A stretch of 64,000 nt of DNA. Source: an uncultured Gemmatimonadaceae bacterium (GTDB lineage Bacteria > Gemmatimonadota > Gemmatimonadetes > Gemmatimonadales > Gemmatimonadaceae). Below the pieces are notes generated by a model, which saw nothing but the letters and a program-made list of their open reading frames with translations, had not been told where the DNA came from and searched no databases. The stretch lies in contig CAWHHI010000009.1 of NCBI GenBank assembly GCA_963829055.1, positions 108,042 to 172,041 of the forward strand, read 5' to 3'. Each line of letters opens with the position of its first letter. The first letter of the stretch is position 1. Below, in pieces: positions 1-64,000 of this stretch. Both the position numbers and the translations under genes were made by a program.

Positions 1-603
1 CGCGAATGGAAGCGACGCGAGGCGCTCCATCGTCGGACAAATGGGTTCGTCCTTGTCGGCCGTGTACCATCCCCAACCCGCCGCCGGCCCGAGCCCCTTC
101 TCGCGATACAGCGACGCGAGCACGGAATCCGTGCCGTACGAGATCCCCGCGGTGTGAGTGAGCAGGTCGCGGATGGTGATCCGGCGCTTGGCCGGCATCT
201 GCTGGCCGTTCACCATGACGGTCGTGCGGGCGTACGCGGGAATGAAGCGACTCACGGGATCGTCCAGCGCGATCTTGCCTTCCTCGAACAGGATCATGGC
301 CGCGATGCTCGTTAGGGCCTTGGTCTGTGAGGCGATCCGGAAGAGAGCGTCGGTCGTCATGCGTCGCCCACTCTCCTTGTCGGCCCAGCCCACGGCGCGC
401 TCGTAGACGACCTTCCCGTCGCGCAGCACGAGCCCGACCGCACCCGCGATCCTGCTGCTGTCTGTCTGCTGTAGGAGATACGCGTCCACGCGCTGCAAAC
501 GTTCGGCGGAGAAGCCGTTGTCCGAACGCGCGCTGGCGCGGCTCGCGGCCTGCGCGCTGAGTAGCGCCGGGAACGCTGCGACAAGGAGAAGGGTGCGCTG
601 CAT
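1..603 (-). CDS. beta-lactamase-family serine hydrolase, N-terminal ~200 codons (gene continues past the left edge)
   Basis: Hand translation of the minus strand from ATG 603..601 gives MQRTLLLVAAFPALLSAQA (signal peptide) ... ALFRIASQTKALTSIAAMILFEEGK (S-x-x-K active-site motif). The ORF is open at the window edge, so it is absent from the ORF track. Confidence 0.75.
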   Translation of the reverse strand, partial: MQRTLLLVAAFPALLSAQAASRASARSDNGFSAERLQRVDAYLLQQTDSSRIAGAVGLVLRDGKVVYERAVGWADKESGRRMTTDALFRIASQTKALTSIAAMILFEEGKIALDDPVSRFIPAYARTTVMVNGQQMPAKRRITIRDLLTHTAGISYGTDSVLASLYREKGLGPAAGWGWYTADKDEPICPTMERLASLPFA

Positions 604-641
604 GGGAGTGATGGCTCGGTGTAGTTTTGGATTCGAGGCGC

Positions 642-1809
642 TCACGCGGCGTCTTCTCCCAGGCCGAGCTCTCGCAGAATCTCCGCCGAGTGCTGGCCGA
701 GCAGCGGGGGTGGGCGCCTGACGCGCGGCGGCGTCTCGCTCATCTTGAGCGGAAAGCCTAACGTGCGCACTCGGCCGGCAACCGGATGGTCGATTTCCTC
801 GATCATGTGACGGGCGTGCGTGTGTGGATCCGCGAAGACCTGGGCGAAGTCGTGAATCGGCCCCGCTGGTACGCCTACGGCGAGCATGCGCTCGACCCAG
901 TCCGCGGTGGTACGCGCGGCCAGTGCGACCTCGATCTCGCGCACGAGCGCGGGGCGGTTCGCCATTCTCGCGGCGTTCGTCGCGAAGCGCGAATCGGACG
1001 TGAGCGTCCTCGCGATCCAGCGTCGCGCAGAGTCGCTCCCACTGCAGCGACGTGAGCGCGGCGAGCGTGATGTACCCATCGCTCGTGCGGAACGCCTGGT
1101 ACGGTGCGCTCAACCGGTGGGCCGAGCCCATCGCGTGAGGCGCACTGCCCGTCGCCCAGTACTCGGTCGTTTCCCAGACGGACATCGCGAGCGCCGACTC
1201 GAACAGCGACGTGTCAATGTGCTGCCCGCGACCGGTTTTACCACGCGCGATGAGCGCCGCGAGTATGCCGTTCGTGGCAATGAGACCGACCGACAAGTCC
1301 GCGATCGGTACGCCGCATTTCACGGGCGTCCCGCCGGGCTCACCAGTCACGCTCATGATGCCGCTCATGCCCTGCGCGATGAGGTCGAAGCCGGGTCGGT
1401 CCGCGTACGGGCCCGTCTGCCCGAAGCCGGATATGCTCGCGTAGATGAGACGCGGATTGAGCGCCGACACGGTTTCGTAGTCCACGCCGAGCCGCTTCGT
1501 GACGCCCGGGCGGAAGCTCTCGACGAGCACGTCCGCCGTGCGAACGAGCGCCGTCATCACCGCACGGTCGGAGTCCCGTGTGAGGTCGAGGACGATGCTG
1601 CGCTTGTTTCGATTGAGCGCGAAGAACGGAGCGTTGTCGTTGCCAGGCATCCGCAACTGCGCGCCGCCCATCGATCGCGAGAGATCGCCGGTGGGCGGTT
1701 CGACCTTGATGACGTCGGCGCCAAGGTCGCCGAGCTGCATGGTGCAGAACGGGCCGCCCATGACCTGCGTGAGGTCGACGACGCGCACGCCGTCGAGAGG
1801 GAGAGTCAT
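642..1809 (-). pseudogene. CoA-transferase family III (CaiB/BaiF-like), frame broken once near 1005 in this assembly
   Basis: Hand translation from ATG 1809..1807 gives MTLPLDGVRVVDLTQVMGGPFCTMQLGDLGADVIKVEPP...GFGQTGPYADRPGFDLIAQGMSGIMS. The C-terminal third is ORF 642..1079 (SRFATNAARMANRPALVREIE...HPVAGRVRTLGFPLKMSETP). The two parts join only with a 1-nt offset. Confidence 0.75.
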
Positions 1810-1834
1810 GCGGGCAATTCTAGCTCGCCGCCGA

Positions 1835-3592
1835 TCATTTCACGACGCCCGCATCGAACACGACCTTCCCGTTGAAGATCGTCATCAGACACTTCGCGTC
1901 CTTGATCTCGGCCGTCGGCACCGAGTAGAAGTCGCGATCCCACACCGCGAGGTCCGCGTACTTCCCGACCTCGATCGACCCGATCTTCTTCTCCAGGAAC
2001 ATCTGCCGCGCCGCCCAGATCGTCACCGCGCGCAAGCGCCGTGCGCACGTCCACCGACTCTGCGCGGCCGAACGGGTCCTTGCCGTAGACGCCTAACAAC
2101 GGCTCGCGCGCGATCGCGGCCCAGATGCCATAGCGCGCCGGGAACGGCGTGACGCCGATAGTCGGAGCCGTTGCGCCCACGTCATGCCCTTCGCGCGGAA
2201 CGTCTTGAATGGATTCAGGCGAAGCGAACGCTTCGGCCCGAAGTTGCCCGCGTACGTGTCGCCGAGCCACCAGGTGAACGTCGCGGATGGCTCGGGATAG
2301 CCGGCGTCGAAGTCGCGCTGCAGCCTCGCCATCATGTCGATCGCGTGATCCGTCGGAATGTTCGAGTGGATGATCGCGTGCCGGAGGCCCTTCTTCGGAT
2401 TCTCGCGCATCGCCTGATCGTACGTGTCCACGACCCAGTCGATGCCGCGGTCGCCGATCGAGTGCACCGCGACGTGCATTCCGGCATCGTGGTACATGCG
2501 GATGAGCATGCGGATCGTGTCGGGATTCGACGCCGGATATCCGCGATTGCCCGGATCGGTGCCGCGATAGTCCTTGTTCCAGTCGTCGTAGAGCCACGCC
2601 GTGCGCGCGCCGCCCGAGCCGTCGATGTAGAGCTTCACGCCGCCGGCGATCACGTGATCGTCGCCAGTGCGTCTCGTACGGCTTCGTCATCGCCGCACGC
2701 TCGGCGATCAGCTCGCTTCGCGCTCATCGACCGAGCGCCCGCCTGACCAGAGCGCGAACACGCGCACGTTGAGCGCGCTGTCCTGCTCGACCTTCTTGTA
2801 GATGTCCCACGTCTGCGACGAGATGCCCGGGATCCTTGAGGCCGGTCATCCCCTCGGCGTTGAACGCCTTCACGAAGTCGCGGATCCCCGCTTCGGTCTC
2901 CGCGGCCGAGCGCTGGCGGGACGAGGCGACGCACGAGACCCGCCGCGCCTTCGCGCAACAGGCCGGTCGGCGTGCCGTCGGCGTTGCGGTCGATCGTGCC
3001 GTTCGGCGGATCCCGCGTGTCCTTCGTGACGCCGGCGAGGCTAAGCGCGACGCTGTTCGCGACGACGTAGTGGCCGGTGGTCTGCGTGAGCACGACCGGG
3101 TTGTCGGGCGAGACGGCGTCGAGGTCCTTCGCCGTGATGACACGTCGCTCGGTGAGCTTGCCCTCGTCCCAGCCACGTCCCTGAATCCACGCGCCCTTGG
3201 CGCGACGTGGCCACCTTCGCGCGAATCGCGGCGGCGACATCCGCGATGCTCTTGACGTTCGGATAGCTCAGGTCGATCACGTACAGGCGGTCGGCGCCGC
3301 CGCCGGAGAAGTGCGCGTGCGCATCGAGCAATCCGGGCGTGACGGCGCGGCCGCCGAGGTCGATGCGTCGTGCGTTAGGCGCGGCGGCGCGTTCGACTTC
3401 AGCCGTCGACCCGACAGCGACGATGCGTCCGCCAGCAATACCCACGGCCTGTGCGATCCGATCGTTCGTATCGACGGTCAGCACGCGACCGTTCACGAGG
3501 ATGAGATCGGCGCGTGGCTGCTGCGCGCTCAGCGGTGCCGCGATCGCGATGCACGTCGCGAGAACGAGCGAATGCTGCTTCATGGACTTCAT
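1835..3592 (-). pseudogene. secreted amidohydrolase (Amidohydro_3-like metal-dependent hydrolase), at least 6 frame disruptions
   Basis: Collinear pieces lie in different frames: 3041..3670 (MKSMKQHSLVLATCIAIAAPLSAQ signal, TPGLLDAHAHF = H-x-H), 2650..3240, 2724..3176, 2093..2653 (MYHDAGMHVAVHSIGDRG), part of 1806..2690, and 1835..2035 (GKYADLAVWDRD C-terminal motif). Confidence 0.7.
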
Positions 3593-3811
3593 GGACACGT
3601 GGGAGCGATGTAGGTCTGGAATGTGATTGGACGCGCCGGGCCGGCATGGCCATTGTGAGGTCGCCACCAACGGTGTGGTAGACGATCGCGGAATGTCCAG
3701 CGAGTGGCGACCGGTCGGTCCGGGCCGTATGATATCGCGCCGCCCGGTTCGGTTCCCGCTGTCGGGCGAAGCAACCCAGAGGATTTCTCTCTCTTGTCCG
3801 GAGGATGCTGT

Positions 3812-5088
3812 ATGCTGCGCGCAGCTCAGTTACGCCTTGCCCTCGCCGCCATCGCAGCTGTCGCCCTGGCCGCCTGCCAGGAAGACCAGACTCCGACGGC
3901 CGTGACCGTCCCCGCACAACCCTCGGCAAGCGCGCAGTCGTCGCAGGGCAACGGGCCACCCACGGCCGACGAACTCGATCGGCAGGTGCCCGGTTTCGGT
4001 GGCTTCTTCCTCGATCGCGCGGGAGAGCCGACCGTGTACCTCGACGCGTGGTGCGAGCAGGGCTCCGGCGGAGCGCGCGCTCGGTGCGTATCTCGCGGCG
4101 CGCGGCCTGTCGAACGCGGCGGTGCACGTGCTCGAGGCCCGGTACGGATGGCAGCAGCTCCAGCGCTGGCAGGACGCGGCGACCGACGGTGCCTTCGAGG
4201 TCCCCGGGACGGTGTTCGTGGACAACGACGAGACGAGCAACCGTGTTCGCATCGGCGTCGAGAACGTGAATGCGGTCGGACAGGTTCGGGCGGCGTTGGC
4301 TCGCCGCGGTCTGCCTGACGACGCGGTGATCATCGAGCGCGCCGACCCGATCGTGCAGGTGGCGTCGCTCCAGAACGTCGTCGACCGCCCGGTGCGCGCT
4401 GGCGTTCAGATCAATTTCCCCGGATTCCTCTGCTCGGTCGGGTTCAACGCGACGTCGGGCGACGTAGAAGTCGTTCATCACCGCGTCGCACTGCACGACC
4501 AAGCAGGGTGGTGTCGAGAGCACTCCGTATTGGCAGCCGCTCCAGTCGGTGAATGGCACGCAGATCGCGACGGAGGTTGCGGACCCGGTCTACTACGAAG
4601 GGCGCGGGCTGCCCGGGCGGCAAGACCTGTCGCTACAGCGACGCTTCGCGTGCGGCGTACAGCGAACGGCGCCAACCAGGCGCTCGGCCTGATCGCGAGG
4701 ACGAGCGGGCCTAACAACAACAGCCTCGAGATCACCGGCTCGTTCACGATCACGTCGGACGACTGCGCAGACACGATCGGCGGATGCCTGCCAGTTGGCG
4801 CGACGGTGAACAAGGTCGGGCGCACCACCGGATGGACCAGGGCACCATCACGAACACGTGCGTCAACACCGGCGTGCAGGGCAGCAGGATCGTCCAGCTC
4901 TGCCAGACGTTCGTGTCGGCCGGAGTGGGCGGGGGCGACAGCGGCTCGGACGTCTTCCAGATCACGGGCGATGCACGAGCGTGAAGCTCGCTGGGATTCT
5001 CTGGGGCGGGAGCTCGAGCGGGACTCAGTTCGTGTTCAGCCCGTTCGGCAACGTGACGAGAGAGCTCGGCGCGCTGACCACGCACTGA
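3812..5088 (+). pseudogene. secreted S1 serine protease (alpha-lytic / streptogrisin-like) with pro-region, at least 6 frame disruptions
   Basis: ATG 3812 follows GGAGGA, and the N-terminus has a lipobox-like signal MLRAAQLRLALAAIAAVALAAC. FLCSVGFNA, SFITASHCT (catalytic His, hand-translated frame), GGGDSGS (catalytic Ser) and ILWGGSSSG are found in different frames (ORFs 3704..4318, 3999..5120, 4784..4984, 4858..5088). Confidence 0.65.
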
Positions 5089-5107
5089 GCCGCCGACGCA
5101 GTATCCC

Positions 5108-5486
5108 GACGTTCACCTAACGCTGGAGGCACCGGCCCGCGCCCGTTCGGGCGAGCCGGTGCCTCTCGTTTTAACGGTCACGAACACCGGCACCGCTGTC
5201 CGTGACGTTGCAGCTCCTCGGCCGGAAACCCACCGCCGACTTCCGCATCTCGGACGCAGACGGCCGCCCAATCTGGACTCGCCTTCGCGGCCAGACGATG
5301 CTCGGCGCGCTTCGCCTCTATCCGCTGGATGCAGGAAAGGCACTCGTATTCCGAGCGGTGTGGGATGGGCGTGACGACGGTGGAAGCCTGGCGCCGCCGG
5401 GCGAGTACCTGATCCGCGGCGTGCTACTGACTGACGACCCCGGAGGGCTGCCTTCCTCGCCCCTCCGGCTGCGCGTTGACGCCTAA
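5108..5486 (+). pseudogene. BsuPI-like proteinase-inhibitor domain fragment (no usable start, one frame offset near 5205)
   Basis: ORFs 5159..5374 and 5202..5486 give PLVLTVTNTGTAVRDV / ADFRISDADGRPIWTRL...GKALVFRAVWDGRDDGG..PGEYLIRG, which resembles the BsuPI inhibitor beta-sandwich. It lies directly after the protease gene. Confidence 0.4.
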
Positions 5487-5504
5487 CGCCTCCGGGATCG
5501 ACGC

Positions 5505-6557
5505 TCACACCCGCGGCATCACCTCGGCTGAAAACAGCTCCATACTGCGTAGCACCTGCTCGTGTGGGATGAGGCCGCCGAAGTTGAACCAGCAGATCAC
5601 CCGCCCGGGGTTGAGCTCCTCCCTCACTTGCTGGAGCCGTTCCACGCACGCGGATGGCGTGTCGAAGATCCCCGTCACGGTGTTCACACTGTCGTACGTC
5701 ATCCCGCAGATCTGCTCGAGAATCGCCTGCAGCTTCGGCCGCTCCGACTCAGGAGACTTCGCCACCCATGTCGCCGCCACCGACGCCGCCGTCTCCGCGA
5801 ATTGCCTGACACTCGGCGCGACGTCACGCTCGACGCGACGCCGGTCGCTCCCGACGTAGATCGGCATGAGCAGCGTTAGGTCCTCGCCCGCAGCCGTCGC
5901 ATGGCCGGCGTCCGCGCGGGCGCGGCGGTAGAGCGGAATCAGCTCCCGCAGCTTCGGGAGCGGGTTGACGTTCGAGGCGACGAAGATCGGGTAGCCCTCA
6001 CGGCCGGCCCACGTGGCGGTGTCTGCGCTGTTGGCGGCAACACGAATGGGTGGGTGCGGCTGCTGGATCGGCCTCGGCGCGAGTGCGAGGTCGTCCGCGT
6101 GGAAGAATCGCCCTCGGAACGAGAACCGCTCGGTTGTCCACGCTCGGCGGATGTAGTCGAGCGACTCTACCATGCGGTCGCGGCTCTCGGACATTGGCAC
6201 GCCGAAGCCGCCGAAGTGGCTCGGGTTGCCGCCGCGCCCGACGCCGAGCTCGACACGGCCGCCACTGAGGACGTCGAGTGTCGCGATCTCCTCCGCCACA
6301 CGCATCGGGTGCGCGAGCGGGAGCTGCACGATCGCGGTGCCGAGGCGGAGGGTGGTCGTGCGCGCCGCGATGGCCGCCAGGAGGAGGGTCGGGCAGGGAA
6401 GGATCGATACCGTCGGGTTGAAGTGGTGCTCGACCGGCCACACCGACTCGAATCCGAGCGCTTCGGCGCGCGTTGCCTGCTCTATGGTGTCACGATACCG
6501 TTGCGCGGGCGACTGGCCCTCGGCACACGATAACAGGTAGTGAAGTCCGAACTTCAT
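5505..6557 (-). CDS. LLM-class (luciferase-like) flavin-dependent oxidoreductase
   Basis: Intact ORF 5505..6575. The likely start is MKFGLHY at 6557. The ALGFESVWPVEHHF and GGRVELGVGRGG motifs are typical of luciferase-like monooxygenases. Confidence 0.85.
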   Translation of the reverse strand: MKFGLHYLLSCAEGQSPAQRYRDTIEQATRAEALGFESVWPVEHHFNPTVSILPCPTLLLAAIAARTTTLRLGTAIVQLPLAHPMRVAEEIATLDVLSGGRVELGVGRGGNPSHFGGFGVPMSESRDRMVESLDYIRRAWTTERFSFRGRFFHADDLALAPRPIQQPHPPIRVAANSADTATWAGREGYPIFVASNVNPLPKLRELIPLYRRARADAGHATAAGEDLTLLMPIYVGSDRRRVERDVAPSVRQFAETAASVAATWVAKSPESERPKLQAILEQICGMTYDSVNTVTGIFDTPSACVERLQQVREELNPGRVICWFNFGGLIPHEQVLRSMELFSAEVMPRV

Positions 6558-6734
6558 CGTTCTACTCCTCGCCAATGCTCACTGTGCGTCGACCGCGACC
6601 GCCGCGGGTTGCACGGGAGGATGGTACGCGCGCGTGCCACGCGGGCGTATCTGGCGACTGGCCGATCTTGTCCCTGACGATGGTTGGGTCGGGCGCGTCG
6701 CGACGCGCCATGCGTCGCCTAACGAACCGGAATG

Positions 6735-7984
6735 CTACCTGGGCCGACTATCCGGACGGGGGCGGAGCCGCGCGTAGGCGAAGAGGGGATTCACCGCGGC
6801 TTTGCCTTGCACGAGCGCCGCGACGTGCTCGCCGAGCGCCGGCCCCATCTTGAAACCGTGCCCGGAGCCGCCGCCGACGAGCCACACGTTCTCGAGTTGC
6901 GGATGCTTGTCGATGAGGTAGTTGCCGTCGCTCGACGCCTCGTACTGACACACCCGCGCTTCCACGAGCGGCGCGTTGGCGAGAGCAGGGAAGCGCTCCG
7001 CCACGATTTTCTTCGCGCGCGCGAGGCCGTCGGCGCTCGGGACACGGTCGATCGTCGTGGGGTCGACTTCGTCGCCCGCTGTATCATCCGCGACCTTGAG
7101 GCCGCGTCGCTCGAAGCTCGGGACGCCGTAGACGAGCCGCTCGCCGATGTGCACCCATACCGGTTGCGTCGGGGCGTCGAATCGGCGTGTCACCCGGCGG
7201 CGTGCCGAAGAAGAAGACCTCCTGTCGAGTCGCGACGATCCGGCGGCCGACGACGTCGGGGAACACCTGCCCCATCCACGGGCCGCACGCGAAGACGAAG
7301 CGGTCGGCGTCGAGAGCGCTGCCGGCCGGCAAGCCCGATGTTCGTTAGGCGACTGCCGGCCGTCCTTCCAGGGCGGACCATCGCCTGCCTGTACGTTCCG
7401 CCTTCGCGCACGAACGTCTCGCGCACGAGCTCGCACGCAACGCGCGCTGTGAGAAACCCGCCGTCCGGTTCGTGGAACACGCTGCGCACGTTCTGAAAGC
7501 CCATCTGCGGGAAGCGGCGCCGAGCCTCGGCCAGTGGCAGCTCTTCGAGGCCCAGCCCGACCGCCTTCATGGGCGCGATCGACTTCCGCACGTAACTGTC
7601 GTCGGTTGCGCACATCCAGACGGCGCCGGTGCGGTAGTAGATCTGGCGCTTCCACCGCTGCTCGGCCTCACGCCACAGCTTCATGGCGCGAGCCGCCATC
7701 TGGCTGTAGTCGGGGACGCCGTTATACACCCCGCGGATGACGCGAGTCTCGCCGCCTGACGACGCGCGCGAGTTGCCGGCACCCCACGCGTCCACGAGCG
7801 TTACGCGCATGCCTGCGCGGAGAAGCGAGAGCGCGGTCCAACCTCCGAATGCGCCAGCACCCACGACGATGACGTGCTCCTGCGATGGCCGGAGCGCGCC
7901 GAATCGCAGCACGAACGGCGCCGCGACAGCGGAGGCGACGAACGAGCGCCGCGATACGTGGCGAGATGCAGGCGTTGTTGTCAT
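6735..7984 (-). pseudogene. FAD-dependent oxidoreductase (DAO / sarcosine-oxidase-like) with Tat-like signal, 2 frame disruptions (~7330, ~7195)
   Basis: ORF 7190..7996 contains SRRSFVASAVAAPF and VIVVGAGAFGGWTA (GxGxxG). The protein continues in ORFs 7084..7332 ([18 protein letters not shown]) and 6735..7655 (VWLVGGGSGHGFKMGPALGE). Confidence 0.7.
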
Positions 7985-8004
7985 TCCAGCGAGCACCAGC
8001 CGCT

Positions 8005-8111
8005 GTCATCCCGAGGAGTGAAACGACGAGGGACCTTCTGTAACGTCATAGTGGCACGACTGCCACGAGTACGTTACGAGAAGATCCCTCGCCTTGCTCG
8101 CTCGGGATGAC
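8005..8111. repeat. REP/MITE-like inverted-repeat element of the GTCATYCCGAGCG...CGCTCGGRATGAC family
   Basis: GTCATCCCGAG..GAGGGA at 8005 pairs with TCCCTCGCC..CTCGGGATGAC ending at 8111. There is an inner palindrome GTGGCACGACTGCCAC. The related arm TCATTCCAGCGAGC lies at 7981. Same family as 34576..34660 and 58068..58239. Confidence 0.6.
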
Positions 8112-8207
8112 ACGGTGGTTCGCGCGAGATGACGCCGCATTCTTCCTCCGCCCTCCGCCGTCCGTCCGCCGTCCGCCCCTCCTTCCCAAGGCCTCCTTCC
8201 TCAGGCC

Positions 8208-10863
8208 TCAGTAATTGAACGTCAGGTTCACACCTAACGTCCGTGGCTGGTTCGTGAGGTATCCTACACGAGCTCGCGTTCCACGCTCGCGGTCGAGCGA
8301 CAGCAACGCCCGCTCGTCCGTGACGTTGTTGAGGAACAGCGCCGCTTCCCAGCCCGGTCGCGTGATCGCCAAGGCGCAGGTTGACCAGATTGTACGCCGG
8401 TAGCTCCGGGTCCCACGTGAACGTCGACGCCGTCAGCGGCCCGCCGATCGTGTTCGGCGCGAACGAGTTCAGGTCGAGCACGCCGAAGCCCGCCGCCTCG
8501 TCGTCGATCTGCGTGAAGCGCGAGCCCACGTAATTGTACGTCGCGGTGAGGAACCCGTCCGACCCCGACCGCAGCGGTCGATGCAGCGTGACCGCGGCCG
8601 CGCCCTGCACCTCCGGCACGCTCGGAAGCCGGTTGCCTTCCTCGATGCCCGACACGACGCTGACCTCCCCCGTGGAGCTCGTCGAGGTCAGGGTGGACCG
8701 CAGCTCCGCGTTGTTGAGCGTTCCGGTCAGCGCGAAGTCGAAATACTTGTTAGGTGCCGCCGTGAGCTCGAGCTCCAGGCCCTGGCTCACCGACTTGGGC
8801 ACGTTGAAGACGAGCCGCGACGAGCACGAGCCCGCGGTCACGATCAGCTGCAGGTCGCGAATGTCCATGTAGAACGCGGACACGTTGAGCGACGCGCGCC
8901 CATCCATCCACTGGGACTTGGCGCCGACCTCGTAGTTCCACGCCGTCTCGTTCTCCCACGACTCTCGACCGCTGAACGTCGCGAGATCCGCCGCCGTGCA
9001 CAGCGGCACGTTGAGCGGGTCGTTGATGCCGCCGAGTCGGAAGCCCTGCGACGCCTGCGCGTTGAACGTGAGCCGGTCGTTCGCCTTGAAGCTGGCGATG
9101 ACGCGCGGAGCGAAGCCGTCGGCGCTCGTGGACCCCGGCGTCGACACCACCGACGTTCCGGTATTGTCGTTCGCGAAGATGCCGTCGAAGACCTGCTCGC
9201 GATCCTCGTTGAAGTTGTAGTAGCGCAGCCCACCCGTGAGGTCGAGCCGGTTCGTCAGGCTCACCGTCGCTTCGCCGAACACCGCGGTCTGCCTGAGGTC
9301 GTACGACAGGTCGGAGTAGAACAGCACATCGGTCGGAGCGATGAGTCCCTTCGTGGGAACGCCGGAAGCGGCCTCGAACCCGGACACGTCGAGGCTCTGG
9401 CCGTAGTCACGCAGGCTCTTGCTGAAGAAGCCCCCGACGAGCCACCGCGCGCGGCCGCCCCCACCGGCAAGGCGGAGCTCCTCGGTCACGACGTGACCCT
9501 TGGTCGCGTCATCGAGCGGCGAATTGAGCGTGTAGACGTCCTCGGGAAGACCGATGCTGCCACCGGTGATGCTCGACGTCAGTGCACCGGCGTCGCGCAC
9601 CACGAGGATGTCGCGGTAGCTGTAGGACGTGACCGACGTCAGGTTCGCCTTCCCGAAGTCGTACTTCATGTTGAGATCGCCGAGCGTGTAGTTGTCGGTG
9701 AACGGCTCGGGGATCTGCGTGAACAGCTCGCGCTCACCTAACGTGACGGGAGGGCGCGTCGTGGTGTAGGGGTTCGCGAGAATGTTGTACGCGTCGATGC
9801 GGTTCCAGCCGTCCGCGCGCACGGTCTGGTAGACGACGCGCGGCGTGATGGTGAATCGGTCGTTAGGCTGGAACTGGAGCGCGGCACGCACACCGGTGCG
9901 TGTGCCGCTGTTCACGTTCTTCTCGACGCGCAGGCTCGGCTGCACCGCGTCCATGTAGCCACCGAGCTGGTTGTAGTACAACGCCACTCTCCCCGCCGCC
10001 CTGTTGCCGATCGGGACGTTCGCGCCGAGCTTGACGTTCGCGCCGATGCCACCACTGAGAACCTGGCTGGTTCCGACCTCGCCGAACGTGCTGCGAAGTC
10101 CGAGCTCCGGCTGGTTCGTGATGTAGCGGACCGTGCCCGCGAGCGACCCCGAGCCGAACAGCGTGCCCTGTGGCCCACGCAGGACTTCGACGCGCGAGAC
10201 GTCGAACAGGTCGAGGTCCGGCGTGAACAACGACAACGAGATGGGCGACTCGTCGAGGTAGACGCCTGCCTGTTCCTTGACCCCGGGTTGGTCACGCGCG
10301 ATCTGGCCGGCAGACGCACCGCGGATGGCGACCTGGCTCTGACCGGGCCCGAGGTTCTGCACACTGAAACCAGCGACGTTCGTCGAGATGCCCTCGATGT
10401 TCTCCACTCCGCGCGACCGCAGGTCAGCCGCCGTCGGCGCGGCAACGGAGAAGGGGACGTCGGCCAGCTCCTGCTCGCGGAGCGTCGCGGTGACGGTGAT
10501 CGCCTGGAGCGGCAGCGCCTGCAGCGTTAGGTCCACCGTCACGTCCTGATCGACGCGCACGTCGGTGCGCGTGGTCCTTCGAAAACCGATCAGCGACGCG
10601 GAGACGGTGTAGGTGCCTGACGAGAGACCCGTGATGGTGTACGCACCATCAGCGCGCGTGGTCGTGCTTCGGGTGACGCCTGTCGCGTTGTTAGTGGCCC
10701 TGACCGTCGCCGCTTCCCGCGGGACGCCACCCGAGTCGCTCACTACCCCAGAAATGCGGCTGCTGCCGGGGGTCTGCGCGAGTGCGGGCGCAATGGCGGG
10801 GATACAGAGGAGTGCAGTCGTGAGCGCGACGAAGCTCGAGCACCGGCGAACCAGACAGAGCAT
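8208..10863 (-). pseudogene. TonB-dependent outer-membrane receptor (CarboxypepD_reg-like N-domain, plug, barrel); last ~50 codons displaced by a frame offset near 8365
   Basis: ORF 8074..10863 has a signal peptide, ISGVVSDSGGVP..ATVRATNNATG, and plug and barrel motifs. Hand translation of the neighbouring frame gives the canonical C-terminus AITRPGWEAALFLNNVTDERALLSLDRERGTRARVGYLTNQPRTLGVNLTFNY, stopping at 8210..8208. Confidence 0.8.
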
Positions 10864-10937
10864 GAAAGCCTCCCGTCAATGGATTTGCCTGCAGTGCGAC
10901 CAGGTGCGTCGTTGGTATCCCTAGTACATGTGGTTTG

Positions 10938-12167
10938 TCAATGACGGACCGCCGGACGCTTAGTGGCGCGCCTAACGGCGGTCTCCTTGCGAGCTCGTCC
11001 GTTCTGGCGTGCGTGCTTGGCAGGCTCGACCAGTTTCCAGAACTGCCCCTCGCCAATCACCTTCACGGCGTGGCCGCGCGCGGCCAACCGGCGGATCTCC
11101 ATGAGCTTGAGACCTCCAACCGTGCCGGCGACCTGCAACGCGTTAGGTCTGCCGCGCACCAGCACGTCCGTCGCCGAGCCAGGCTTGGACTGCACGACCG
11201 CGCCCGCCTTCCTCGCGGCGGCGATGGCTTCGCTCCTCGGACGGCTCAGGAATCCCGTGAAGGACACCCGCTTCCCGACCAGGCTTCCGACGCGACCGAG
11301 ATGAAGCTCCGTCGGCCGTTGCCGAAGGGCCGCAATGAGCTCGCCCGCGGCTTCGTAGCGCTTTCCGCGTACGCCAAGGCATCGGTGGATGACTTCCTTG
11401 AGGTGGTCGCTGCACGGCAGGCCGCGCACGTCACGACTGCGCATCGGGCTCGTGATGTCGCCACGCAGCAGCATCGCGGCGATCTGCCCTATCTGATAGA
11501 TGTCGTCGCGCTGCTGCCAGCGGCGGACCTTCCCCCACGCGATCTCCGTCGGCGCATTGAAGACGTTGAACGCGTCAGCGGTGACGCCACGTCGGCTGAG
11601 CTGATGTGTCGCGATACCGAAGTCGCCGAGCTTCAACTGCTCGTCACCGCAGACGAAGACGTTGAACGGCGTGAGGTCGCGGTGCATCGCCTGCCCACGA
11701 TGCACGACGTCGAGCGCGCGCAGGATGGCCGCGATCTCACGGCGCACGAACCGCTCGGACTGCGCGCCCTTGCGAGCGAGCCAGGCGCCGAGGTCCCCGT
11801 GTTCCGCGTATTCCATCGCGAGGCAATACCGCATGCGCGACCCATCGACTTCGGCGAACCGGTCATACACGCGAAGCGCGCGGGATTCTCGGCCGAGCAG
11901 CTCGGCGAAATACGCCTCGCGAAGCCACGCCGTGAGGCGATCGCTGATCTTGATGCAGACCTGCTCGGGGAGGTCGTCGCGCGGTGTGGGCGTGGCGAGA
12001 TACACCTCGCCAAACCCTCCCTTGCCGATCAGCCGGTCGAGTCGGTACGTGCGACCGCTCTCGTAGCTATAGGCTGTCGGGGCCGTCCCCGGGGAGGAAA
12101 GCGCGGCCGGCGCGGCCGCCCCATTGTCCTTGCTGTTCTGCGGAGAAAGTGGGCGGTGCGTTGCCAT
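10938..12167 (-). CDS. Ser/Thr protein kinase with C-terminal BRCT domain
   Basis: Intact ORF. Kinase motifs are GKGGFGEV, VCIK, MHRDLTPFN and GDFGIA. The C-terminus LVGKRVSFTGFLSRPRSEAIAAARKAGAVVQSKPGSATDVLVRG...LKLMEIRRLAARGHAVKVIGEGQFWKLV looks like the LigA-type BRCT fold. Confidence 0.8.
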   Translation of the reverse strand: MATHRPLSPQNSKDNGAAAPAALSSPGTAPTAYSYESGRTYRLDRLIGKGGFGEVYLATPTPRDDLPEQVCIKISDRLTAWLREAYFAELLGRESRALRVYDRFAEVDGSRMRYCLAMEYAEHGDLGAWLARKGAQSERFVRREIAAILRALDVVHRGQAMHRDLTPFNVFVCGDEQLKLGDFGIATHQLSRRGVTADAFNVFNAPTEIAWGKVRRWQQRDDIYQIGQIAAMLLRGDITSPMRSRDVRGLPCSDHLKEVIHRCLGVRGKRYEAAGELIAALRQRPTELHLGRVGSLVGKRVSFTGFLSRPRSEAIAAARKAGAVVQSKPGSATDVLVRGRPNALQVAGTVGGLKLMEIRRLAARGHAVKVIGEGQFWKLVEPAKHARQNGRARKETAVRRATKRPAVRH

Positions 12168-12318
12168 TCGCCATCACGTGAGAGAGCGGGTAATCGACTG
12201 ACGTTACCACGAGCGTCAAGCCGCGACGATGCGCGTTCGTTCCCGAGCGGAGACACTATGATTGGCGCCCGCAGCCTCAGGGCATAAGTTGGCGTAGCGG
12301 CGGCCCAGGGAAGCGCGG

Positions 12319-14982
12319 ATGACGACCGAGCTGCAGGAGCACCTTCAGACGATCCTCGGCGGCGCCTACACACTCGAGCGCGAGCTCGGGGGCGGTGGGA
12401 TGAGCCGCGTTTTCGTCGCCGAGGAGACGGCGCTCGGGCGGCGTGTGGTGATCAAGGTGCTCGCGCCGGAGCTCGCCGAGGGCCTCTCGGCCGAGCGGTT
12501 CAAGCGCGAGGTCCGCCTCGCCGCCCGGCTGCAGCACCCGCACATTGTCCCGCTGCTCGCTGCGGGCGCCCTGCCCGGCGGTGGCCTCTACTATACGATG
12601 CCCTACGTGGAGGGCGAGAGCCTTCGCGCGCGGCTCGGGCGCGACGGGGCGCTACCGCTCGCCGACGCCGTCCGTATCGTGGGGGATGTGGCCGGTGCGC
12701 TCGCCCACGCGCATCGCGCCGGCGTCGTCCACCGCGACGTCAAGCCCGAGAACATCCTCATCGCCGACGGCGGCGCCGTGGTGGCCGACTTCGGCATCGC
12801 CAAGGCAATCCACGAGGCGCGTGCGGCGGCTGGTGGAGACGTGCGGCGCTCGTTGACGCTCACCGCGGAGGGCACGTCGCTGGGCACCCCGACGTACATG
12901 GCCCCCGAGCAGGCCCTCGGCGATCTGGTGGACCACCGCGCCGACCTGTACGCGCTCGGCGCCGTCGCCTACGAACTGCTCGTCGGCCGCGCCCCGTTCG
13001 ACGGGCGCACGGCCCAGCAGCTCTTGGCCGCCCACGCCACCGAGCCGCCGGAGCCGATCGCGCGGCGCCGACCCACCACGCCACCCGCGGTCGCTGCGGT
13101 CGTAATGCGGCTCCTCGAGAAGAACCCGGCCGACCGACCGCAGTCGGCGGAGGAGGTGCTGCGTGCGCTCGAGGGAGTCACTGACGCGCCCCGAGTGACC
13201 GCGGCATCGGACACCGCCCGGCCTCGCGTCCTCCGTGCGGCGGCCTGGGCGCTCGTCGGCGTGGCGGCCACGGCGGGCGCGGTCGCGCTCGGCGCCGTGT
13301 TGGCCGCGCGGCGGGCGCCTCTCCGCGCGGAGTCGGCGCAGCCGATCGTCGCCTCGATCGTGGCGCCACCCGGCCACGAGTTGCGGCCGGAGGCCGGGTT
13401 CGCGCTCTCGCCGGCCGGCAGCCGCCTCGCATTCGTCGCGGCCGACGCGCGCGGCGCGACGGCCATCTGGATCCGTCCGCTCGACAGCCTCACCGCGACG
13501 CGCGTCGAGGGCACCGAGCGCGGGTCGGGCCCCTTCTGGTCTCCCGATGGCGCGTCGTTCGGATTCTTCGCCGGAGGGCAGCTCATGGTCGCCGACCTCC
13601 GCGCCCGCACGCGACGCGCGTTGTGCCCTGCGCCACGGCCAGGCGGCGGCGCGTGGACCGACACCGGCGACATCGTCTACTCTCCCGACGCGATCGGTGC
13701 GACGCTGTTCCGGGTGCCGGCCGCCGGCGGGGCGTGCACGGCGCTCACGCGCTCACGCCCCGGAGACTTCGCCCACCGGCGCCCGTCGGCGCTCCCGGGC
13801 GGGCGGCGCGTCCTCTTCAACATCGCCCGCGCGAACGTCGTGCTCGCGGCCGATCTCACCACCGGGGAGATCAGCGAAGTCCGGCGTCCAGGAACCGACG
13901 GCCAGTTCGCGCGGCCCGACTGGCTGCTCTTCCGCGAGGAGGACGGCGGTCCGCTCTACGCGCAGCGCCTCGACCTCGCGACGCTGCGCACGGTCGGCGA
14001 GCCGGCCGTCGTGCTCGACCGGGTCAGCGGGTTCGCCGCGTTCGCGAGCCACACGGTGACCGAGCACGCACTGGTCACCGTGCCGCCGGCCGCCGCGACG
14101 CAGTCGCTCGTGTCGGTGAACCGGAAGTCGGAGGTTGTGGACTCGCTCGTCGTGCCCGCGAACTCGCTTTCCCAGTTCGGCGCCGGCGGCGTGTTGCACA
14201 GCACGTCCCACGACGGGCGCCGGGTCGCGCTCGGCGGGCTCGGCCTGTGGCTTTACGACCGCGACCGGCGCGTGGCCACGCGGGCTCGCGTGGAGACGAT
14301 GGCCGGGCAGGGGATCCGAGACCCTTCGTGGGGCCCGGGCGACTCACTCATCGCGTACAGCACGGTCTTCCGCGGGCCGCTGATGCTGCGCGTGTATCAC
14401 GCCGCGACCGGCACGTCGGACTCCCTGTTCGCGTCGGGGCGGCGAATCATCCGGTCACCCGACTGGTCGCCGGACGGCCGGCGCATCGCGTTCCAACTCG
14501 CCGCCGGCGATTCCGTGCTGCAGGACGAGATCTGGGTCTACTCCTTCGCCGAGCGGCGTGCGGCCCGCCTCTGGGAGCCCGCCGGGAACCTCGCCGCACC
14601 CCGCTGGTCCCCGGACGGGCGGTGGCTGGCCTACGTGTCGGACGAGAGCGGCACGCTGGAGGTGTACGTGCGGCCGGCGTCCGGCCCGGGCGTGACGGCG
14701 CGTGTCTCGACAGCCGGCGGCGAGGCCCCGCGCTGGCGTGGGGACGGGCGCGAGCTCTACTACCGGGCGCCGGACGGCGCGATCATGGCGGTTGGCGTCC
14801 GGTCCGGGCCCGCACTTACCCTCTCGCCGCCACGCGTCGCGGTCGCAGGTCCGCCATTCAGCCGGTCCGCCCGGGGGTTCGAGGTCAGTCCCGACGGTGA
14901 GCAGTTCGTTGCCTTCGAGCGCGAGGCCCCACCGGTCTTCACGCTCGTCGTCAACTGGGCGGCGCGGCTCACGCCGCCATGA
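12319..14982 (+). CDS. Ser/Thr protein kinase - transmembrane segment - TolB-like (WD40-like) beta-propeller
   Basis: Intact 887-aa ORF with LERELGGGGMSRVFVAEE, HRDVKPENIL, ADFGIAK and GTPTYMAPEQ, then a hydrophobic AAWALVGVAATAGAVALGAVLAA segment. Repeated SPDG../WSPDG motifs are typical of TolB/PD40 propellers. Confidence 0.9.
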   Translation: MTTELQEHLQTILGGAYTLERELGGGGMSRVFVAEETALGRRVVIKVLAPELAEGLSAERFKREVRLAARLQHPHIVPLLAAGALPGGGLYYTMPYVEGESLRARLGRDGALPLADAVRIVGDVAGALAHAHRAGVVHRDVKPENILIADGGAVVADFGIAKAIHEARAAAGGDVRRSLTLTAEGTSLGTPTYMAPEQALGDLVDHRADLYALGAVAYELLVGRAPFDGRTAQQLLAAHATEPPEPIARRRPTTPPAVAAVVMRLLEKNPADRPQSAEEVLRALEGVTDAPRVTAASDTARPRVLRAAAWALVGVAATAGAVALGAVLAARRAPLRAESAQPIVASIVAPPGHELRPEAGFALSPAGSRLAFVAADARGATAIWIRPLDSLTATRVEGTERGSGPFWSPDGASFGFFAGGQLMVADLRARTRRALCPAPRPGGGAWTDTGDIVYSPDAIGATLFRVPAAGGACTALTRSRPGDFAHRRPSALPGGRRVLFNIARANVVLAADLTTGEISEVRRPGTDGQFARPDWLLFREEDGGPLYAQRLDLATLRTVGEPAVVLDRVSGFAAFASHTVTEHALVTVPPAAATQSLVSVNRKSEVVDSLVVPANSLSQFGAGGVLHSTSHDGRRVALGGLGLWLYDRDRRVATRARVETMAGQGIRDPSWGPGDSLIAYSTVFRGPLMLRVYHAATGTSDSLFASGRRIIRSPDWSPDGRRIAFQLAAGDSVLQDEIWVYSFAERRAARLWEPAGNLAAPRWSPDGRWLAYVSDESGTLEVYVRPASGPGVTARVSTAGGEAPRWRGDGRELYYRAPDGAIMAVGVRSGPALTLSPPRVAVAGPPFSRSARGFEVSPDGEQFVAFEREAPPVFTLVVNWAARLTPP

Positions 14983-15187
14983 CTCGCCCGCACGCTGCGC
15001 CACTCGGCGTGCCGTTCCGGCCGCCTCACCCACCGTTTCGAAACGACTTCTAGAGTCGAGAGGACGAGGTCGGTAACTTCGCCGGGCGCTTCCCAATAGC
15101 ACCCCAACCGACGCCATCGAGAACTGGATGACGCCCGTGAGCCGTACGACATTCTCGCCGCACCACCTCGTGCCCGAAGGCCGCGCC

Positions 15188-15545
15188 ATGCTGTCCTGCT
15201 CCTGCCTGATGCCCGACGGGTGGGTGAACGTGCCGCTGCCGGACGAGACGTACGACCTCGACAACCCCGGCGTGTTTCTGCCGTTGCTCGTGTGCATGGC
15301 GCCTTACGGCGCGGTGGTGTTCTCCCTCGGAGCTCGACCCGCATACGCCGACGGATCGGTACAGGACTGGGCGGAGTTTCTGGCCGCCCAGAACGACCTG
15401 CGCATCGAACAGGTCCGGGAGGCGCGCGTCAACCGCATGCCCGGTATCCTCGTCGACGCGACGATGCCGTCCGAGGCCGGTCTGATGCGGTCGCGGAGCG
15501 TCTTTCTCGAGGATGGGCGACGGCTGTTCGAACTCCCAGCGATAC
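15188..15545 (+). CDS. hypothetical protein, 3' end apparently cut off
   Basis: Part of ORF 15128..15952: MLSCSCLMPDGWVNVPLPDETYDLDNPGVF...SRSVFLEDGRRLF, with GC-rich third codon positions. Beyond ~15545 the frame is only the antisense of the LysR gene. Confidence 0.35.
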
Positions 15546-16149
15546 GGCGGCGCGTCGGCGTCGGGTGCCAGTTGAGGCAGTCGTGCTCGGCCAGCTCGCG
15601 CGGGTGCTTCGGCGCGCCGCGCCGCGCGAAGTACGACGGCGCGCCCACGACGGCGAGCCGAAGGTCGCCGGTCACCGGCACGGCGATCATGTCCTTGTCG
15701 ATCACCTCGCCGAGCTGGATCCCTGCGTCGAAGCCCTCCGCCACGATGTCGACCGGCGCGTCGCTCACGACGAGGTCGAGCTGGACGTGCGGGTGCTCCG
15801 CGAGGAAGCCGGTGAGGAACGGCTCGCCAATCATCGTCTGCGCGGCGCTCGACGTGTGCACGCGCAGCGTGCCGCGCGGCTGGTCGCCCAGCTCGCCGAC
15901 GGCGGCGACGGCGGCTCGCACTTCGTCGAGCGCCGGACGCACCGACGCGTAGAGCCGCTCTCCGGCTTCGGTGAGGTGCACGCTCCGCGTCGTCCGCCGC
16001 ACGAGCGGAACGCCGAGCCGCTCCTCGAGCCGGCGCAGCGTCTGACTCACCGCCGAGTGGCTCACGCCGAGCCGCTCGCCCGCCGCGCGGAACCCCTTCG
16101 CCTCCGCCACGGCGACGAAGGTCGCGATCCCATCGAGCTCGTCGGCCAT
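15540..16149 (-). pseudogene. LysR-family transcriptional regulator lacking ~100 C-terminal codons (plus one frame offset ~15575)
   Basis: ORF 15304..16149 has the HTH MADELDGIATFVAVAEAKGFRAAGERLGVSHSAVSQTLRRLEERLGVPLVRRTTRSV and the effector domain up to LNWHPTP. It continues as DAPPYRWEFE in the frame of ORF 15050..16195, after which the similarity ends. Confidence 0.75.
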
Positions 16150-16299
16150 TGGACGGAATACTGACCAGCGTGGACACCAATGGCAAGTAGATCAACCGAG
16201 CCGAGAGCGCTTGATTGAGGCAACGCGCCGGGAATCGCGAGGATCACCGACACCGGCGCGATACGTGACCCGCAACGGGTCTCCCAGCAGGAGAAGTCT

Positions 16300-17194
16300 A
16301 TGCCCGTGACAACACCCGTCCCGTCCATCACGCTGAACAACGGCGTCGAGCTGCCGGCCCTCGGCCTCGGCGTCTTCCAGAGTCCGCCGGAACAGACGAC
16401 CTCCGCCGTCGAGGCGGCCCTCGCGGCCGGCTACCGCCTCATCGACACCGCGGCCGCGTACGCGAACGAGCGCGAGGTCGGCGAAGGCATCCGCCGCTCC
16501 GGCGTTCCTCGCGACGAGGTGTTCATCGAGACGAAAGTCTGGATCAGCGACTACGGCTACGACGCCACGCTGCACGCCTTCGAGAAGAGCGCGCGCAAGC
16601 TCGGCGTCGACCAGCTCGACCTGCTGCTCCTGCATCAGCCGCTGCCGTCGGCGTTCGACCGCACGCTCGACGCCTACCGCGCGCTCGAGAAGCTGCTCGC
16701 CGACGGCAAGGTGCGCGCGATCGGCGTGAGCAACTTCATGCCCGAGCACCTCGACCGCCTGCTGGCCGAGACGTCCGTCGTGCCCGCCGTGAACCAGATC
16801 GAGGTCCATCCGTACTTCCAGCAGACGCGCGCTGCAGCGCGTGCACGCCGAGCACGGCATCGCGACGCAGGCGTGGTCGCCCATCGGCGGGATCACGTCG
16901 TACCGGGGCATGGAGAGGCGCAGCTTCGACGACCCGACGCTGCTCGAGATCGCGCGCCAGCACGGCAAGTCGCCGCGCAGGTGATGCTCCGCTGGCACCT
17001 GCAGGAGGGCCGCTCCGCGATCCCGAAGTCGGTCAGGCCCGAGCGCATCGCCGAGAACTTCGACGTCTTCGACTTCGAGCTCACGCCGCGAGCAGATCGC
17101 CGCGATCGACGCGCTCGACACCGGAGTGCGCGGCGGACCGGAGCCCGACAGCATCACCCTCGAGGCCTACGGCAGGCCGATCCCCGAGGCGTGA
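16300..17194 (+). pseudogene. aldo/keto reductase, 3 frame disruptions (~16828, ~16975, ~17088)
   Basis: ORF 16300..17232 contains LGLGVFQSPPE, GYRLIDTAAAYANE and LDLLLLHQP. Hand-translated alternate frames restore ALQRVHAEHGIATQAWSPIGG...AQVMLRWHLQEGRSAIPKSVRPERIAENF...EQIAAIDALDTGVRGGPEPD. Confidence 0.8.
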
Positions 17195-17287
17195 GTCGAC
17201 CGGGTGACATCGACCACGAGAGACGGCGATGAGCAGGCACATTGCCGGCAAGAGCCTGACCGCAACGCGTTGAAGGGAGATCCGACC

Positions 17288-18444
<1,157 letters not shown>

Positions 18445-18448
<4 letters not shown>

Positions 18449-19077
18449 AGTCGCTCGTCATCGCCGCGACTACCTGCCTCCTGTCCCTGGGCTGCGAGGC
18501 CCAGCCACGCCCCGCGCAGGCGCAGCCGTCGAACAGCGAAGAGAAGGTGTTGATCGTGTATCTATCCCGCACGAACAACACCAAGGCCATCGCCGAGATG
18601 ATTCATGAAAAGGTCGGCGGGACGATGGTCCCGCTCGAATTGGAGACGCCGTATCCGACTGACTACGCGGCGATCGTGCAGCAGGTCGCGCGGGAGAACG
18701 AGACGGGCTACCTGCCGCCGCTGAAGACGAAGATCGACCGGATCGAACAGTACGATATCGTATTTCTCGGCTTTCCGACGTGGGGAATGCGGCTGCCGCC
18801 GCCGGTCAAGAGTTTTCTGCGTCAATACAGTCTGAGTGGGAAGACGGTCATCCCGTTCAACACGAACGCGGGATACGGCGAAGGGAGCAGCTTTCAGGCG
18901 GTGAGGGAACTCTGCCGGCAGTGCACCGTCGTGGACGGATTCGTGACGAGGGGTGGAGTGGAAAGGGACGGACAGTATCTGGTCATCAAAGAAGCAAGGG
19001 CGGAGGGAGCGAAGAAGGAACTCGAGAACTGGTTAAGGAAGATCGGCGTCGTATCCGCGCGATTGCACTCGCCGTGA
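18445..19077 (+). CDS. flavodoxin-like lipoprotein
   Basis: ATG 18445 overlaps the TGA of the preceding gene (ATGA). The lipobox is LLSLGC. KVLIVYLSRTNNTKAIAEMI and DIVFLGFPTWGMRLPPPVKSFL are flavodoxin-fold motifs. Intact. Confidence 0.75.
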
Positions 19078-19147
19078 GCCGGCCCGTCGCCGCCGAGGTG
19101 TAAGCCGCGTTAGGCGCGCTGGGCCGCGGTGAAAGACGGCACGGTGG

Positions 19148-19255
19148 TCACGAGGCGGGGTCGTCGAGCTCGCGCGTCATCTCGATCATCGTGCGGCGGA
19201 AGCCCACCCTCGCGAAGAGCCGCTGCGCGGGGTCGTTCTGCTCGGCCGTCGCGGA
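19148..19255 (-). pseudogene. possible GNAT acetyltransferase C-terminal remnant
   Basis: Hand translation gives SATAEQNDPAQRLFARVGFRRTMIEMTRELDDPAS-stop (the N..A..LY...GF pattern), preceded by an in-frame TAA. Only ~35 codons remain. Confidence 0.3.
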
Positions 19256-19431
19256 TTACAGAGGTGCTCCCAGCGCGCGTGCGGGAGAATAGCCGCCCCC
19301 AAGCTGTATAGTTGGCTTGGCGGATTAGTCGTTAGGGCCGACGACGTTCGGGAATGGAGACGTCTGACCCTCGGTCCTGGTTCCGGCGTCGAGGAGCGCG
19401 ACGGCGGTGGCAAATGTCGTATGCCGAAGAC

Positions 19432-20949
19432 TCACGGCTGGTATCGCTTGTAGATGATCGGGTTCGTCGGAAGCTTGTCGCGGTCAATGATCACGCCGTC
19501 CTTGATCACCATCCGGATCTTCCGGATGTTCTTGATGTCCTGGAGCGGATCCGCGTCGAGCATCACCACGTCGGCGATCTTCCCCCGCTCGATCGTTCCT
19601 AACGAGTCGCCCATGCGATGAGGCAGGGCCTTCGCGCCGTTCTTCGTCGCGGCGACGATCGCCTGCGCCGGCGTCATCCCGAAGTCCACGAGCGATTCGA
19701 TCGACGCCAGCGTGCCGATGCCGGGCTCTCGCGCGCCCCACTGGTTCGGGTCGCGCGAGAACTCGATCGCCTGGGCCACCTGGTTGTCCGTTGCCGTCGT
19801 GATGGGGCAGCTCGTCTTCACGATTTTCTGGGCGTTGGCGCGCATGACGCGCGCGTTCGTGGCGCGGATCGAGTCCTCGATCATCTTCTCGGTCATCTTC
19901 GGCTTCGGCCAGCTGCGAAGCTCCGTGGGCTCCTTGTTCGCCCCCGCACCTCCAGCGCCTCCACCGCCGCTTGTGGCGCTCGCGCGCGCCTGCGCCGCCT
20001 GGTACGCACGCCCATAGTGGTTGTTGCCATGGATCGAGCAGAACGGCTTCTTCTCGTCGAGAAGCTTGAGCACTTCGTCCGTGATCGGCACACCGCCGAC
20101 CTCGGGATGCTGGATGAGGTCGACCCCCGACACGAGCGCGATGTACATGCCTTCCGGCGTCGTCGCATGCGTCTCCGCCATGAGACCGCGCTTGTGCACC
20201 GCGTCCACGATCGCCTTGAACTGACGCTCGCTGAAGACGAGGCCAGGTTCGGTTTGTGAGTGCACCGTCCCGCCGATCTTCACGAAGTCGACGCCCTTGT
20301 CGATGTAGTTGTTGACGATCACGCGCAGCGAGTCGGGACCGAACCACGGCATGAGCTCACCAGCGCCCTGCGTGATCTGGTCGTTGATCCACTCCTCGTA
20401 GTAATTCTCGGGATCGCGGCCGCGGAACGTCTTCGAGAACGTGCCGCCCCAGCCGATGATGTTGCCCGCGACGTACATGCGGGCGCCGACGGCCTTGCCG
20501 CTCTTGATCGCGTCGCGCGCGGCGAGCAGCGGCATCATCGTGCCGTACGAGTCACGTATCGACGTGACGCCGTACTTGAGGTGCATCTGCGCCCCTTCGA
20601 TCGCGATGTCCGTGAGCTTCTCCCAGTACCGCGCGTACTCGGCGGCGCTCGTGGGCATGCCGTTGTGCACGTTCGTGTCGACAAACCCGGGCGTCGCGAA
20701 CTTGCCTGTGCCGTCCACCTTCTGCGCGCAGTCGGGAACCTTCACGTCGGCGCGTTTGCCCACCTGCTCGAACTTGCCGTTGCGCACCAGGACGGTGCCG
20801 TCCGCGAGTGGCGCGCCACCGTTGCCGTCGATGACGGTGACACCGATGATCGCGATGGCGCACGGCTGCGGCGGGTTCTGCGCAGCGGCCTCTGACAGGG
20901 CCACGGCAACGAAGGCAAGGGATGTCACGACCGGTCGAAGGTGAAGCAT
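19432..20949 (-). CDS. secreted amidohydrolase-family protein (COG1228-like)
   Basis: ORF 19432..21144. The likely start is MLHLRPVVTSLAFVAVALSEAAAQ at 20949. It has IIGVTVIDGNGG, TPGFVDTNVH and GKIADVVMLDADPL. Intact. Confidence 0.85.
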   Translation of the reverse strand: MLHLRPVVTSLAFVAVALSEAAAQNPPQPCAIAIIGVTVIDGNGGAPLADGTVLVRNGKFEQVGKRADVKVPDCAQKVDGTGKFATPGFVDTNVHNGMPTSAAEYARYWEKLTDIAIEGAQMHLKYGVTSIRDSYGTMMPLLAARDAIKSGKAVGARMYVAGNIIGWGGTFSKTFRGRDPENYYEEWINDQITQGAGELMPWFGPDSLRVIVNNYIDKGVDFVKIGGTVHSQTEPGLVFSERQFKAIVDAVHKRGLMAETHATTPEGMYIALVSGVDLIQHPEVGGVPITDEVLKLLDEKKPFCSIHGNNHYGRAYQAAQARASATSGGGGAGGAGANKEPTELRSWPKPKMTEKMIEDSIRATNARVMRANAQKIVKTSCPITTATDNQVAQAIEFSRDPNQWGAREPGIGTLASIESLVDFGMTPAQAIVAATKNGAKALPHRMGDSLGTIERGKIADVVMLDADPLQDIKNIRKIRMVIKDGVIIDRDKLPTNPIIYKRYQP

Positions 20950-21011
20950 GAGTGAACCTCTCGTTGGTGATACAGGCGGGATGCACCGAACCTGCCTAAC
21001 GACGACGATGG

Positions 21012-23415
21012 TCAGGGCACAGGCAGCTTGCGCCGCCGCATGTTCGCGAGCGGGTCCGCGACGCCGGTGAACGTGTACTCCGGCACCTCGTAACCCATCA
21101 GATTCCGCACGAAGTAGTCGAAAATGAGGCGGCTCCCGTACCACCCGCCGCTCGAGTGCCCCTGATCCGGAAACACCATCATGTCGAATCGCTTGCCCGC
21201 ATCGATCAGCGCCGCAGCAACGCGAATTGTCATCGACGGGTGTACGGCTTCGTCCAGGTCACCGTGCACGAGCATCAGCTTCCCGCGCAGGTTGTTCGCG
21301 AGGAGGTAATTCGCGTCCCCCTCGTAGTTGTCCTTGCCCGTAGAGTCCTTGTGCAGCATGCCACGCCACGACTCACCGACGATGGTGTGCTCGCTGCGAT
21401 CGTCGTGGTTGCCGGCGAACGCCACACCGACCTTGAAGAAGTCGGGATAGCGGAGCATTCCGACAGTCGTGGAAAGTCCCCCGCCCGACAAGCCGTACAA
21501 ACCGACCTTGTCCAGGTCGATCCACGAGAACCGCGCGCCTAACTGCTTGATCGCCTCCACGTGGTCGGCGAGGGTGGCTTCGGCATATCGACCCTGGTAC
21601 TGCGTCCGATAGTAGTTCCGTATTGCCGGAGATGGATCACGAACGCCGCGCGGCTGAATCTGCAGGACGATGAAGCCGAGCTCCGCCAGCGCCTGCTGCT
21701 CGCTCGACGGGCCGATGAAGCCCCATCCTCTGATGGCGCCAAGCGGCATCGGGTAGATGTGATCGACGACGGGGTACCGCTTGGTGGAGTCGAAGTTGGT
21801 CGGCTTGTAGACGGCCGCGTAGAGCGGCGCACCATCGCTCGCGGTCAGCGTGTGGATCTCGATCGGCTTCCACCCGAGCGACGTCGACGTCGAAATGTCG
21901 GTGCGCTCGAGCTCGCGGATGACGCGTCCGTTGTCCGTCGATCGTACGACCGTCACCGGCGGCACGTCGGTCGACGAATAGGTGTCGACGAAGAAACGTC
22001 CGTTCGGTGAGATCGTGGTAGTGTGATCGCCTGTCTCCGGGGTCAGCAGCGCGAGACCGGAGCCGTCAGCGCGCATCCGGTACAACTTCGTGTGTCCCTT
22101 GAACGTGTTCGCCTCGCGCCCGTTCCCACGCACGAAGAGCGTGCTCCTGGTGCTGTCGATCGCGGCGTCGGTCACGTTCCACGCGCCCTCGGTGACTTTG
22201 CCGATGAACTTCCCGGTACTGTCGTACCTGTAGATGTGTGAAGCTCCGTCGCGCTCCGAGTACCAGTACACGTCGTTGCCACGACTCAGGCGCCAGATGC
22301 CGCTGCCCACGACGTACTCACTGATGGCACCGTAGCGGAACGTGTTGCTGTCCGAGACGATCCGTCGTGCTGCCCCCGTCCTGGCGTCGGCCGTCATCAG
22401 GGCAAGCCTGTTGGGGCCGCGGTTGCTGCTCAGGAAGAAGAACCGGTCCGACGTCGGTGCCCACTGTGCGAACAGTGCCAATGCCGCGGTCTCGGTCATG
22501 CCGCCGCGCACCCACGGGATCTGCTCCGTATTCACGCGGATCTTCGACTTGTCCGTGATGTCGATGACGTAGAGGTCATGGCGCTCGACGACAGAGTCGC
22601 TCGGAATCGCTTGCGGCACCGCGAAGAGCTCGGGTCGAATCGTCGTCGATGAGATGTAGTAGAACTTCTCTACGCCGCGGACGTCCCAACGCATGACCAC
22701 CATCTTCTTCGAGTCCGGCGACCACACGACCATCGGAAGACGCGGCTCTCCGGTGCGCCTCAGGCTGATGGACTGAAACGTGCCAGCGCGTCCGTAGGCC
22801 CACTCGGCGGACCCGTCAGTCGTTAGGCGCGTCTCGCACGAGGCGCCGCTCGTGCACCCGACCTGCCGGATGTAGAATGTCGTTGTCGCGCACGAACGCG
22901 TCCCACTTCTCATCGGGCGATCGACGCATGCCGCGGTCCGTCCGTGGCTTGGCCGCCACGGGTGAGCATTTGTGCGTCCCGACGTCACAGGACAGGCGCT
23001 TCGCGCCGACGGTGAAGCTCACCAGCTTCTCATCCTTCGACAGCTCGAAGTCCGCCAGCGTTAGGCGTCGCGATTCGACGACCGAATCGAGTGCGGCCGA
23101 GATCCCTTGGGACAGCAGCCCACGGTCGACGAGCAACCGCCTGGTGTTCCGGGCGGGATCGACCAGGTATCGCTCGGTCCCCTCCGGCGTCTCGACGGCA
23201 TACCAGAACCGAGAGCCGTCAGCGAGCCAGCGCACCTCGACGCGGTTGCGGTACATCTTGTCGGCCGCGCGGTGCTGCATGAAGCGTTCGGCGCGCGCGT
23301 ATGCCGATGCCGGCAGCGTGTCGAGAAATCGTTGCGCTTGCGCCGGGAGCGCGACGACGAGGTGCATCGCGCCGATCGCGCCGAGGGAAAGGGCGTAGAG
23401 TCGCAATGAACGCAT
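21012..23415 (-). pseudogene. S9 family serine peptidase (DPP-IV-like propeller + prolyl-oligopeptidase catalytic domain), one frame offset ~22875
   Basis: The N-terminus lies in ORF 22816..23637 (MRSLRLYALSLGAIGAMHLVVALPAQA from ATG 23415) and the remainder in ORF 21012..22988. The catalytic triad context is GLYGLSGGG, HGDLDEAV, DQGHS. Confidence 0.8.
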
Positions 23416-23640
23416 CCTGCGGTCGATGGGGACCCTGCTTGGGCGGCGAATATGCGTCGACGCGTTCGCGCAGGCCAGCCGTACGCCAAGCATGCGCGGG
23501 CACGAATGGACGACCAGTCTTGACGGTTGTGACTCACGAACGGATCTTCGCCTCGAAACGATCGGCCGACGCGCACTCCCCTTCGTTCGTCGCGACGTGT
23601 GTCGCGCCGACTCGCTCCCACTCAGTGCCAGGAGCATCCT

Positions 23641-26600
23641 ATGGAGCTCGCTTCAGTGTTGAAAGCGGCCTTGCTACCGCTCTCCCTCGCGTCACCGTCG
23701 GCGCGGCCAGGCACCCCAGAGCACCCGAACTCCTTTGTCTCGGAGGCGGAGATTGCTCGTTTCGCAGGAACCATCAGAGGGCGCGTCGTCGAGGCGGGCT
23801 CTGGCGCACCCATCGTCGGTGCCACGGTCACCGTCGGCGGCACACGCCTCGGTGCGATGTCGGGCAACGACGGTCGGTACACCATCACTCAGGTCCCGGC
23901 AGGGAGCCAGGTGCTCACGGTGCACATGCTCGGCTTCGCGCCGAAAAGCGACACGGTCTCCGTCACGGACAACGGTGAGGTCACGGGCGACTTCACCCTC
24001 CAGCGCTCGGCGTCGCAGCTCTCGGAGGTCGTCGTCACGGCGACCGGTGATCAGCGGAAGGTGGAGATCGGTAACGCGGTGGCGACGCTGCGCGCCGATT
24101 CGCTCGTTGCGGTAGCGCCGATCACCTCCGTCGGCGACATGCTTCAGGGCCGCGTCGCGGGGCTGCTCACGTTCGCCAATGCCGGTATGACGGGCTCAGC
24201 ACCACGCATCCGCATCCGCGGCTTCAACTCGCTGTCGCAGCCTAACAACCCGATGATGATCGTCGACGGCACGCGCGTCGACAACACGACCGGCGCGGGC
24301 AACGGGGGCGGCACGAACGTCCAGTCGTACGGCTGGACCGCCGGATCCGTGACCGCGATGAATCCCGAGGAGATCGAGTCGGTCGAGATCGTCAAGGGAC
24401 CCTCTGCGGCAACGCTGTACGGAACGGATGCAGCGAACGGTGTGATCGTCATTCGGACCAAACGCGGCACGGCCGGATCGCCGAAGTGGAATCTCTACGC
24501 TGAAGGCGGTCTCATTCCCGGTCCGACGACGTGGAACGACAATTACTACGCGTTTGGCAAGAGCCCCACGGGCCAGGCCATGCAATGCGTCAACCTCGCA
24601 CGCGCGGCGGGACAGTGTACGCTGGACAGCGTCAGCGTCTGGAGCCCGATGAGCGATGCTCCGAGCTCACCGGTGGGGACAGGCAATCGTCGGCAACTCG
24701 GTGCTCAGGTCTCCGGCGGCACGCAGCAACTGCGGTACTTCGTAGGCTCCGACTGGGAGCGTGAGCGCGGTTACCTCGAGCTGCCGGACGTCGAGATCGA
24801 GCGCCTCAAGGCCGAGCGCGGTACCGGCGAGATCCCGGATGAACAGATCCACCCGAACTTCCTGCATCGTACGGCGCTCCGTGCCAACGGGTCGGCGATG
24901 CTCGGCGCGAAGGGCGATCTGAACCTCTCGAACAGCGTCCAATTCCAGAAGAGCCAGATCCCCCTGAACACCGTCTTCACCGACGCGGCGTGGGGCTCGG
25001 GCTACAAGGACGCGTGGGATGGCTGGGGCCAGCAGCGTCGGCCGGGCGAAACGTTCGCGGTGCGCTCGGCGGAGAAACTGTTTCGCATCACCAGCTCGGC
25101 CAACGGAAACTTCGCGCCAACCTCGTGGTTGACGACTCGGGCCACGATCGGCGTGGATGCCAGCTCGGTGTTCTCCGACAACCTGCAGCGTCGCGGCGAA
25201 GGAGGAACTGCGCTCGCACCGAGTCTCGGACGCCGGCTCGACGTGCGGTCGACCACGATGCTCATCACGGGCGACGCCGGTGCGACGGCGAGCTTCAGCC
25301 TAACGCCGTCGATCGCGTCCAAGACCTCCGTCGGCGCCCAGTACAATCGGCGTGACCGCGGGATCACGACCGCCGTCGGCACCAACCTGCCGCCGGGCTC
25401 GAGCACGCTCGCCGGTGCGGCCACGGTCACCAACAGCGAGGCGACCATCGAATCGGTCGTGGCTGGCGGCTACGTCGAGCAGCAGATCGCGCTGAACGAT
25501 CGACTGTTCCTCACGGGTGCGCTGCGGGCCGATGGCGCGAGCACCTTCGGTGAGAACTTCAAGACCGCGTACTACCCGAAGGGCAGTGTCTCGTGGGTCC
25601 TCTCGAGCGAGAGCTGGTTCCCGCAGACGAAGGCGATCTCGAGCCTCCGCTTCCGCACGGCGTACGGCTCGTCAGGCGTGCAGCCGCCGGCCGACGCCGC
25701 GCTCACGCGCCTCCAGTTGCAGACGGTGTTCGTCAACGGCACGACGGGTTCCGGCGCGCAGCTGCAGACGCTCGGCAACCCCGATCTCGCGCCCGAGCGT
25801 ACGACGGAGCTCGAAGGTGGCATCGACATCGACTTCTTCGATGGTCGCGTGCGCCTCGAGGCAACGGCGTACGAGAAGCGGAGCACGGATGCGCTCGTGC
25901 AGCGATCCTATCCGCGCTCGGCGGGGCTGATCGCGACCGGCCAGCTCGACAACGTGGGTCGCGTGCGCAACCGCGGGGTGGAAGGCGTCCTCAACGCGAT
26001 GGTCTTCAGGACTGGCGGTACGGAGCTCAACGTCTCGCTGAACGGCTCGATCAATCACTCCAAGCTTCTCGAGCTCGACGAGAGCACGCGTCCACCCGAA
26101 GACCGCTTCATCAAGTTCGTGCAGGGCTACCCGCTCTTCGGGATGTGGGATCGAAAGATTCGTGGCTACAGTGATGCCAACAACGACGGCGTCCTGCAGA
26201 TCAGTGAGGTCCAGGTCGATGATTCGGTCACGTTCATCGGCGAGACGAACCCTACGAATCTGCTCACGTTCAGTCCGAGTCTCTCGCTGTTCAACGGGAC
26301 GATTCACCTCACCTCGATGATCGTCCACAAGGGCAACTTCATTCAGACGAACTTCTCGGAGCTGAACAAGTGCGCGAGCTTCGGGGCGTGCAAGGCGCGC
26401 AATGACCCCAAAGCATCGATCGCGGAACAAGCGCCGTATGCGGGGTTCGCGGGTTCGACCTTGACGTATGCCGGCTACGCCGAGGACGGCACGTTCACGC
26501 GCTGGGCGGAGGCGTCGATCGTGTGGGATGCGACTCGCCAGTTCAAGCGCGCGCTTGGCAATCGGTCGGCCACGGTCACGTTCAGCGGCCGCAACCTCGC

Positions 26601-26751
26601 GCTGTGGACGAAATACTCCGGTCTGGATCCGGAAGTGACGGCGCTCCCCGACCTGACCGGTAACTTCGGCACGGTGTGGGATCTCGGATACGACAATCCC
26701 GTTTCGCCGCTGCCGAAGTACTTCATCCTGCGTCTTTCCTTCGGACTGTGA
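23641..26751 (+). CDS. SusC/RagA-type TonB-dependent receptor
   Basis: Intact ORF 23599..26751 with a CarboxypepD_reg-like domain (GTIRGRVVEAGSGAPIVGATV...GRYTITQVPAG) and a plug (VVVTATGDQRK...IVKGPSAATLYGTDAANGVIVIRTKRG). It is followed immediately by a SusD-like gene. Confidence 0.9.
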   Translation: MELASVLKAALLPLSLASPSARPGTPEHPNSFVSEAEIARFAGTIRGRVVEAGSGAPIVGATVTVGGTRLGAMSGNDGRYTITQVPAGSQVLTVHMLGFAPKSDTVSVTDNGEVTGDFTLQRSASQLSEVVVTATGDQRKVEIGNAVATLRADSLVAVAPITSVGDMLQGRVAGLLTFANAGMTGSAPRIRIRGFNSLSQPNNPMMIVDGTRVDNTTGAGNGGGTNVQSYGWTAGSVTAMNPEEIESVEIVKGPSAATLYGTDAANGVIVIRTKRGTAGSPKWNLYAEGGLIPGPTTWNDNYYAFGKSPTGQAMQCVNLARAAGQCTLDSVSVWSPMSDAPSSPVGTGNRRQLGAQVSGGTQQLRYFVGSDWERERGYLELPDVEIERLKAERGTGEIPDEQIHPNFLHRTALRANGSAMLGAKGDLNLSNSVQFQKSQIPLNTVFTDAAWGSGYKDAWDGWGQQRRPGETFAVRSAEKLFRITSSANGNFAPTSWLTTRATIGVDASSVFSDNLQRRGEGGTALAPSLGRRLDVRSTTMLITGDAGATASFSLTPSIASKTSVGAQYNRRDRGITTAVGTNLPPGSSTLAGAATVTNSEATIESVVAGGYVEQQIALNDRLFLTGALRADGASTFGENFKTAYYPKGSVSWVLSSESWFPQTKAISSLRFRTAYGSSGVQPPADAALTRLQLQTVFVNGTTGSGAQLQTLGNPDLAPERTTELEGGIDIDFFDGRVRLEATAYEKRSTDALVQRSYPRSAGLIATGQLDNVGRVRNRGVEGVLNAMVFRTGGTELNVSLNGSINHSKLLELDESTRPPEDRFIKFVQGYPLFGMWDRKIRGYSDANNDGVLQISEVQVDDSVTFIGETNPTNLLTFSPSLSLFNGTIHLTSMIVHKGNFIQTNFSELNKCASFGACKARNDPKASIAEQAPYAGFAGSTLTYAGYAEDGTFTRWAEASIVWDATRQFKRALGNRSATVTFSGRNLALWTKYSGLDPEVTALPDLTGNFGTVWDLGYDNPVSPLPKYFILRLSFGL

Positions 26752-26762
26752 GGAGCCGACCG

Positions 26763-28055
26763 ATGACCTCACGAATTTCCCGGCTCCCCATAGCCGCCGC
26801 ACTGACGGTGACGTTAGGCTGCTCGTCGCTGACCGACGTGGACTCGCCGGACGTGGTTCAGCCGGAGCAGCTGAACAATGCCGCCGGTGCCGAGGCGCTG
26901 ACGACGGGTGCGCTCGCTTCGATCATGTCGCCGTTCATGACCTTCGCGTACAACACGTCGGTCTTCAGCGATGAGATGAAGCTCGCGACGGCGTTCAATT
27001 CGTTCGCGGACATCGACTTCCGAACGCAGTCGCTGACCTTCAACGAATACGGCCCGACCCTGATGCACCGGGTTCGGACGCAGACGCAGCAGGCCATCGA
27101 CTCGCGCAAGGAGTTCGCACCAACGCCGCGCGCTCGCATCGGCCAGCTCTTCGCCACGAAGGGGCTCGCCGAGCTGTTCCTCGGCGAAACGAGCTGCAAT
27201 GGCACGCCGCTCACCGACATCGAAGGGACGGACCCGATCTTCAGTGGCCCGTTGACGAGCGACAGCATCCTGAAGGTTGCGATCACGAACTTCGACTCGG
27301 CGGTCGTGTACGCGGCGGACAGTGCGCGCGTGCTCAATCTGGCGAAGGTCGGACGCGGCCGCGCGCTGCTGGATCGCGGGCAGTACGCGCAGGCAGCAGC
27401 GGCGGTGGCCGGCGTGCCAACCAACTACGTGTACAATGCCGAAGCGACGTTGGCGGTTGCGAACCAGATCAACCTGATCTGGAATGGCAACAATCTGAAG
27501 ACGGCAACAGTAGCTGAACGCGAAGGCGGCAACGGGTTGAACTTTGTGACCGCCGCCGATCCGCGCGTCCCCACGATCGCAAATGGCGTGGGCGGCGACG
27601 GCGTGACGAACGTCTTCATCTTCGGGAAGTATTCCGGGCAGGCATCCCCGATCCCGATGGTCACCGGCGTCGAAGCGCGGCTGATCGAGGCAGAAGCCGC
27701 GTTGCAGGCGAACCGAAACGATACGTCGCCCACTGGCAACGGCTGGTTAGGCATCCTGAACAACCTGCGAGCGACGGCGATCACGCCAGCGATGGCTCCG
27801 CTGGCGGATCCGGGAAGCTTCGATGCACGCGTGAACCTGCTCTTCCGCGAGCGCGCGTTCTGGTTGTACGGAACGGGTCACCGCATGGGCGATCTGCGTC
27901 GCCTCCTCCGACAGTATGGTCGCGCCGAAGCGCAGACGTGGCCGAAGGGACCGTACAAAGGTGGGGTCAGCTACGGGGACGAGGTGGTGTTCATCCTCAC
28001 ACTCTCCGAGCAGGCGAACCCGACCGTACGGACGTGCACCGACAAGAATCCGTAA
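26763..28055 (+). CDS. SusD/RagB-like outer-membrane lipoprotein
   Basis: ATG 26763, lipobox LTVTLGC. VEARLIEAEAAL and ERAFWLYGTGHRMGDLRR are typical SusD-family C-terminal motifs. Intact. Confidence 0.8.
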   Translation: MTSRISRLPIAAALTVTLGCSSLTDVDSPDVVQPEQLNNAAGAEALTTGALASIMSPFMTFAYNTSVFSDEMKLATAFNSFADIDFRTQSLTFNEYGPTLMHRVRTQTQQAIDSRKEFAPTPRARIGQLFATKGLAELFLGETSCNGTPLTDIEGTDPIFSGPLTSDSILKVAITNFDSAVVYAADSARVLNLAKVGRGRALLDRGQYAQAAAAVAGVPTNYVYNAEATLAVANQINLIWNGNNLKTATVAEREGGNGLNFVTAADPRVPTIANGVGGDGVTNVFIFGKYSGQASPIPMVTGVEARLIEAEAALQANRNDTSPTGNGWLGILNNLRATAITPAMAPLADPGSFDARVNLLFRERAFWLYGTGHRMGDLRRLLRQYGRAEAQTWPKGPYKGGVSYGDEVVFILTLSEQANPTVRTCTDKNP

Positions 28056-28079
28056 TCGGGCGTGTGGGATGACACCATA

Positions 28080-28112
28080 GGGGCGGGACCCGTTAGGTCC
28101 CGCCCCTATTTG
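28080..28112. terminator. GC-rich hairpin between convergent genes (possible bidirectional terminator)
   Basis: GGGGCGGGACC (28080..28090) pairs with GGTCCCGCCCC (28096..28106) around the loop CGTTA. It is followed by TATTTG on the plus strand and overlaps the TAG of the minus-strand PPIase gene. Confidence 0.5.
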
Positions 28113-28688
28113 CGCACTGCCTCGTGGATGACGATCGGCGTTACGAGGTTCTGGCCATTCGCCGGTTCGCTCTGAATGCGGCGGGCGACGTCGAGACCGC
28201 GCACCACGCGCCCGAACGCGGCGAAGCCCTGCCCGTCGGGGTTCCGCATGCCGCCGAAGTCCAGCGCGGGCTGCGGGCCGAGGCAGATGAAGAAGCTCGA
28301 CGTCGCGCTGTTCGCGCCGGCGCGCGCCATCGAGATCGTGCCATCGAGGTGCTTCAGGCCGAGTCACCGACGTCCGCTCGAGCTCGATCGGTGGGAAGCC
28401 CTGGCCGCGTTTTTCGCGGCTCGCTCCCGCCTGGATGACCGTGATTCGGATCGAGTCGTTAGGCTGGTTGTCCGCGCGCACGACCCGGTAGAACGAGCCG
28501 TTCGTGAAGAAGCCACCATCGACGTACCGAAGGAAATTCTTCCCGGTGACCGGAGCGCGGATCGTGTCGACCTCCACCTCGATCTCGCCGCGCTCGGTCC
28601 GGAAGACTACGTGCGGCAGCGACTGCGCGCGGAGCGGGGACGCGACCGCCATCGCGGCGGCTAGCGCGGCGGTCAGGCCGGCACGCAT
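28106..28688 (-). pseudogene. cyclophilin-type peptidyl-prolyl isomerase (secreted), one frame offset ~28365
   Basis: The N-terminal part lies in ORF 27747..28715 (APVTGKNFLRYVDGGFFTNGSFYRVV) and the C-terminal part in ORF 28106..28330 (MARAGANSATSSFFICLGPQPALDFGG). Confidence 0.75.
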
Positions 28689-28696
28689 GCCATTCC

Positions 28697-29230
28697 CTAT
28701 GACCAGGCGGGGCAACGCGCCGGCGGGGCGCCCGGCGGGGCGCCCTGCGGTGCCGGCGGCGGACCGTCGCGGACGTCCATGAGCTCGACGTCGAAGACGA
28801 GCGTCGCCTTCGCCGGGATGAGCGGTGGGCGGCCCTTCACGCCGTAGGCGAGCTGGTAGGGGATGATGAGGCGGCGACGCGCCCCGACCCTCATCCCCTC
28901 GAAGCCCTGGTCCCAGCCGATGATGACGGTCCGCTTACCCTGCTGGAAGGAGAGCGGCGTGCGAGGCTGTCCATTGCTCGCGGTGTCGCGCGACGAGTCG
29001 AACTTCTTGCCGTCGGTGAGCCAGCCCGTGTAGTGGACGTAATAGCACTTGTCAGGCGCAGCTTCAGCGCCGGAGCCTTGTGCGAGGTCAATGTAGCGCA
29101 TGGTGAACTGCGTGTGCTCCTTGCCCTCGACTTTCGGGGGCGCGGGTCCGCGCTGCCCGCGAGAGGCGCACGCACTCGAGAACGTCGCGAGGGCGAGCAG
29201 GATCAGGCGGTGGCGACGTTCTGAACGCAT
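28697..29230 (-). CDS. FKBP-type peptidyl-prolyl isomerase lipoprotein
   Basis: ORF 28697..29254 contains LILLALATFSSAC, YVHYTGWLTDGKKFDSS, IIGWDQGFEGMRVGARRRLIIP and ATLVFDVELMDV. The start is either 29230 or 29254. Confidence 0.85.
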   Translation of the reverse strand: MRSERRHRLILLALATFSSACASRGQRGPAPPKVEGKEHTQFTMRYIDLAQGSGAEAAPDKCYYVHYTGWLTDGKKFDSSRDTASNGQPRTPLSFQQGKRTVIIGWDQGFEGMRVGARRRLIIPYQLAYGVKGRPPLIPAKATLVFDVELMDVRDGPPPAPQGAPPGAPPARCPAWS

Positions 29231-29321
29231 GTCACAACGCATGTCACGACGCATGTCAGGACCGAGGAGTTCTGGCCAACGTAGATCCGCGGTTTTGGCG
29301 TTGTCCAGACGCGGTGAGCGC

Positions 29322-30725
29322 CTACGACTTCGTCTTCGCGGAGATCAGCGGCGCGGTCGGCAACGCGCCAAGGTCTACCACCTTGCCGTCCTTGATCACG
29401 GCGTTGACCCGCCGGTAGTTGCGTGCGCTCTCCAACGGGTTCGCGTCGAGGATCACCACGTCGCCGATCTTCCCGACCTCGAGCGACCCGAGATCGCGAC
29501 GCTTGTACGCGTACGCGACGTTGCTCGTCGCCGTCTTGAGGATCTCCATCCGGTCCATCCCGAGCTCCTCGAGCGCGTAGAGGGCGTTGAAGTGACCCTC
29601 GCCGAGCCTAACGCGGGGATCGATCGTGTCGGCGGCGATGGTGCGCGACTCGCTGCGCAGGACCGGATGCTCGATGCCGGCGTCGGTCGACACGAGAACC
29701 CGGATGCCGTGTGTAATGAAGTTCCGGATGTTCTCGTGCGAGATCTTGTAGAACGGGGTCAGTACACCCTCCGGCATGTTCTTCTCGATCGCCTCGCGAT
29801 GCCGCTTCGTCACCGACAACACCGACACCGAAATGTCCTTCGCCTTGATCTTCTTCAACGTCTCCTCGGCGATCGTATGAGTCGGCCCCGACATGTCGCC
29901 GTGCGTGAGGATGTCCACACCGGCTTCGACGGCAAGGTCGACGCTCTCGGGCGAGGTCACGTGTGCCTGGACCGTTTTTCCCGCACGATGCCCTTCCTCG
30001 ACGATCGCCTGCTGCGCACGCGGCGAGAACGTCAGGAAGTTCATGTCGACGTGGCCGCTCGCCCCGTACTTGAGGAAGTCCACGCCGCTCGCCGCATATT
30101 TCCTGATCGAGTCGCGCACCTCCTGGGGGTACATCCATAGAAGCTTGCGGCCGGTGCCGAGCTCCCACGCCTCGTTGATTCGCTTGGCGAAGGCCTTGCT
30201 CACGAAGGGCGCCGCAGTGGCGCGGAAGTCGGCCGCGAGGGGACCGTCGAACCCGATGATGTTCCCGGCGAGGTAGATCCGGCTGCCCTGCTGCTGGCCC
30301 GAGTTGATCATGTCGCGCGCCTTGATGAGCGCGTCGCGCGGTCCCCAGGTGTCGAAGACGGTCGTCAGCCCGCTCTTGAGCGCGATCTGCGCTCCCTCGA
30401 TGGCCACCTCGTGGTAACGCCCCTCGTACTTGATGAGCGTCTCGAGGTCGAGGTTGAGGAAGAGGTGCAGGTTGGCGTCCATCAGGCCGGGGATGACGTA
30501 CTTCCCGCGCGCGTCGATGGTGCGCATGGACGCGGGCACCTGAACCGTCCCCGCCTTGCCGACCGCGGAGATGCGGCCGTTGGTGATGACCACGACGCCA
30601 TCGGTGATCGGCGCCTTCCCGGTGCCGTCGATGACGGTGGCACCGGTGACGGCGATGTTCTGCGCCGCGAGTGCAGTGGCGCTGATGAAGAGGATGGCGG
30701 CGCTGCGAAGGAGTGAATTGGGCAC
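29322..30725 (-). CDS. secreted amidohydrolase-family protein, paralog of 19432..20949
   Basis: ORF 29322..30785. The likely GTG start at 30725 precedes the signal PNSLLRSAAILFISATALAAQ. It has VTGATVIDGTGK, IPGLMDANLH and GKIGDVVILDANPL. Confidence 0.85.
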   Translation of the reverse strand: MPNSLLRSAAILFISATALAAQNIAVTGATVIDGTGKAPITDGVVVITNGRISAVGKAGTVQVPASMRTIDARGKYVIPGLMDANLHLFLNLDLETLIKYEGRYHEVAIEGAQIALKSGLTTVFDTWGPRDALIKARDMINSGQQQGSRIYLAGNIIGFDGPLAADFRATAAPFVSKAFAKRINEAWELGTGRKLLWMYPQEVRDSIRKYAASGVDFLKYGASGHVDMNFLTFSPRAQQAIVEEGHRAGKTVQAHVTSPESVDLAVEAGVDILTHGDMSGPTHTIAEETLKKIKAKDISVSVLSVTKRHREAIEKNMPEGVLTPFYKISHENIRNFITHGIRVLVSTDAGIEHPVLRSESRTIAADTIDPRVRLGEGHFNALYALEELGMDRMEILKTATSNVAYAYKRRDLGSLEVGKIGDVVILDANPLESARNYRRVNAVIKDGKVVDLGALPTAPLISAKTKS

Positions 30726-30771
30726 GCTGTACCTCGATTGGCGTGGGCCTGCTGCTGCAAACGATCCGTGC

Positions 30772-32772
30772 CTAACGAGCGACACGTCCCTTTACCCGGA
30801 AGTCGAGCGCGGTGTCGAACCCGGCGCCCGGCTTGAGTTTGAGTACGACCTCCACCGACTCGCTCACCCCGCGCGGCACCAACATGTCCGCGGAGCCGAG
30901 CTTTCCGGCGAACGAGACCTCCGGCGACGTGACGGCAGTGCCGGCGGAATCCACTCGCTCCGCGGTCGGCTGACCAGCCGCATTCAGGATTCCAACGATG
31001 TCGAGGCGCACCGGCCCGTAGACCGGCTGTTGCGACACGTTGCGGACCTGCAGCTGCAGGCGCACCGTCGACTTCGCGGCGTCATAGACCGGTGCGCTCG
31101 TCACGACCTCCACCCGGTTGGTCACGTCCGTTTCCGCGAGGTTGGACGGCGGTGCTCCAGGGGGACCGAGGGTGATGCGGGCGCCGTAGAGCTCCTGGCT
31201 GCCGCTCCGGCGGTCGGCCCACACCGCGGCGAACGCTCCGTTGCGGTCGGATGCGAGGCCCGTATAGTGACCCGCAAACAAGTTGCGGGATCCGTCGAAC
31301 GACACGATGATGCGGCCGTTCGTTAGGTTCTTGTTGGCCTCGTCGCGCGCGCGGCGCACCCACTCCGGGCCCGACACGGCGAAGCGCTCCATCGTCGCGA
31401 GCCGCGTGGCGACCGAGTCGGGAGGACGGTTCGGATCGTCGTGCGGACTCAGATTGTGCACGTACGCCTCGGGGCCGCGCTGCGGCGGTGGGCAGCTCGA
31501 GGCCGACGATACGCGCTGGTTCGCGCTGAATCGCTGCCCGCCATCGGTCGAATACGCGAACATGTAGTCCCAGCAGCGTCGCGCCGGGTCGGCTCGGCGG
31601 TCGTACCACGCGATGCCCACCGCGCCGTTAGGCGTCACCGCGACCACCGGCGTCATGCGATGGTCGGCAACGCCGAGCGGGGCGCCGGACGTGTTGTCGT
31701 TGATGCGCAGTGGGCGCGACCACGTGCGGCCCTTGTCGGCGGACTTCGAAAACCAGATATCGGATTGCCCGCTCCGCGTATCGTCCCACGTAGCGTACAC
31801 GTGGTCGCGGTACGGACTCGTCGACGAGGTGTCGGCGACGACAATGGGGAGTGAGAAGGCCCTCGCGAACTCACCGCGGCGCTCTGGCCAGATGTGCGGG
31901 CCGAAGTCGAACACCTGCTCGGGCGGACTGAACGTCTTTGCCCCGTCGGTGGAGCGCCGCACGAACATCGGGAGCTTGTTGTTGCGCGGGTCGCCGAGCG
32001 GGTTCCAGTACTGGTAGTAGGTGACGAGGACCGTGCCGTCGGAGAGCACAACCGGCTCGGTGGCGACGAGCTTCCCGTCGGGGCGCATGTCGATGAGCAT
32101 CGGGTCCGTGAAGGTCTTCCCGTTGTCATCGGAGTACTGCAGGAACATCGCATACTGGTTGCGCACGAAGGAATCGAAAACATCGTTCCAGGCGAGGTAC
32201 ACGCGCCCGCGGTGCGGCCCGTTCGTCATGTCGACGACGAGCCGCGCGTGGTCGGGCTGCACCGACGGGTGGATCTCGGTGGGCCCGTCCCACGTCCACG
32301 CGTCGCCGGTCGTGGTCCAGACGCGGATCGACGATGCTTGCGACGCCTCAGGGCCGCTGAGCGCGCGCGCGAAGGAGCCGCCGATCACGCACTGCATCAC
32401 GTAGAAGCGGCCTCCGGGGCCGACGACGACCATCGGGTCGAAGGCACCGGCGGTATAGCCGGGGAGACGGACGGTGGTCCAGGTGTTGCCGCCGTCGCGC
32501 GAGACCATCGTCGACGCATTGCGTCCCCCAACCCCGAGGTCATCGCCGCTCTGCTGCTGTGCCACGGCGATCATCACGTTCGGGTTGGCGGGGCTGACCG
32601 CGACCCACATCTCGTTATGCTGACCCGGGACGAGCCGGATGTTCGGGCCGACGGAGATGCGCGATGTCGCTGCCGGGCCCGATAACTGAGCCTGCGCGTG
32701 GAATGAAGTGAACAGGGTCGCGGCGATGGCCGCAGGAGACATCAGGCGGCGGAGCAATCCGTACGTGACCAT
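30772..32772 (-). CDS. BNR/Asp-box repeat (sialidase-like beta-propeller) secreted protein
   Basis: ORF 30772..32886 with a probable start MVTYGLLRRLMSPAAIAATLF at 32772. The Asp-boxes are SRDGGNTW, SDDNGKTF, STDGAKTF, SADKGRTW and STDGGQRF. Intact. Confidence 0.8.
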   Translation of the reverse strand: MVTYGLLRRLMSPAAIAATLFTSFHAQAQLSGPAATSRISVGPNIRLVPGQHNEMWVAVSPANPNVMIAVAQQQSGDDLGVGGRNASTMVSRDGGNTWTTVRLPGYTAGAFDPMVVVGPGGRFYVMQCVIGGSFARALSGPEASQASSIRVWTTTGDAWTWDGPTEIHPSVQPDHARLVVDMTNGPHRGRVYLAWNDVFDSFVRNQYAMFLQYSDDNGKTFTDPMLIDMRPDGKLVATEPVVLSDGTVLVTYYQYWNPLGDPRNNKLPMFVRRSTDGAKTFSPPEQVFDFGPHIWPERRGEFARAFSLPIVVADTSSTSPYRDHVYATWDDTRSGQSDIWFSKSADKGRTWSRPLRINDNTSGAPLGVADHRMTPVVAVTPNGAVGIAWYDRRADPARRCWDYMFAYSTDGGQRFSANQRVSSASSCPPPQRGPEAYVHNLSPHDDPNRPPDSVATRLATMERFAVSGPEWVRRARDEANKNLTNGRIIVSFDGSRNLFAGHYTGLASDRNGAFAAVWADRRSGSQELYGARITLGPPGAPPSNLAETDVTNRVEVVTSAPVYDAAKSTVRLQLQVRNVSQQPVYGPVRLDIVGILNAAGQPTAERVDSAGTAVTSPEVSFAGKLGSADMLVPRGVSESVEVVLKLKPGAGFDTALDFRVKGRVAR

Positions 32773-32919
32773 GTGCGTGACCCTCGCGATATGCGAATGG
32801 CGGACGGGAGAGATAGTTGCCAGACCCATCGCCAATGGCAAGGGCACGTCCGGATACGCACCACGCCGCGAGTCATCGGAGCGCAACGATCGTCATGACG
32901 CGCCTCGGGATGCAGACGT

Positions 32920-33489
32920 TCAGGGCTTGAGCGGCCCGAGCGGGCTCGGCGCGCATCCGGTCGGCTCTGCCGTGTACGTCACTGTCGCGATCTTCCAGCC
33001 TGACGACCCGCGAACGAGCGTGAACGCATCCACGCCGCAGTGCACGAACTGCCGGTTACGGTGGATATCGTACGGCGCCCACACGATCGCGATGGCGCCA
33101 TGCACCAGCACCGTCGGCTGCCACATGCGCTCGACCAGTGTGTCTCGCATGGTGGCGAGCTGGCGCACGAAGCCCTCGAACTCGCCGCGCGACACGACCA
33201 CGCTGTCCGGCCGATACCGCACCGCGTACTGGATGCCGTCCGCGAGCTGAACGCGCCGTATGGCGGCCGTGTCGCGCGCTGTCATCGCGCGGAAGAACTC
33301 GTTCACGATCGCGACGACGGAATCCTGACTCGCCCGGGACGCCTGCGCGGTGACTCGCGCCGGCGTTAGGCAGAGGACGACTCCGATGATGGCTCGGATG
33401 GCTCGAATGCATGGACGCTCCGGTTGCCGGCCAAGATACTGTCGGAGGTCCACCGCGGCTATCGAGCGCGTGCTCCAGCAACTGCGCAA
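32920..33489 (-). CDS. NTF2-fold (SnoaL/DUF4440-like) secreted protein; start uncertain
   Basis: ORF 32920..33489 contains the signal-like IRAIRAIIGVVLCLTPARVTAQA followed by VVAIVNEFFRAMTARDTAAIRRV...HGAIAIVWAPYD. An ATG at ~33412 is one nucleotide out of frame with the signal peptide. Confidence 0.6.
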   Translation of the reverse strand: MRSCWSTRSIAAVDLRQYLGRQPERPCIRAIRAIIGVVLCLTPARVTAQASRASQDSVVAIVNEFFRAMTARDTAAIRRVQLADGIQYAVRYRPDSVVVSRGEFEGFVRQLATMRDTLVERMWQPTVLVHGAIAIVWAPYDIHRNRQFVHCGVDAFTLVRGSSGWKIATVTYTAEPTGCAPSPLGPLKP

Positions 33490-33560
33490 GAATCGGGTTG
33501 CCTGGTGCCGCGCCGCGCGAGCACTCTGCGGCAGTGCCCACCCATTCTCGAGATTACGTC

Positions 33561-34067
33561 ATGACTGCCGGCTTCCGCACCGTTCCCATCCCGAGCGATA
33601 TCGCCGACCGCGCGCGCCGCGAGGGTCGCTCGCCGCAGTACGGTCACCCAGCCCACACCGAGACGGCTGCTGGTTATGGCCCGTGCCGCCTCTGCCTCGA
33701 CACGTTCCGCGTCGGTGAGGAGGAGCGGCTCCTCTTCACCTACGACCCCTTCGCGGGGCTCGACCCATTTCCTGCGCCAGGGCCTGTGTTCGTTCACGCC
33801 GCGGGCTGCGCGGCGTTCGCCGCGCCCACCGGATTCGCGGAGTCGCTTCGCGCGCTTCCGCTCGTGCTGGAGGGATACGCGGCGGGTCGCTGGCTCGTGG
33901 CTCGCGAGCCGGTGCTCACCGGCGACGTCGAGGGCGCGACGGCGCGCATCTTCGCGCACACGTCGGTCGCGTACATCCACGTCCGCAATCTGGAAGCGGG
34001 TTGTTACATCGCGCGCCTCGAGCGTGTACCGACTGCCAATCCGACGACCGCGGCGATCGCGGGATAG
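33561..34067 (+). CDS. DUF1203-like protein
   Basis: ATG 33561 inside ORF 33411..34067. GYGPCRLCLDTFRVGEEERLLFTYDPF resembles the DUF1203 core. Intact. Confidence 0.55.
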   Translation: MTAGFRTVPIPSDIADRARREGRSPQYGHPAHTETAAGYGPCRLCLDTFRVGEEERLLFTYDPFAGLDPFPAPGPVFVHAAGCAAFAAPTGFAESLRALPLVLEGYAAGRWLVAREPVLTGDVEGATARIFAHTSVAYIHVRNLEAGCYIARLERVPTANPTTAAIAG

Positions 34068-34077
34068 CCGAACCGCG

Positions 34078-34545
34078 TTAGGCGGGCAACGAGAGGCCGA
34101 GCCATTGCGTGACAGCCCACCGGTGGCTCGGATGCGCGAGCTGCGTGATTGCCTCTTGCGGAGTCACCCAGACGAGCTCGTGATCCGCCTCGCTGCCGGC
34201 AGCGCCGGCGGCGGAGACGCTGACGTCGAGAAACGTGCTGCGCTTCTCGAAATGCGTGTGCTCCGTCGTCGAGTAGACGAAATCGACTGCACGTGCACTC
34301 CACGATCCGACGCGGACGTCGAGTCCACACTCTTCGCGCATCTCGCGCACGACCGCGTCATGCGGTGTCTCCCCCGGCTCGATGCCACCACCGGCGAGGA
34401 ACAGTCCCTGAGGCGTGCGGACAACCGCGATGCGCCCCATGACATCCGCCGCGAGGCCGTAGGCACTCGGCCTGACTGTCGCCACGGCACCAACCGGCGG
34501 ATGCCCGAACACTGGAACGTCTCCCCGCTCGGGTAGTCTGGTCAT
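34078..34545 (-). CDS. NUDIX hydrolase
   Basis: Intact ORF with the Nudix box GGGIEPGETPHDAVVREMREECGL. Confidence 0.85.
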   Translation of the reverse strand: MTRLPERGDVPVFGHPPVGAVATVRPSAYGLAADVMGRIAVVRTPQGLFLAGGGIEPGETPHDAVVREMREECGLDVRVGSWSARAVDFVYSTTEHTHFEKRSTFLDVSVSAAGAAGSEADHELVWVTPQEAITQLAHPSHRWAVTQWLGLSLPA

Positions 34546-34575
34546 GCCAGGCCGTGCCTTCGAATCACGAGAGAG

Positions 34576-34660
34576 ACTGGCCCCTCTACCGCTACGATCG
34601 CGATTCCTCGACTGCGGCCTGCGGCCTCCGCTCGGAATGACAAACCCGCTCGGAATGACA
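34576..34660. repeat. half copy of the GTCATTCCGAGCG REP-like family
   Basis: GGCCCCTCTACC...TCGCGATTCCTCGAC...GGCCTCCGCTCGGAATGAC..CGCTCGGAATGAC matches the right arm of the element at 58068..58239. Confidence 0.55.
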
Positions 34661-34664
34661 ACGC

Positions 34665-36077
34665 CTACGCGATTGGCCCTCCGCTGAGCCGCTTCACCAG
34701 CTCGTAGAGGAACGTCTGCCCCTGATAGAACGACTGCACTTTGACTCGTTCGTCGCGACCATGGAATCGGATGTCATCGCGATCGTAGAAGATGCCCTGC
34801 ACCCCATAGGTCGGAATTCCGGCCGGTCGCAGATACATGCCGTCGGTCCCACCCATCACCATCATCGGAACCGCCGGAACGCCGGGCCACAGCGAGTTCG
34901 TCAAATCGGTGACCGCCGTCATCAGATCGTCGCGCATTGGCGAGGGTGCGCCGCCCTGCGGCGTGCCCTCGACCGTCACCGTGACCGCGCTGTCCGCGAA
35001 TACCTGCTTCAGCGCCGACGTGACGTAGTCGACGCGGTCCTCCGGCAGCACTCGGCAGTTGACGTTGGCCGCCGCGAGCTGTGGCAGCGCGTTCTTCGCG
35101 TGCCCGCCCTCGAGCAGCGTCGCGACACACGTCGTGCGCAGCGTCGCGTTCCACGCCGTGGACGCGCGCGCAACGCGAGTCATCGCCGCGGTGTCTCCGT
35201 CGGCCACCTTCGCGAGGTCGGCGCTGATCGCGCCCTTCTCGATCTTCGACATCGCGCGGAAGTACGCCTTCGTGACGTCGTTGGTCTTGAGTGGGAAACC
35301 GAATCGGGACATCCGGTCGAGCGCGCCGGCGAGGTGGTAGATCGCGTTGTCCGCCACGGGCAGCGAGCTGTGTCCGCCCTTGTTGTGGACCTCGAGCCGG
35401 TAGTTGATGACGTACTTCTCGCTCACCTGCACGTCGTTCGAGAGCCGTGTGTCGCCTAACGCCTCGCCCCAGCCGCCTTCGTTGAGGCAGAGCTCGGCGT
35501 CGATCAACTCCCGTTTGTTCTTGAGCAGCCACTGCGCGCCGTTGTACGGGCCACCGCCTTCCTCGTCCGCCGTGAGCGCGACGATGATGTCGCGATCGGG
35601 CTTGTACCCTTCGCGCTTGTAGCGAATCAGGTTCGCGATCCAGATCGCCGCCTGCGCCTTGTCGTCACCCACGCCTCGGCCGTAGAAGTAGCCGTCCTTC
35701 TCGGTGAGCGTGTACGGGTCCATGCTCCAGTCCTCGCGCTTCGCTTCCACGACATCCGTGTGCGCGAGCAGGAGGATGGGACGCCGCCGCCCGGTGCCGT
35801 GATACCGCACGACGAGATTCGCCTTCGTCGGACTCGCGCCACCGACGAAGATGTCCGCCGCTGGGAATCCAGCGGCCTTCAATCGCCGAGCGACGGCTTC
35901 CGCGAGCGGCGTGGTGGCGCCCGTCGTGTAGCCGGTCTTGATCTCGATCATCTCCTTGTAGATCGCGCGCGCCAACTGGCGCTCGCTCTCGGGCGGCATG
36001 GTGCGATCCTGCGCGGCCGCGGCGGTGGCGGAGAGCACGGCGCAAAGGGCAGCGCGGGCGACGATGCGGGGAATCAT
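34665..36077 (-). CDS. M20 family metallopeptidase (secreted)
   Basis: ORF 34665..36131 with a likely start MIPRIVARAALCAVLSATAAAAQ at 36077. It has LLLAHTDVVEAKREDW and GRGVGDDKAQAA. Intact. Confidence 0.85.
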   Translation of the reverse strand: MIPRIVARAALCAVLSATAAAAQDRTMPPESERQLARAIYKEMIEIKTGYTTGATTPLAEAVARRLKAAGFPAADIFVGGASPTKANLVVRYHGTGRRRPILLLAHTDVVEAKREDWSMDPYTLTEKDGYFYGRGVGDDKAQAAIWIANLIRYKREGYKPDRDIIVALTADEEGGGPYNGAQWLLKNKRELIDAELCLNEGGWGEALGDTRLSNDVQVSEKYVINYRLEVHNKGGHSSLPVADNAIYHLAGALDRMSRFGFPLKTNDVTKAYFRAMSKIEKGAISADLAKVADGDTAAMTRVARASTAWNATLRTTCVATLLEGGHAKNALPQLAAANVNCRVLPEDRVDYVTSALKQVFADSAVTVTVEGTPQGGAPSPMRDDLMTAVTDLTNSLWPGVPAVPMMVMGGTDGMYLRPAGIPTYGVQGIFYDRDDIRFHGRDERVKVQSFYQGQTFLYELVKRLSGGPIA

Positions 36078-36670
36078 GGAGCGTCCTGGTAAGGGGCCGG
36101 TCGGGAACAGTCTGGCACGTCTGGGCGACATGGTGGCAGCACGGCGGGGGATAGCGGGAGCATAGCATAGCGCTTTCGGCGGGGCATGGCCAGTCGTTAG
36201 GCATCCCCTCTCATCACCAAGGGGGCTAATGGTGGAGCCAGCCGTGCGACACCGCGCCTCCCCACGTGCGGTTCAGTCATACCCGGTTTGGTTTGGTTGA
36301 CACATCCATCCGGACGGGATATTCGTAGCGCCCCGGATCGGTGATCCGCGAAGCAGCAGCAGCAGGAGCAGGAGAGCGTGCAATGGGTCGACCCACTCGT
36401 CCCCATCTGTCAGTACCAAACGCTTCGTTGGTGTGCCCGCACGTGCGCGCGCTCATCGCGCCGCGTGGCCGGAGCCCACCTCCCCGTGAAAGCGGACTCG
36501 ACGGGCCACAGGCAAACGGCCCGTGTCCGACGCGAGCGTCCGGACGACACCCCGACGTTCGTGCCTAACGTGGACAAGGCATTGCCACTGACGACCGGTA
36601 CGCGTACGCGAACGAGGGATGCAGGTGCAGTTGAGAAACCCCATTCCCAGTTGTGTGGAAGGAGGATGTG

Positions 36671-39556
36671 ATGCACGATCGCGGTCATTCGGGATTGATA
36701 GTCAGAACGGCGGTAGTACTCCTTGCTTGCGTGGCGCCACCCGCACTCGCCCAGACGGGATCCGTCACCGGCACCGTGGTAGAGGCCAGCGGCGGCCGCC
36801 CCATCGTGGGTGCACAAGTGTCCGTGAGAGGCACCGGTCTCGCGACACAAGCCGGTGAAGGCGGCAGGTTCACGATCGCGAACATCCCAGCGGGGCCGCA
36901 CGTCATTGCGGTTCGTCAGATCGGGTTCGCCGCCGGGGAGAAGCCGGTCACGATCGTAGCCGGCCAACGAGACACGGTCGACTTCGCGCTCGCCGCGCAG
37001 GCGGTCTCATTGCACGAGGTCGTCGTCACGGGGACAGCGACGGCGACGGAAGTTCGCAAAGTCGGAAACTCGGTGGCGAGCCTGAACGTGACCGACATCG
37101 CCGAGAAGGCACCGATTCTCAGCGTCGATCAGTTGCTCAAGGGACGCACCGCCGGCGTGATCATGAACGTCACGCAGGGGTCGGTCGGCACATCGGGACA
37201 GATCAAGATTCGCGGTACGAAGTCGATCTCGCTGCCGAGCGATCCCGCGCTCTACATCGATGGCGTGAAGGTCAACAACGCCGAAGACCGCGCGTTCTTC
37301 ATCGGCGGCGCCGGGATCAACCGCATCGGGGACATCAACCCCTCCGACATCGACCGCATCGAGGTGGTACGCGGTGCGGCGGCCGCAACGCTCTATGGGA
37401 CGCAGGGCTCGAACGGGGTGATCCAGATCTTCACGAAGAGGGGGCGCACCGGAAAGCCGGAGTGGCTCTTCGAAGGAGAAGGCGGCTTCGAGCGGGCACC
37501 AACGAATCGCTTCCCGGGGCGGCTCTGGACGCAGTTCACCGGGCCGAACGGGTTCCAGGCTCACGACCCGAAGGAGATCGTGGGCAACGGCCGCTACGAA
37601 CGCTATCTGGCGCAGGTGTCCGGGGGCGGGGAAGCCGTCACCTACTTCACTTCGCTGAACTATCAGGGCCAGGAGGCGTCGATCGCGCCTGACGCGAACT
37701 GGAGCCACGTGCTCGGATCGCGCGTCAATCTGAATGCGATCCTGACGCCGAAGTTGTCGCTGTCGGCGCGGACCGCCTTCACGTTCAACAAGCTCCGTAT
37801 CAACGACACCGACAATGCGCTGCACGGTCTCTACTCGCAGGTCGTGGCCGGCCTGCCCTATAGCGCGGCGCCGGACCGGCTGTGGGGGGAACGGTTCGGC
37901 AATTTCTACGCGAATCAGACCGTCGAGAACATCCGGCACACGCTGCGGAACACGACCGGCATCACGGGCGAGTGGCGGCCGCGCACGAACTTCACGCATT
38001 CGGCCACGTTAGGCATCGACTGGTTCGACGATGAGTTCCTGAAGTACTTCCCGTACGCCTATCAGGGGTCGGGGAACAAGCTCGGCTCCAAGACCAACGC
38101 CACCCGCTCGTTCCGCGAGGTCACGTTCGACTACAAGACGTCGCTCAGCAACACGCTCGCGCAGTGGGCGACGTCCGAGCTGTCGGTGGGTGCGCAGGGC
38201 GACTTCCAGTCGCAGAACCGCGTGACGGGGATCGGGACGGACTTCCCGGCTCCCGGCGTGCGCACCGTTTCCGCCGCGGCGACGCGAACCGCCACGGAGG
38301 ATCGTCTCGAGACGACGAACGCCGGCCTGTTCCTTCAGGAGACGGTCGGACTGTGGGACAAGGTGTTCGTCACGGGCGGACTGCGGATCGATGGCAACTC
38401 GGCGTTCGGAAACGATTTCAAGTACCAGACGTACCCGAAGGCGTCGCTCGCGTACTCGATCTCGGACGAGCGCTTCTGGCCCACCTCGGTGGTGCCCACA
38501 ATGAAGTTGCGCGTGGCGTACGGCACGTCGGGGCAGGCGCCCGCGCAGTTCGCCGCCGACCGCACCTACACACCGACGTCGGCCCAAAACGGCCAGCCCG
38601 CTGTCACTCCCAACAACCTCGGCGATCCGAACCTCGGGCCGGAAACATCGAGCGAGCTCGAGTTCGGCTTCGACGCGGGATTTCTGGGTGATCGCGTCGG
38701 TATCGAGTTCACTGGATACTACCAGACCACTAACGACGCGCTGATTCGCAAGCCGGAGCCGCCGTCGCTCGGCTTCCTGAATTCGCAGCTGACGAACATC
38801 GGTCAGACGAAGAGCCACGGGATCGAGCTCGCCGTTAACGGGTTCCTCCTCCGCCGAAAGGACATGGAGTGGAGCTCGCGCGTGAACTTCGCGACGTTCA
38901 CGAGTGAGATCACCGACATGGGCGGAGTCGCGCCGTTCTTCGTGAACGATGCGCGCATCGTCCAGGGCTACCCGGTCAACGCGATCTGGCGCATCCCACT
39001 GCAGAGTTGGGACCCCGTCACGCGACGGCACACCGCCGCGATCGACCGTGTGTTCGCCGGTTCCATCGATCCGAAGTGGTTCGGTTCACTCTCGACCAAC
39101 TACCGGCTCGGCCGCTTCACGGTCACCGGCATGGCCGACTTCCAGGGCGGCAACAAGAAGATCGACTTCTCGCACTACTGGGACACGCGGGTCCGATCCG
39201 GCGACCACTACCTGTCGCTCGTCGAGAAGCCGACGGGAAAGCCGACGCCCGCTGCGGACTCGCTCGTCGACTACGTGAACACGATCGGCAGCACGGTATT
39301 CGTCGAACCGGGGGACTTCATCTCGCTGAGCGAGCTGGCGCTGAGCTACAGCATCCCTGATGGGTTGATCCGCAGCACCGGATTCCGGGGAGCGAGCCTG
39401 CGCCTCTCCGGCCGCAACCTCTACCTCTGGACGAAGTTCCCCGGCGTGGATCCGCGGTTGGCCTGGCAGGGCAACGTCCCGGTGGGCGGTAGCTCGGACT
39501 TCGATTCTCCGCCGGTACCGCGAGTCTTCCTCATCACCGTGCGGGCGTCCCGATGA
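36671..39556 (+). CDS. SusC/RagA-type TonB-dependent receptor
   Basis: ORF 36653..39556. ATG 36671 is preceded by GGAAGGAGGA. It has GSVTGTVVEASGGRPIVGAQVSVRGTG..GRFTIANIPAG, a plug (VVRGAAAATLYGTQGSNGVIQIFTKRG), and a SusD-like gene overlapping its stop. Confidence 0.9.
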   Translation: MHDRGHSGLIVRTAVVLLACVAPPALAQTGSVTGTVVEASGGRPIVGAQVSVRGTGLATQAGEGGRFTIANIPAGPHVIAVRQIGFAAGEKPVTIVAGQRDTVDFALAAQAVSLHEVVVTGTATATEVRKVGNSVASLNVTDIAEKAPILSVDQLLKGRTAGVIMNVTQGSVGTSGQIKIRGTKSISLPSDPALYIDGVKVNNAEDRAFFIGGAGINRIGDINPSDIDRIEVVRGAAAATLYGTQGSNGVIQIFTKRGRTGKPEWLFEGEGGFERAPTNRFPGRLWTQFTGPNGFQAHDPKEIVGNGRYERYLAQVSGGGEAVTYFTSLNYQGQEASIAPDANWSHVLGSRVNLNAILTPKLSLSARTAFTFNKLRINDTDNALHGLYSQVVAGLPYSAAPDRLWGERFGNFYANQTVENIRHTLRNTTGITGEWRPRTNFTHSATLGIDWFDDEFLKYFPYAYQGSGNKLGSKTNATRSFREVTFDYKTSLSNTLAQWATSELSVGAQGDFQSQNRVTGIGTDFPAPGVRTVSAAATRTATEDRLETTNAGLFLQETVGLWDKVFVTGGLRIDGNSAFGNDFKYQTYPKASLAYSISDERFWPTSVVPTMKLRVAYGTSGQAPAQFAADRTYTPTSAQNGQPAVTPNNLGDPNLGPETSSELEFGFDAGFLGDRVGIEFTGYYQTTNDALIRKPEPPSLGFLNSQLTNIGQTKSHGIELAVNGFLLRRKDMEWSSRVNFATFTSEITDMGGVAPFFVNDARIVQGYPVNAIWRIPLQSWDPVTRRHTAAIDRVFAGSIDPKWFGSLSTNYRLGRFTVTGMADFQGGNKKIDFSHYWDTRVRSGDHYLSLVEKPTGKPTPAADSLVDYVNTIGSTVFVEPGDFISLSELALSYSIPDGLIRSTGFRGASLRLSGRNLYLWTKFPGVDPRLAWQGNVPVGGSSDFDSPPVPRVFLITVRASR

Positions 39557-39600
39557 TGATCAATCCCTCAACGAGCCCTCGCTGCACAGAGGATCACGTC

Positions 39601-40845
39601 ATGACGCTTGAATCCCCGATTCGATCCCCGATTCGATCTCCGAAGGTCGTGCGACGCCTGCTTGGCTTCCTCTCGCTGGCGCTCACGTTAGGCGCCTGCA
39701 AGGATATCCTCGAGGTGAGCAACGAGCAGGACATTCTCGACCAGAACCTCGACTCGCCCGAAGCGGTGACGCCGCTCATGAACGGCGTGATCGGCGACTA
39801 TGCGCTCGCCTACGCGTATTCGATCGACATCGTCGGGCTGTTCGGGCAGGAGCTCATTCATACCGGCTCGTTCCCGACGTGGCGTGAGGTGGAGAGCGGG
39901 ATCGGCACGCGCCCCAGCGCGGAGGCCAACACGGTCTACCGGAACGCCTCGCGTGCGGTCTGGGTGGCTGACACCGCCGCGGTCCGCTTTCGCAAGGCGC
40001 TGCCTGATGCCGAGAAGCGCTTCGAGCTGGCGACCGTGCTGGTGTGGGGCGGATTCGCCCACTTCCAGCTGGCCGACAACTTCTGCGAGGTCACGTTCCA
40101 CGGCGGTCCACCGGTCACGCCGAAGGCCGCGTACGAGCGCGCCAGGGGAATCTTCGACGACGCGCTCACGGTGGCCACCGCGGCCAACCGGGCCGAGTTG
40201 CGGAGCGCGGCGTTAGGCGGCCGGGCCAGGGTGAAGCTCATGCTCGGCGATTTCGCCGGGGCGCGCGCCGACGCACAGCAGGTCCCGGTGGGCTTCGTGC
40301 TCCGCGCACTGTACGGCAATAACACGCGCGAGAACAATGCGGTGGCGATCAATGCCACCACGCTGATTCGCCGGGAGGCCGGCGTGAACCCGCGTTTCTA
40401 CAAGGGCGATCCGCGTTACAAGACGGACCCGCGCACGTCGTTCCGCGACAAGGGCGATACGGCGAAGGGTCCCGATCCGACGCGACAGTTCGTGGAGCAG
40501 CTCAAGTACCCGGCCCGGGATACGCCGATTCCGGTGTTCACATGGCAGGAGGCGCGCTTGATCGAGGCCGAGGCGGAGATCCGGTTGAACAACCCGACGC
40601 GCGCGGTGACGTTGATCAACCTGGTGCGCGCCGCGGCGAACCTTCCGGCGTACACGGGGCCGGCGACCCAACAGGCGGTGCTGGACCAGCTCATCTACGA
40701 GCGATCAGCGGAGCTGTGGCTTCAGGCGCAGAGTCTCAACGACTGGCGGAGGTTCAATCTCACGTTCACGCCGCAGCCGAGAGACAAGTGCTTCGAGATC
40801 GGCCAGTCGGAGTGGGAGACCAACCCGAACCTCGGCGCGAAGTAG
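39601..40845 (+). CDS. SusD/RagB-like outer-membrane lipoprotein
   Basis: ORF 39553..40845 with lipobox LALTLGAC. QEARLIEAEAEI and ERSAELWLQAQSLNDWRR are SusD-family motifs. The start is either 39601 or 39553. Confidence 0.8.
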   Translation: MTLESPIRSPIRSPKVVRRLLGFLSLALTLGACKDILEVSNEQDILDQNLDSPEAVTPLMNGVIGDYALAYAYSIDIVGLFGQELIHTGSFPTWREVESGIGTRPSAEANTVYRNASRAVWVADTAAVRFRKALPDAEKRFELATVLVWGGFAHFQLADNFCEVTFHGGPPVTPKAAYERARGIFDDALTVATAANRAELRSAALGGRARVKLMLGDFAGARADAQQVPVGFVLRALYGNNTRENNAVAINATTLIRREAGVNPRFYKGDPRYKTDPRTSFRDKGDTAKGPDPTRQFVEQLKYPARDTPIPVFTWQEARLIEAEAEIRLNNPTRAVTLINLVRAAANLPAYTGPATQQAVLDQLIYERSAELWLQAQSLNDWRRFNLTFTPQPRDKCFEIGQSEWETNPNLGAK

Positions 40846-40858
40846 CCGCTGCGACGGG

Positions 40859-40938
40859 AATTGGGGTCAGACTCGAGTCTGACCCCAATTACGTAGCAAC
40901 AGAATGATACAGACGGGGTCAGACTCGAGTCTGACCCC
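40859..40938. repeat. two copies of the perfect palindrome GGGGTCAGACTCGAGTCTGACCCC
   Basis: 40859..40890 is a perfect 32-bp palindrome (AATTGGGGTCAGACTC|GAGTCTGACCCCAATT). 40915..40938 repeats the 24-bp core. It lies 14 nt after the SusD-like stop. Confidence 0.8.
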
Positions 40939-41146
40939 AACTCGCACGGTCTCCTCGGCACATACCATAGGGCGCGGTCCGCGGCGGCCGACGCCTAACG
41001 TTTGGCGCCGGGCCGCTGGCCGGGCGTGAGCACAGCCGCCCGCAGGGTCGGCGGGGACCAGTGACGTCCGATGCGCGAGGGCGTCGGAGACAGTATGTTC
41101 TCGTCTCCGACGCCCCACCGCCATCGATGATGCCAGGACACCCGCC

Positions 41147-44100
41147 ATGAGCGCCGTACTGCCGACCCAACTGCAGAAGACGCTCGGCGACGCGTACCGA
41201 CTGGAGCGCGAGCTCGGGGGCGGCGGCATGAGCCGCGTCTTCGTCGCGGAAGAGGTGCGGCTCGAGCGAAAGGTCGTGGTAAAAGTGCTGTCGCCGGATC
41301 TGGCGCAGGGGCTGAGCGCCGAGCGGTTCGAGCGCGAGATCAGAACGGTCGCGGGCCTCCAGCAGGCGAACATCGTCCCGGTGCTCACCGCGGGCGAGAC
41401 GGACGGGCTCCCGTTCTACACGATGCCGTTCGTCGAAGGCGAATCGCTCCGCGCGCACCTCGCCCGGGGTCCGCTCGCCATCGGCGAGGTCGTCAGCGTG
41501 CTGAAGGACGTGACGAAGGCGCTCGCGTACGCGCACCAGCGCGGCGTGGTCCACCGCGACATCAAGCCCGACAACGTGCTGCTCTCGGGCGGCACGGCGG
41601 TCGTGACCGATTTCGGAATTGCCAAGGCGATCGCGCCGCGAAGCAAGGCGTTGGTCCTGACGGGACTCCCGACGGGCGTACTGACGCAGCTCGGCACATC
41701 GATCGGCACGCCGGCGTACATGGCGCCGGAGCAGGCCGCGGGTGACGCCGAACGTCGATCATCGCGCCGACATCTACGCACTCGGCGCGATGGCGTACGA
41801 GCTCCTCTCGGGCCATCTCGTTTTTCCTGACCGAACGCCGCAGCGCATGCTCGCCGCCCACATGAGCGAGCAGCCGCGCGCCGATCGCGACGCTCCGCGC
41901 CGACGTGCCCGCGCCGCTCGCGGAGCTCGTGATGCGCTGCCTGGCCAAGGATCCGTCGGACCGGCCGCAGTCGGCGAGCGACATCGTGCGTGCGCTGGAC
42001 GACGATGTCGAGCGGAGGCGGGACGCAGGCGATGCCGCCGATCCTGCTCGGCGGTCCGGGAATGTTTGCGAAGGCGCTCGCGATCTACGCGGCGGCGTTC
42101 GTGGTGGTGGCCGATCGTCGCGAAGGCGGCGATCGTCGGTATCGGACTGCCCGACTGGGTGTTCCCCGGCTCGCTCTTCGTGATGGCGCTCGGACTGCCC
42201 GTGGTGCTGTGGACCGGGTACGTGCAGCGGGTCACGCGACGCGCGATGACGGCGACGCCGACGTACACGCCGGGCGGTACGCCGTCGACGACGCACGGCA
42301 CGATGGCGAACATCGCGCTCAAGGCCGCGCCGCACGTGAGCTGGTACCGCACGGCGCGGGGCGGGATGTACGCGGTGGGCGCGTTCGTCCTGATGATCGC
42401 CGCGTTCATGATACTGCGCGCGTTAGGCATCGGGCCGTTCGGCTCACTGCTCGCGGCGGGCCGGCTGAACCGGCGCGATCGGATTCTGCTCACCGACTTC
42501 CGCACGACGAACGTCGACTCCGCGCTCGGTCGCGTGGTGAGCGACGCGGTTCGCGCCGGGCTCGTCGGGATCGTCCGCGTTCACGCTCGTGCAGCCCGCG
42601 CAGATCGTGTCGGCGCTCACGCTCATGAAGCGTGCGCCGGGCACGCGCGTCGACTCCGGCGTCGCTCGGGAGATCGCCCAGCGCGAGGGGATGAAGGCCA
42701 TCATCGATGGCGACGTCACGGGCGTGCCGGGCGGCTACATCGTCGCGATCCGCCTCGTGCGCGCCGATTCCGGCATCGAGCTCGCGTCGTTTCGCGAAAC
42801 GGGCGACGGGCCGCGAGGGCTGATCGACGCGGCCGACAAGCTCGCGCGCGCGCTGCGGAGCAAGGCGGGTGAGTCGCTGCGCGCCGTGAACGCGACGCCA
42901 TCACTCGCCGCAGGCCACCACGAGCTCTCTCGACGCGCTCCGAAAGTACAGTGAGGCCGTGAGGCTCAACTCCCTCGGCGACGTCGCGAGCGGTCGCGGT
43001 CGCGCGCGAGGCCGTCGCGCTCGATTCCACGTTCGCGTCGGCGTGGAGCCTGCTCGGCGCGACGTTGTCGAACAACGGGCGCAGCCCGCTCGTCCATCGA
43101 CTCGGCGCTCACACAGGCGTATCGGTACCGGGAGCGACTTCCAGCCGGCGAGCGCGACAGGGTCACCGCGCGGTACTTCGCTCTGGGCCCTGGGCGAGAC
43201 CGCGCGAAGGCGATCGCCGCCTACGAGGCCATCCTCCAGCGCGGCGACAGCAATCCGGGCGTGATGGTCAACCTCGGCGAGCAGCTTCGAAGCCGCCGGG
43301 AGTACGCGCGCGCGGAGTCGCTGAACATCGCCGCTGCGAGTCGCGATCCGGGCTCTGCGAGCGCGCTCGGGAACGCCATCGAATTGCAGATCGACCAGGG
43401 GAAGTTCGACGACGCCGCAGCGACGATCGCCCGGCTCGAGCAATTATCGCGGGGGTATGGCGTAGCCCGCCGGATGTCCCTGGCGTTCGCGCGAGGAGAC
43501 TACCGGACATTTCGATCGCTCACCGATAGCACGATGGGCGCAGGGCCCGAGGCGCGAGCGCGCATCGGGTTGGGCGGAGCCCGGTCCCTGGCGCGCCTCG
43601 AGGGACGGCTACGCGACTATGCGGTGCTCACGAAGGAAGACAGCGCCGGTTGGCGGAGCGCACGAGCCGGATGGGAAGGTTCGCGAGATCTCGATCGAGA
43701 TGGTGATCAAGGGCCCATCGGCCGCCGGGGTCGCGGGGCTCGACAGCGCAATCGCGCGCGTGCCGTTTCGCGAGCTGCCGATGATCGACCGTCCGTATCT
43801 CTCGTCGGCGACCGCGCTCGCGCGCGCCGGCAACGCGGCCAAGGCGCGCGCAATGCTCGCCCGCTATCGAACCGAGATGACGGACACGTCGATCCGCCGC
43901 GAGCAGGAGCCGGAGCTGCATCGCACGCTGGCCGAGATCGCGCTCGCCGAGGGGAAGCCGCGCGACGCATTGGATGAGTTTCGACGCGGCGACGTGACGT
44001 ACGACGGAGCGCCCGCGGACGAATGCGGCGCGTGCCTGGCGCTCGACCTCGCGCGCGCCTACGACGCCGCGGGAAAACCTGACTCCGCGGCCGCGTATTT

Positions 44101-44347
44101 CGAGAAGTATCTGGCGACGCCGTACTGGCTCAAGGCGGACCCGGACATGGATCCGGTCCGGCTGCCGGCGATTCGCGAGCGGCTGGGCCAGTTGTACGAG
44201 TCGCTGGGCAATACGCAGAAGGCGGCCGATGAGTACCGCGCATTCATCGAGCTCTGGAAGAACGCGGACCCGGAGCTTCAGCCGCGCGTCGCCGATGCAC
44301 GGCAGCGGCTTGCGAAGCTGACGCCGGTAGAGAAGCCGCGGCCCTGA
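41147..44347 (+). pseudogene. Ser/Thr protein kinase - transmembrane region - TPR-like C-terminal domain, at least 9 frame disruptions
   Basis: ORF 41147..41830 is the kinase domain (LERELGGGGMSRVFVAEE, HRDIKPDNVL, TDFGIAK, GTPAYMAPEQ). Collinear continuations lie in ORFs 41742..42872, 41905..42183, 41990..42628, 42589..42954, 42959..43264, 43065..43529, 43261..43977 and 43619..44347. Confidence 0.75.
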
Positions 44348-44383
44348 TCAGGTGCTCAGTCAGAACCGAGGAGCGCAAACGAA

Positions 44384-45304
44384 ATGACGACGCGCAGAGA
44401 AGCCATTGGCATCCTTGGATCGATCTCGGTCGGATCGCTGTTGGCAGTACCGAAGCTCGGACTCGCGTCATTGATCGCGCCGCAATCGGGCGCGTCATCG
44501 TTACAGCGCGATTCCACGCCGCCGCTCGCGCCGGGCGCGCCGACGTCCCCGGAGCGGCTCGCGCTCATCGACGCCTTCAAGAAGTCGTCTGACGGAATCC
44601 CGCAGAAGTTCGAGGCGCGAACTCACAAGAGCGAGTGGACGATGCCGTACCGCCTGTTCCGGCCTAACGTGACCGGCAAGCTGCCGCTCGTGCTGTATCT
44701 GCACGGCAGCGGCGGATCCGGCGACGACAACCAGAAGCAGCTGGGACTCGGCAACATCTTCGGCACGCGCGTGTGGGCGCTTCCGGAAAACCAGAAGACG
44801 TTCCCGTGCTACGTCGTCGCCCCGCAGACCGACCGGGGCTGGATGAACTACGGCCCACCCAGCCCCGGCGACTCGGTGGCGAGGCTCATCCCCGGGTTGG
44901 GCGACGGCGCCCGCGTCGCGTTCGAGCTCGTGGACGCGCTGCGCAGGGAGCTCGACATCGACGAGCGGCGCATCTACATCACCGGACAGTCGATGGGCGG
45001 CGGCGGTGTGTGGCACATGACCGCGCATCGCCCGCGCTTTTTCGCCGCGGCGGTCACCTGCTGCGGCAGTGCGACGCGCGAGGACGCCACGCAATCAGCC
45101 GCGACGCCGGTGTGGAACTTCCACGGCGACGCCGACAAGACCGTTCCTCTCGCCGTGTCGCGCGACCGCATCGCCGCACTGAAGAAGGCGGGCAGCCACC
45201 CACTGCACACGGAGTACGCCGGCGTCGGCCACAACTCCTGGGAGTGGGCGTACACCGAGCCAGCGCTGGTCAGATGGATGTTCTCCAACCGCCGGCCAGC
45301 CTGA
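44384..45304 (+). CDS. alpha/beta hydrolase (esterase / predicted peptidase) with Tat-like signal
   Basis: Intact ORF with MTTRREAIGILGSISVGSLLAV, LVLYLHGSGGSGDDN, the nucleophile elbow GQSMGGGG, and HGDADKTVP...GVGHNSW. Confidence 0.8.
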   Translation: MTTRREAIGILGSISVGSLLAVPKLGLASLIAPQSGASSLQRDSTPPLAPGAPTSPERLALIDAFKKSSDGIPQKFEARTHKSEWTMPYRLFRPNVTGKLPLVLYLHGSGGSGDDNQKQLGLGNIFGTRVWALPENQKTFPCYVVAPQTDRGWMNYGPPSPGDSVARLIPGLGDGARVAFELVDALRRELDIDERRIYITGQSMGGGGVWHMTAHRPRFFAAAVTCCGSATREDATQSAATPVWNFHGDADKTVPLAVSRDRIAALKKAGSHPLHTEYAGVGHNSWEWAYTEPALVRWMFSNRRPA

Positions 45305-45330
45305 TCGCGCGACGAGCATAACGCGCGATC
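45303..45330. terminator. hairpin between convergent genes (possible terminator, no U-tract)
   Basis: GATCGCGCG (45303..45311) pairs with CGCGCGATC (45322..45330) around a 10-nt loop. It starts at the stop codon of the hydrolase gene. Confidence 0.3.
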
Positions 45331-45365
45331 GGCGTCGCGTGCGATCGGCCGAACGCAGGCCATGC

Positions 45366-46259
45366 CTAACGCGGACGACGCTCCGCCACGACGATCCGCA
45401 TGATTCGCCCCGCTCGCGTGTTCACCGTGCCCGTCGCGTAACGCCTCGCCCAATCCTCGACGCCGGAATCATCGGCCACCTGGAACCCGGCGGCGCGGAG
45501 GTCCGCCGCCATCTCCTCGGCTGACCACTTGCTCTTCGCCGGCTCGCCCAGCAGACGCAGCAGCAATGCCGCGAAGCCCCGCCGCATTTCCGTATGGTAG
45601 TTCACGATCAGCGTCGACCCCTCGGCGCTTCGCGACGCGACATTGGCGAGCGTCGACTTCATCGCGTCGTGCGTGAGATACATGACGACGCCTTCCCAGA
45701 TCCAGCACGTTGGACGCGCCGCATCGTGGCCGGCACGCGCGAGCGCGGTGTCCAGCGACTCACGCTCGAAGTCCACCGGCACGAACGTCACCTCGGCGAT
45801 CGCGTGCGGAAGCCTGTCGAGATGCGCGCGCTTCACCGCCTGCGTCGCGGGGTGATCGACCTCGAACACGCGGACGCCCGCGAGCTCGCTCATACGCCAG
45901 GCACGCCCGTCCAATCCCGCGCCGAGGATGACCAGCTGCGCCGTACCGCGTGTAACTGCCGCCTGCACGGCTGCATCAATGGTTGCCGTCCGCAGGGCCA
46001 TCATGTCCGCCGATACACGCGCGGCCGCGAGCGTCACGCTCTCGCGACCGCTCCGTACCTGCTGCTCGATCTTCTCCAGTCGCCTTAGCCACTTCGCGTT
46101 CAGAAAGACCCGCGCGGTGGGATCGCGGAAATCGCGCACGTGCGACGCGCCCACATCCGCGACGGCGCGCATGTAGGCGACCATCATCGCAGTCCTGCTG
46201 GCGCGCTCCGCGATCACGGTCGGATCACTGCTCAGCCTCCGGAGCGGCCGTGACCACAC
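45366..46259 (-). CDS. class I SAM-dependent methyltransferase (TIGR00027-like O-methyltransferase family)
   Basis: Intact ORF with ERASRTAMMVAYMRAVAD, QLVILGAGLDGRAWR and TCWIWEGVVMYL. Confidence 0.7.
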   Translation of the reverse strand: MWSRPLRRLSSDPTVIAERASRTAMMVAYMRAVADVGASHVRDFRDPTARVFLNAKWLRRLEKIEQQVRSGRESVTLAAARVSADMMALRTATIDAAVQAAVTRGTAQLVILGAGLDGRAWRMSELAGVRVFEVDHPATQAVKRAHLDRLPHAIAEVTFVPVDFERESLDTALARAGHDAARPTCWIWEGVVMYLTHDAMKSTLANVASRSAEGSTLIVNYHTEMRRGFAALLLRLLGEPAKSKWSAEEMAADLRAAGFQVADDSGVEDWARRYATGTVNTRAGRIMRIVVAERRPR

Positions 46260-47523
46260 TTGGTCCGCGCATCGTGGCCGATGAGAACACGAACAACGCG
46301 GCGGCCGAGAGTCCGAGGACGAACATCGTCGTCCATGTCGTTGGCGCCCCGACGCGGTCGAGCAGGAACGCGCCGAGCCACGGGCCGACGATCAGCGCCA
46401 ACGACATGGAGCTGCTGAACATGCCCATGTACTCGCCCGTCTTTCCGGGCGGCGCCAGCGCGGCCACGTAGGCGACGCTCGTCGGGAAGAAGATCATCTC
46501 CCCGAACGTCCAGATGATGACGGTGATCGCGATCGGGATCGTGGTGGTGGCTATCGCGAGTCCGCCGAATCCGACGGCGAACAGTCCCGTCGCGAGCGCG
46601 ATGGCGATGCGCGTCGTCCAGTGCGACATCGCGATGTTGAGCGGAACCTCGATCGCGACGATGACGAGCGTGTTCAGCACGAACAGCCCGCCGTAAAACG
46701 ACTCGCGGTAGTGCAGGTCGCGCACGAGGTACAGCGGCATCGCGCCCTGGTGCTGCGAGAACACGATGTTCACCAGAAACGCCGTCGCGAAGAACAGCAT
46801 CGCGGTGCGGTCGTGCCAGACGAGCGATGGCGCGAAGCGACCCTGTTTATTCGTCGGATGCTCGGCGCTGTGCGCACGCGGTGGGGCGAGCAGGTGGCGG
46901 TTCCTCGAGAGCAGCACCGTGAGAACGGTGGCCGCGGCCAGGGACGTGAGCCCGTCCACGACGAAGAGCAGCGGGAACGACACGACGGCGAGAAACCCGC
47001 CCACGGCCGGTCCGATGCTCATGCCGAGATTGACCGCGAGTCGATTCACGGCGATCGCGGCCTTTCGGCGATCGGGCGTCGTCGATCCGGTAAGAATGGA
47101 CATCGTCGCCGGACGAGCGGCATCGGCGACCACCGCCCAGAGAAACGTGAGTCCGACGACGACGATGAAGTCCTTCGCGAGCGGTATGATGAGCAGGACG
47201 ACGCCTGTGAGCGCGAGCGACGCCCGGAGGACGACGAAGGGCCCCACGCGGTCCGCGAGCCGCCCGGCGATCGGCGCGGTGACGAGTCCGCCGACGCCGT
47301 ACGCGCTGACGGCGAGCCCGGCGACCGATGCGGAGATCCCCAGGTATCTCGTGAGATAGAGCACGAGAAACGGCACGGCCATCATCCCCGCGCGATTGAC
47401 GAACGTCGTCGCGGCAATGATCCAGACTTCGGCCGGGAGTCCGCGAAGACCGCGGTACGGATTCGGGAGTGCCAGGGTCAGCCTAACGCCGTGAGTCCGG
47501 AAGGAGTGTGCCCACGCCATCAC
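46225..47523 (-). CDS. MFS transporter
   Basis: Intact 432-aa ORF with about 12 hydrophobic segments and the loop PIAGRLADRVGP typical of MFS. Confidence 0.85.
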   Translation of the reverse strand: MMAWAHSFRTHGVRLTLALPNPYRGLRGLPAEVWIIAATTFVNRAGMMAVPFLVLYLTRYLGISASVAGLAVSAYGVGGLVTAPIAGRLADRVGPFVVLRASLALTGVVLLIIPLAKDFIVVVGLTFLWAVVADAARPATMSILTGSTTPDRRKAAIAVNRLAVNLGMSIGPAVGGFLAVVSFPLLFVVDGLTSLAAATVLTVLLSRNRHLLAPPRAHSAEHPTNKQGRFAPSLVWHDRTAMLFFATAFLVNIVFSQHQGAMPLYLVRDLHYRESFYGGLFVLNTLVIVAIEVPLNIAMSHWTTRIAIALATGLFAVGFGGLAIATTTIPIAITVIIWTFGEMIFFPTSVAYVAALAPPGKTGEYMGMFSSSMSLALIVGPWLGAFLLDRVGAPTTWTTMFVLGLSAAALFVFSSATMRGPSVVTAAPEAEQ

Positions 47524-47629
47524 TCGCTGCCGGCGACGGGAGGCCGAGACTCGTCGTTGGTCTCAACGTCCAAGATCTCGATGGTGCTGCTGGCAATCAA
47601 GCGTGGCGAATCACTCCACCACGCCGCCA

Positions 47630-50308
47630 CTACTCCGTGGCGAGGGCACGCGCGGGCGTCACGCGCATCGCGCGCCGCGCCGGAACGAAGGTGGCGACCA
47701 ACGCGACGCCAAGCAACGTCGCCACGACCATCAACAGGGTCGCCGGGTCCTGCGTCGCCACGCCGTACAGCTGATCGCGCAGGAGGCGCGCGGTCCCCAG
47801 CGAGAGCAGGCTCCCCACCAGCGCGCCCCACACGATCGGCCTCAGCCCTCGGCTCAGCACGAGGCGCCAGATGTCGCCCGGTGTTGCCCCGAGTGCCATC
47901 CGGACGCCGATCTCTCGAGTCCGTTGGCTCACGAAATAGCCGACCACGCTGTAGACCCCGACGCTCGCCAGCGCTAGCGCCAGCACACCGAGCGTCGTGA
48001 GCAACAGCGTGTTGAACCGCGTGGTTGCCACGGATTTCGAGAGCACGTCTTCCATCGTGCTCTGGTCGACGAGCGGGAGCGACGGGTCGATTCGCATCAC
48101 GGCCGCCTGCAGCGCGCGCGTCAGAGTCTCTGGCGGTGGCACTGTTCGCGCGACGAGGACCAGCGAGCGCGATGTCGCGCGCCACATGCCTGGCGAGGTC
48201 TGCGTGAACGGCATGTACAGTGTTGGTGTCGCGGCCAGGTTCAACCCCGCGCTGTGCACGTCCGCCACCACGCCGACGACTGTCATCCAGTTCGGCGTGT
48301 TGCGGTCGTCGCGCATGGCGTCGAACCGCTTGCCGACGGCTCGCTGGCCGGGCCACAGTGCCCGCGCCAGTGACGTGCTCACGATCGCGACCGGAATGGC
48401 GCCGGCGTCGTCCGTGCGCGCGAAGTCGCGTCCATCGAGGAGCGACATGCCCATCACCGCGAAGTAGTCCGGCGACGCGTACCGGATGTCCACGTCCACC
48501 TGTTCGTCCGGTAGTTGCTTCCCGTCCGGCAGGATGCGCGTGGAGAGGATGCCACCCGCCAGCGGCACCGCCGACACCAGCGCCGCGCGCTGAACGCCCG
48601 GGACTTCCGCAGCCGCGTCCCGGATCTGCTGGTACGTCTGCGTCGTGCGCGCCGCGTCGGCGTAGCGCACCGCGGGCAACACGAGACGTCCCGTCATGAC
48701 GTGCGACGCCGTGAACCCTGGATCGACACGCTGCAGGTGCCACGCGGTCCGGATCAGGAGACCGGATCCAACGAGCAGCGTCATGGCCAGCGCCACCTCG
48801 GCCGCCACGAGCAGGGCGCGGAGCCCCTCGCGCGCCGCGCCGGCACTCGAACCGCGGGCGCCGTCACGCAGCGCTGATTGCAGCGCGGGGCTCGCGCTGC
48901 GGACCGCCGGCACGAGCCCGACGAGCACGCTGCTCACGAGCGCCACGCCTAACGTGAACAGCAGGACGACGCCGTTCACCCGCGCCTGATCGACGCGCGG
49001 CACGTCCTCCGGCGCGAGCGCGACGAGCCCTTTCACCAGACCGAACGCGACGATCACACCGAGCACGGCGCCGCCGAGTGCGAGGACGAGACTCTCGACG
49101 AGCAGTTGACGGACGATGCGGCCGCGCCCGGCACCTAACGCCGCACGGATCGCCAGCTCGCGCGACCGGACGGTGCCGCGCGCCAGCAGGAGATTCGCGA
49201 CGTTCACGCAGGCGATGAGCAGCACGAACCCCACGGCGCCGGACAGCACGAGCAGTCGTTCGCGGAAGCCGCCCACCACGCCGTCGATGTAGCGTCGCAC
49301 CACGGCGCCCATCGCGGGCGAGGCGCCGGGCGTCCGCGCCGCCACGAGCTGAATGGCGGCGCGTGCCGCGTCGGTGGCCTGGGCGAGCGTCACGCCTGGC
49401 GCCAGGCGCGCCGTCAGGCGCAGCCAACGCCCGCCTTCCGTGGTCAACTGCTGGGTGGTCAGCCGTCTCGGCGCCCACAGATCGTTGTCGGTACCCGTCG
49501 CGTCGAACGCCGCGGGCATCACGCCGATCACCGTGTACTGCTCGTCATTGAGTCGGATCGTGCGTCCGACGACGGACGTGTCCGAGTTGAAGTGACGTGT
49601 CCAGAGCCGGTGGCTCATGAGCACGACATGCGGCGCCCCCGGCACATCGTCGCTCGGAAGGAAGCCGCGACCGAGCACCGGAGGGACGCCAATCACGCGA
49701 AAGAAGTCGCCGGTGACGAGAACGCCATTGACGAGCTGCGGCGCTCCCATCCCGGTGAGCGTGAACCCTCCACCGCCACTGGCGGCGGCGACGTACGCGA
49801 ACGCGTCGCGCCGATCACGGAGCGCCGCGAACTCCGCGCCTGACGCGATCTCTTCGATTACGCCGCGCCGCGTCGGCTGCACCTGAACGACGCGATCCGC
49901 GTCGGCGAACGGCAGCGGATGCAGCACGACGGCGTAGAGCACACTGAACACCGCCGCCGTGGCCCCAATGCCAAGTGCCAGCGTGAGCGTTGCGGTGGCG
50001 GTGAAGCCGCGCGCACGGCGAAGCTGACGCAGCGCGAACGTGAAATCCTGCTTCAACTCGCTGAGGTACTCCGCGCGTGACCGGTTGCGGTCGCGTTGCC
50101 GCCCATAGTGACGGCACTCCGCAGCGACGACGGCGAAGTCGCCGAAGCGTCGAACGGCCTCGGCCCGAGCATCGTTAGGCGCCATGCCGTCGGCGATCAG
50201 CATCTGGATCACCATGTCGACGTGGAACGCGAGCTCCGTGTCGACCTCCTCCTCGAGGCGCGGGCGCTTGAGGAAGGACCATGGCGAGCGGCGAGGGGCG
50301 CGGCTCAT
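47630..50308 (-). CDS. ADOP-family duplicated FtsX/MacB-like permease
   Basis: Intact 892-aa ORF. The N-terminal prefix WSFLKRPRLEEEVDTELAFHVDMV is followed by two MacB-periplasmic-like plus FtsX modules. It lies immediately downstream of a PadR gene. Confidence 0.85.
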   Translation of the reverse strand: MSRAPRRSPWSFLKRPRLEEEVDTELAFHVDMVIQMLIADGMAPNDARAEAVRRFGDFAVVAAECRHYGRQRDRNRSRAEYLSELKQDFTFALRQLRRARGFTATATLTLALGIGATAAVFSVLYAVVLHPLPFADADRVVQVQPTRRGVIEEIASGAEFAALRDRRDAFAYVAAASGGGGFTLTGMGAPQLVNGVLVTGDFFRVIGVPPVLGRGFLPSDDVPGAPHVVLMSHRLWTRHFNSDTSVVGRTIRLNDEQYTVIGVMPAAFDATGTDNDLWAPRRLTTQQLTTEGGRWLRLTARLAPGVTLAQATDAARAAIQLVAARTPGASPAMGAVVRRYIDGVVGGFRERLLVLSGAVGFVLLIACVNVANLLLARGTVRSRELAIRAALGAGRGRIVRQLLVESLVLALGGAVLGVIVAFGLVKGLVALAPEDVPRVDQARVNGVVLLFTLGVALVSSVLVGLVPAVRSASPALQSALRDGARGSSAGAAREGLRALLVAAEVALAMTLLVGSGLLIRTAWHLQRVDPGFTASHVMTGRLVLPAVRYADAARTTQTYQQIRDAAAEVPGVQRAALVSAVPLAGGILSTRILPDGKQLPDEQVDVDIRYASPDYFAVMGMSLLDGRDFARTDDAGAIPVAIVSTSLARALWPGQRAVGKRFDAMRDDRNTPNWMTVVGVVADVHSAGLNLAATPTLYMPFTQTSPGMWRATSRSLVLVARTVPPPETLTRALQAAVMRIDPSLPLVDQSTMEDVLSKSVATTRFNTLLLTTLGVLALALASVGVYSVVGYFVSQRTREIGVRMALGATPGDIWRLVLSRGLRPIVWGALVGSLLSLGTARLLRDQLYGVATQDPATLLMVVATLLGVALVATFVPARRAMRVTPARALATE

Positions 50309-50317
50309 AGCGCTTCC

Positions 50318-50644
50318 TTACGCGGGGAGCAGCACGGGCGTAATCGCGGCGATGAACGTCGCGAGCTCGCGCGTCTCGGCGGTGAGATGTCTCCGTCCCT
50401 TGGGCGTGATCGCGTAGAACTTCGCGCGGCGCCCCTGGTCGGTGACGCCCCACTCGGCGTCGATCCACCCGTCGCGCTCCATACGGTAGAGGGCGGGGTA
50501 GAGCGAGCCTTCCTCGACGCGGACGACGTCGTCGGTCCGCTCGGCGATCCACCGCAGGATGCCGAACCCGTGGCGCGGGGCGAGCGTCAGCGACTTGAGC
50601 ACGAGTGCGTCGAGCGTGCCGTGCAAGCGGTCGGTAGCGGGCAT
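50318..50644 (-). CDS. PadR-family transcriptional regulator
   Basis: ORF 50318..50812 with a likely start MPATDRLHGTLDALVLKSL at 50644. It has EEGSLYPALYRMERDGWI. Confidence 0.85.
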   Translation of the reverse strand: MPATDRLHGTLDALVLKSLTLAPRHGFGILRWIAERTDDVVRVEEGSLYPALYRMERDGWIDAEWGVTDQGRRAKFYAITPKGRRHLTAETRELATFIAAITPVLLPA

Positions 50645-50725
50645 TGATGGCAACTGTCCTAGATGTCTAGGGTAGAGTTGCCTGCGCGCACGCTGCCTGT
50701 CAAGAGAATCACGCTGTTGACCATC

Positions 50726-50991
50726 CTGATGCCTGATACCTCGTACTGACGCGACTGAGTGCTGAACGACTGGCCATGCCGTGCATCCACTCGGCGGCCT
50801 GGCCAGTACCAAGTGCGTCAGCCACTGCTCAGTAGCGAGTTGTCAGGCATCAGGTCCCGTATCCGCCGGCTTGGGTCGCGCGCTTGGCGTCGCGCTTGAG
50901 TCGCGGCGGACTCCCGACTGGGCTCGGAGACTGATGCCTGACACCTCGTACTCAACGCTGGCGTGCTGAGTCACTGGCCAAGCCCTGCATC
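50726..50991. repeat. three diverged copies (direct, inverted, direct) of a ~55-63 bp element beginning CTGATGCCTGAYACCTCGTACT
   Basis: Copy A is 50726..50788 and copy B is 50931..50991, at about 75-80% identity by eye. An inverted copy at ~50800..50853 ends with GTCAGGCATCAG (50842..50853). Confidence 0.5.
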
Positions 50992-51065
50992 GGACTTTCT
51001 GAGCATCGCGCAAACCAAACAGCCGGGAGTCCGTTCAATAGGTGGATATTCCGTAGCCCAGTCAT

Positions 51066-51794
51066 ATGTTCAGCCGGCCGAGCAGCTCGTCCGGCGCAGT
51101 GAAGGTCCGCGTTCTCGCGACCGACAACCCCAGGGTGCTTCCTCCGGAACTCCAGGCCCTACTGGATGGCACCGACGCCGCGTCTCGAGACGCGGCGTGG
51201 GCCGCGCTCGTGCGGTCACATAACGGCCTGCTCCTTCACGCCGTGCGTTCGGTCTTCCCGCAGCACGACGCCGCGATGGACGCGTACACGCTCGTGCTCG
51301 AACGACTGCGTGAGAACGACTTCCGCAGGCTGCGCACCTACGTCGCCGATGGCAGGAGCGCGTTCAGTACGTGGCTCGTGGTCGTCGCGCGCCGGTTGTG
51401 CCTCGACCACCACCGCCAACGCTACGGCCGCACGCCGCGCGGCGAACACGACGTTGCTGCCGCCGAGCAGCAGCGAGCTGCGCGACGACGCCTTCTCGAT
51501 CTCACCGCGTCTCCGCTCGACGCGGCGGACATCGTCGACGACGCCAGCGGCTTGGCAGACCGCGAGCTGAGATCGGCCGAGCTTCGTCACGCGCTCGACG
51601 TCGCACTTGCCGACCTGACGCCCGCCGACCGCGTCCTCCTCAGGATGCGTTTCGAGGACGAGCTCTCCGCGCAGGAGATCGCGACGGCGCTGGGCTGGCC
51701 AACGCCGTTTCATGTGTATCGCCACCTCAACGCGCTTTACGCGGAGCTGCGCTGCCGACTCGTCGCGCGCGGCGTGATGAGCAGCGCACCGTGA
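51066..51794 (+). CDS. ECF-type RNA polymerase sigma factor
   Basis: Intact ORF with a region 2-like segment (AMDAYTLVLERLRENDFRRLRTY...FSTWLVVVARRLCLDHHR) and a region 4-like segment (LTPADRVLLRMRFEDELSAQEIATALGW). Confidence 0.8.
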   Translation: MFSRPSSSSGAVKVRVLATDNPRVLPPELQALLDGTDAASRDAAWAALVRSHNGLLLHAVRSVFPQHDAAMDAYTLVLERLRENDFRRLRTYVADGRSAFSTWLVVVARRLCLDHHRQRYGRTPRGEHDVAAAEQQRAARRRLLDLTASPLDAADIVDDASGLADRELRSAELRHALDVALADLTPADRVLLRMRFEDELSAQEIATALGWPTPFHVYRHLNALYAELRCRLVARGVMSSAP

Positions 51795-51861
51795 GCGCGC
51801 GCGATCCTGCAAGAGGTGCTGGCGGGTCCGTTTCACAAAGCATCGAAACGGAGGTCCGCCG

Positions 51862-52504
51862 ATGACGGAGGTCCCAATGCCAGACGAGGACACAAACATC
51901 GCACATCTCAGCGCCGAGCGGCTGGCGTCGTACATCGACGGCAACCTGACCCCGGCCGAGCATAACGCGGCGCTCGCGCACTTCGACGACTGCGCGGACT
52001 GCCGGCGCGAGATGACCGATGCGCGTCGCGTCATTGCCCTCGCACCTCCGGCGCGTGTCGGAACCTGCGCGAGCCCCGACGGCCTCGCGGCGCGTGCGAG
52101 TCTGGGTCGCCGCAGCGCTCGCGGCGGTGGTCGTCTTCGCCGTCGTCCCGACTGTGCTGCGCAACAGGAGTGGCCCTGACGGCGCCACTCGCGGACCGGA
52201 TCGCCTTCCTCAATCGGAGACTGTTTCCCAGTTGGCGACTGTAGCTCCGGTGGACGACGGTGCCATTACACCGGCAAGCGACTCGTTCGTGTGGCGGGCG
52301 GCGAGCGCGGACGCGGAATATCGGTTGCGGATCATGGACGCGACGGGCGGGATCGTGTGGAGCACGAGCACGGTCGACACTTCCGCTACGCTGCCCGCGA
52401 ATCTGCGCCTGCCACAGGGGAGCGAGTACTTCTGGTCCGTGGACGCACTCCTCGCTGACGGTCACTCGACGACGACGCGCGTTCATCACTTCACCATCCG
52501 GTGA
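51862..52504 (+). pseudogene. anti-sigma factor (zf-HC2 type, single TM), one frame offset ~52040
   Basis: ORF 51862..52179 contains HFDDCADCRREM. It continues in ORF 52019..52504 (RVWVAAALAAVVVFAVVPTVL transmembrane segment plus an extracytoplasmic domain). Its TGA overlaps the next start (TGATG). Confidence 0.65.
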
Positions 52505-55495
52505 TGCGCGCACTCTCGGCGAGTCTCGTGGCGAACGCTCTGACAGGCGTTCTACTGGTCGCCGCGTGTGCGGCCCCGCCCGATGCCACGACCACCGCGC
52601 CGGTCGGGACCACACCAGCGGTGAGTGGGCAGGGCGTGCCGGTCGCACTTCCTTCCGGCGTCGATTCGTTGCTGCGACATGCCGACTCGGTCTACCTGCG
52701 CGCGCCCGACAGCTCGACGGCGTTGTTCCAGATCGCGCTCGATCGCGCGAGCGCGTCGCGCGATTCGGCCGGCATCGCGCGAAGCCTCACCGGGCTGGGA
52801 CAGGCGGCACGACACGCCGGAGACTTCCGCGCGTCGCGCGACCTGAGCGAGCGTGCGCTCGCGCTGAAGCTGCGACTCGGCATGCGCGCTGATCTCTTCC
52901 GATCCTACAACGCGCTCGGCCTGCTCGCGCGCGATGAGGAAAGGCTCAGCGACGCATCCGCGATTCTTCCGAAAGCGGCTGAGGCGGCCCGGACCATCAA
53001 CGATTCCGTAGGCCTGGCCAAGGTGCAGGTCAACACCGGGCTCGTGCTGAGCGACCTCGGAGATTTCGACGGGGCGCGCGCGGCGTCGCTCGCTGGACGC
53101 GATGGGGCGCGAGCGGTGGGCGACACGGTCACGTTAGGGAGGGCGCTGACCAATCTCGCGGCCCTCGACATCACACTTGGCAATCCACTCCCGGCGGTTG
53201 CCACGCTCGACGCGGCGCGGCGTCTCTTCCGTGCAGCTGGCGACTCGATCGGCTGAAGTGAATGCCCTGGGTCAGGTCGCTGCAGCGTACGACGCGTTGG
53301 GCGACCCGCAGCGCGCATTCGCGGCGCTGGATAGTGCGTTAGGCATGGCGCGCCGGCTGGCGATGCGGGTCGAGGAGGCGGCCGATCTCAGGATCCTCGC
53401 CGACCTGTACCGGGATGCCGGGTATTACCAGCACGCGCTCGACGTGTACGCACGCGCCGCCGCGCTGAACGACTCGCTCGGCAAGCCCGAGGAGCGCGGT
53501 GATCTCCTCCGCAGCGAGGCGCAGGTGTACTTCGCCCTCGGCGGAACGGCGCGCGCTCGTGGACGGGCGTCGGAGGCGTTAGGCGTTCATCAGAAGGGCG
53601 GCTTTCGCTACCCGGAGCTCGTCGACCATCTGCTGCTGGCGGAGCTGGCGCAGCACGAGGCGCGATCATCCGAAGCAGAGGCGCATCTGCGGTCGGCGCG
53701 CGCCTTGTCCGCGGCGCTCGCGGCCAGCACCGCGAGCGCGCAGGTGGCCCTGTCTGAGGCGCGCGTTGCCGACGACGCGGGTCAGTCCGAGCGTGTGCTG
53801 CGCGTGCTCGAGCAGTCTCGGGGCGTCCTCGCCCAGGCGGGGAGCGGAGCCGAGGCGGAAGCGTCGGCGCTTGCCGCGCGCGCGTATGCGCGACTCGGAC
53901 AGCTCGACGCGGCGGCAGTCGCGGGGCGTCAGGCGGTCGATGCCGTCGAGCGCGTGCGCAAGAATTATGGATCGGGCGAGCTCAGGGCATCGTACGCGTC
54001 AGGCAGGGCGTCCGTGTACGCGGACCTCGTCGTCGTCCTGCTCAAGCTCGGCCGAACCGCCGAAGCCTTCGAGGTTGCCGACGCTGCGCGCGGTCGCGGG
54101 CTGCTGGAGCATCTGGCGACGTCGCGCACCGACGCTCGAACGGCGAGTGGTGCAGCGCAAACGCTCGCCGAATCCGAGCTGCTTCTGCGGCGCATCGACG
54201 AACTGATGGCCAAGCTGCAGGTGCGCGAGCAGACGGTCCCGCGAGAGCGCACGCCAGGGTACGTGGCGACCACGAAGGACCTCAACGACCGCCTTCGCCG
54301 GGCGCGCACCGAGTACGAGGAGATCCTCGCCCGACGCACGCCGGACGTGGCGGCGGCCAGGGCGCTGATCGGCGGCGGGCGTGCCGATGTTCGCGCCGTG
54401 CAGGCGAGCCTCGAGCCGGGTGAGCTCCTGCTCGAGTACTTCGTGACGCCGGCGCGGCTGTACATCTTCGCCGTCACGCGCACGGGCCTGACGAGTCTGA
54501 CGAATGAGGTGACCGCGGACGGTCTCGCGGCGCGCGTGCGTGTCGCGCGCGACCTCATGGGGGACCGCGCCGCCGATGACGCGCGAACCCGTCGCGTGCT
54601 CGGCGCGCTTCACGCGATTCTGCTCGGGCCCGTCGCGGCATCGGGTGCGTTGCGCGACGTCCGCCGGATCATCGTCGTGTCGCACTCCGTGTTGACCTAC
54701 CTCCCGTTCGCGGCCCTGGTGGATACCGCCACCGGCCGCTACGTGACGGAGGACTATGCGGTGGCGCACGTGCCGTCGGCGGCGGCGCTCCCGGTGCTTC
54801 GCGCGTCGGGGTCACGCGCAGTGCGCACGGTGGCAGCGCCGGCCGAGGTGTTCGCGCCGTTTCCCGATGCGCTGCCGGCAACGCCGGCGGAGGCGCGGAC
54901 CTTCCGGCGGTCGGTGCCCGGAGCAGTGGCGCACGTGGGGAGTGCGGCGACGGAGGGTCGGCTGCGCAGCGCGCTCGCGTCGGGCGCCGTCGTGCACGTG
55001 GCGACGCACGGGGTGATGAATGCACTCAACCCGCTGTTCTCGCGGCTCGAGCTGGCGACGAACGAGGCCGGTGCCAGCGACGACAACGGCCGGCTCGAGG
55101 TGCACGAGCTGCTCGAGCTTCACTTCGAGAGTCCGCTCGTCTTCCTCTCCGGCTGCGAGACCGGGCTCGGCGCGTCGTGGTCGACGCAGTTCGAGACGGG
55201 GCAGGATTACACGACGATCGCGCAGGCGCTGCTCTTCGCCGGCGCGCGCAACGTGGTGGCAACGCTCTGGCGCATCGACGACGAAGGCGCCGCGGAGTTC
55301 GCGAGGAAGTTCTATGCTGCGCGGCAGACGCTCGGAGCGCCCGAGGCACTCGCGCGGGCGCAGCGCGAGATGATCACCGATCCGCGCTGGCGAAGTCCGT
55401 ACCTGTGGGCGGCGTACGAGGTCAGTGGTGGAGGTCTCGAGGGGTTCCGTCCGTCACAGGCGTCAAAGATCAAAGTCTCGTTAGGAGTCCGTTGA
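52504..55495 (+). pseudogene. TPR-repeat + CHAT (caspase-like) domain protein, one frame offset ~53245
   Basis: ORF 52501..53256 (signal/lipobox LLVAAC, TPR-like repeats) continues in ORF 53177..55495. The CHAT catalytic context is VVHVATHGVMN ... LVFLSGCETG. Confidence 0.75.
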
Positions 55496-55606
55496 ACCGA
55501 GGTGATCGCGACTCGACCGAGTTGACTCGACGCACCCGAACCGACACACCAACGCACACGAGGGAGTGCATCATGCCCCGCAGATCGGACGGTTTCGCTT
55601 CACCTC

Positions 55607-56637
55607 ATGTCAGGCCGGGTGTCGTTTCCGCTCGGCGGGATGCTGTTGCTGTGCGTGATGGCTGCGTGCGTTGCCGATGAGCCTACGGCGTCGCGGCCGA
55701 CTCCGGGTGTGAGCCTCGGGAAAGCGCCGCCACCGTCTGTCACCGTCACGTCCACCGACCCGACGTACGCCTTTCAGGGCGACTCGGTGCTGACGGTGCA
55801 CGTGAAGGGAATCGGGATTTACCGCGGGCGCACATACGTCGTGGCCGGTCAACGGCGATACGACGCACGTGCACGAGATCAGCACGACGTACGTGAGCCC
55901 GACGGAGGTCGTCTCGACGATCAAGGTGGACCTCAACGCGCCGACGGCGCTGTACGATGTCGTGGTGACGCTCGTTGGTGGGAAGAAGGGAGTGGGCGCG
56001 GAGCTGTTTGCCGTCAAGTCAGTGAACGAGCGCCAGCAGTTGCCGATCCCGATCGCGGTGACCGTGGACGACGCGGGCGCGCTCGGAGCCGTACAGGATT
56101 CGGAGCGACGGATTGGGTGAGTATGTCGACGGACAGCCGGGATGACGGCGTTTATCGACCAATTCGGGAATCTGCAGATCTCGCCTAACAACGGCCAAGC
56201 GACGACGCCGGCACAGCGCAGCCTGGTCTTCGACTTCAGCGTGCCGGCCGACCCGCTCAACACGTATCGCCCCGATGTGTCGGGTCAGACCAACTTCAAG
56301 ATCCTGACGAACAATGTCGGGCTACCCGAGGATTCAGGACCTCGGGGTGAATGGCATTCCGTCTTCGGGGTGCTATCGCCTGACGTTCTCGTTCCGGAAC
56401 GTTACGACGCACTATCCAGCGTCGATTTCAACACGAGCATCAACGCGCAGGCTGCTTTCGTGCTCATCACGCGAACCAGCGCTTCGACGTGGACTGTCGT
56501 GCCAGGATGCGTCGTGCGGCGCGCATCCGACCTGGGGCGCGTTCAGGAGCCAGGATCTTCACGAGCAAGAACGCGCCGGTCGTAGCCCCGTGGGAACTAC
56601 AGCCTGCCGTTCTCGATACGGATTCGCGAAGTTGTAG
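55607..56637 (+). pseudogene. hypothetical lipoprotein (Ig/TIG-like beta-rich), at least 4 frame disruptions; 3' end uncertain
   Basis: ORF 55607..56188 begins with the lipobox LLLCVMAAC. Collinear beta-rich pieces lie in ORFs 55869..56120, 56142..56585 and 56314..56637. Confidence 0.4.
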
Positions 56638-56699
56638 CGGCTCGCGGTCGAAGCACCTGGGAAACGCGCGGCACCGAAAGACGGTGTCGCGCGTTCTTC

Positions 56700-57661
56700 G
56701 TTAGGCGCCGGCGGCTGAGGATCCGTGATTCCCGCCTTCACGAGCGCGAGGCCGAACGCCCATTGCCCGTCCGCCGTCGCAATGCTCAGCGCGCCCGCCC
56801 GCATTTGCTGGTAGATCTCACAGGAGCGAGAGCGTCGAGTCGAGCGTCTCCGCTCCGGTTGCACCGCCGTGCCCGCCCTGTCGCGCCAGGTGCATGAATG
56901 CCGCGCCGCAGAGCACTCCCACCACACGCCGGTCGTACACGAACCGCGCGGGAAGCGCAGCGAACGAATTGCCAGCGTATGCCGAGAGCAGCTCGACGGC
57001 AGGTTGCTTCATCCATGCGGAGGAACAGCGAAGCGGCCGCGAGATCGTAGTACGGATCGTTAGGCCCCGCGGTATCCCAGTCGAGCAGCACGAGATGCTC
57101 GCCGTCGTACACGAGGTTCGTCGGATTGACGTCGTTGTGGCTCAGCACCGGCGCGCGGTCGCTCGGCGTCGGGTCCTCCTCGAGCACGCGTCGCACGGCG
57201 TCGCTGAAGAACGCAGGCACGGCGAAGCCCGCCAGCGGTCCGTGCCAGATAGTCGCGAGAAACTCTCGCGGGTCCAGCGCATCCGCGTCGAGCGGCAACG
57301 GGATGTCGTGAATGCGGCGCACCGTCTGGCCAAGCAGCGCGATGGCCGCGTCGTGCGTGCGTGGGTCCCAGTAGTACGCCGGAAACGATCGGTCCGCGAC
57401 GAACGCGCTCAGCACGGCGCGCCGATCCTCGTCGACGTGGATGATGCGCGGCGCCACGCCCGCGTCCGCGGCGAGTCGCTGGATGTGAAGCTTGCGACTC
57501 CATGCCGCGAGTGGTTCACCCTCGCGCGCGACCTTCATCACGAACGTCTGTCCGCTGGCGTCAACGCGATACACGCCCGCGCCGGAGAGTCCCGCGGCAA
57601 TCTTCGTGATCGTGGTGGTGTCGCCGCGGAGTTCGGCGGGCAGGCAGGCTTCGAGGGTCAC
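56700..57661 (-). pseudogene. APH/choline-kinase-fold phosphotransferase, 2 frame disruptions; 3' end uncertain
   Basis: ORF 56786..57661 contains GLSGAGVYRV, VLSHNDVNPTNLVYDGEHLVLLDWDTAG (Brenner motif and DxD). The C-terminal continuations lie in ORFs 56818..57012 and 56559..56927. Confidence 0.65.
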
Positions 57662-57783
57662 GATTGACTCTGGCGCATGGTTGCGGTCAGCGGGCGTGGG
57701 TGCCTCATCCGTCGGAGGCAGACCTAGCTCGCCCGCGTTAGGACGAGGAGCGGTTTCAGGGCGTGCGCCGGGCTAGCGAAGAG

Positions 57784-58011
57784 CTACGCCGCCGGGTCGG
57801 CGATCAACCGACGTTCGCGGTCTGCCGCGAACGCGAGCGCAGCCCGGATGTCCTCGCGCTCAAGATCGGGAAAGTCGGCGAGGATCTGGTCCTCGCTCAT
57901 GCCAGCAGCGAGGTAATCCAGGATGTCGTAGACAGTAATGCGAAGACCGCGGATGCAGGGTTTTCCGCTCCGCTTTCCCGGCTCTATCGTAATTCGCTCG
58001 CGGTAGTCCAT
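57784..58011 (-). CDS. DUF433-domain protein (antitoxin-like), no partner gene
   Basis: Intact 75-aa ORF. ITIEPGKRSGKPCIRGLRITVYDILDYLAAGMSEDQILADFPDLEREDIRAAL is the typical DUF433 sequence. Confidence 0.75.
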   Translation of the reverse strand: MDYRERITIEPGKRSGKPCIRGLRITVYDILDYLAAGMSEDQILADFPDLEREDIRAALAFAADRERRLIADPAA

Positions 58012-58067
58012 TCCTGAGAGTACGGCCGTCGGAGGACGCAGGCAAGAACGGGCGCCCTTGGCTCCGC

Positions 58068-58239
58068 GTCATTCCGAGCGGAGGCTTGTCATTCCGAGCG
58101 AGCGGAGCGAGTCGAGGAATCGCGATCGTCCCGATAGAGGGCCCTCTACCGGGACGAGTCGCGATTCCTCGACTCGCCGCTTCGCGGCCTTCGCTCGGAA
58201 TGACATGGTTCCTCGCCTGCGGCCTCCGCTCGGAATGAC
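58068..58239. repeat. full-length REP/MITE-like inverted repeat (double GTCATTCCGAGCG arms around the perfect palindrome TAGAGGGCCCTCTA)
   Basis: The left arms start at 58068 and 58088 and the right arms (CGCTCGGAATGAC) end at 58204 and 58239. The centre is 58135..58148. The tail GGCCTCCTTCCTGAGGCCTC (58255..58274) is also found at 8190..8209. Confidence 0.7.
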
Positions 58240-58275
58240 ACTGCTCCTTCCTATGGCCTCCTTCCTGAGGCCTCG

Positions 58276-59161
58276 TTAGGCCTCGTTGCCGATTGCCAGC
58301 GGATCGACATCGAGCGTGCCGTGACTCACCGGCCAGACCTCGCCCCTAACGAGAAGATTCCCATCACCATCCTGGACGACCGTGAGCTTGCTTGGCCGTC
58401 CGGCGAACCGCCCCTGCGCAATCTCGATCGGAACGCCTGCCTCAGCGAGACCGCGTGCTACCAGATACGCCGCGGCGGGACCGGCGGCGCTGCCCGTCGC
58501 GACGTCTTCCACGAGCCCGAGGTTGTCCCACGTTCTCATCTCACGACCATCGACGGCGAGAACCAGTGGAAACTTTGCGCCTAACGTTTCGAGCTGCGAT
58601 TCGAAATCGGTCCCGCGGATTTTCGCTCTCCCCAACGCCGCCGGCGAGAGAGGGACGATCAGATACGGTAAGCCAGTGGAGATGACCTGGGCGTCCATTC
58701 CACTGGCCACATCGCTTTCGTCGAGCCCGAGCCGCGACAGGATCGGCGCCAACGCGCGGCTCGAAATGGGAGCCCCAACGACCGGCTTCCCCTGATTCAT
58801 CTCGCACACGTAATGCGTGCCCACCTTCGTCGTCGTGACCGCAAGGTCGCCGTGCGGAACCGAGATCACCCACGAGCAGAACTTCTTCACCGGGGCCTGA
58901 GTGCGGTGCAGTACCGCCGCTGCTCCGAGCACAGGGTGCCCCGCGAACGGCAACTCTTCCTCCACCGTGAAGATCCGCGCCTTCGCTCCCATAGCCGAGA
59001 TGCTCGAGAGGAATATGGATTCGAATTGCTTGGTCTCCTGCGTCAGCCGTTGCATGACTGACGCCGGCCAACGCTCCGTGTTCAGGAACACGGTCAGTCC
59101 GTTTCCGGTGAGCGGGCCTGTCGCGAACACATTCGACGTGGAACAGCGTCGGAGATGGCAT
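58276..59161 (-). pseudogene. PhzF-family isomerase/epimerase, one frame offset ~59130 near the N-terminus
   Basis: ORF 58276..59130 contains FATGPLTGNGLTVF, FAGHPVLGAAAVL and ATGSAAGPAAAYL. The first 10 codons (MPSPTLFHVE) lie in the frame of ORF 58541..59161. Confidence 0.75.
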
Positions 59162-59194
59162 GGTGATGGTTATGGCCGCGAAGGCGGGGCCGAG

Positions 59195-59659
59195 TTATGC
59201 GCCGACGGTGGGCGACGCCGGAATCGCGCCGATTTGCTGCAGCAGCGACAGCACATCGAGGTGATGGTGGATCTCGCGGGCGCGACCATCGGCGATGGTG
59301 TGCCAGAGCGTCCCTCGTACGCGGATTCGCTTCCCCGACGGCGGCACCACGCCGCCGGGCGTCGCGAGCGGACCGCGGTGTGTCCCCTCCCAGAGGATCT
59401 CCTGCGCCACACGCTGCCCGCTGGCGACCGTCGCCTGAACGGTGCCGCGTGCGTCGGGCAGGGTCTCCTTCCATCCCTGGCAGAGGCGGACGTACTCGTC
59501 CGCGCCATCGACACGGCGCTGCGTCCCGGTCTCCTCGTACACGACATCGGGGTGCAGCGTCGCGCGCAGACGCTCCCAGTTGCCGACGTTGAACGCCTCC
59601 ACTAACTCGGTGGCGACGGCGGTGGTGTCACCGGACTGCTTGGATTGCGTGGTCGTCAT
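59195..59659 (-). CDS. SnoaL-like / ester-cyclase (NTF2-fold) protein
   Basis: ATG 59659 is preceded by AGGAGGGA. ELVEAFNVGNWERLRATLHPDVVYEE...ILWEGTHRGPLATPGG matches the ester-cyclase family pattern. Intact. Confidence 0.75.
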   Translation of the reverse strand: MTTTQSKQSGDTTAVATELVEAFNVGNWERLRATLHPDVVYEETGTQRRVDGADEYVRLCQGWKETLPDARGTVQATVASGQRVAQEILWEGTHRGPLATPGGVVPPSGKRIRVRGTLWHTIADGRAREIHHHLDVLSLLQQIGAIPASPTVGA

Positions 59660-59895
59660 GGCTCCCTCCTGTTGATTCGTGGCCACGAACGCCCGCAAAA
59701 CGCGGGTGAAACAGCATGTGATTTCTCGCTGGACGCGGCAAGGGACACGCGCCCCGGGCGGCCTGAGCCGCGCCAACCGGAACCGCCCGCGTCCGCCGTG
59801 ATGTGGCGCAGGAGTGCCCGAGATGGAGCCGTGACCGAGCGTGGCCACGAGCGATGCGCCCGCGCCGGCGGCCAATACCGGGATGGTGATCATTG

Positions 59896-62238
59896 CTACC
59901 CCTTCGGACGCAGCAGCTCGCGGAACGACGGCTGCCCACCGAGCAGTGCAAGGTCAATGTCGGTGTGCAGGTCGATGCCATAGCAATGGCCTCGCGCGAA
60001 TGCGCCGCGGAGCGCGGAGATCGCCTGATCCGAGTCGCCGAGGATGGCGAGCACCCGGGCACTGCACACTAACTGGAGCCCGAACCGGAACCGCCCCTTT
60101 TTCGACTGCAGCGTCTGCAGCGTGCCCCTCGCCGTCACGTCGTCGCCGAGGCGGGCGGCGATCGTACCCGTTAGGCCGATGATCTCGAGGTCCTCCGGCA
60201 ACTCGGCGGCGAGCTCGCGCGCCACCCTCGCGGCATTGGTCCACTGGCCGGCTTCGCAGTAGGCATGTGCGAGGGCGTGGCGATCACGGGCGCCGGGACG
60301 CCCGCCTGGTCGCTGCTGCTGGTCGGCGTACCATGCGATCGCTCGCTGCGCCAACGCGATCGCTTCGGCCGCGTGACCATGCGCGCGCAGTTCCCGGGTC
60401 GCATCGAGCATGACGTCCCCAGCGTCCGCGAATCGATCCGGTGGAAACGCGCACGCCTCGTCGATGCAGCGACTCACGGCCTCGAGGTTCCCGACGGCCG
60501 CGTAGGCGCGGGTCTCGTACAGCACCGCGCTGATTGCTTCCGGGTGATGCGCGCGCCCACGCTGCGCGGCCTCGAGCTCGCGATCGTGCTCGCCCAGCAT
60601 GTGATAGGCTTCGGTCAGCCGACGCCAGTGCGGAGTCCAGGAGGGAATCCACCCCTGGCCGGGGTCGAGCCGCGTTAGGGCTTCGACCGCCGCCTGCGGA
60701 TGATTGCAGAAGAGCGCCTGCCGGCCGAGTTGCGAGAGCACCTCCGAGTTGGGCACCTGCGCCGCCGCGAGCCGCACGATTCTGAGCGCCGCGCCTTGCT
60801 GGCCGTCGAGACACGCCGTGTAGTACTCGCACGCGAGCTTCTCCAATGTCGAGAGGTTCCCTCCACGGGAACGCGCGGTCAGCTCGGTCAGGATCGCCTC
60901 CGCCTGCTCCCATTCGCCGAGGTTGCAGCTCGCCTGCATCGCCCACAGCGCCGCGAACGTGAAGCCTTCGCGGGCGCGTGCGGCGCGGAGCAGGTGCGGA
61001 ATTGCCGTGCGGAAGTCGCCGCGGAGATGGAGCTCGACGCCTAACGCCAGCTCGAGGTGCGCATCGACGTCCGGCGCCTGCGCGACGGCGTCAGCCAGCG
61101 ACGCGAATCGCGGATCGAAGCGCCCTGCCAGCGCGCCGCAGACGCGCCGGCGCAGCTCGTCGGCCGCGTCCCACGGCTGCAGGCGCGGCGCGGCCACGTC
61201 GCCCACGGTGTCGAGCACGCGGCCGCCGGGGTCGCTGACCTTCGCCTGGAAGCACCACGAGTCCCCGCGGAGGAAGTATGAACCGGTAACGACGAAGCCA
61301 GCGTTTGGCAGCGTGGCGCCCAACCCGCTCGCGTGGTCCGTCGTCACGACGGCGACCGTCCGACTCCGGACGAGCCCCTCAGCGATGGCGTCGCACACCA
61401 GGCGCCCGACGTAGTCCGACGACGGATCGCCGCCGAGGTTCACCAGCGGCGCGATGGTCACGCGCGGTGGATCCGGCGCGGCGGCGACCTCACTGGCAGC
61501 GTGATGAACGCCTGGGCGGGCCCGCGTGCGGATCGCCTCGATCAGCGCTTTCGTATCGCTCGCGGGCTCATCCCCCGTCGCGCGCTCGAGACGCTGCGCG
61601 AAGGCAGTGTAGGCCTCCAGCGCGGCCGCCGTGTCGCCCACGCGGTCCAGCAGCGTGACCAGCTGACGCAGTCCCGCCTCGTCGTCGATGCCTAACGACG
61701 TAGCCCAGCGGGCGCTCTCGACTGCGCCCGCCGCGTCGCCTGCGCGCTCGCGTCGGTCGGCGAGCGCCCAGGCCGCCCGCGTAGCGCGTCGGCGAAGGAA
61801 CACGCGCATGTCCTCGAGCCACCGATCGAACTCCGGCGCGCCCTCGAGGGCGAATCCGGGAAGCAGGTCGCCGCCATAGAGCGCCATCGCCTCGTCGAGC
61901 GCGCCGCGCGAGAGCGCCGCCTCGAACGCACGGGCGTCGCACCACAGGCGAGATTCGTCCGCAGCCAGCATGTCCGTGCCGCGCGACAGCACGACATCCG
62001 CGCCGAGCGCCCGCCGCAGCTGGTGTACCGCCTGACGCAACGCATTGCGAGCGCCCGACTCGGTAAGCTCAGGCCAGAAGAGCGGAAGCAGGAGGTCGCG
62101 CCGCTGGAAGCCGGTCGTACCCGTCATCGCCAGGTAGGCGAGTAGCGCGAGTCGCTTGGGCTGTACGAGGACAGCCGTGACTTCGCACCCGTGGGGATCG
62201 CGCAGGTCCATCTGGCCGAGCACGCGCAGACGGAACAT
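59896..62238 (-). CDS. winged-helix + BTAD (SARP/AfsR-like) transcriptional regulator with large TPR-like C-terminal region
   Basis: Intact 780-aa ORF. The N-terminus is MFRLRVLGQMDLRD..VQPKRLALLAYLA...ARNALRQAVHQLRRALG, followed by a BTAD-like segment (DARAFEAAL...ALYGGDLLPGF...FDRWLE). Confidence 0.8.
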   Translation of the reverse strand: MFRLRVLGQMDLRDPHGCEVTAVLVQPKRLALLAYLAMTGTTGFQRRDLLLPLFWPELTESGARNALRQAVHQLRRALGADVVLSRGTDMLAADESRLWCDARAFEAALSRGALDEAMALYGGDLLPGFALEGAPEFDRWLEDMRVFLRRRATRAAWALADRRERAGDAAGAVESARWATSLGIDDEAGLRQLVTLLDRVGDTAAALEAYTAFAQRLERATGDEPASDTKALIEAIRTRARPGVHHAASEVAAAPDPPRVTIAPLVNLGGDPSSDYVGRLVCDAIAEGLVRSRTVAVVTTDHASGLGATLPNAGFVVTGSYFLRGDSWCFQAKVSDPGGRVLDTVGDVAAPRLQPWDAADELRRRVCGALAGRFDPRFASLADAVAQAPDVDAHLELALGVELHLRGDFRTAIPHLLRAARAREGFTFAALWAMQASCNLGEWEQAEAILTELTARSRGGNLSTLEKLACEYYTACLDGQQGAALRIVRLAAAQVPNSEVLSQLGRQALFCNHPQAAVEALTRLDPGQGWIPSWTPHWRRLTEAYHMLGEHDRELEAAQRGRAHHPEAISAVLYETRAYAAVGNLEAVSRCIDEACAFPPDRFADAGDVMLDATRELRAHGHAAEAIALAQRAIAWYADQQQRPGGRPGARDRHALAHAYCEAGQWTNAARVARELAAELPEDLEIIGLTGTIAARLGDDVTARGTLQTLQSKKGRFRFGLQLVCSARVLAILGDSDQAISALRGAFARGHCYGIDLHTDIDLALLGGQPSFRELLRPKG

Positions 62239-62409
62239 GGACGCCTCGCGAGATGACGGTCTCGAAACGTGCGGTTGACGCCGCCCGGCGCATGGCGTGT
62301 GGCGAACATACGAGTGCCTACACCCCCGTGCAACTTCGCTGCGATGATAGAAGACGGACGGCGTGACTGAGTTCCGCCACGCCGCCCGTGTGATCGTCGG
62401 CCTTCCGAT

Positions 62410-63663
62410 CTACTGTCGTTCGGCGATCACTTCGCCGCGCGAGATCGCGAGATGGTAGGTCACGTTCAGTGACTTCGCGGCTTCACGAGCGAGGATCTGG
62501 TGGCCCGCCGCGCTCGGGTGAACGCCATCGAGCGAGATGAACGGACCGAACGGCTCGTCCGACGTCAGCAGCGTCGTCGCGCTGAACGGCGACTTCAGGC
62601 CACGCTGCCCGTACAGCGGCTCGAGGTCGAAGAAGGCAAAGCCATTCTCGGCCGCGACGTCCCGGATATGCGCGTTCATCTCGACCAGCTGCGCTTCCAG
62701 CGCGCTGACATCCGCCGGGGTCAGCACGTAGTCCTGCGTGCCCGGGACGTCGGCACAGCTCAGCGTGACGGCCGGCTGTCCCGCGATCGCTGCCGCGTAC
62801 GCGCCGACGACTTTCGCGGGAACGTAGATGAGGTTCTCGCTCCCGCTCCCGGCGCAGTCCGCACTCACGAAAATGCCGAACTGGGCGAGCTCCGCTCGAT
62901 TGGCGTCGAGCTCCGCGCCACGCCGCAAGCTCGGGAAGTTCCCGACGTCGGATAGCAGTCCGACGAGGAGCACCTTCGCGCCCGCGGTCTTCACGCCAGC
63001 GATGAGCTGGTCGTACGCGGGCCGCCACGCAGCCGTCGGGACGATCGTTAGGCCGGGGGCCACGAGTCCGGAGCGCGCCCCGAGCACCTCGTTCACCCCG
63101 AACTCCACGGAGACGAGGTCCGGCTGCAGGGCGAGCATCGCCGTGAGCTGCGTCTGTCCGGCGCCGAGCACGCGGCTGTAGAACGCCCCGCGGAGCGGCC
63201 ACGATGCCGGTGGTGGCGACTGCGGCGTGGTCGCCAGCGCGTTGGCGGTGATCGCTTCGGAGATGGCCAGGTTCTGCGTCGGCGCGACGATTCCGTTCAC
63301 GAGTGGCGTGCAGACGCTGCTGCGGACGAACGGGGATTCGCCATTCACGCGTCGGAGCGACGCGAGCGGCGATGCCAGCGGCGGCTGGCAGCCCGCTGCC
63401 TGCATCAGAGGTTGGGAGAAGGGCACACCGGCGAGCGCCGCGAGCTGCGCGGGCCAGGATTGCGCCTGATCGGCGCCAACGACGCCATTCGACATCACGC
63501 CCATGCTCAGACTGGTCCCCATGGCGACGTAGGTGCCGACGCGAGAGTGTTCGCCGAAGCTGAAGGACGGCGGCTGACGCGTTGACGCGGATGTCGGGTC
63601 GGTCGCGGCGTCGGCGCAGGCGGCGACCAGCGCCAGACACAAGAGCGGAAGTGTGCGGGTCAT
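62410..63663 (-). CDS. SGNH/GDSL-family hydrolase lipoprotein
   Basis: Intact ORF with lipobox LCLALVAAC. The SGNH blocks are YVAMGTSLSMG, FGVNEV and SLDGVHPSAAGHQ. Confidence 0.7.
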   Translation of the reverse strand: MTRTLPLLCLALVAACADAATDPTSASTRQPPSFSFGEHSRVGTYVAMGTSLSMGVMSNGVVGADQAQSWPAQLAALAGVPFSQPLMQAAGCQPPLASPLASLRRVNGESPFVRSSVCTPLVNGIVAPTQNLAISEAITANALATTPQSPPPASWPLRGAFYSRVLGAGQTQLTAMLALQPDLVSVEFGVNEVLGARSGLVAPGLTIVPTAAWRPAYDQLIAGVKTAGAKVLLVGLLSDVGNFPSLRRGAELDANRAELAQFGIFVSADCAGSGSENLIYVPAKVVGAYAAAIAGQPAVTLSCADVPGTQDYVLTPADVSALEAQLVEMNAHIRDVAAENGFAFFDLEPLYGQRGLKSPFSATTLLTSDEPFGPFISLDGVHPSAAGHQILAREAAKSLNVTYHLAISRGEVIAERQ

Positions 63664-64000
63664 GATGTCCCATCCTTTGGCAGGAGCCGTCTGCTGCGGC
63701 GCTGGTCGGGATGGCCAGGCCGCGGGACGTCCGTAGGTGCCGAGGACAGTACGAGCGCCGCGTTATCCGCCTGTGTCCCTGCCGTTATCTGGGCGATGCG
63801 AGCGTGGCCCGCGGGAGTTATGGAACTCCCCTCACCGGCGGTCTGCGTCGTGGAAGAGCGGCGGCGCGATGCTGTGGTCGTTAGGCGCTATGGGCCCGAA
63901 CGCGCGCGGTGCGGACAGTCCTGGCAGCTCAGTCGCCGCGTGGTGCGACCGTCGGCCACGGGACGCCGGCGTCCCCCAGGCGGAGCGCGTCCCTGCGGAT

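Follow-up and report, generated by a model that had tools for sequence, protein, structure and literature searches.

What maintains one short word, at a spacing of ~1 kb, in the DNA of an uncultured Gemmatimonadaceae bacterium is the question raised by this locus. In the window, by which we mean the whole 64-kb stretch that was analysed (67.4% G+C), the core CCTAAC/GTTAGG occurs 67 times (29 on the top strand, 38 on the bottom), and 43 of the 67 are the exact octamer GCCTAACG/CGTTAGGC. Our recount is identical to that of the original prediction, all 67 core coordinates of which match exactly. The octamer had also been claimed to lie far above expectation, and it does so under every Markov order tried: 43 copies on both strands compare with 2.4 expected at order 0 and 1.1, 0.9, and 2.7 at orders 1–3, and the 6-mer with 67 copies compares with 4–21 expected. 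Each CCTAA in the window is followed by C (67/67), and 67 of the 76 CTAA tetramers are part of the word. The word is not palindromic; its 6-bp core is invariant, its flanks are softer, and conserved positions run only from -1 to +7, with an information content of ~0 outside them in 275 copies. Because conservation is limited in this way, the word is no fragment of a longer repeat, in keeping with the earlier observation that nothing aligns beyond the octamer. Individual copies (coordinates, strand, form, and context) and the one large copy-free stretch are as follows.

310..317, minus: core CCTAAC, CCCTAACG; ORF 4-1809(-), GCC CTA ACG = ALT
756..763, plus: exact GCCTAACG; ORF 4-1809(-), GTT AGG = VR
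2091..2098, plus: core CCTAAC, GCCTAACA; on stop of ORF 2093-2653(-), within frameshifted amidohydrolase gene
3373..3380, minus: exact GCCTAACG; ORF 3041-3598(-), CCT AAC = PN
4709..4716, plus: core CCTAAC, GCCTAACA; outside called ORFs
5115..5122, plus: core CCTAAC, ACCTAACG; outside called ORFs
5481..5488, plus: exact GCCTAACG; contains TAA stop of ORF 5202-5486(+)
5874..5881, minus: core CCTAAC, ACCTAACG; ORF 5505-6557(-), GAC CTA ACG = DLT
6717..6724, plus: exact GCCTAACG; intergenic
7343..7350, minus: exact GCCTAACG; ORF 7190-7996(-), CGC CTA ACG = RLT
8232..8239, plus: core CCTAAC, ACCTAACG; TonB-receptor ORF 8074-10743(-); common to L001, L085, L086
8748..8755, minus: core CCTAAC, ACCTAACA; TonB-receptor ORF 8074-10743(-), CCT AAC = PN; position common to 8 orthologues
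9736..9743, plus: core CCTAAC, ACCTAACG; TonB-receptor ORF 8074-10743(-), ACG TTA GGT = TLG
9861..9868, minus: exact GCCTAACG; TonB-receptor ORF 8074-10743(-), CCT AAC = PN; relatives CCC/CCG AAC
10525..10532, minus: core CCTAAC, ACCTAACG; TonB-receptor ORF 8074-10743(-), GAC CTA ACG = DLT; common to L085
10970..10977, plus: exact GCCTAACG; ORF 10938-12167(-), GTT AGG = VR
11141..11148, minus: core CCTAAC, ACCTAACG; ORF 10938-12167(-), CCT AAC = PN
11149..19107, no strand: copy-free stretch, 7,967-bp; kinase-PD40, LysR, aldo-keto reductase, flavodoxin genes
19108..19115, minus: exact GCCTAACG; intergenic
19330..19337, minus: core CCTAAC, CCCTAACG; intergenic
19597..19604, plus: core CCTAAC, TCCTAACG; ORF 19432-20949(-), TCG TTA GGA = SLG
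20994..21001, plus: exact GCCTAACG; intergenic
21537..21544, plus: core CCTAAC, GCCTAACT; ORF 21012-22733(-), CAG TTA GGC = QLG
22821..22828, minus: exact GCCTAACG; ORF 22816-23415(-), CCT AAC = PN
23059..23066, minus: exact GCCTAACG; ORF 22816-23415(-), CGC CTA ACG = RLT
24240..24247, plus: core CCTAAC, GCCTAACA; ORF 23641-26751(+), CCT AAC = PN
25298..25305, plus: exact GCCTAACG; ORF 23641-26751(+), AGC CTA ACG = SLT
26812..26819, minus: exact GCCTAACG; ORF 26808-28055(+), ACG TTA GGC = TLG
27745..27752, minus: core CCTAAC, GCCTAACC; ORF 26808-28055(+), TGG TTA GGC = WLG
28091..28098, minus: core CCTAAC, ACCTAACG; loop of 14-bp perfect hairpin (28079-28111), between convergent genes
28457..28464, minus: exact GCCTAACG; intergenic
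29606..29613, plus: exact GCCTAACG; ORF 29322-30725(-), GTT AGG = VR
30770..30777, plus: exact GCCTAACG; contains TAG stop of ORF 30772-32835(-)
31321..31328, minus: core CCTAAC, ACCTAACG; ORF 30772-32835(-), AAC CTA ACG = NLT
31626..31633, minus: exact GCCTAACG; ORF 30772-32835(-), CCT AAC = PN
33364..33371, minus: exact GCCTAACG; ORF 32920-33453(-), TGC CTA ACG = CLT
34076..34083, minus: exact GCCTAACG; contains TAA stop of ORF 34078-34512(-)
35454..35461, plus: exact GCCTAACG; ORF 34665-36077(-), GCG TTA GGC = ALG
36195..36202, minus: exact GCCTAACG; intergenic
36563..36570, plus: exact GCCTAACG; intergenic
38007..38014, minus: exact GCCTAACG; ORF 36731-39556(+), ACG TTA GGC = TLG
39686..39693, minus: exact GCCTAACG; ORF 39601-40845(+), ACG TTA GGC = TLG
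40211..40218, minus: exact GCCTAACG; ORF 39601-40845(+), GCG TTA GGC = ALG
40993..41000, plus: exact GCCTAACG; intergenic
42421..42428, minus: exact GCCTAACG; outside called ORFs
44662..44669, plus: exact GCCTAACG; ORF 44384-45304(+), CCT AAC = PN
45364..45371, plus: exact GCCTAACG; contains TAG stop of ORF 45366-46217(-)
47481..47488, plus: exact GCCTAACG; ORF 46225-47523(-), GTT AGG = VR
48947..48954, plus: exact GCCTAACG; ORF 47630-50308(-), ACG TTA GGC = TLG
49133..49140, plus: core CCTAAC, ACCTAACG; ORF 47630-50308(-), GCG TTA GGT = ALG
50173..50180, minus: exact GCCTAACG; ORF 47630-50308(-), CCT AAC = PN
53132..53139, minus: core CCTAAC, CCCTAACG; ORF 52501-53256(+), ACG TTA GGG = TLG
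53337..53344, minus: exact GCCTAACG; ORF 53231-55495(+), GCG TTA GGC = ALG
53577..53584, minus: exact GCCTAACG; ORF 53231-55495(+), GCG TTA GGC = ALG
55479..55486, minus: core CCTAAC, TCCTAACG; ORF 53231-55495(+), TCG TTA GGA = SLG
56183..56190, plus: core CCTAAC, GCCTAACA; ORF 56142-56585(+), CCT AAC = PN
56699..56706, minus: exact GCCTAACG; intergenic
57058..57065, minus: exact GCCTAACG; ORF 56786-57661(-), CCT AAC = PN
57736..57743, minus: core CCTAAC, TCCTAACG; intergenic
58274..58281, minus: exact GCCTAACG; overlaps 7-bp hairpin and stop of ORF 58276-59130(-)
58344..58351, plus: core CCTAAC, CCCTAACG; ORF 58276-59130(-), GTT AGG = VR
58579..58586, plus: exact GCCTAACG; ORF 58276-59130(-), ACG TTA GGC = TLG
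60169..60176, minus: exact GCCTAACG; ORF 59896-62238(-), GGC CTA ACG = GLT
60673..60680, minus: core CCTAAC, CCCTAACG; ORF 59896-62238(-), GCC CTA ACG = ALT
61039..61046, plus: exact GCCTAACG; ORF 59896-62238(-), GCG TTA GGC = ALG
61690..61697, plus: exact GCCTAACG; ORF 59896-62238(-), TCG TTA GGC = SLG
63046..63053, minus: exact GCCTAACG; ORF 62410-63663(-), GGC CTA ACG = GLT
63879..63886, minus: exact GCCTAACG; intergenic

Copies originate from near-matches via point substitutions, against codon preference. With 500 synonymous-codon shuffles of the ORFs as a codon-aware null, ORF-internal copies of the 6-, 7-, and 8-mer (46, 41, and 28) lie above all 500, the shuffle means being 5.7, 3.1, and 0.9 and the maxima 15, 9, and 5. 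The word uses the rarest codons (18 of the 26 TTA codons fall within it) and introduces rare, A/T-rich codons despite the high GC of the genome; the point changes that create it turn the preferred Leu codons CTG/CTC into rare CTA/TTA. At 9736, for example, orthologues without the word carry CTC/CTG Leu, and orthologous positions in relatives generally hold ordinary sequence that differs by 1–2 substitutions, without insertions. Outside ORFs the word reaches 2.1 per kb, 2.5 times the 0.85 per kb found inside them. Earlier claims that orientation is unrelated to gene strand, and that copies occupy every allowed frame, stop codons, and a hairpin loop, are borne out: the word reads along the coding strand in 22 copies and against it in 24, all four stop-free frames are used, six copies lie on stops, and a 14-bp stem surrounds the copy at 28091. 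The word is also kept in place: in comparisons with 10 diverged relatives it held its position in 52% of cases vs. 26–29% for control hexamers, about twice as often. Single-mismatch words are not depleted, and the one-off variants CCTGACG, CCTAACA, and CATAACG are enriched.

Copies are more regularly spaced than chance would give. The coefficient of variation (CV) of the spacing in the window is 0.69 vs. 1.00 ± 0.11 for random placement (P = 0.0002), a result that holds with coding and non-coding copy numbers fixed, and it is replicated in 12 other loci (CV 0.72 vs. 0.94 ± 0.06 expected; 15 gaps <150 bp vs. 31.8 expected). Orientation shows no skew in any of 13 loci. A KOPS reading is rejected. 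Terminator-forming inverted pairs of the word are essentially absent, and only two copies are associated with hairpins. The largest gap is the copy-free 8-kb stretch (P = 0.007 under random placement), where G+C reaches up to 0.727; it is not at the same position in relatives at ~80% identity, and synteny varies. Its tetranucleotide signature is not an outlier and does not mark it as foreign. We counted the absence of copies from this synteny-variable stretch in favour of a self-DNA reading, and its non-foreign signature against one.

The word extends beyond the window: it abounds in related contigs from many independent metagenomes, and among uncultured soil Gemmatimonadaceae it is clade-specific. 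Every relative whose TonB-receptor gene is at least 77% identical at the amino acid level carries it, as do a few more distant Gemmatimonadaceae, at 0.75–1.5 per kb in most positive loci (0.37–2.5 overall, a 7-fold range). Word-bearing loci, 242 kb when pooled, have 238 copies of CCTAACG vs. 4 in 402 kb from other Gemmatimonadota, and the enrichment ranges from ~15- to 50-fold across null models. The TonB tree has one monophyletic word-positive clade, with an all-or-none pattern between related lineages; beyond this main clade the single-gene tree shows a patchy distribution. The close relatives L122, L099, L003, L005, and L007 are entirely without the word, and sister lineages have no alternative one. 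In L121, GCCCAAC reaches 1.29 per kb (baseline 0.16) alongside GCCTAAC, so that GCCYAAC is possibly a dialect; in most positive loci GCCCAAC is about 2-fold rarer than in negatives.

To our knowledge, DNA-uptake sequences have so far been found only in the Neisseria and Haemophilus families, both proteobacterial. The word shows their published genomic hallmarks. At a mean of about one copy in 1.15 kb (PMC2397512), neisserial DUS have a density similar to that in most positive loci, and the enrichment of the word is of DUS/USS order. DUS and USS have no orientation skew or relation to gene strand and occur in ORFs with an excess in non-coding DNA, and USS are evenly spaced (PMC1939737); the word resembles both in lack of skew and non-coding excess, and USS in spacing. 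It differs in being shorter (7–8 informative positions, compared to 10–12 for DUS and 9 plus flanks for USS), in essentially lacking the inverted terminator pairs common for DUS, and in that Neisseriaceae have family-wide dialects whereas its sister lineages have none; the possible dialect in L121 does resemble known DUS dialects. Of the three roles originally suggested, likeness to DUS/USS is strengthened by clade specificity, absent polarity, even spacing, non-coding excess, enriched one-off variants, kept positions, and the possible dialect, and a Vsr-like footprint gains no support. We tentatively favour, as a plausible account still short of probable, that (G)CCTAACG marks self-DNA in a lineage-specific manner and accumulates through biased uptake or recombination.

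The word could instead be bound or recognised by an abundant intracellular protein (for nucleoid organisation, replication, or strand or site discrimination in repair), in which case weak per-site selection, and not transfer bias, would hold it at about one per kb. The observed abundance, clade specificity, point-substitution origin, lack of polarity, even spacing, persistence, and one-genome variant, like every other feature measured, would also fit a recognition site working inside the cell. An invariant core with softer flanks would suit a monomeric DNA-binding domain, and even spacing, the close-pair deficit, and above-control positional conservation would suit selection for chromosome coverage. 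Precedents are HIP1, a hyper-abundant octamer conserved beyond codon effects, and the parallel proposal made by Karlin for USS, drawn from their even spacing (PMC1939737). We nevertheless consider this rather unlikely, as per-site selection must beat codon preference at thousands of sites, density differs 7-fold between positive lineages, and in both settled families the word proved to be an uptake signal. The five close relatives listed above also do without the word, and any intracellular function is therefore dispensable or recently invented.

A Chi-like signal taming a RecBCD/AddAB-type nuclease on linear DNA is improbable, even though word-bearing incoming or broken DNA would survive and recombine, and the word would therefore also be subject to drive. 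Chi sites are non-palindromic, lineage-specific, over-represented words of 5–8 nt, a character shared here, and because protecting incoming fragments needs copies both ways, mixed orientation would be tolerable. However, known Chi is strongly co-oriented with replication, compared to skew in 0/13 loci here, and known Chi enrichments are few-fold, well below those of this word. The spacing of the word does fit recombination tract lengths (PMC2397512).

We give a slim chance to a footprint of sequence-specific modification or repair (Vsr-like very-short-patch repair or methyltransferase-linked bias). Such a footprint has been suspected for HIP1, the all-or-none pattern between close relatives would suit an enzyme gained or lost, and the rarity of GCCCAAC in most positives, with its co-enrichment in L121, makes a C-to-T relation conceivable. 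However, single-mismatch precursors are enriched rather than depleted, GCCCAAC, with a baseline of 0.16 per kb, is too scarce to yield about 1 per kb, T:G-to-C:G repair is unable to make an A/T-rich core at 67% GC, site-by-site conversion does not give even spacing, the word is not palindromic, and our literature searches gave no link between it and a methyltransferase. Raw abundance alone would admit a protein- or codon-composition artefact, or a longer mobile repeat (REP/MITE) conserved at its tip, readings with next to no chance that are refuted by 500 synonymous and codon-order shuffles, all below the word, by its use of four frames, both strands, non-coding DNA, and the rarest codons, by flanks devoid of information, and by orthologous positions that differ by substitutions and not insertions.

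Returning to a lineage-specific self-DNA word, we infer by analogy that its recogniser belongs to a DNA-uptake or transfer pathway. Type IV pilus genes have been reported in Gemmatimonadota of all environments except marine (PMC10581226). Competence has not been reported for the phylum in the literature, where we also found no earlier description of the word in such bacteria, in agreement with the original prediction. Some horizontal-transfer route, most likely type-IV-pilus/competence uptake, would have a component that recognises DNA by sequence and prefers double-stranded word-bearing fragments in either orientation, although any equally biased transfer or recombination step would suffice. 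Because of this preference, alleles gaining the word by point mutation would more often be taken up and recombined into other cells. Molecular drive of this kind may then pile up the word at all sites that the protein sequence can accommodate, to the point where there is roughly one in each fragment of ~1 kb.

In the window, whose 64,000 bp have a G+C content of 67.4%, we counted 29 CCTAAC and 38 GTTAGG cores of the word (G)CCTAACG, and all 67 core coordinates of the original prediction agree with this recount. Exact 8-mers number 43 (18 GCCTAACG and 25 CGTTAGGC), and the other 8-mers in the top 30 of the window are all pure G/C-rich coding filler. Markov models of orders 0, 1, 2 and 3 give 2.4, 1.1, 0.9 and 2.7 expected copies of the 8-mer on both strands vs. 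43 observed, and 21, 6.4, 4.4 and 16 of the 6-mer core vs. 67 observed; enrichment of the word is ~15- to 50-fold, the range being set by the null model. CCTAA is followed by C in 67 of 67 window copies, a G comes next after 60 of the 67 cores and stands before 49, and 67 of the 76 CTAA in the window fall within the word. The over-representation also survives a codon-aware null in which codons were permuted synonymously within each gene (500 shuffles): in-ORF 6-, 7- and 8-mers number 46, 41 and 28, in contrast to 5.7, 3.1 and 0.9 expected (shuffle maxima 15, 9, and 5), and this null is conservative because the word's own rare codons are retained in the shuffles. A codon or dipeptide artefact is ruled out by the synonymous and codon-order shuffles. 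The tetranucleotide CTAG is strongly avoided in the window (20 on both strands vs. 106–149 expected under order-1/2 Markov models); despite this avoidance, TAG serves as the stop in 17 of the 52 called ORFs.

Genes in the window were called with a codon-usage model and products assigned by Pfam. They include Ser/Thr kinases, peptidases, and amidohydrolases, along with MacB/FtsX permeases, a SusD-like protein, and TonB-dependent receptors that have a carboxypeptidase-regulatory domain. Forty-six copies of the word lie inside ORFs and 21 outside them or on stop codons, a non-coding excess in density (0.85 per kb in ORFs vs. 2.09 per kb outside). The original description of the coding copies holds in each respect: all four stop-free frames are occupied (CCT-AAC, Pro-Asn, 11 copies; n-CTA-ACG, Leu-Thr, 11; GTT-AGG, Val-Arg, 6; n-TTA-GGn, Leu-Gly, 18), orientation is independent of gene strand (22 on the coding strand, 24 opposite), and the TAA or TAG stop codon of 6 of the 52 ORFs belongs to the word. 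Because strand and frame make no difference to the word, an RNA-level or translational role is ruled out. It is built on the genome's rarest codons, with 18 of the 26 TTA (69%) and 11 of the 36 CTA in the window falling within it, and it encodes 37% of the Pro-Asn, ~10% of the Leu-Gly and Leu-Thr, and 5% of the Val-Arg dipeptides. A word-made nonsense mutation of the amidohydrolase gene at 2092 was considered and rejected, as translation places the stop off the true frame in a region where the local frame is already shifted. Features of the window referred to in the text are as follows; L-numbers denote loci fetched around relatives' orthologues of the TonB-dependent receptor.

8074–10743, reverse strand: TonB-dependent receptor ORF
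11149–19107: stretch free of the word
19432–40845: dense protein/peptide scavenging neighbourhood, with two SusC-like TonB receptors (a SusD-like gene follows one of them), amidohydrolases, S9 prolyl oligopeptidase/DPP-IV, M20 peptidase, BNR-repeat protein, and FKBP isomerase
34628–34661 and 58068–58248: REP/MITE-like intergenic element of GTCATTCCGAGCG units, separate from the word
51066–55495: ECF-type sigma factor gene, then TPR proteins, then a 754-aa TPR-CHAT (caspase-like) protein; the module may be signalling or defence-like

The GTCATTCCGAGCG units occur as direct pairs 18–35 bp apart and as inverted groups with 18–43 nt arms, and in some relatives (L086, L089–L092, L083) the unit is found 12–18 times per 10–20 kb. 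The largest gap without the word is 7,967 bp (11,149–19,107; P = 0.007 under random placement). Its genes encode two Ser/Thr kinases (one with PD40 repeats), LysR, an aldo-keto reductase, and flavodoxin, and its G+C is higher, up to 0.727. The stretch is present in the conspecific contig L001 and absent from the same position in ~80%-identity relatives. By its variable synteny it is a candidate recent acquisition, but a foreign origin finds no support in its tetranucleotide signature, which is no outlier.

Single-base indels were observed in the window at 7187, 7326, 8142, 8192, and 8368 relative to two independent short-read assemblies (L001 and L087), which agree with each other at these sites. 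They frameshift the C-terminus of the TonB receptor and a DAO oxidoreductase, and ORFs are split at 1835–3598, 6735–7996, and 16300–19077, with amidohydrolase and aldo-keto reductase genes among those affected; either assembly indel errors or real pseudogenes would account for this. The 1-bp indels lie 9–168 bp from copies of the word with no pattern, and word-linked gene splitting was rejected.

The arrangement of copies is balanced in orientation and more even than random in spacing. Orientation is 29:38 in the window and near 1:1 in 12 other loci, with no significant skew in these 13 loci of 6–64 kb; the most extreme of the 12 is 5:15 (P = 0.04, uncorrected), and the order of orientations in the window gives 33 runs vs. 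33.9 expected. With the largest gap left out, the coefficient of variation (CV) of gaps in the window is 0.69, compared to 0.98–1.00 (±0.11) for random placement, and gaps of <150 bp number 2 vs. 9.6 expected. The even spacing persists under a null that fixes the coding and non-coding copy numbers (P = 0.0002) and in coding copies of the window alone (P = 0.011), and it is replicated in the 12 other loci (pooled CV 0.72 vs. 0.94 ± 0.06; 15 short gaps vs. 31.8 expected). A search for close inverted pairs of the word found none; terminator pairs of the type seen for DUS, the DNA uptake sequences of Neisseriaceae, are essentially absent. The copy at 28091, originally placed in a hairpin loop, does lie in such a loop, closed by a 14-bp stem, between convergent genes; it and the copy at 58274 are the only two in good hairpins. 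With only these two cases, and a generic terminator scan at or below shuffle level, a terminator function is ruled out.

Homologues of the receptor at 8074–10743 put the window in Gemmatimonadaceae. We collected relatives' DNA around receptor orthologues from exact-protein assemblies, species-representative genomes, and JGI metagenomes. The word is not confined to the window: 24 related loci proved positive (word-bearing), and they represent at least 15 distinct lineages; the word-bearing clade is known from metagenomes only. Where the receptor is ≥77% identical to that of the window, the word is in every locus at 0.75–1.5 per kb, across many independent soil and rhizosphere samples (one such count, in L124, is 25 copies within 22.6 kb). 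At 68–75% receptor identity the loci are mixed, with densities per kb of 2.5 (L004), 2.3 (L113), 0.93 (L100), 0.49 (L126), and 0.37 (L012), and essentially no word in L122 (GCA_037720885.1), L099, L003, L005, L007, and L002. Gemmatimonadaceae MAGs that bear the word include CBQVAZ01, and JACDCM01 is among those that lack it. Below 66% identity (other Gemmatimonadales, Longimicrobiales, Acidobacteriota), cores are at chance level, 0–2 per locus. Locus L121, that of a distant paralogue from another word-bearing genome, has 1.55 per kb, and the word is therefore independent of the receptor neighbourhood. The pooled count of CCTAACG is 238 over 242 kb of positive loci, in contrast to 4 over 402 kb of negative (word-free) Gemmatimonadota of similar G+C; in negative relatives no alternative over-represented word was found. 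A neighbour-joining tree of the receptor places the main positive loci in one clade and scatters the remaining positives; because the tree rests on a single gene, this patchiness could mean loss and gain of a system or transfer of the receptor gene.

Two of the word-free loci have features of their own. L122 (JBBJNN010000011.1), from a Gemmatimonadaceae MAG, carries a complete type I restriction-modification locus (HsdM, HsdS, HsdR; 16525–22661) ~4 kb downstream of the orthologous receptor, with genes for a RES toxin and an HNH nuclease upstream. In the Acidobacteria MAG locus L047 (CALMZP010000105.1), a candidate analogous word resolved into two arrays of tandem (GGTTAAC)n, not dispersed copies, at 3656–3872 and 19899–20107, each beside a partial inverted array.

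An alignment of 275 copies from 16 loci has information at ten positions only: G (75%), CCTAAC (whose invariance is by construction), G (87%), and a next position that disfavours G, with the rest at background. Information is ~0 outside positions −1 to +7 and orthologous sites vary by substitution, not insertion, in keeping with the original view that the copies are not pieces of a longer repeat; the unit is therefore a word of 7–8 informative positions rather than the end of some larger repeat. Relative to the negative clade, the positive clade shows no depletion of one-off variants, and several are enriched (CCTAACA 10-fold, CCTAACC 4.7-fold, CATAACG 4.2-fold, CCTGACG 2.6-fold), with no enrichment for changes at T3, A5, and C6. 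This pattern resembles a recognition profile blurred by mutational decay; it is not one of conversion out of a single depleted precursor. The 11.6-kb locus L121 (Ga0070681_10002958) contains 15 copies of GCCTAAC and 15 of GCCCAAC(G), 1.29 per kb each, compared to 0.16 per kb for GCCCAAC in negative genomes (the baseline) and 0–0.25 per kb in other positive loci. This genome therefore seems to favour GCCYAAC, a possible dialect, and suggests that the word's reader can shift in specificity.

The origin of copies can be followed in a codon alignment of the receptor gene from positive and negative lineages. Copies stand at relatives' near-matches, 1–2 substitutions apart, often synonymous and against codon preference; the changes seen are CCTGACG or CCTCACG to CCTAACG, CGCTCGGC or CGCTGGGC to CGTTAGGC, and CCG/CCC-AAC to CCT-AAC. 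Of the five copies in the window's receptor, four are common to L085 (83% amino acid identity), two to L086, one to L083, and one to L004, whose receptor has another six copies, placed elsewhere in the gene. L001 (97.7% DNA identity to the window) has 7 of 7 aligned copies in common, plus one extra by a single G-to-A change. Conservation between orthologues, raised in the original prediction, was borne out in ten diverged positive relatives: the hexamer is kept in place in 52 of 100 comparisons, vs. 26% for all control hexamers and 29% for those with three A/T, and more than controls in 9 of the 10 relatives, although P values for this persistence are overstated because the comparisons are not phylogenetically independent. 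The comparisons point consistently one way: copies outlast neutral sequence yet turn over.

As measured, the word is enriched far above chance and recurs at ~1 per kb; it occurs in both orientations without polarity, is evenly spaced, and lies in genes yet more densely outside them. Its one-off variants are enriched, and it is clade-specific and persists from one relative to another. The same properties have been published for the Pasteurellaceae and Neisseriaceae uptake sequences, and we therefore rank a self-DNA signal first. By this analogy the word may accumulate through biased uptake or recombination, where the uptake step is one we infer; we hold this reading tentatively, as plausible though short of probable. 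Type IV pilus genes are widespread or reported for the phylum Gemmatimonadota in general; Pfam assignment found no type IV pilus/secretin, ComEA, ComEC, or DprA genes within the 64-kb window, and the literature searched gave no report of competence for Gemmatimonadota.

Like the word, DUS (GCCGTCTGAA and its dialects) are short, non-palindromic, and present at ~1 per kb in both orientations, lie in genes with a non-coding excess, and are clade-specific and kept between relatives; DUS lack replichore skew, and the word shows no orientation skew in 13 loci. DUS have dialects and the word one possible dialect locus; DUS are rare in variable insertions and the word is absent from one synteny-variable 8-kb stretch, the signature of which is not foreign. 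The mean distance between DUS, ~1,150 nt, matches conversion tract length, and they are under-represented in strain-specific insertions (PMC2397512). USS (AAGTGCGGT), the uptake sequences of Pasteurellaceae, resemble the word in being far above chance and evenly spaced, mostly in ORFs in protein-tolerated frames, and with enriched one-off variants, and molecular drive can explain their build-up (PMC1939737). For such uptake sequences, even spacing, no orientation bias, a non-coding excess, 65% and 35% of copies in ORFs, and about 10% inverted repeats are on record (PMC1939737). The word differs in that DUS have an unrelated sequence, in a different phylum, and 10–12 informative positions; that inverted pairs in terminators, typical of DUS and not required for USS, are almost lacking; and that many close relatives of its clade are wholly without it, unlike the DUS family. 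It is without the helically phased AT-rich flanks of USS, and its core is A/T-rich within a GC-rich genome, so that rare codons are forced. DUS have a ComP-like receptor and an uptake bias, and USS uptake has been shown by experiment, whereas for the word an uptake bias and such a receptor would be predictions.

The main rival, to our mind a rather unlikely one, is an intracellular recognition site kept by selection, a hypothesis raised once by Karlin for USS and still open for the cyanobacterial octamer HIP1 (GCGATCGC). HIP1 is likewise hyper-abundant in coding and non-coding DNA, non-randomly spaced, and conserved beyond codon effects (PMC5861425). It is a palindrome with a methylated GATC/CGATCG core, whereas the word is asymmetric (GCCTAACG differs from its reverse complement) and is not known to be linked to a methyltransferase. 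It is improbable, if conceivable, that the word is a sequence-encoded 'self' mark, placed about every kb and read by a novel intracellular system. Its reader might be a defence nuclease, or a repair or recombination pathway that sorts resident from foreign DNA, and might use the word, not methylation, and no Chi-type replication polarity. If true, the word would represent a new class of genome-wide signal and not one more uptake sequence.

A Chi-like signal without polarity is very unlikely, fitting less well than the two leading readings. Chi and KOPS/AIMS octamers resemble the word in their short length, lineage specificity, over-representation, and lack of palindromy. Both Chi and KOPS, though, show a strong skew with the direction of replication and no more than few-fold enrichment, in contrast to the ~15- to 50-fold enrichment of the word and its lack of skew in 13 loci, which rules out Chi/KOPS-type polarity. 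We give as little credence to a modification or repair footprint, which again fits less well than the two leading readings; Vsr-type precursor depletion was not seen among the one-off variants. Self-DNA uptake in Campylobacter jejuni depends on RAATTY methylated by CtsM, and its likeness to the word, as a short motif marking self DNA, is on the candidate role; discrimination there is by methylation of an ordinary motif, whereas the word is hyper-abundant. A composition artefact or mobile repeat is excluded: REP/BIME/MITE elements are also dispersed in many copies but are 20–150 bp, structured, and intergenic, whereas the word has no conserved flanks and is mostly in genes.

Literature searches on the 8-mer, the 7-mer, the 6-mer with methyltransferase, and Gemmatimonadetes uptake sequences gave nothing relevant, consistent with the original statement that no such word had been described. 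Hyper-abundant genomic words are a known kind; new here are the sequence, the phylum, the uncultured soil hosts, and the absence of DUS terminator pairs. Uptake-enhancing sequences are described at present only for Neisseriaceae and Pasteurellaceae, and the word in uncultured soil Gemmatimonadaceae, by its like genomic behaviour, would be the first such candidate outside Proteobacteria; it would open sequence-selective gene exchange in soil to direct tests. Irrespective of function, the word has enough influence to bias codon usage, and as an all-or-none lineage marker it could aid binning and the spotting of foreign DNA. Close relatives that have gained or lost it, differ in its density, or possibly use a dialect make up a natural series in which phylogenetic profiling could find the responsible gene.

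What the first reader, a model, noticed from the sequence alone, without database searches (positions are those of the whole stretch)
756..61697. The octamer is kept against codon bias: sense-strand GTTAGG is almost always read TTA-GGN (Leu-Gly)
For every copy in a gene whose frame I could fix from the ORF track, I read the codons. When GTTAGG is on the sense strand, 22 of 26 copies are NNG|TTA|GGN = Leu-Gly (756, 2091, 8232, 9736, 19597, 21537, 26812, 27745, 35454, 38007, 39686, 40211, 42421, 48947, 49133, 53132, 53337, 53577, 55479, 58579, 61039, 61690). The other 4 are GTT|AGG Val-Arg (10970, 29606, 47481, 58344). When CCTAAC is on the sense strand, 13 copies are CCT|AAC Pro-Asn and 12 are CTA|ACG Leu-Thr. 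TTA, CTA, AGG, GTT and CCT are codons that a high-GC genome normally avoids. In the long ORFs I scanned by eye (12319..14982, 23641..26751, 36671..39556) I saw no in-frame TTA outside the motif. Ordinary Leu-Gly pairs there are CTC/CTG-GGC, for example ACG CTC GGC for QTLGNP in 23641..26751. Two copies encode the lipobox Leu-Gly of the SusD-like lipoproteins (TLGC at 26812, TLGAC at 39686). The word therefore looks maintained at the DNA level and placed where the protein tolerates it, as is known for USS in Haemophilus coding regions.
Basis: seen in the sequence. Interest (0 to 1): 0.65.

Follow-up and report, generated by a model that had tools for sequence, protein, structure and literature searches.

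The report
Hyper-abundant genome word CGTTAGGC in Gemmatimonadota
A soil bacterium of the phylum Gemmatimonadota carries the 8-letter word CGTTAGGC about once per kilobase. It is written into genes with otherwise shunned codons while the protein stays the same, as in the DNA "uptake tags" of Haemophilus and Neisseria, and a cultured relative has it too, so its function can be tested.

Summary
GTTAGG/CCTAAC occurs 67 times. The strict octamer CGTTAGGC occurs 43 times against about 1.2 expected, and 27 times inside genes against 0.9 after synonymous-codon shuffling. I also find 3-4 Val-Arg, 14 Pro-Asn, 14 Leu-Thr and 12 non-coding copies, and several that supply a stop codon. Of in-frame TTA codons, 69% lie inside the word.

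Word-poor relatives keep the same amino acids at these sites but use common codons (CTC/CTG-GGC, CTG-ACG, CCG-AAC). The word is therefore maintained at the DNA level.

It has no conserved flanks and no strand polarity. It is twofold or more enriched in non-coding DNA and absent from one 8-kb stretch. It is lineage-specific: present in 9 of 80 related loci and almost gone in sister lineages at about 80% nucleotide identity.

Cultured Gemmatirosa kalamazoonensis carries it at 0.66 per kb, and there 95% of TTA codons lie inside it. Phage contigs carry it as well. The published methylome shows no methylation motif matching it.

My best guess (about 0.35) is a USS/DUS-like self-DNA uptake tag. The rivals are a HIP1-like role, biased repair, and a non-polar Chi-like signal.

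The parts
310..317 (+). CGTTAGGG; antisense to a minus-strand gene, read GCC-CTA-ACG (Ala-Leu-Thr)
756..763 (-). CGTTAGGC; sense, ACG-TTA-GGC (Thr-Leu-Gly) in the frameshifted CoA-transferase gene
2091..2098 (-). TGTTAGGC; sense, TTG-TTA-GGC (Leu-Leu-Gly) in the frameshifted amidohydrolase; reads as a TAG stop in the shifted ORF
3373..3380 (+). CGTTAGGC; antisense, CCT-AAC (Pro-Asn)
4709..4716 (-). TGTTAGGC; antisense, CCT-AAC (weak coding call)
5115..5122 (-). CGTTAGGT; antisense, CTA-ACG (weak coding call)
5481..5488 (-). CGTTAGGC; non-coding by the frame track; supplies the TAA stop of ORF 5202-5486
6717..6724 (-). CGTTAGGC; non-coding
7343..7350 (+). CGTTAGGC; antisense, CGC-CTA-ACG (Arg-Leu-Thr)
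8232..8239 (-). CGTTAGGT; sense, ACG-TTA-GGT (Thr-Leu-Gly) at the frameshifted 3' end of the TonB-dependent receptor gene
8748..8755 (+). TGTTAGGT; antisense, CCT-AAC (Pro-Asn)
9736..9743 (-). CGTTAGGT; sense, ACG-TTA-GGT (Thr-Leu-Gly)
9861..9868 (+). CGTTAGGC; antisense, CCT-AAC (Pro-Asn)
10525..10532 (+). CGTTAGGT; antisense, GAC-CTA-ACG (Asp-Leu-Thr)
10970..10977 (-). CGTTAGGC; GTT-AGG (Val-Arg) by the ORF call 10938-12167; non-coding by the frame track
11141..11148 (+). CGTTAGGT; antisense, CCT-AAC (Pro-Asn)
11200..19100 (.). 8-kb stretch without any copy (GC 70% against 67% elsewhere; no TTAG/CTAA at all); candidate recently acquired DNA
   Evidence: largest gap 7967 nt, P about 0.012
19108..19115 (+). 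CGTTAGGC; antisense, CCT-AAC (weak call, near a gene end)
19330..19337 (+). CGTTAGGG; non-coding
19597..19604 (-). CGTTAGGA; sense, TCG-TTA-GGA (Ser-Leu-Gly); L083 has TCG-CTC-GGC
20994..21001 (-). CGTTAGGC; non-coding, between the amidohydrolase and DPP-IV genes; shared with L085 and L082
21537..21544 (-). AGTTAGGC; sense, CAG-TTA-GGC (Gln-Leu-Gly); seven relatives have CTC/CTG/TTG for this Leu
22821..22828 (+). CGTTAGGC; antisense, CGC-CTA-ACG (Arg-Leu-Thr); word-poor relatives keep Arg-Leu-Thr with CTG/CTC
23059..23066 (+). CGTTAGGC; antisense, CGC-CTA-ACG (Arg-Leu-Thr); shared with L085, L082 and L087
24240..24247 (-). TGTTAGGC; antisense, CAG-CCT-AAC (Gln-Pro-Asn); L086 and L081 have CCG
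25298..25305 (-). CGTTAGGC; antisense, AGC-CTA-ACG (Ser-Leu-Thr)
26812..26819 (+). CGTTAGGC; sense, ACG-TTA-GGC-TGC, the lipobox Thr-Leu-Gly-Cys of a SusD-like lipoprotein; L081 has ACG-TTG-GGC-TGT
27745..27752 (+). GGTTAGGC; sense, TGG-TTA-GGC (Trp-Leu-Gly)
28091..28098 (+). CGTTAGGT; non-coding
28457..28464 (+). CGTTAGGC; antisense, CAG-CCT-AAC (Gln-Pro-Asn); L083 and L084 have CCC
29606..29613 (-). CGTTAGGC; sense, GTT-AGG (Val-Arg)
30770..30777 (-). CGTTAGGC; supplies the TAG stop of gene 30772-32772; the only copy kept in word-poor L083
31321..31328 (+). CGTTAGGT; antisense, AAC-CTA-ACG (Asn-Leu-Thr)
31626..31633 (+). CGTTAGGC; antisense, ACG-CCT-AAC (Thr-Pro-Asn)
33364..33371 (+). CGTTAGGC; antisense, TGC-CTA-ACG (Cys-Leu-Thr)
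34076..34083 (+). CGTTAGGC; supplies the TAA stop of the NUDIX ORF 34078-34512
35454..35461 (-). CGTTAGGC; sense, GCG-TTA-GGC (Ala-Leu-Gly)
36195..36202 (+). CGTTAGGC; non-coding
36563..36570 (-). CGTTAGGC; non-coding
38007..38014 (+). CGTTAGGC; sense, ACG-TTA-GGC (Thr-Leu-Gly)
39686..39693 (+). CGTTAGGC; sense, ACG-TTA-GGC, within the lipobox Thr-Leu-Gly-Ala-Cys of the SusD-family lipoprotein
40211..40218 (+). CGTTAGGC; sense, GCG-TTA-GGC (Ala-Leu-Gly)
40993..41000 (-). CGTTAGGC; non-coding
42421..42428 (+). CGTTAGGC; sense, GCG-TTA-GGC (Ala-Leu-Gly)
44662..44669 (-). CGTTAGGC; antisense, CGG-CCT-AAC (Arg-Pro-Asn)
45364..45371 (-). CGTTAGGC; supplies the TAG stop of ORF 45366-46259
47481..47488 (-). 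CGTTAGGC; sense, GTT-AGG (Val-Arg)
48947..48954 (-). CGTTAGGC; sense, ACG-TTA-GGC (Thr-Leu-Gly)
49133..49140 (-). CGTTAGGT; sense, GCG-TTA-GGT (Ala-Leu-Gly)
50173..50180 (+). CGTTAGGC; antisense, GCG-CCT-AAC (Ala-Pro-Asn)
53132..53139 (+). CGTTAGGG; sense, ACG-TTA-GGG (Thr-Leu-Gly)
53337..53344 (+). CGTTAGGC; sense, GCG-TTA-GGC (Ala-Leu-Gly)
53577..53584 (+). CGTTAGGC; sense, GCG-TTA-GGC (Ala-Leu-Gly)
55479..55486 (+). CGTTAGGA; sense, TCG-TTA-GGA (Ser-Leu-Gly)
56183..56190 (-). TGTTAGGC; antisense, TCG-CCT-AAC (Ser-Pro-Asn)
56699..56706 (+). CGTTAGGC; antisense, GCG-CCT-AAC (Ala-Pro-Asn)
57058..57065 (+). CGTTAGGC; antisense, GGG-CCT-AAC (Gly-Pro-Asn)
57736..57743 (+). CGTTAGGA; non-coding
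58274..58281 (+). CGTTAGGC; supplies the TAA stop of gene 58276-59130
58344..58351 (-). CGTTAGGG; sense, GTT-AGG (Val-Arg)
58579..58586 (-). CGTTAGGC; sense, ACG-TTA-GGC (Thr-Leu-Gly)
60169..60176 (+). CGTTAGGC; antisense, GGC-CTA-ACG (Gly-Leu-Thr)
60673..60680 (+). CGTTAGGG; antisense, GCC-CTA-ACG (Ala-Leu-Thr)
61039..61046 (-). CGTTAGGC; sense, GCG-TTA-GGC (Ala-Leu-Gly)
61690..61697 (-). CGTTAGGC; sense, TCG-TTA-GGC (Ser-Leu-Gly)
63046..63053 (+). CGTTAGGC; antisense, GGC-CTA-ACG (Gly-Leu-Thr)
63879..63886 (+). CGTTAGGC; non-coding

Best explanation
**Shown.** CGTTAGGC is a lineage-specific, hyper-abundant genomic word, at about 0.7 perfect copies and 1 hexamer-core copy per kb. A force acting on duplex DNA creates and keeps it, not a force acting on protein or RNA. 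It arises through GC-to-AT changes at sites where the change is silent or nearly silent. The frames used are the cheapest ones: NCG-TTA-GGC, NNG-CCT-AAC-G and NGC-CTA-ACG each need one rare codon, and the two-rare-codon frame GTT-AGG is avoided. The word is over-represented in non-coding DNA and at stop codons, and it decays in sister lineages.

**Inferred (my committed guess).** The word is a self-DNA tag read by a sequence-specific DNA-binding component of a natural-transformation uptake machine, working like USS in Pasteurellaceae and DUS in Neisseriaceae. Under this model, fragments carrying the word are taken up preferentially and recombine into the chromosome. New copies then spread by molecular drive wherever they cost little. 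Replicons and temperate phages that live long in the host acquire the word, recently imported DNA lacks it, and lineages that lose the receptor lose the word through the genome's normal GC pressure.

The stated confidence applies to the uptake-tag mechanism. That the word is a real feature maintained at the DNA level I hold at above 0.95.
For: **Abundance.** 43 octamers against about 1.2 expected. Inside genes 27 against 0.9 after synonymous shuffling, the sole 8-mer outlier.

**DNA level, not peptide.** Four reading frames, non-coding DNA and stop codons are all used. Amino acids are kept with common codons in word-poor orthologues.

**Features shared with USS/DUS.**
- Density about 1 per kb.
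- Not a palindrome.
- Both orientations equally: window 38:29; Gemmatirosa plasmid 1 131:141 in seven 50-kb samples around the replicon, with no switch where GC skew changes sign; plasmid 2 20:20.
- Non-coding enrichment: 18% of copies in 9% of the window, and 22% in 8.5% of the Gemmatirosa sample.
- Steep specificity in the core and softer flanks: C at 60 of 67 and 49 of 67 flank positions.
- Copies at orthologous positions are shared among word-rich relatives: 5/5 at 98% nucleotide identity, 6/8 at 85%, 2/3 at 76%.
- One 8-kb stretch of atypical GC lacks the word. USS are likewise sparser in accessory DNA (PMC6776037).
- Phage contigs carry the word at 8-20 times expectation. These include one with tape-measure and tail genes, and one with terminase and DNA polymerase. 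Temperate Pasteurellaceae phages likewise accumulate USS (PMC6776037).

**Against a methylation-linked origin.** The SMRT methylome of G. kalamazoonensis lists only RGATCY, ATGCAC and CCAGN7TCA (PMC3974934).
Against: - No uptake assay exists, and I found no report of natural competence in Gemmatimonadota. I could not check for pilus, ComEA, ComEC or DprA genes in these genomes.
- The window holds no DNA-uptake, restriction-modification or recombination gene.
- The phylogenetic distribution is patchier than for USS or DUS. Sister lineages at about 80% nucleotide identity have 0.1-0.4 copies per kb, genomes at about 70% have none, and a Gemmatimonas MAG has none, yet the identical word is present in Gemmatirosa and several soil MAGs.
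- There are no USS-like AT-rich flanks.
- There are no DUS-like inverted-repeat pairs and no preference for convergent intergenic regions.
- The even spacing seen in the window (CV 0.68) is not reproduced in Gemmatirosa (CV 0.91).
- One word-rich phage contig encodes its own DNA polymerase. If that phage is strictly lytic, it fits a drive that needs chromosomal recombination poorly.
Confidence: 0.35

Rival explanations
1. HIP1-like word. The octamer is the binding site of an abundant chromosomal protein or another chromosome-level signal (nucleoid structure, domain organisation). Each copy would be kept by selection, as has been argued for the cyanobacterial octamer GCGATCGC, whose function is still unknown.
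For: - It is an 8-mer of the same order of over-representation: 16-36 fold here, against 15-300 fold for HIP1 (PMC5861425).
- It is conserved at orthologous positions among word-rich relatives above the background for random hexamers: 6/8 against 40%, and 2/3 against 18%.
- It is present on the chromosome-like window, on megaplasmids and on phages alike.
- Its presence or absence varies among related genera, as HIP1 abundance does among cyanobacteria (PMC4390886 abstract).
- The window's spacing is more even than random.
Against: - It is not a palindrome, so it is not a HIP by definition.
- No m6A or m4C methyltransferase motif overlaps it in the Gemmatirosa methylome, whereas HIP1 is tied to methyltransferases for CGATCG and GATC.
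- Even spacing is not reproduced in Gemmatirosa.
- No sequence-specific nucleoid protein with thousands of exact 8-bp sites is known (my own knowledge).
- The conservation excess is only marginally significant (P = 0.05 and 0.09).
Confidence: 0.22
2. Neutral replenishment by a sequence-biased mutation, repair or gene-conversion process. This would be a very-short-patch-like enzyme that converts near-cognate sites to CGTTAGGC on any DNA replicating in these cells. The word itself would have no function.
For: - The word appears on every replicon sampled and on phage contigs, including one with its own polymerase.
- It is gained and lost quickly between close lineages, as expected if one accessory enzyme is gained or lost.
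- Every inferred creating change is GC to AT, and often a single step from GTCAGG, GTTGGG, GTTCGG or GCTAGG.
- Spacing in Gemmatirosa is near random.
Against: - Known biased repair (Vsr at Dcm sites) shifts word frequencies by less than about twofold, not 16-36 fold (my own knowledge).
- Some copies needed two substitutions (CTC to TTA at 21538 and 19598).
- No methylation motif overlaps the word, though m5C is not excluded.
- A repair enzyme with an asymmetric 8-bp specificity that drives GC to AT is without precedent.
Confidence: 0.15
3. Chi-like self signal. The octamer would modulate a RecBCD, AddAB or AdnAB-type helicase-nuclease, or another nuclease-based defence. DNA carrying it would be spared or repaired, and DNA lacking it would be degraded.
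For: - It is an 8-mer, like E. coli Chi.
- It is over-represented and lineage-specific.
- It is enriched in phages that must survive inside the host.
- Every 50-kb sample of the Gemmatirosa replicons carries 28-50 copies.
Against: - There is no strand polarity relative to replication, neither in the window nor in any of seven samples around a 1.1-Mb replicon whose GC skew changes sign. All characterised Chi sites are co-oriented with replication (established knowledge; see PMC8022716).
- Its density and fold-enrichment are several times higher than for E. coli Chi.
Confidence: 0.1
4. A translation-level or peptide-level signal. Examples are a rare TTA codon used as a regulatory pause (as with bldA-dependent TTA codons in Streptomyces), selection for Leu-Gly, or off-frame 'ambush' stop codons.
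For: - 69% of TTA codons in the window and 95% in the Gemmatirosa sample lie in the word.
- Two copies encode lipobox Leu-Gly.
- The word carries TAG on one strand and TAA on the other.
Against: - 28 of 67 copies are antisense to the gene, 12 are non-coding and several are stop codons.
- There is no sense/antisense bias (25:28).
- TTA is always flanked by NCG and GGC, which a codon-level signal does not require.
- Ordinary Leu-Gly is CTC-GGC in 163 of 185 cases, and relatives keep Leu-Gly without TTA.
Confidence: 0.02
5. The core of a dispersed repeat (REP, MITE or insertion-sequence end), or a sequencing or assembly artefact.
For: The window's assembly contains many frameshifts.
Against: - There is no conservation outside the 8 bases in 191 aligned copies.
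- The word is present at the same positions in an Illumina contig that is 98.4% identical.
- It is present in other MEGAHIT contigs and in a finished PacBio genome.
Confidence: 0.01

Closest known systems
Uptake signal sequences of Pasteurellaceae (USS, 9-bp core) and DNA uptake sequences of Neisseriaceae (DUS, 10-12 bp)
   Same: It is a short non-palindromic word at about one copy per kb, with equal numbers in both orientations. It occurs in coding and non-coding DNA with a non-coding excess. Coding copies sit in the frames and positions that cost least. It is shared by related species with turnover of individual copies, is sparse in atypical (probably acquired) DNA, and is accumulated by phages of the host.
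   Different: - The phylum differs, and no competence is known there.
- It is a strict 8-mer without the AT-rich flanks of USS.
- There are no inverted-repeat terminator pairs as with DUS.
- The core is AT-rich in a 67-73% GC genome, so it absorbs most TTA codons.
- The distribution is much patchier: the word is almost lost in sister lineages at about 80% nucleotide identity.
- Uptake bias is untested.
HIP1 (GCGATCGC) and HIP1-like words of cyanobacteria
   Same: It is a hyper-abundant octamer with comparable fold over-representation. It lies inside genes in several frames, is conserved at orthologous sites, is lineage-specific with low-abundance exceptions, and has no known function.
   Different: HIP1 is a palindrome and is linked to methyltransferases that recognise its core. 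This word is asymmetric, and the Gemmatirosa methylome shows no m6A or m4C motif overlapping it.
Chi sites (for example GCTGGTGG in E. coli) and other polar words (KOPS)
   Same: It is an asymmetric, lineage-specific, over-represented 8-mer.
   Different: Chi and KOPS are co-oriented with replication, and this word is not. It is also denser and far more over-represented.
bldA-dependent TTA codons of Streptomyces
   Same: TTA is an extremely rare Leu codon in a high-GC genome, and its occurrences are non-random.
   Different: Here TTA is a by-product of a DNA word that also occurs antisense, in other frames and outside genes.

Membership tests
DNA uptake sequences (USS/DUS) | DNA carrying the word is taken up or transforms preferentially | not testable with these tools
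   This needs uptake or transformation competition assays. G. kalamazoonensis KBS708 is cultured and carries the word.
DNA uptake sequences (USS/DUS) | The genome encodes a transformation machine (type IV pilus, ComEA, ComEC, DprA) with a specificity component | not tested
   No such gene lies in the window. No literature was found.
DNA uptake sequences (USS/DUS) | Hundreds to thousands of copies, about 1 per kb, far above expectation | tested here: met
   43 in 64 kb against 1.2 expected. 264 in 400 kb of Gemmatirosa.
DNA uptake sequences (USS/DUS) | Both orientations equally frequent, with no replication polarity | tested here: met
   38:29 in the window. 131:141 and 20:20 in Gemmatirosa.
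DNA uptake sequences (USS/DUS) | Coding copies placed in tolerated frames or peptides, with an excess in non-coding DNA | tested here: met
DNA uptake sequences (USS/DUS) | Extended motif: AT-rich flanking segments (USS) or inverted pairs acting as terminators (DUS) | tested here: not met
   No information outside the 8 bases. Close pairs are 10 direct against 2 inverted, with no excess in convergent intergenic regions.
DNA uptake sequences (USS/DUS) | The word, or dialects of it, is shared throughout the family | tested here: inconclusive
   The same word is in 9 of 80 related loci, in Gemmatirosa and in the window's clade. It is absent or decayed in close sisters and in a Gemmatimonas MAG.
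HIP (highly iterated palindromes) | Palindromic octamer | tested here: not met
   The reverse complement of CGTTAGGC is GCCTAACG.
HIP (highly iterated palindromes) | Cognate DNA methyltransferases recognise the core | tested here: not met
   The published SMRT methylome of KBS708 lists only RGATCY, ATGCAC and CCAGN7TCA (PMC3974934). m5C was not assessable by that method.
HIP (highly iterated palindromes) | 15-300 fold over-representation and conservation at orthologous sites | tested here: met
   16-36 fold. 6/8 and 2/3 conserved against 40% and 18% background, which is marginally significant.
Chi / KOPS polar words | Strong co-orientation with the replication direction | tested here: not met
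REP / MITE dispersed repeats | Conserved sequence or hairpin extending beyond the core, mostly intergenic | tested here: not met
   No flank conservation. About 80% of copies lie in coding sequence.
Regulatory rare TTA codons (bldA type) | The signal acts only in the sense frame of mRNAs | tested here: not met
   28 antisense and 12 non-coding copies.

The most novel reading that the evidence does not exclude
CGTTAGGC is a species-recognition tag for DNA uptake in Gemmatimonadota. That would make it the first uptake sequence outside Proteobacteria. Its rapid gain and loss between sister lineages, together with unrelated over-represented words in other Gemmatimonadota loci (for example AATCCTGC in L050), would then point to a widespread, fast-switching system of self-DNA tags in uncultivated soil bacteria. 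This is testable in the cultured strain G. kalamazoonensis KBS708.
Probability: 0.25. Interest if true: 0.85.

Novelty: new variant of a known kind. Interest (0 to 1): 0.65.

Why it matters
Sequence-specific DNA uptake tags are established in only two proteobacterial families, and the only other famous hyper-abundant octamer (HIP1) still has no known function. A third, unrelated example would show that such words are a more general feature of bacterial genomes. This one lies in an abundant but poorly cultivated soil phylum and is visible in MAGs, megaplasmids and phages. A finished, cultured genome (G. kalamazoonensis KBS708) with published SMRT methylome data (PMC3974934) makes it directly testable.

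Practical uses follow.
- Word density can flag recently acquired DNA and assign phages or plasmids to hosts in soil metagenomes.
- It explains the odd codon usage: nearly all TTA codons lie inside the word.
- It warns gene finders and codon-bias analyses about a non-translational constraint.
- The contrast between word-rich and word-poor sister lineages offers a natural experiment for finding the protein that reads or writes the word.

Tried and rejected
- **Plain ORF-based frames.** The cause was frameshifts in the assembly, not reader error. I replaced them with a frameshift-tolerant frame track.
- **The genome-contig scan with a DPP-IV alignment.** It returned only relatives at 40% identity or less, probably paralogues in part. 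The source genome and its close relatives were not among the 80 loci. Close relatives were fetched through exact-protein look-ups instead.
- **Even spacing.** It is significant in the window once the 8-kb gap is removed but not in Gemmatirosa. I dropped it as a general property.
- **Replication polarity (Chi/KOPS).** Some 20-kb loci looked skewed (L058 5:21, L020 6:1). Sampling a whole 1.1-Mb replicon showed none.
- **Dispersed-repeat idea.** Rejected because the flanks are not conserved.
- **Methylation link.** Checked in the KBS708 methylome paper, which lists no matching motif.
- **Literature.** No paper contains the octamer. None links uptake sequences or competence with Gemmatimonadota.
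- **Accessions.** CP007129 (unversioned) failed to retrieve. CP007127 and CP007131, tried for the 21-kb phage-like element of KBS708, are not in the held collections.
- **Other over-represented words in other loci.** At least some have conserved flanks and are probably longer repeats (L004, L036, L077). I do not count them as the same phenomenon.

Full report

The window is 67.4% G+C. GTTAGG/CCTAAC occurs 67 times, 38 on the + strand and 29 on the - strand. Aligning the copies gives a strict octamer, C-GTTAGG-C, with C at 60 of 67 positions on the 5' side and 49 of 67 on the 3' side. All 67 TTAGG in the window are preceded by G, and 71 of 76 TTAG are GTTAG.

The perfect octamer occurs 43 times. 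Markov models of order 0-3 expect 0.9-2.7. A hundred dinucleotide-preserving shuffles give 1.19 +/- 1.08, with a maximum of 4. Inside genes there are 27 perfect copies. After permuting synonymous codons within each gene the count is 0.90 +/- 0.95, with a maximum of 6 in 1000. That null keeps every protein and each gene's codon usage, and even keeps the TTA codons that the word itself contributes. Against it the octamer is the only outlier among all 8-mers, with z about 25.

**2. The frames.**

The reason is that the assembly carries frameshifts.
- The DPP-IV gene has an extra T at 22876 compared with a 98.4%-identical Illumina contig.
- The amidohydrolase at 1835-3598 is spread over at least five frame pieces.
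- The ORF 4-1809 fuses a CoA-transferase and a beta-lactamase-like gene.

It also gives 3 GTT-AGG (a fourth, 10971, by the ORF call), 14 CCT-AAC, 14 CTA-ACN, 12 non-coding and 2 read as stop codons. ORF ends show that the word supplies the stop codon (TAG or TAA) of about five genes. The third frame in each orientation is impossible because it contains TAG or TAA.

**3. Codon usage.**

- TTA is 32 of 1764 Leu codons, and 22 of those (69%) lie in the word. Outside it TTA is 0.6% of Leu.
- CTA: 13 of 32 lie in the word.
- CCT: 13 of 61 lie in the word.
- Of 185 Leu-Gly dipeptides, 22 are TTA-GGN, where about one is expected.
- Of 33 Pro-Asn dipeptides, 13 are CCT-AAC.

The frame preference has a simple explanation. 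NCG-TTA-GGC, NNG-CCT-AAC-G and NGC-CTA-ACG each contain one rare codon flanked by the genome's favourite codons. NNC-GTT-AGG-C contains two rare codons.

**4. Orthologue test.**

The DPP-IV gene has relatives at 99, 91, 90, 85, 85, 83, 81, 69 and 66% amino-acid identity. I fetched their contigs.

Word density in hexamer copies per kb:

| Sequence | Nucleotide identity to window | Copies per kb |
|---|---|---|
| window | - | 1.05 |
| L085 | 98% | 1.11 |
| L082 | 85% | 0.81 |
| L087 | 76% | 0.65 |
| L088 | about 80% | 0.37 |
| L086 | about 80% | 0.23 |
| L081 | about 79% | 0.20 |
| L083 | about 78% | 0.09 |
| L084 | about 69% | 0 |
| L089 | about 70% | 0 |

In a DPP-IV tree the rich sequences are not all each other's closest relatives.

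At the window's sites, word-poor relatives nearly always keep the amino acids with common codons.
- At 21538, Gln-Leu-Gly is CAG-CTC/CTG/TTG-GGN in seven relatives.
- At 22822, Arg-Leu-Thr is CGC/CGG/AGG-CTG/CTC-ACG/ACC in six relatives.
- At 24241 and 28458, Gln-Pro-Asn is CAG-CCG/CCC-AAC.
- At 26813, the lipobox is ACG-TTG-GGC-TGT.

The inferred changes that make the word are all GC to AT, and some sites needed two of them (CTC to TTA). Among word-rich relatives, copies are shared more often than random hexamers: 6/8 against 40%, and 2/3 against 18%. Between rich and poor relatives they are shared less often: 2/27 against about 27%, binomial P about 0.01.

**5. Anatomy and distribution.**

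- In 191 copies pooled from word-rich sequences there is no information outside the eight bases, apart from the codon periodicity. It is therefore not the core of a longer repeat.
- Copies are interspersed on both strands, and sense and antisense copies are about equal (25:28).
- Non-coding DNA is about 9% of the window but holds 18% of the copies.
- One stretch, 11.2-19.1 kb, has no copy and no TTAG or CTAA at all, at 70% G+C (P about 0.01).
- The window's genes are ordinary metabolic, transport and regulatory genes of Gemmatimonadota type: Ser/Thr kinases, an ADOP-type permease with PadR, SusC/SusD-like pairs, CHAT and BTAD. No DNA-uptake, restriction-modification or recombination gene is present.

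**6. Who else has it.**

Of 80 loci around DPP-IV homologues from GTDB species representatives, the octamer is strongly enriched in nine, all Gemmatimonadota. Densities are 0.22-1.1 per kb, for example 18 copies in 22 kb against 0.5 expected. It is absent from the other loci, including Longimicrobiales MAGs, a Gemmatimonas MAG, Acidobacteriota and Bacteroidota.

The cultured type strain Gemmatirosa kalamazoonensis KBS708 has it. In 400 kb sampled from its two megaplasmids there are 264 perfect copies, 0.66 per kb. The codon effect is even clearer there.
- 123 Leu-Gly, 60 Pro-Asn, 10 Leu-Thr, 9 Val-Arg, 60 non-coding (22% of copies in 8.5% of the sequence) and 10 as stop codons.
- 112 of 118 in-frame TTA codons (95%) lie inside the word.

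**7. Tests that bear on mechanism.**

(a) Polarity. Seven 50-kb samples around the 1.1-Mb plasmid give 131:141, and none is significantly skewed, although GC skew changes sign between the two halves. Plasmid 2 gives 20:20. This argues against a Chi-like or KOPS-like polar signal.

(b) Methylation. The published SMRT methylome of KBS708 reports three m6A motifs (RGATCY, ATGCAC, CCAGN7TCA) and nothing overlapping the octamer (PMC3974934). A HIP1-style link to an m6A or m4C methyltransferase is therefore unlikely. m5C is not excluded.

(c) Intergenic context. Density is similar in tandem, divergent and convergent spacers. Close pairs are mostly direct (10 against 2 inverted). There is no promoter-like or terminator-like placement and there are no DUS-like hairpins.

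(d) Phages. A scan of IMG/VR for two octamers within 30 bases returned mostly chance hits. Several high-GC contigs, however, carry many further copies.
- L132 has tape-measure and minor tail genes and 10 hexamer copies in 13.5 kb.
- L125 has large terminase and DNA polymerase genes and 9 copies in 10.4 kb.
- L100 has a minor tail gene and 7 copies in 12.3 kb.

After removing the two copies that triggered each hit, these contigs are still about 8-20 times above expectation. Temperate phages of Pasteurellaceae likewise accumulate the host's USS, while large lytic phages do not (PMC6776037).

(e) Spacing. It is more even than random in the window (CV 0.68 against 0.98, P = 0.001, after removing the 8-kb gap) but near random in Gemmatirosa (CV 0.91). 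I do not rely on it.

**8. Interpretation.**

Shown: the octamer is a real, lineage-specific, hyper-abundant word maintained on duplex DNA against codon bias. It sits where it is cheapest for the protein, and it is gained or lost between close lineages.

Inferred: what reads or writes it. The profile matches uptake sequences best. That profile is a short asymmetric word at about 1 per kb, with no polarity, a non-coding excess, frame economy, sharing among relatives with turnover, scarcity in a probable island, and accumulation in phages. I commit to that mechanism at about 0.35.

The rivals are a HIP1-like chromosomal function (0.22), neutral biased repair or gene conversion (0.15) and a non-polar Chi-like or defence-related self signal (0.10), with the remainder unknown. 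The main weaknesses of the uptake reading are these.
- There is no evidence for competence in the phylum.
- The distribution is very patchy.
- USS-like flanks and DUS-like inverted repeats are absent.

**9. Comparison with the known, and novelty.**

No paper in the held library contains the octamer. None connects uptake sequences or competence with Gemmatimonadota. A 2025 preprint still treats Pasteurellaceae and Neisseriaceae as the families with uptake-enhancing sequences (10.1101/2025.10.24.684340).

The phenomenon belongs to the known kind "hyper-abundant genomic words" (USS, DUS, HIP1). It fails the defining palindrome and methylase features of HIP, fails the polarity of Chi, and cannot yet be tested for the defining uptake bias of USS/DUS. 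I therefore rate it a new variant of a known kind. It has a cultured, finished-genome model in which the decisive experiment can be done.

**10. Caveats.**

- Gene frames come from my own codon-usage model, not a validated gene finder, and calls with small margins are marked as weak in the parts list.
- Some of the 80 GTDB loci are probably paralogous, so they sample genomes rather than orthologous positions.
- Taxon labels are those of the depositors.
- The viral contigs were selected for having a close pair of copies.
- Only the megaplasmids of KBS708 could be read, not its chromosome.

Noticed in passing
window 22876; 1835-3598; 1-1809; many same-strand frame switches, e.g. 15.1-19.2 kb, 41.1-43.7 kb, 51-52.5 kb, 55.7-57 kb: The assembly seems to carry many single-base indels. 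There is an extra T at 22876 in DPP-IV relative to a 98.4%-identical Illumina contig. The amidohydrolase lies in at least five frame pieces. A CoA-transferase and a beta-lactamase-like gene are fused into one open frame. This looks like long-read consensus error or genuine pseudogenes, and it misleads ORF-based frame calls.
   Followed up: partly
window 11200-19100: This 8-kb stretch has no copy of the word and no TTAG or CTAA at all, at 70% G+C against 67% elsewhere. It holds a Ser/Thr kinase with PD40 repeats, a LysR regulator, and aldo/keto reductase and flavodoxin genes. It may be recently acquired DNA.
   Followed up: partly
window 30770-30777, 45364-45371, 5481-5488, 34076-34083, 58274-58281: The word supplies the stop codon (TAG on one strand, TAA on the other) of about five genes. 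The copy at 30771 is the only one retained in the word-poor relative L083. In Gemmatirosa, 10 of 272 copies are in the stop frame.
   Followed up: partly
L091-L098 (Gemmatirosa kalamazoonensis KBS708 plasmids NZ_CP007129.1 and NZ_CP007130.1): The cultured type strain carries the same octamer at 0.66 per kb on both megaplasmids. There, 95% of in-frame TTA codons lie inside it. The genome paper does not mention the word.
   Followed up: yes
L132, L125, L100, L139, L110 (IMG/VR contigs): High-GC phage contigs with tape-measure, tail, terminase and DNA polymerase genes carry the word at roughly host density. Word density could serve to assign phages to word-rich Gemmatimonadota hosts.
   Followed up: partly
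L050 (Gemmatimonadales MAG), L036 (Acidobacteriota MAG), L004, L077, L019, L010: Other loci have their own over-represented words: AATCCTGC(C) 14 copies in 22 kb (L050), GAACCCCGTG 16-17 (L036), a TTCCGGCTTCCGG-like unit (L004) and ATCCTGTC (L077). Several have conserved flanks and are probably longer repeats, not short words.
   Followed up: partly
L031 and L032 (Gemmatimonadota MAGs): AGGGCGAG occurs 11 times in L031 and ACGACAAC occurs 10 times in L032, in each case all on one strand. This is the signature expected of polar words (KOPS- or Chi-like) or of a coding repeat.
   Followed up: no
L083 (word-poor sister lineage): TTGCCG/CGGCAA occurs 23 times in 11 kb (6.4 expected) and TTGCCGGC 7 times (0.7 expected). 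This may be a different word in the sister lineage, or a composition effect.
   Followed up: no
window 23641-28055 and 36731-40845: There are two SusC-like (TonB-dependent receptor with CarboxypepD_reg and Plug domains) and SusD-like lipoprotein pairs in a Gemmatimonadota genome. They sit next to peptidases (DPP-IV, M20) and amidohydrolases, which suggests peptide uptake loci.
   Followed up: no
L096 (NZ_CP007129.1 780-830 kb): This 50-kb sample has 92 TTAG/CTAA, of which only 57 lie in the word. The other samples have 31-45, almost all in the word. It probably contains an AT-richer insert.
   Followed up: no
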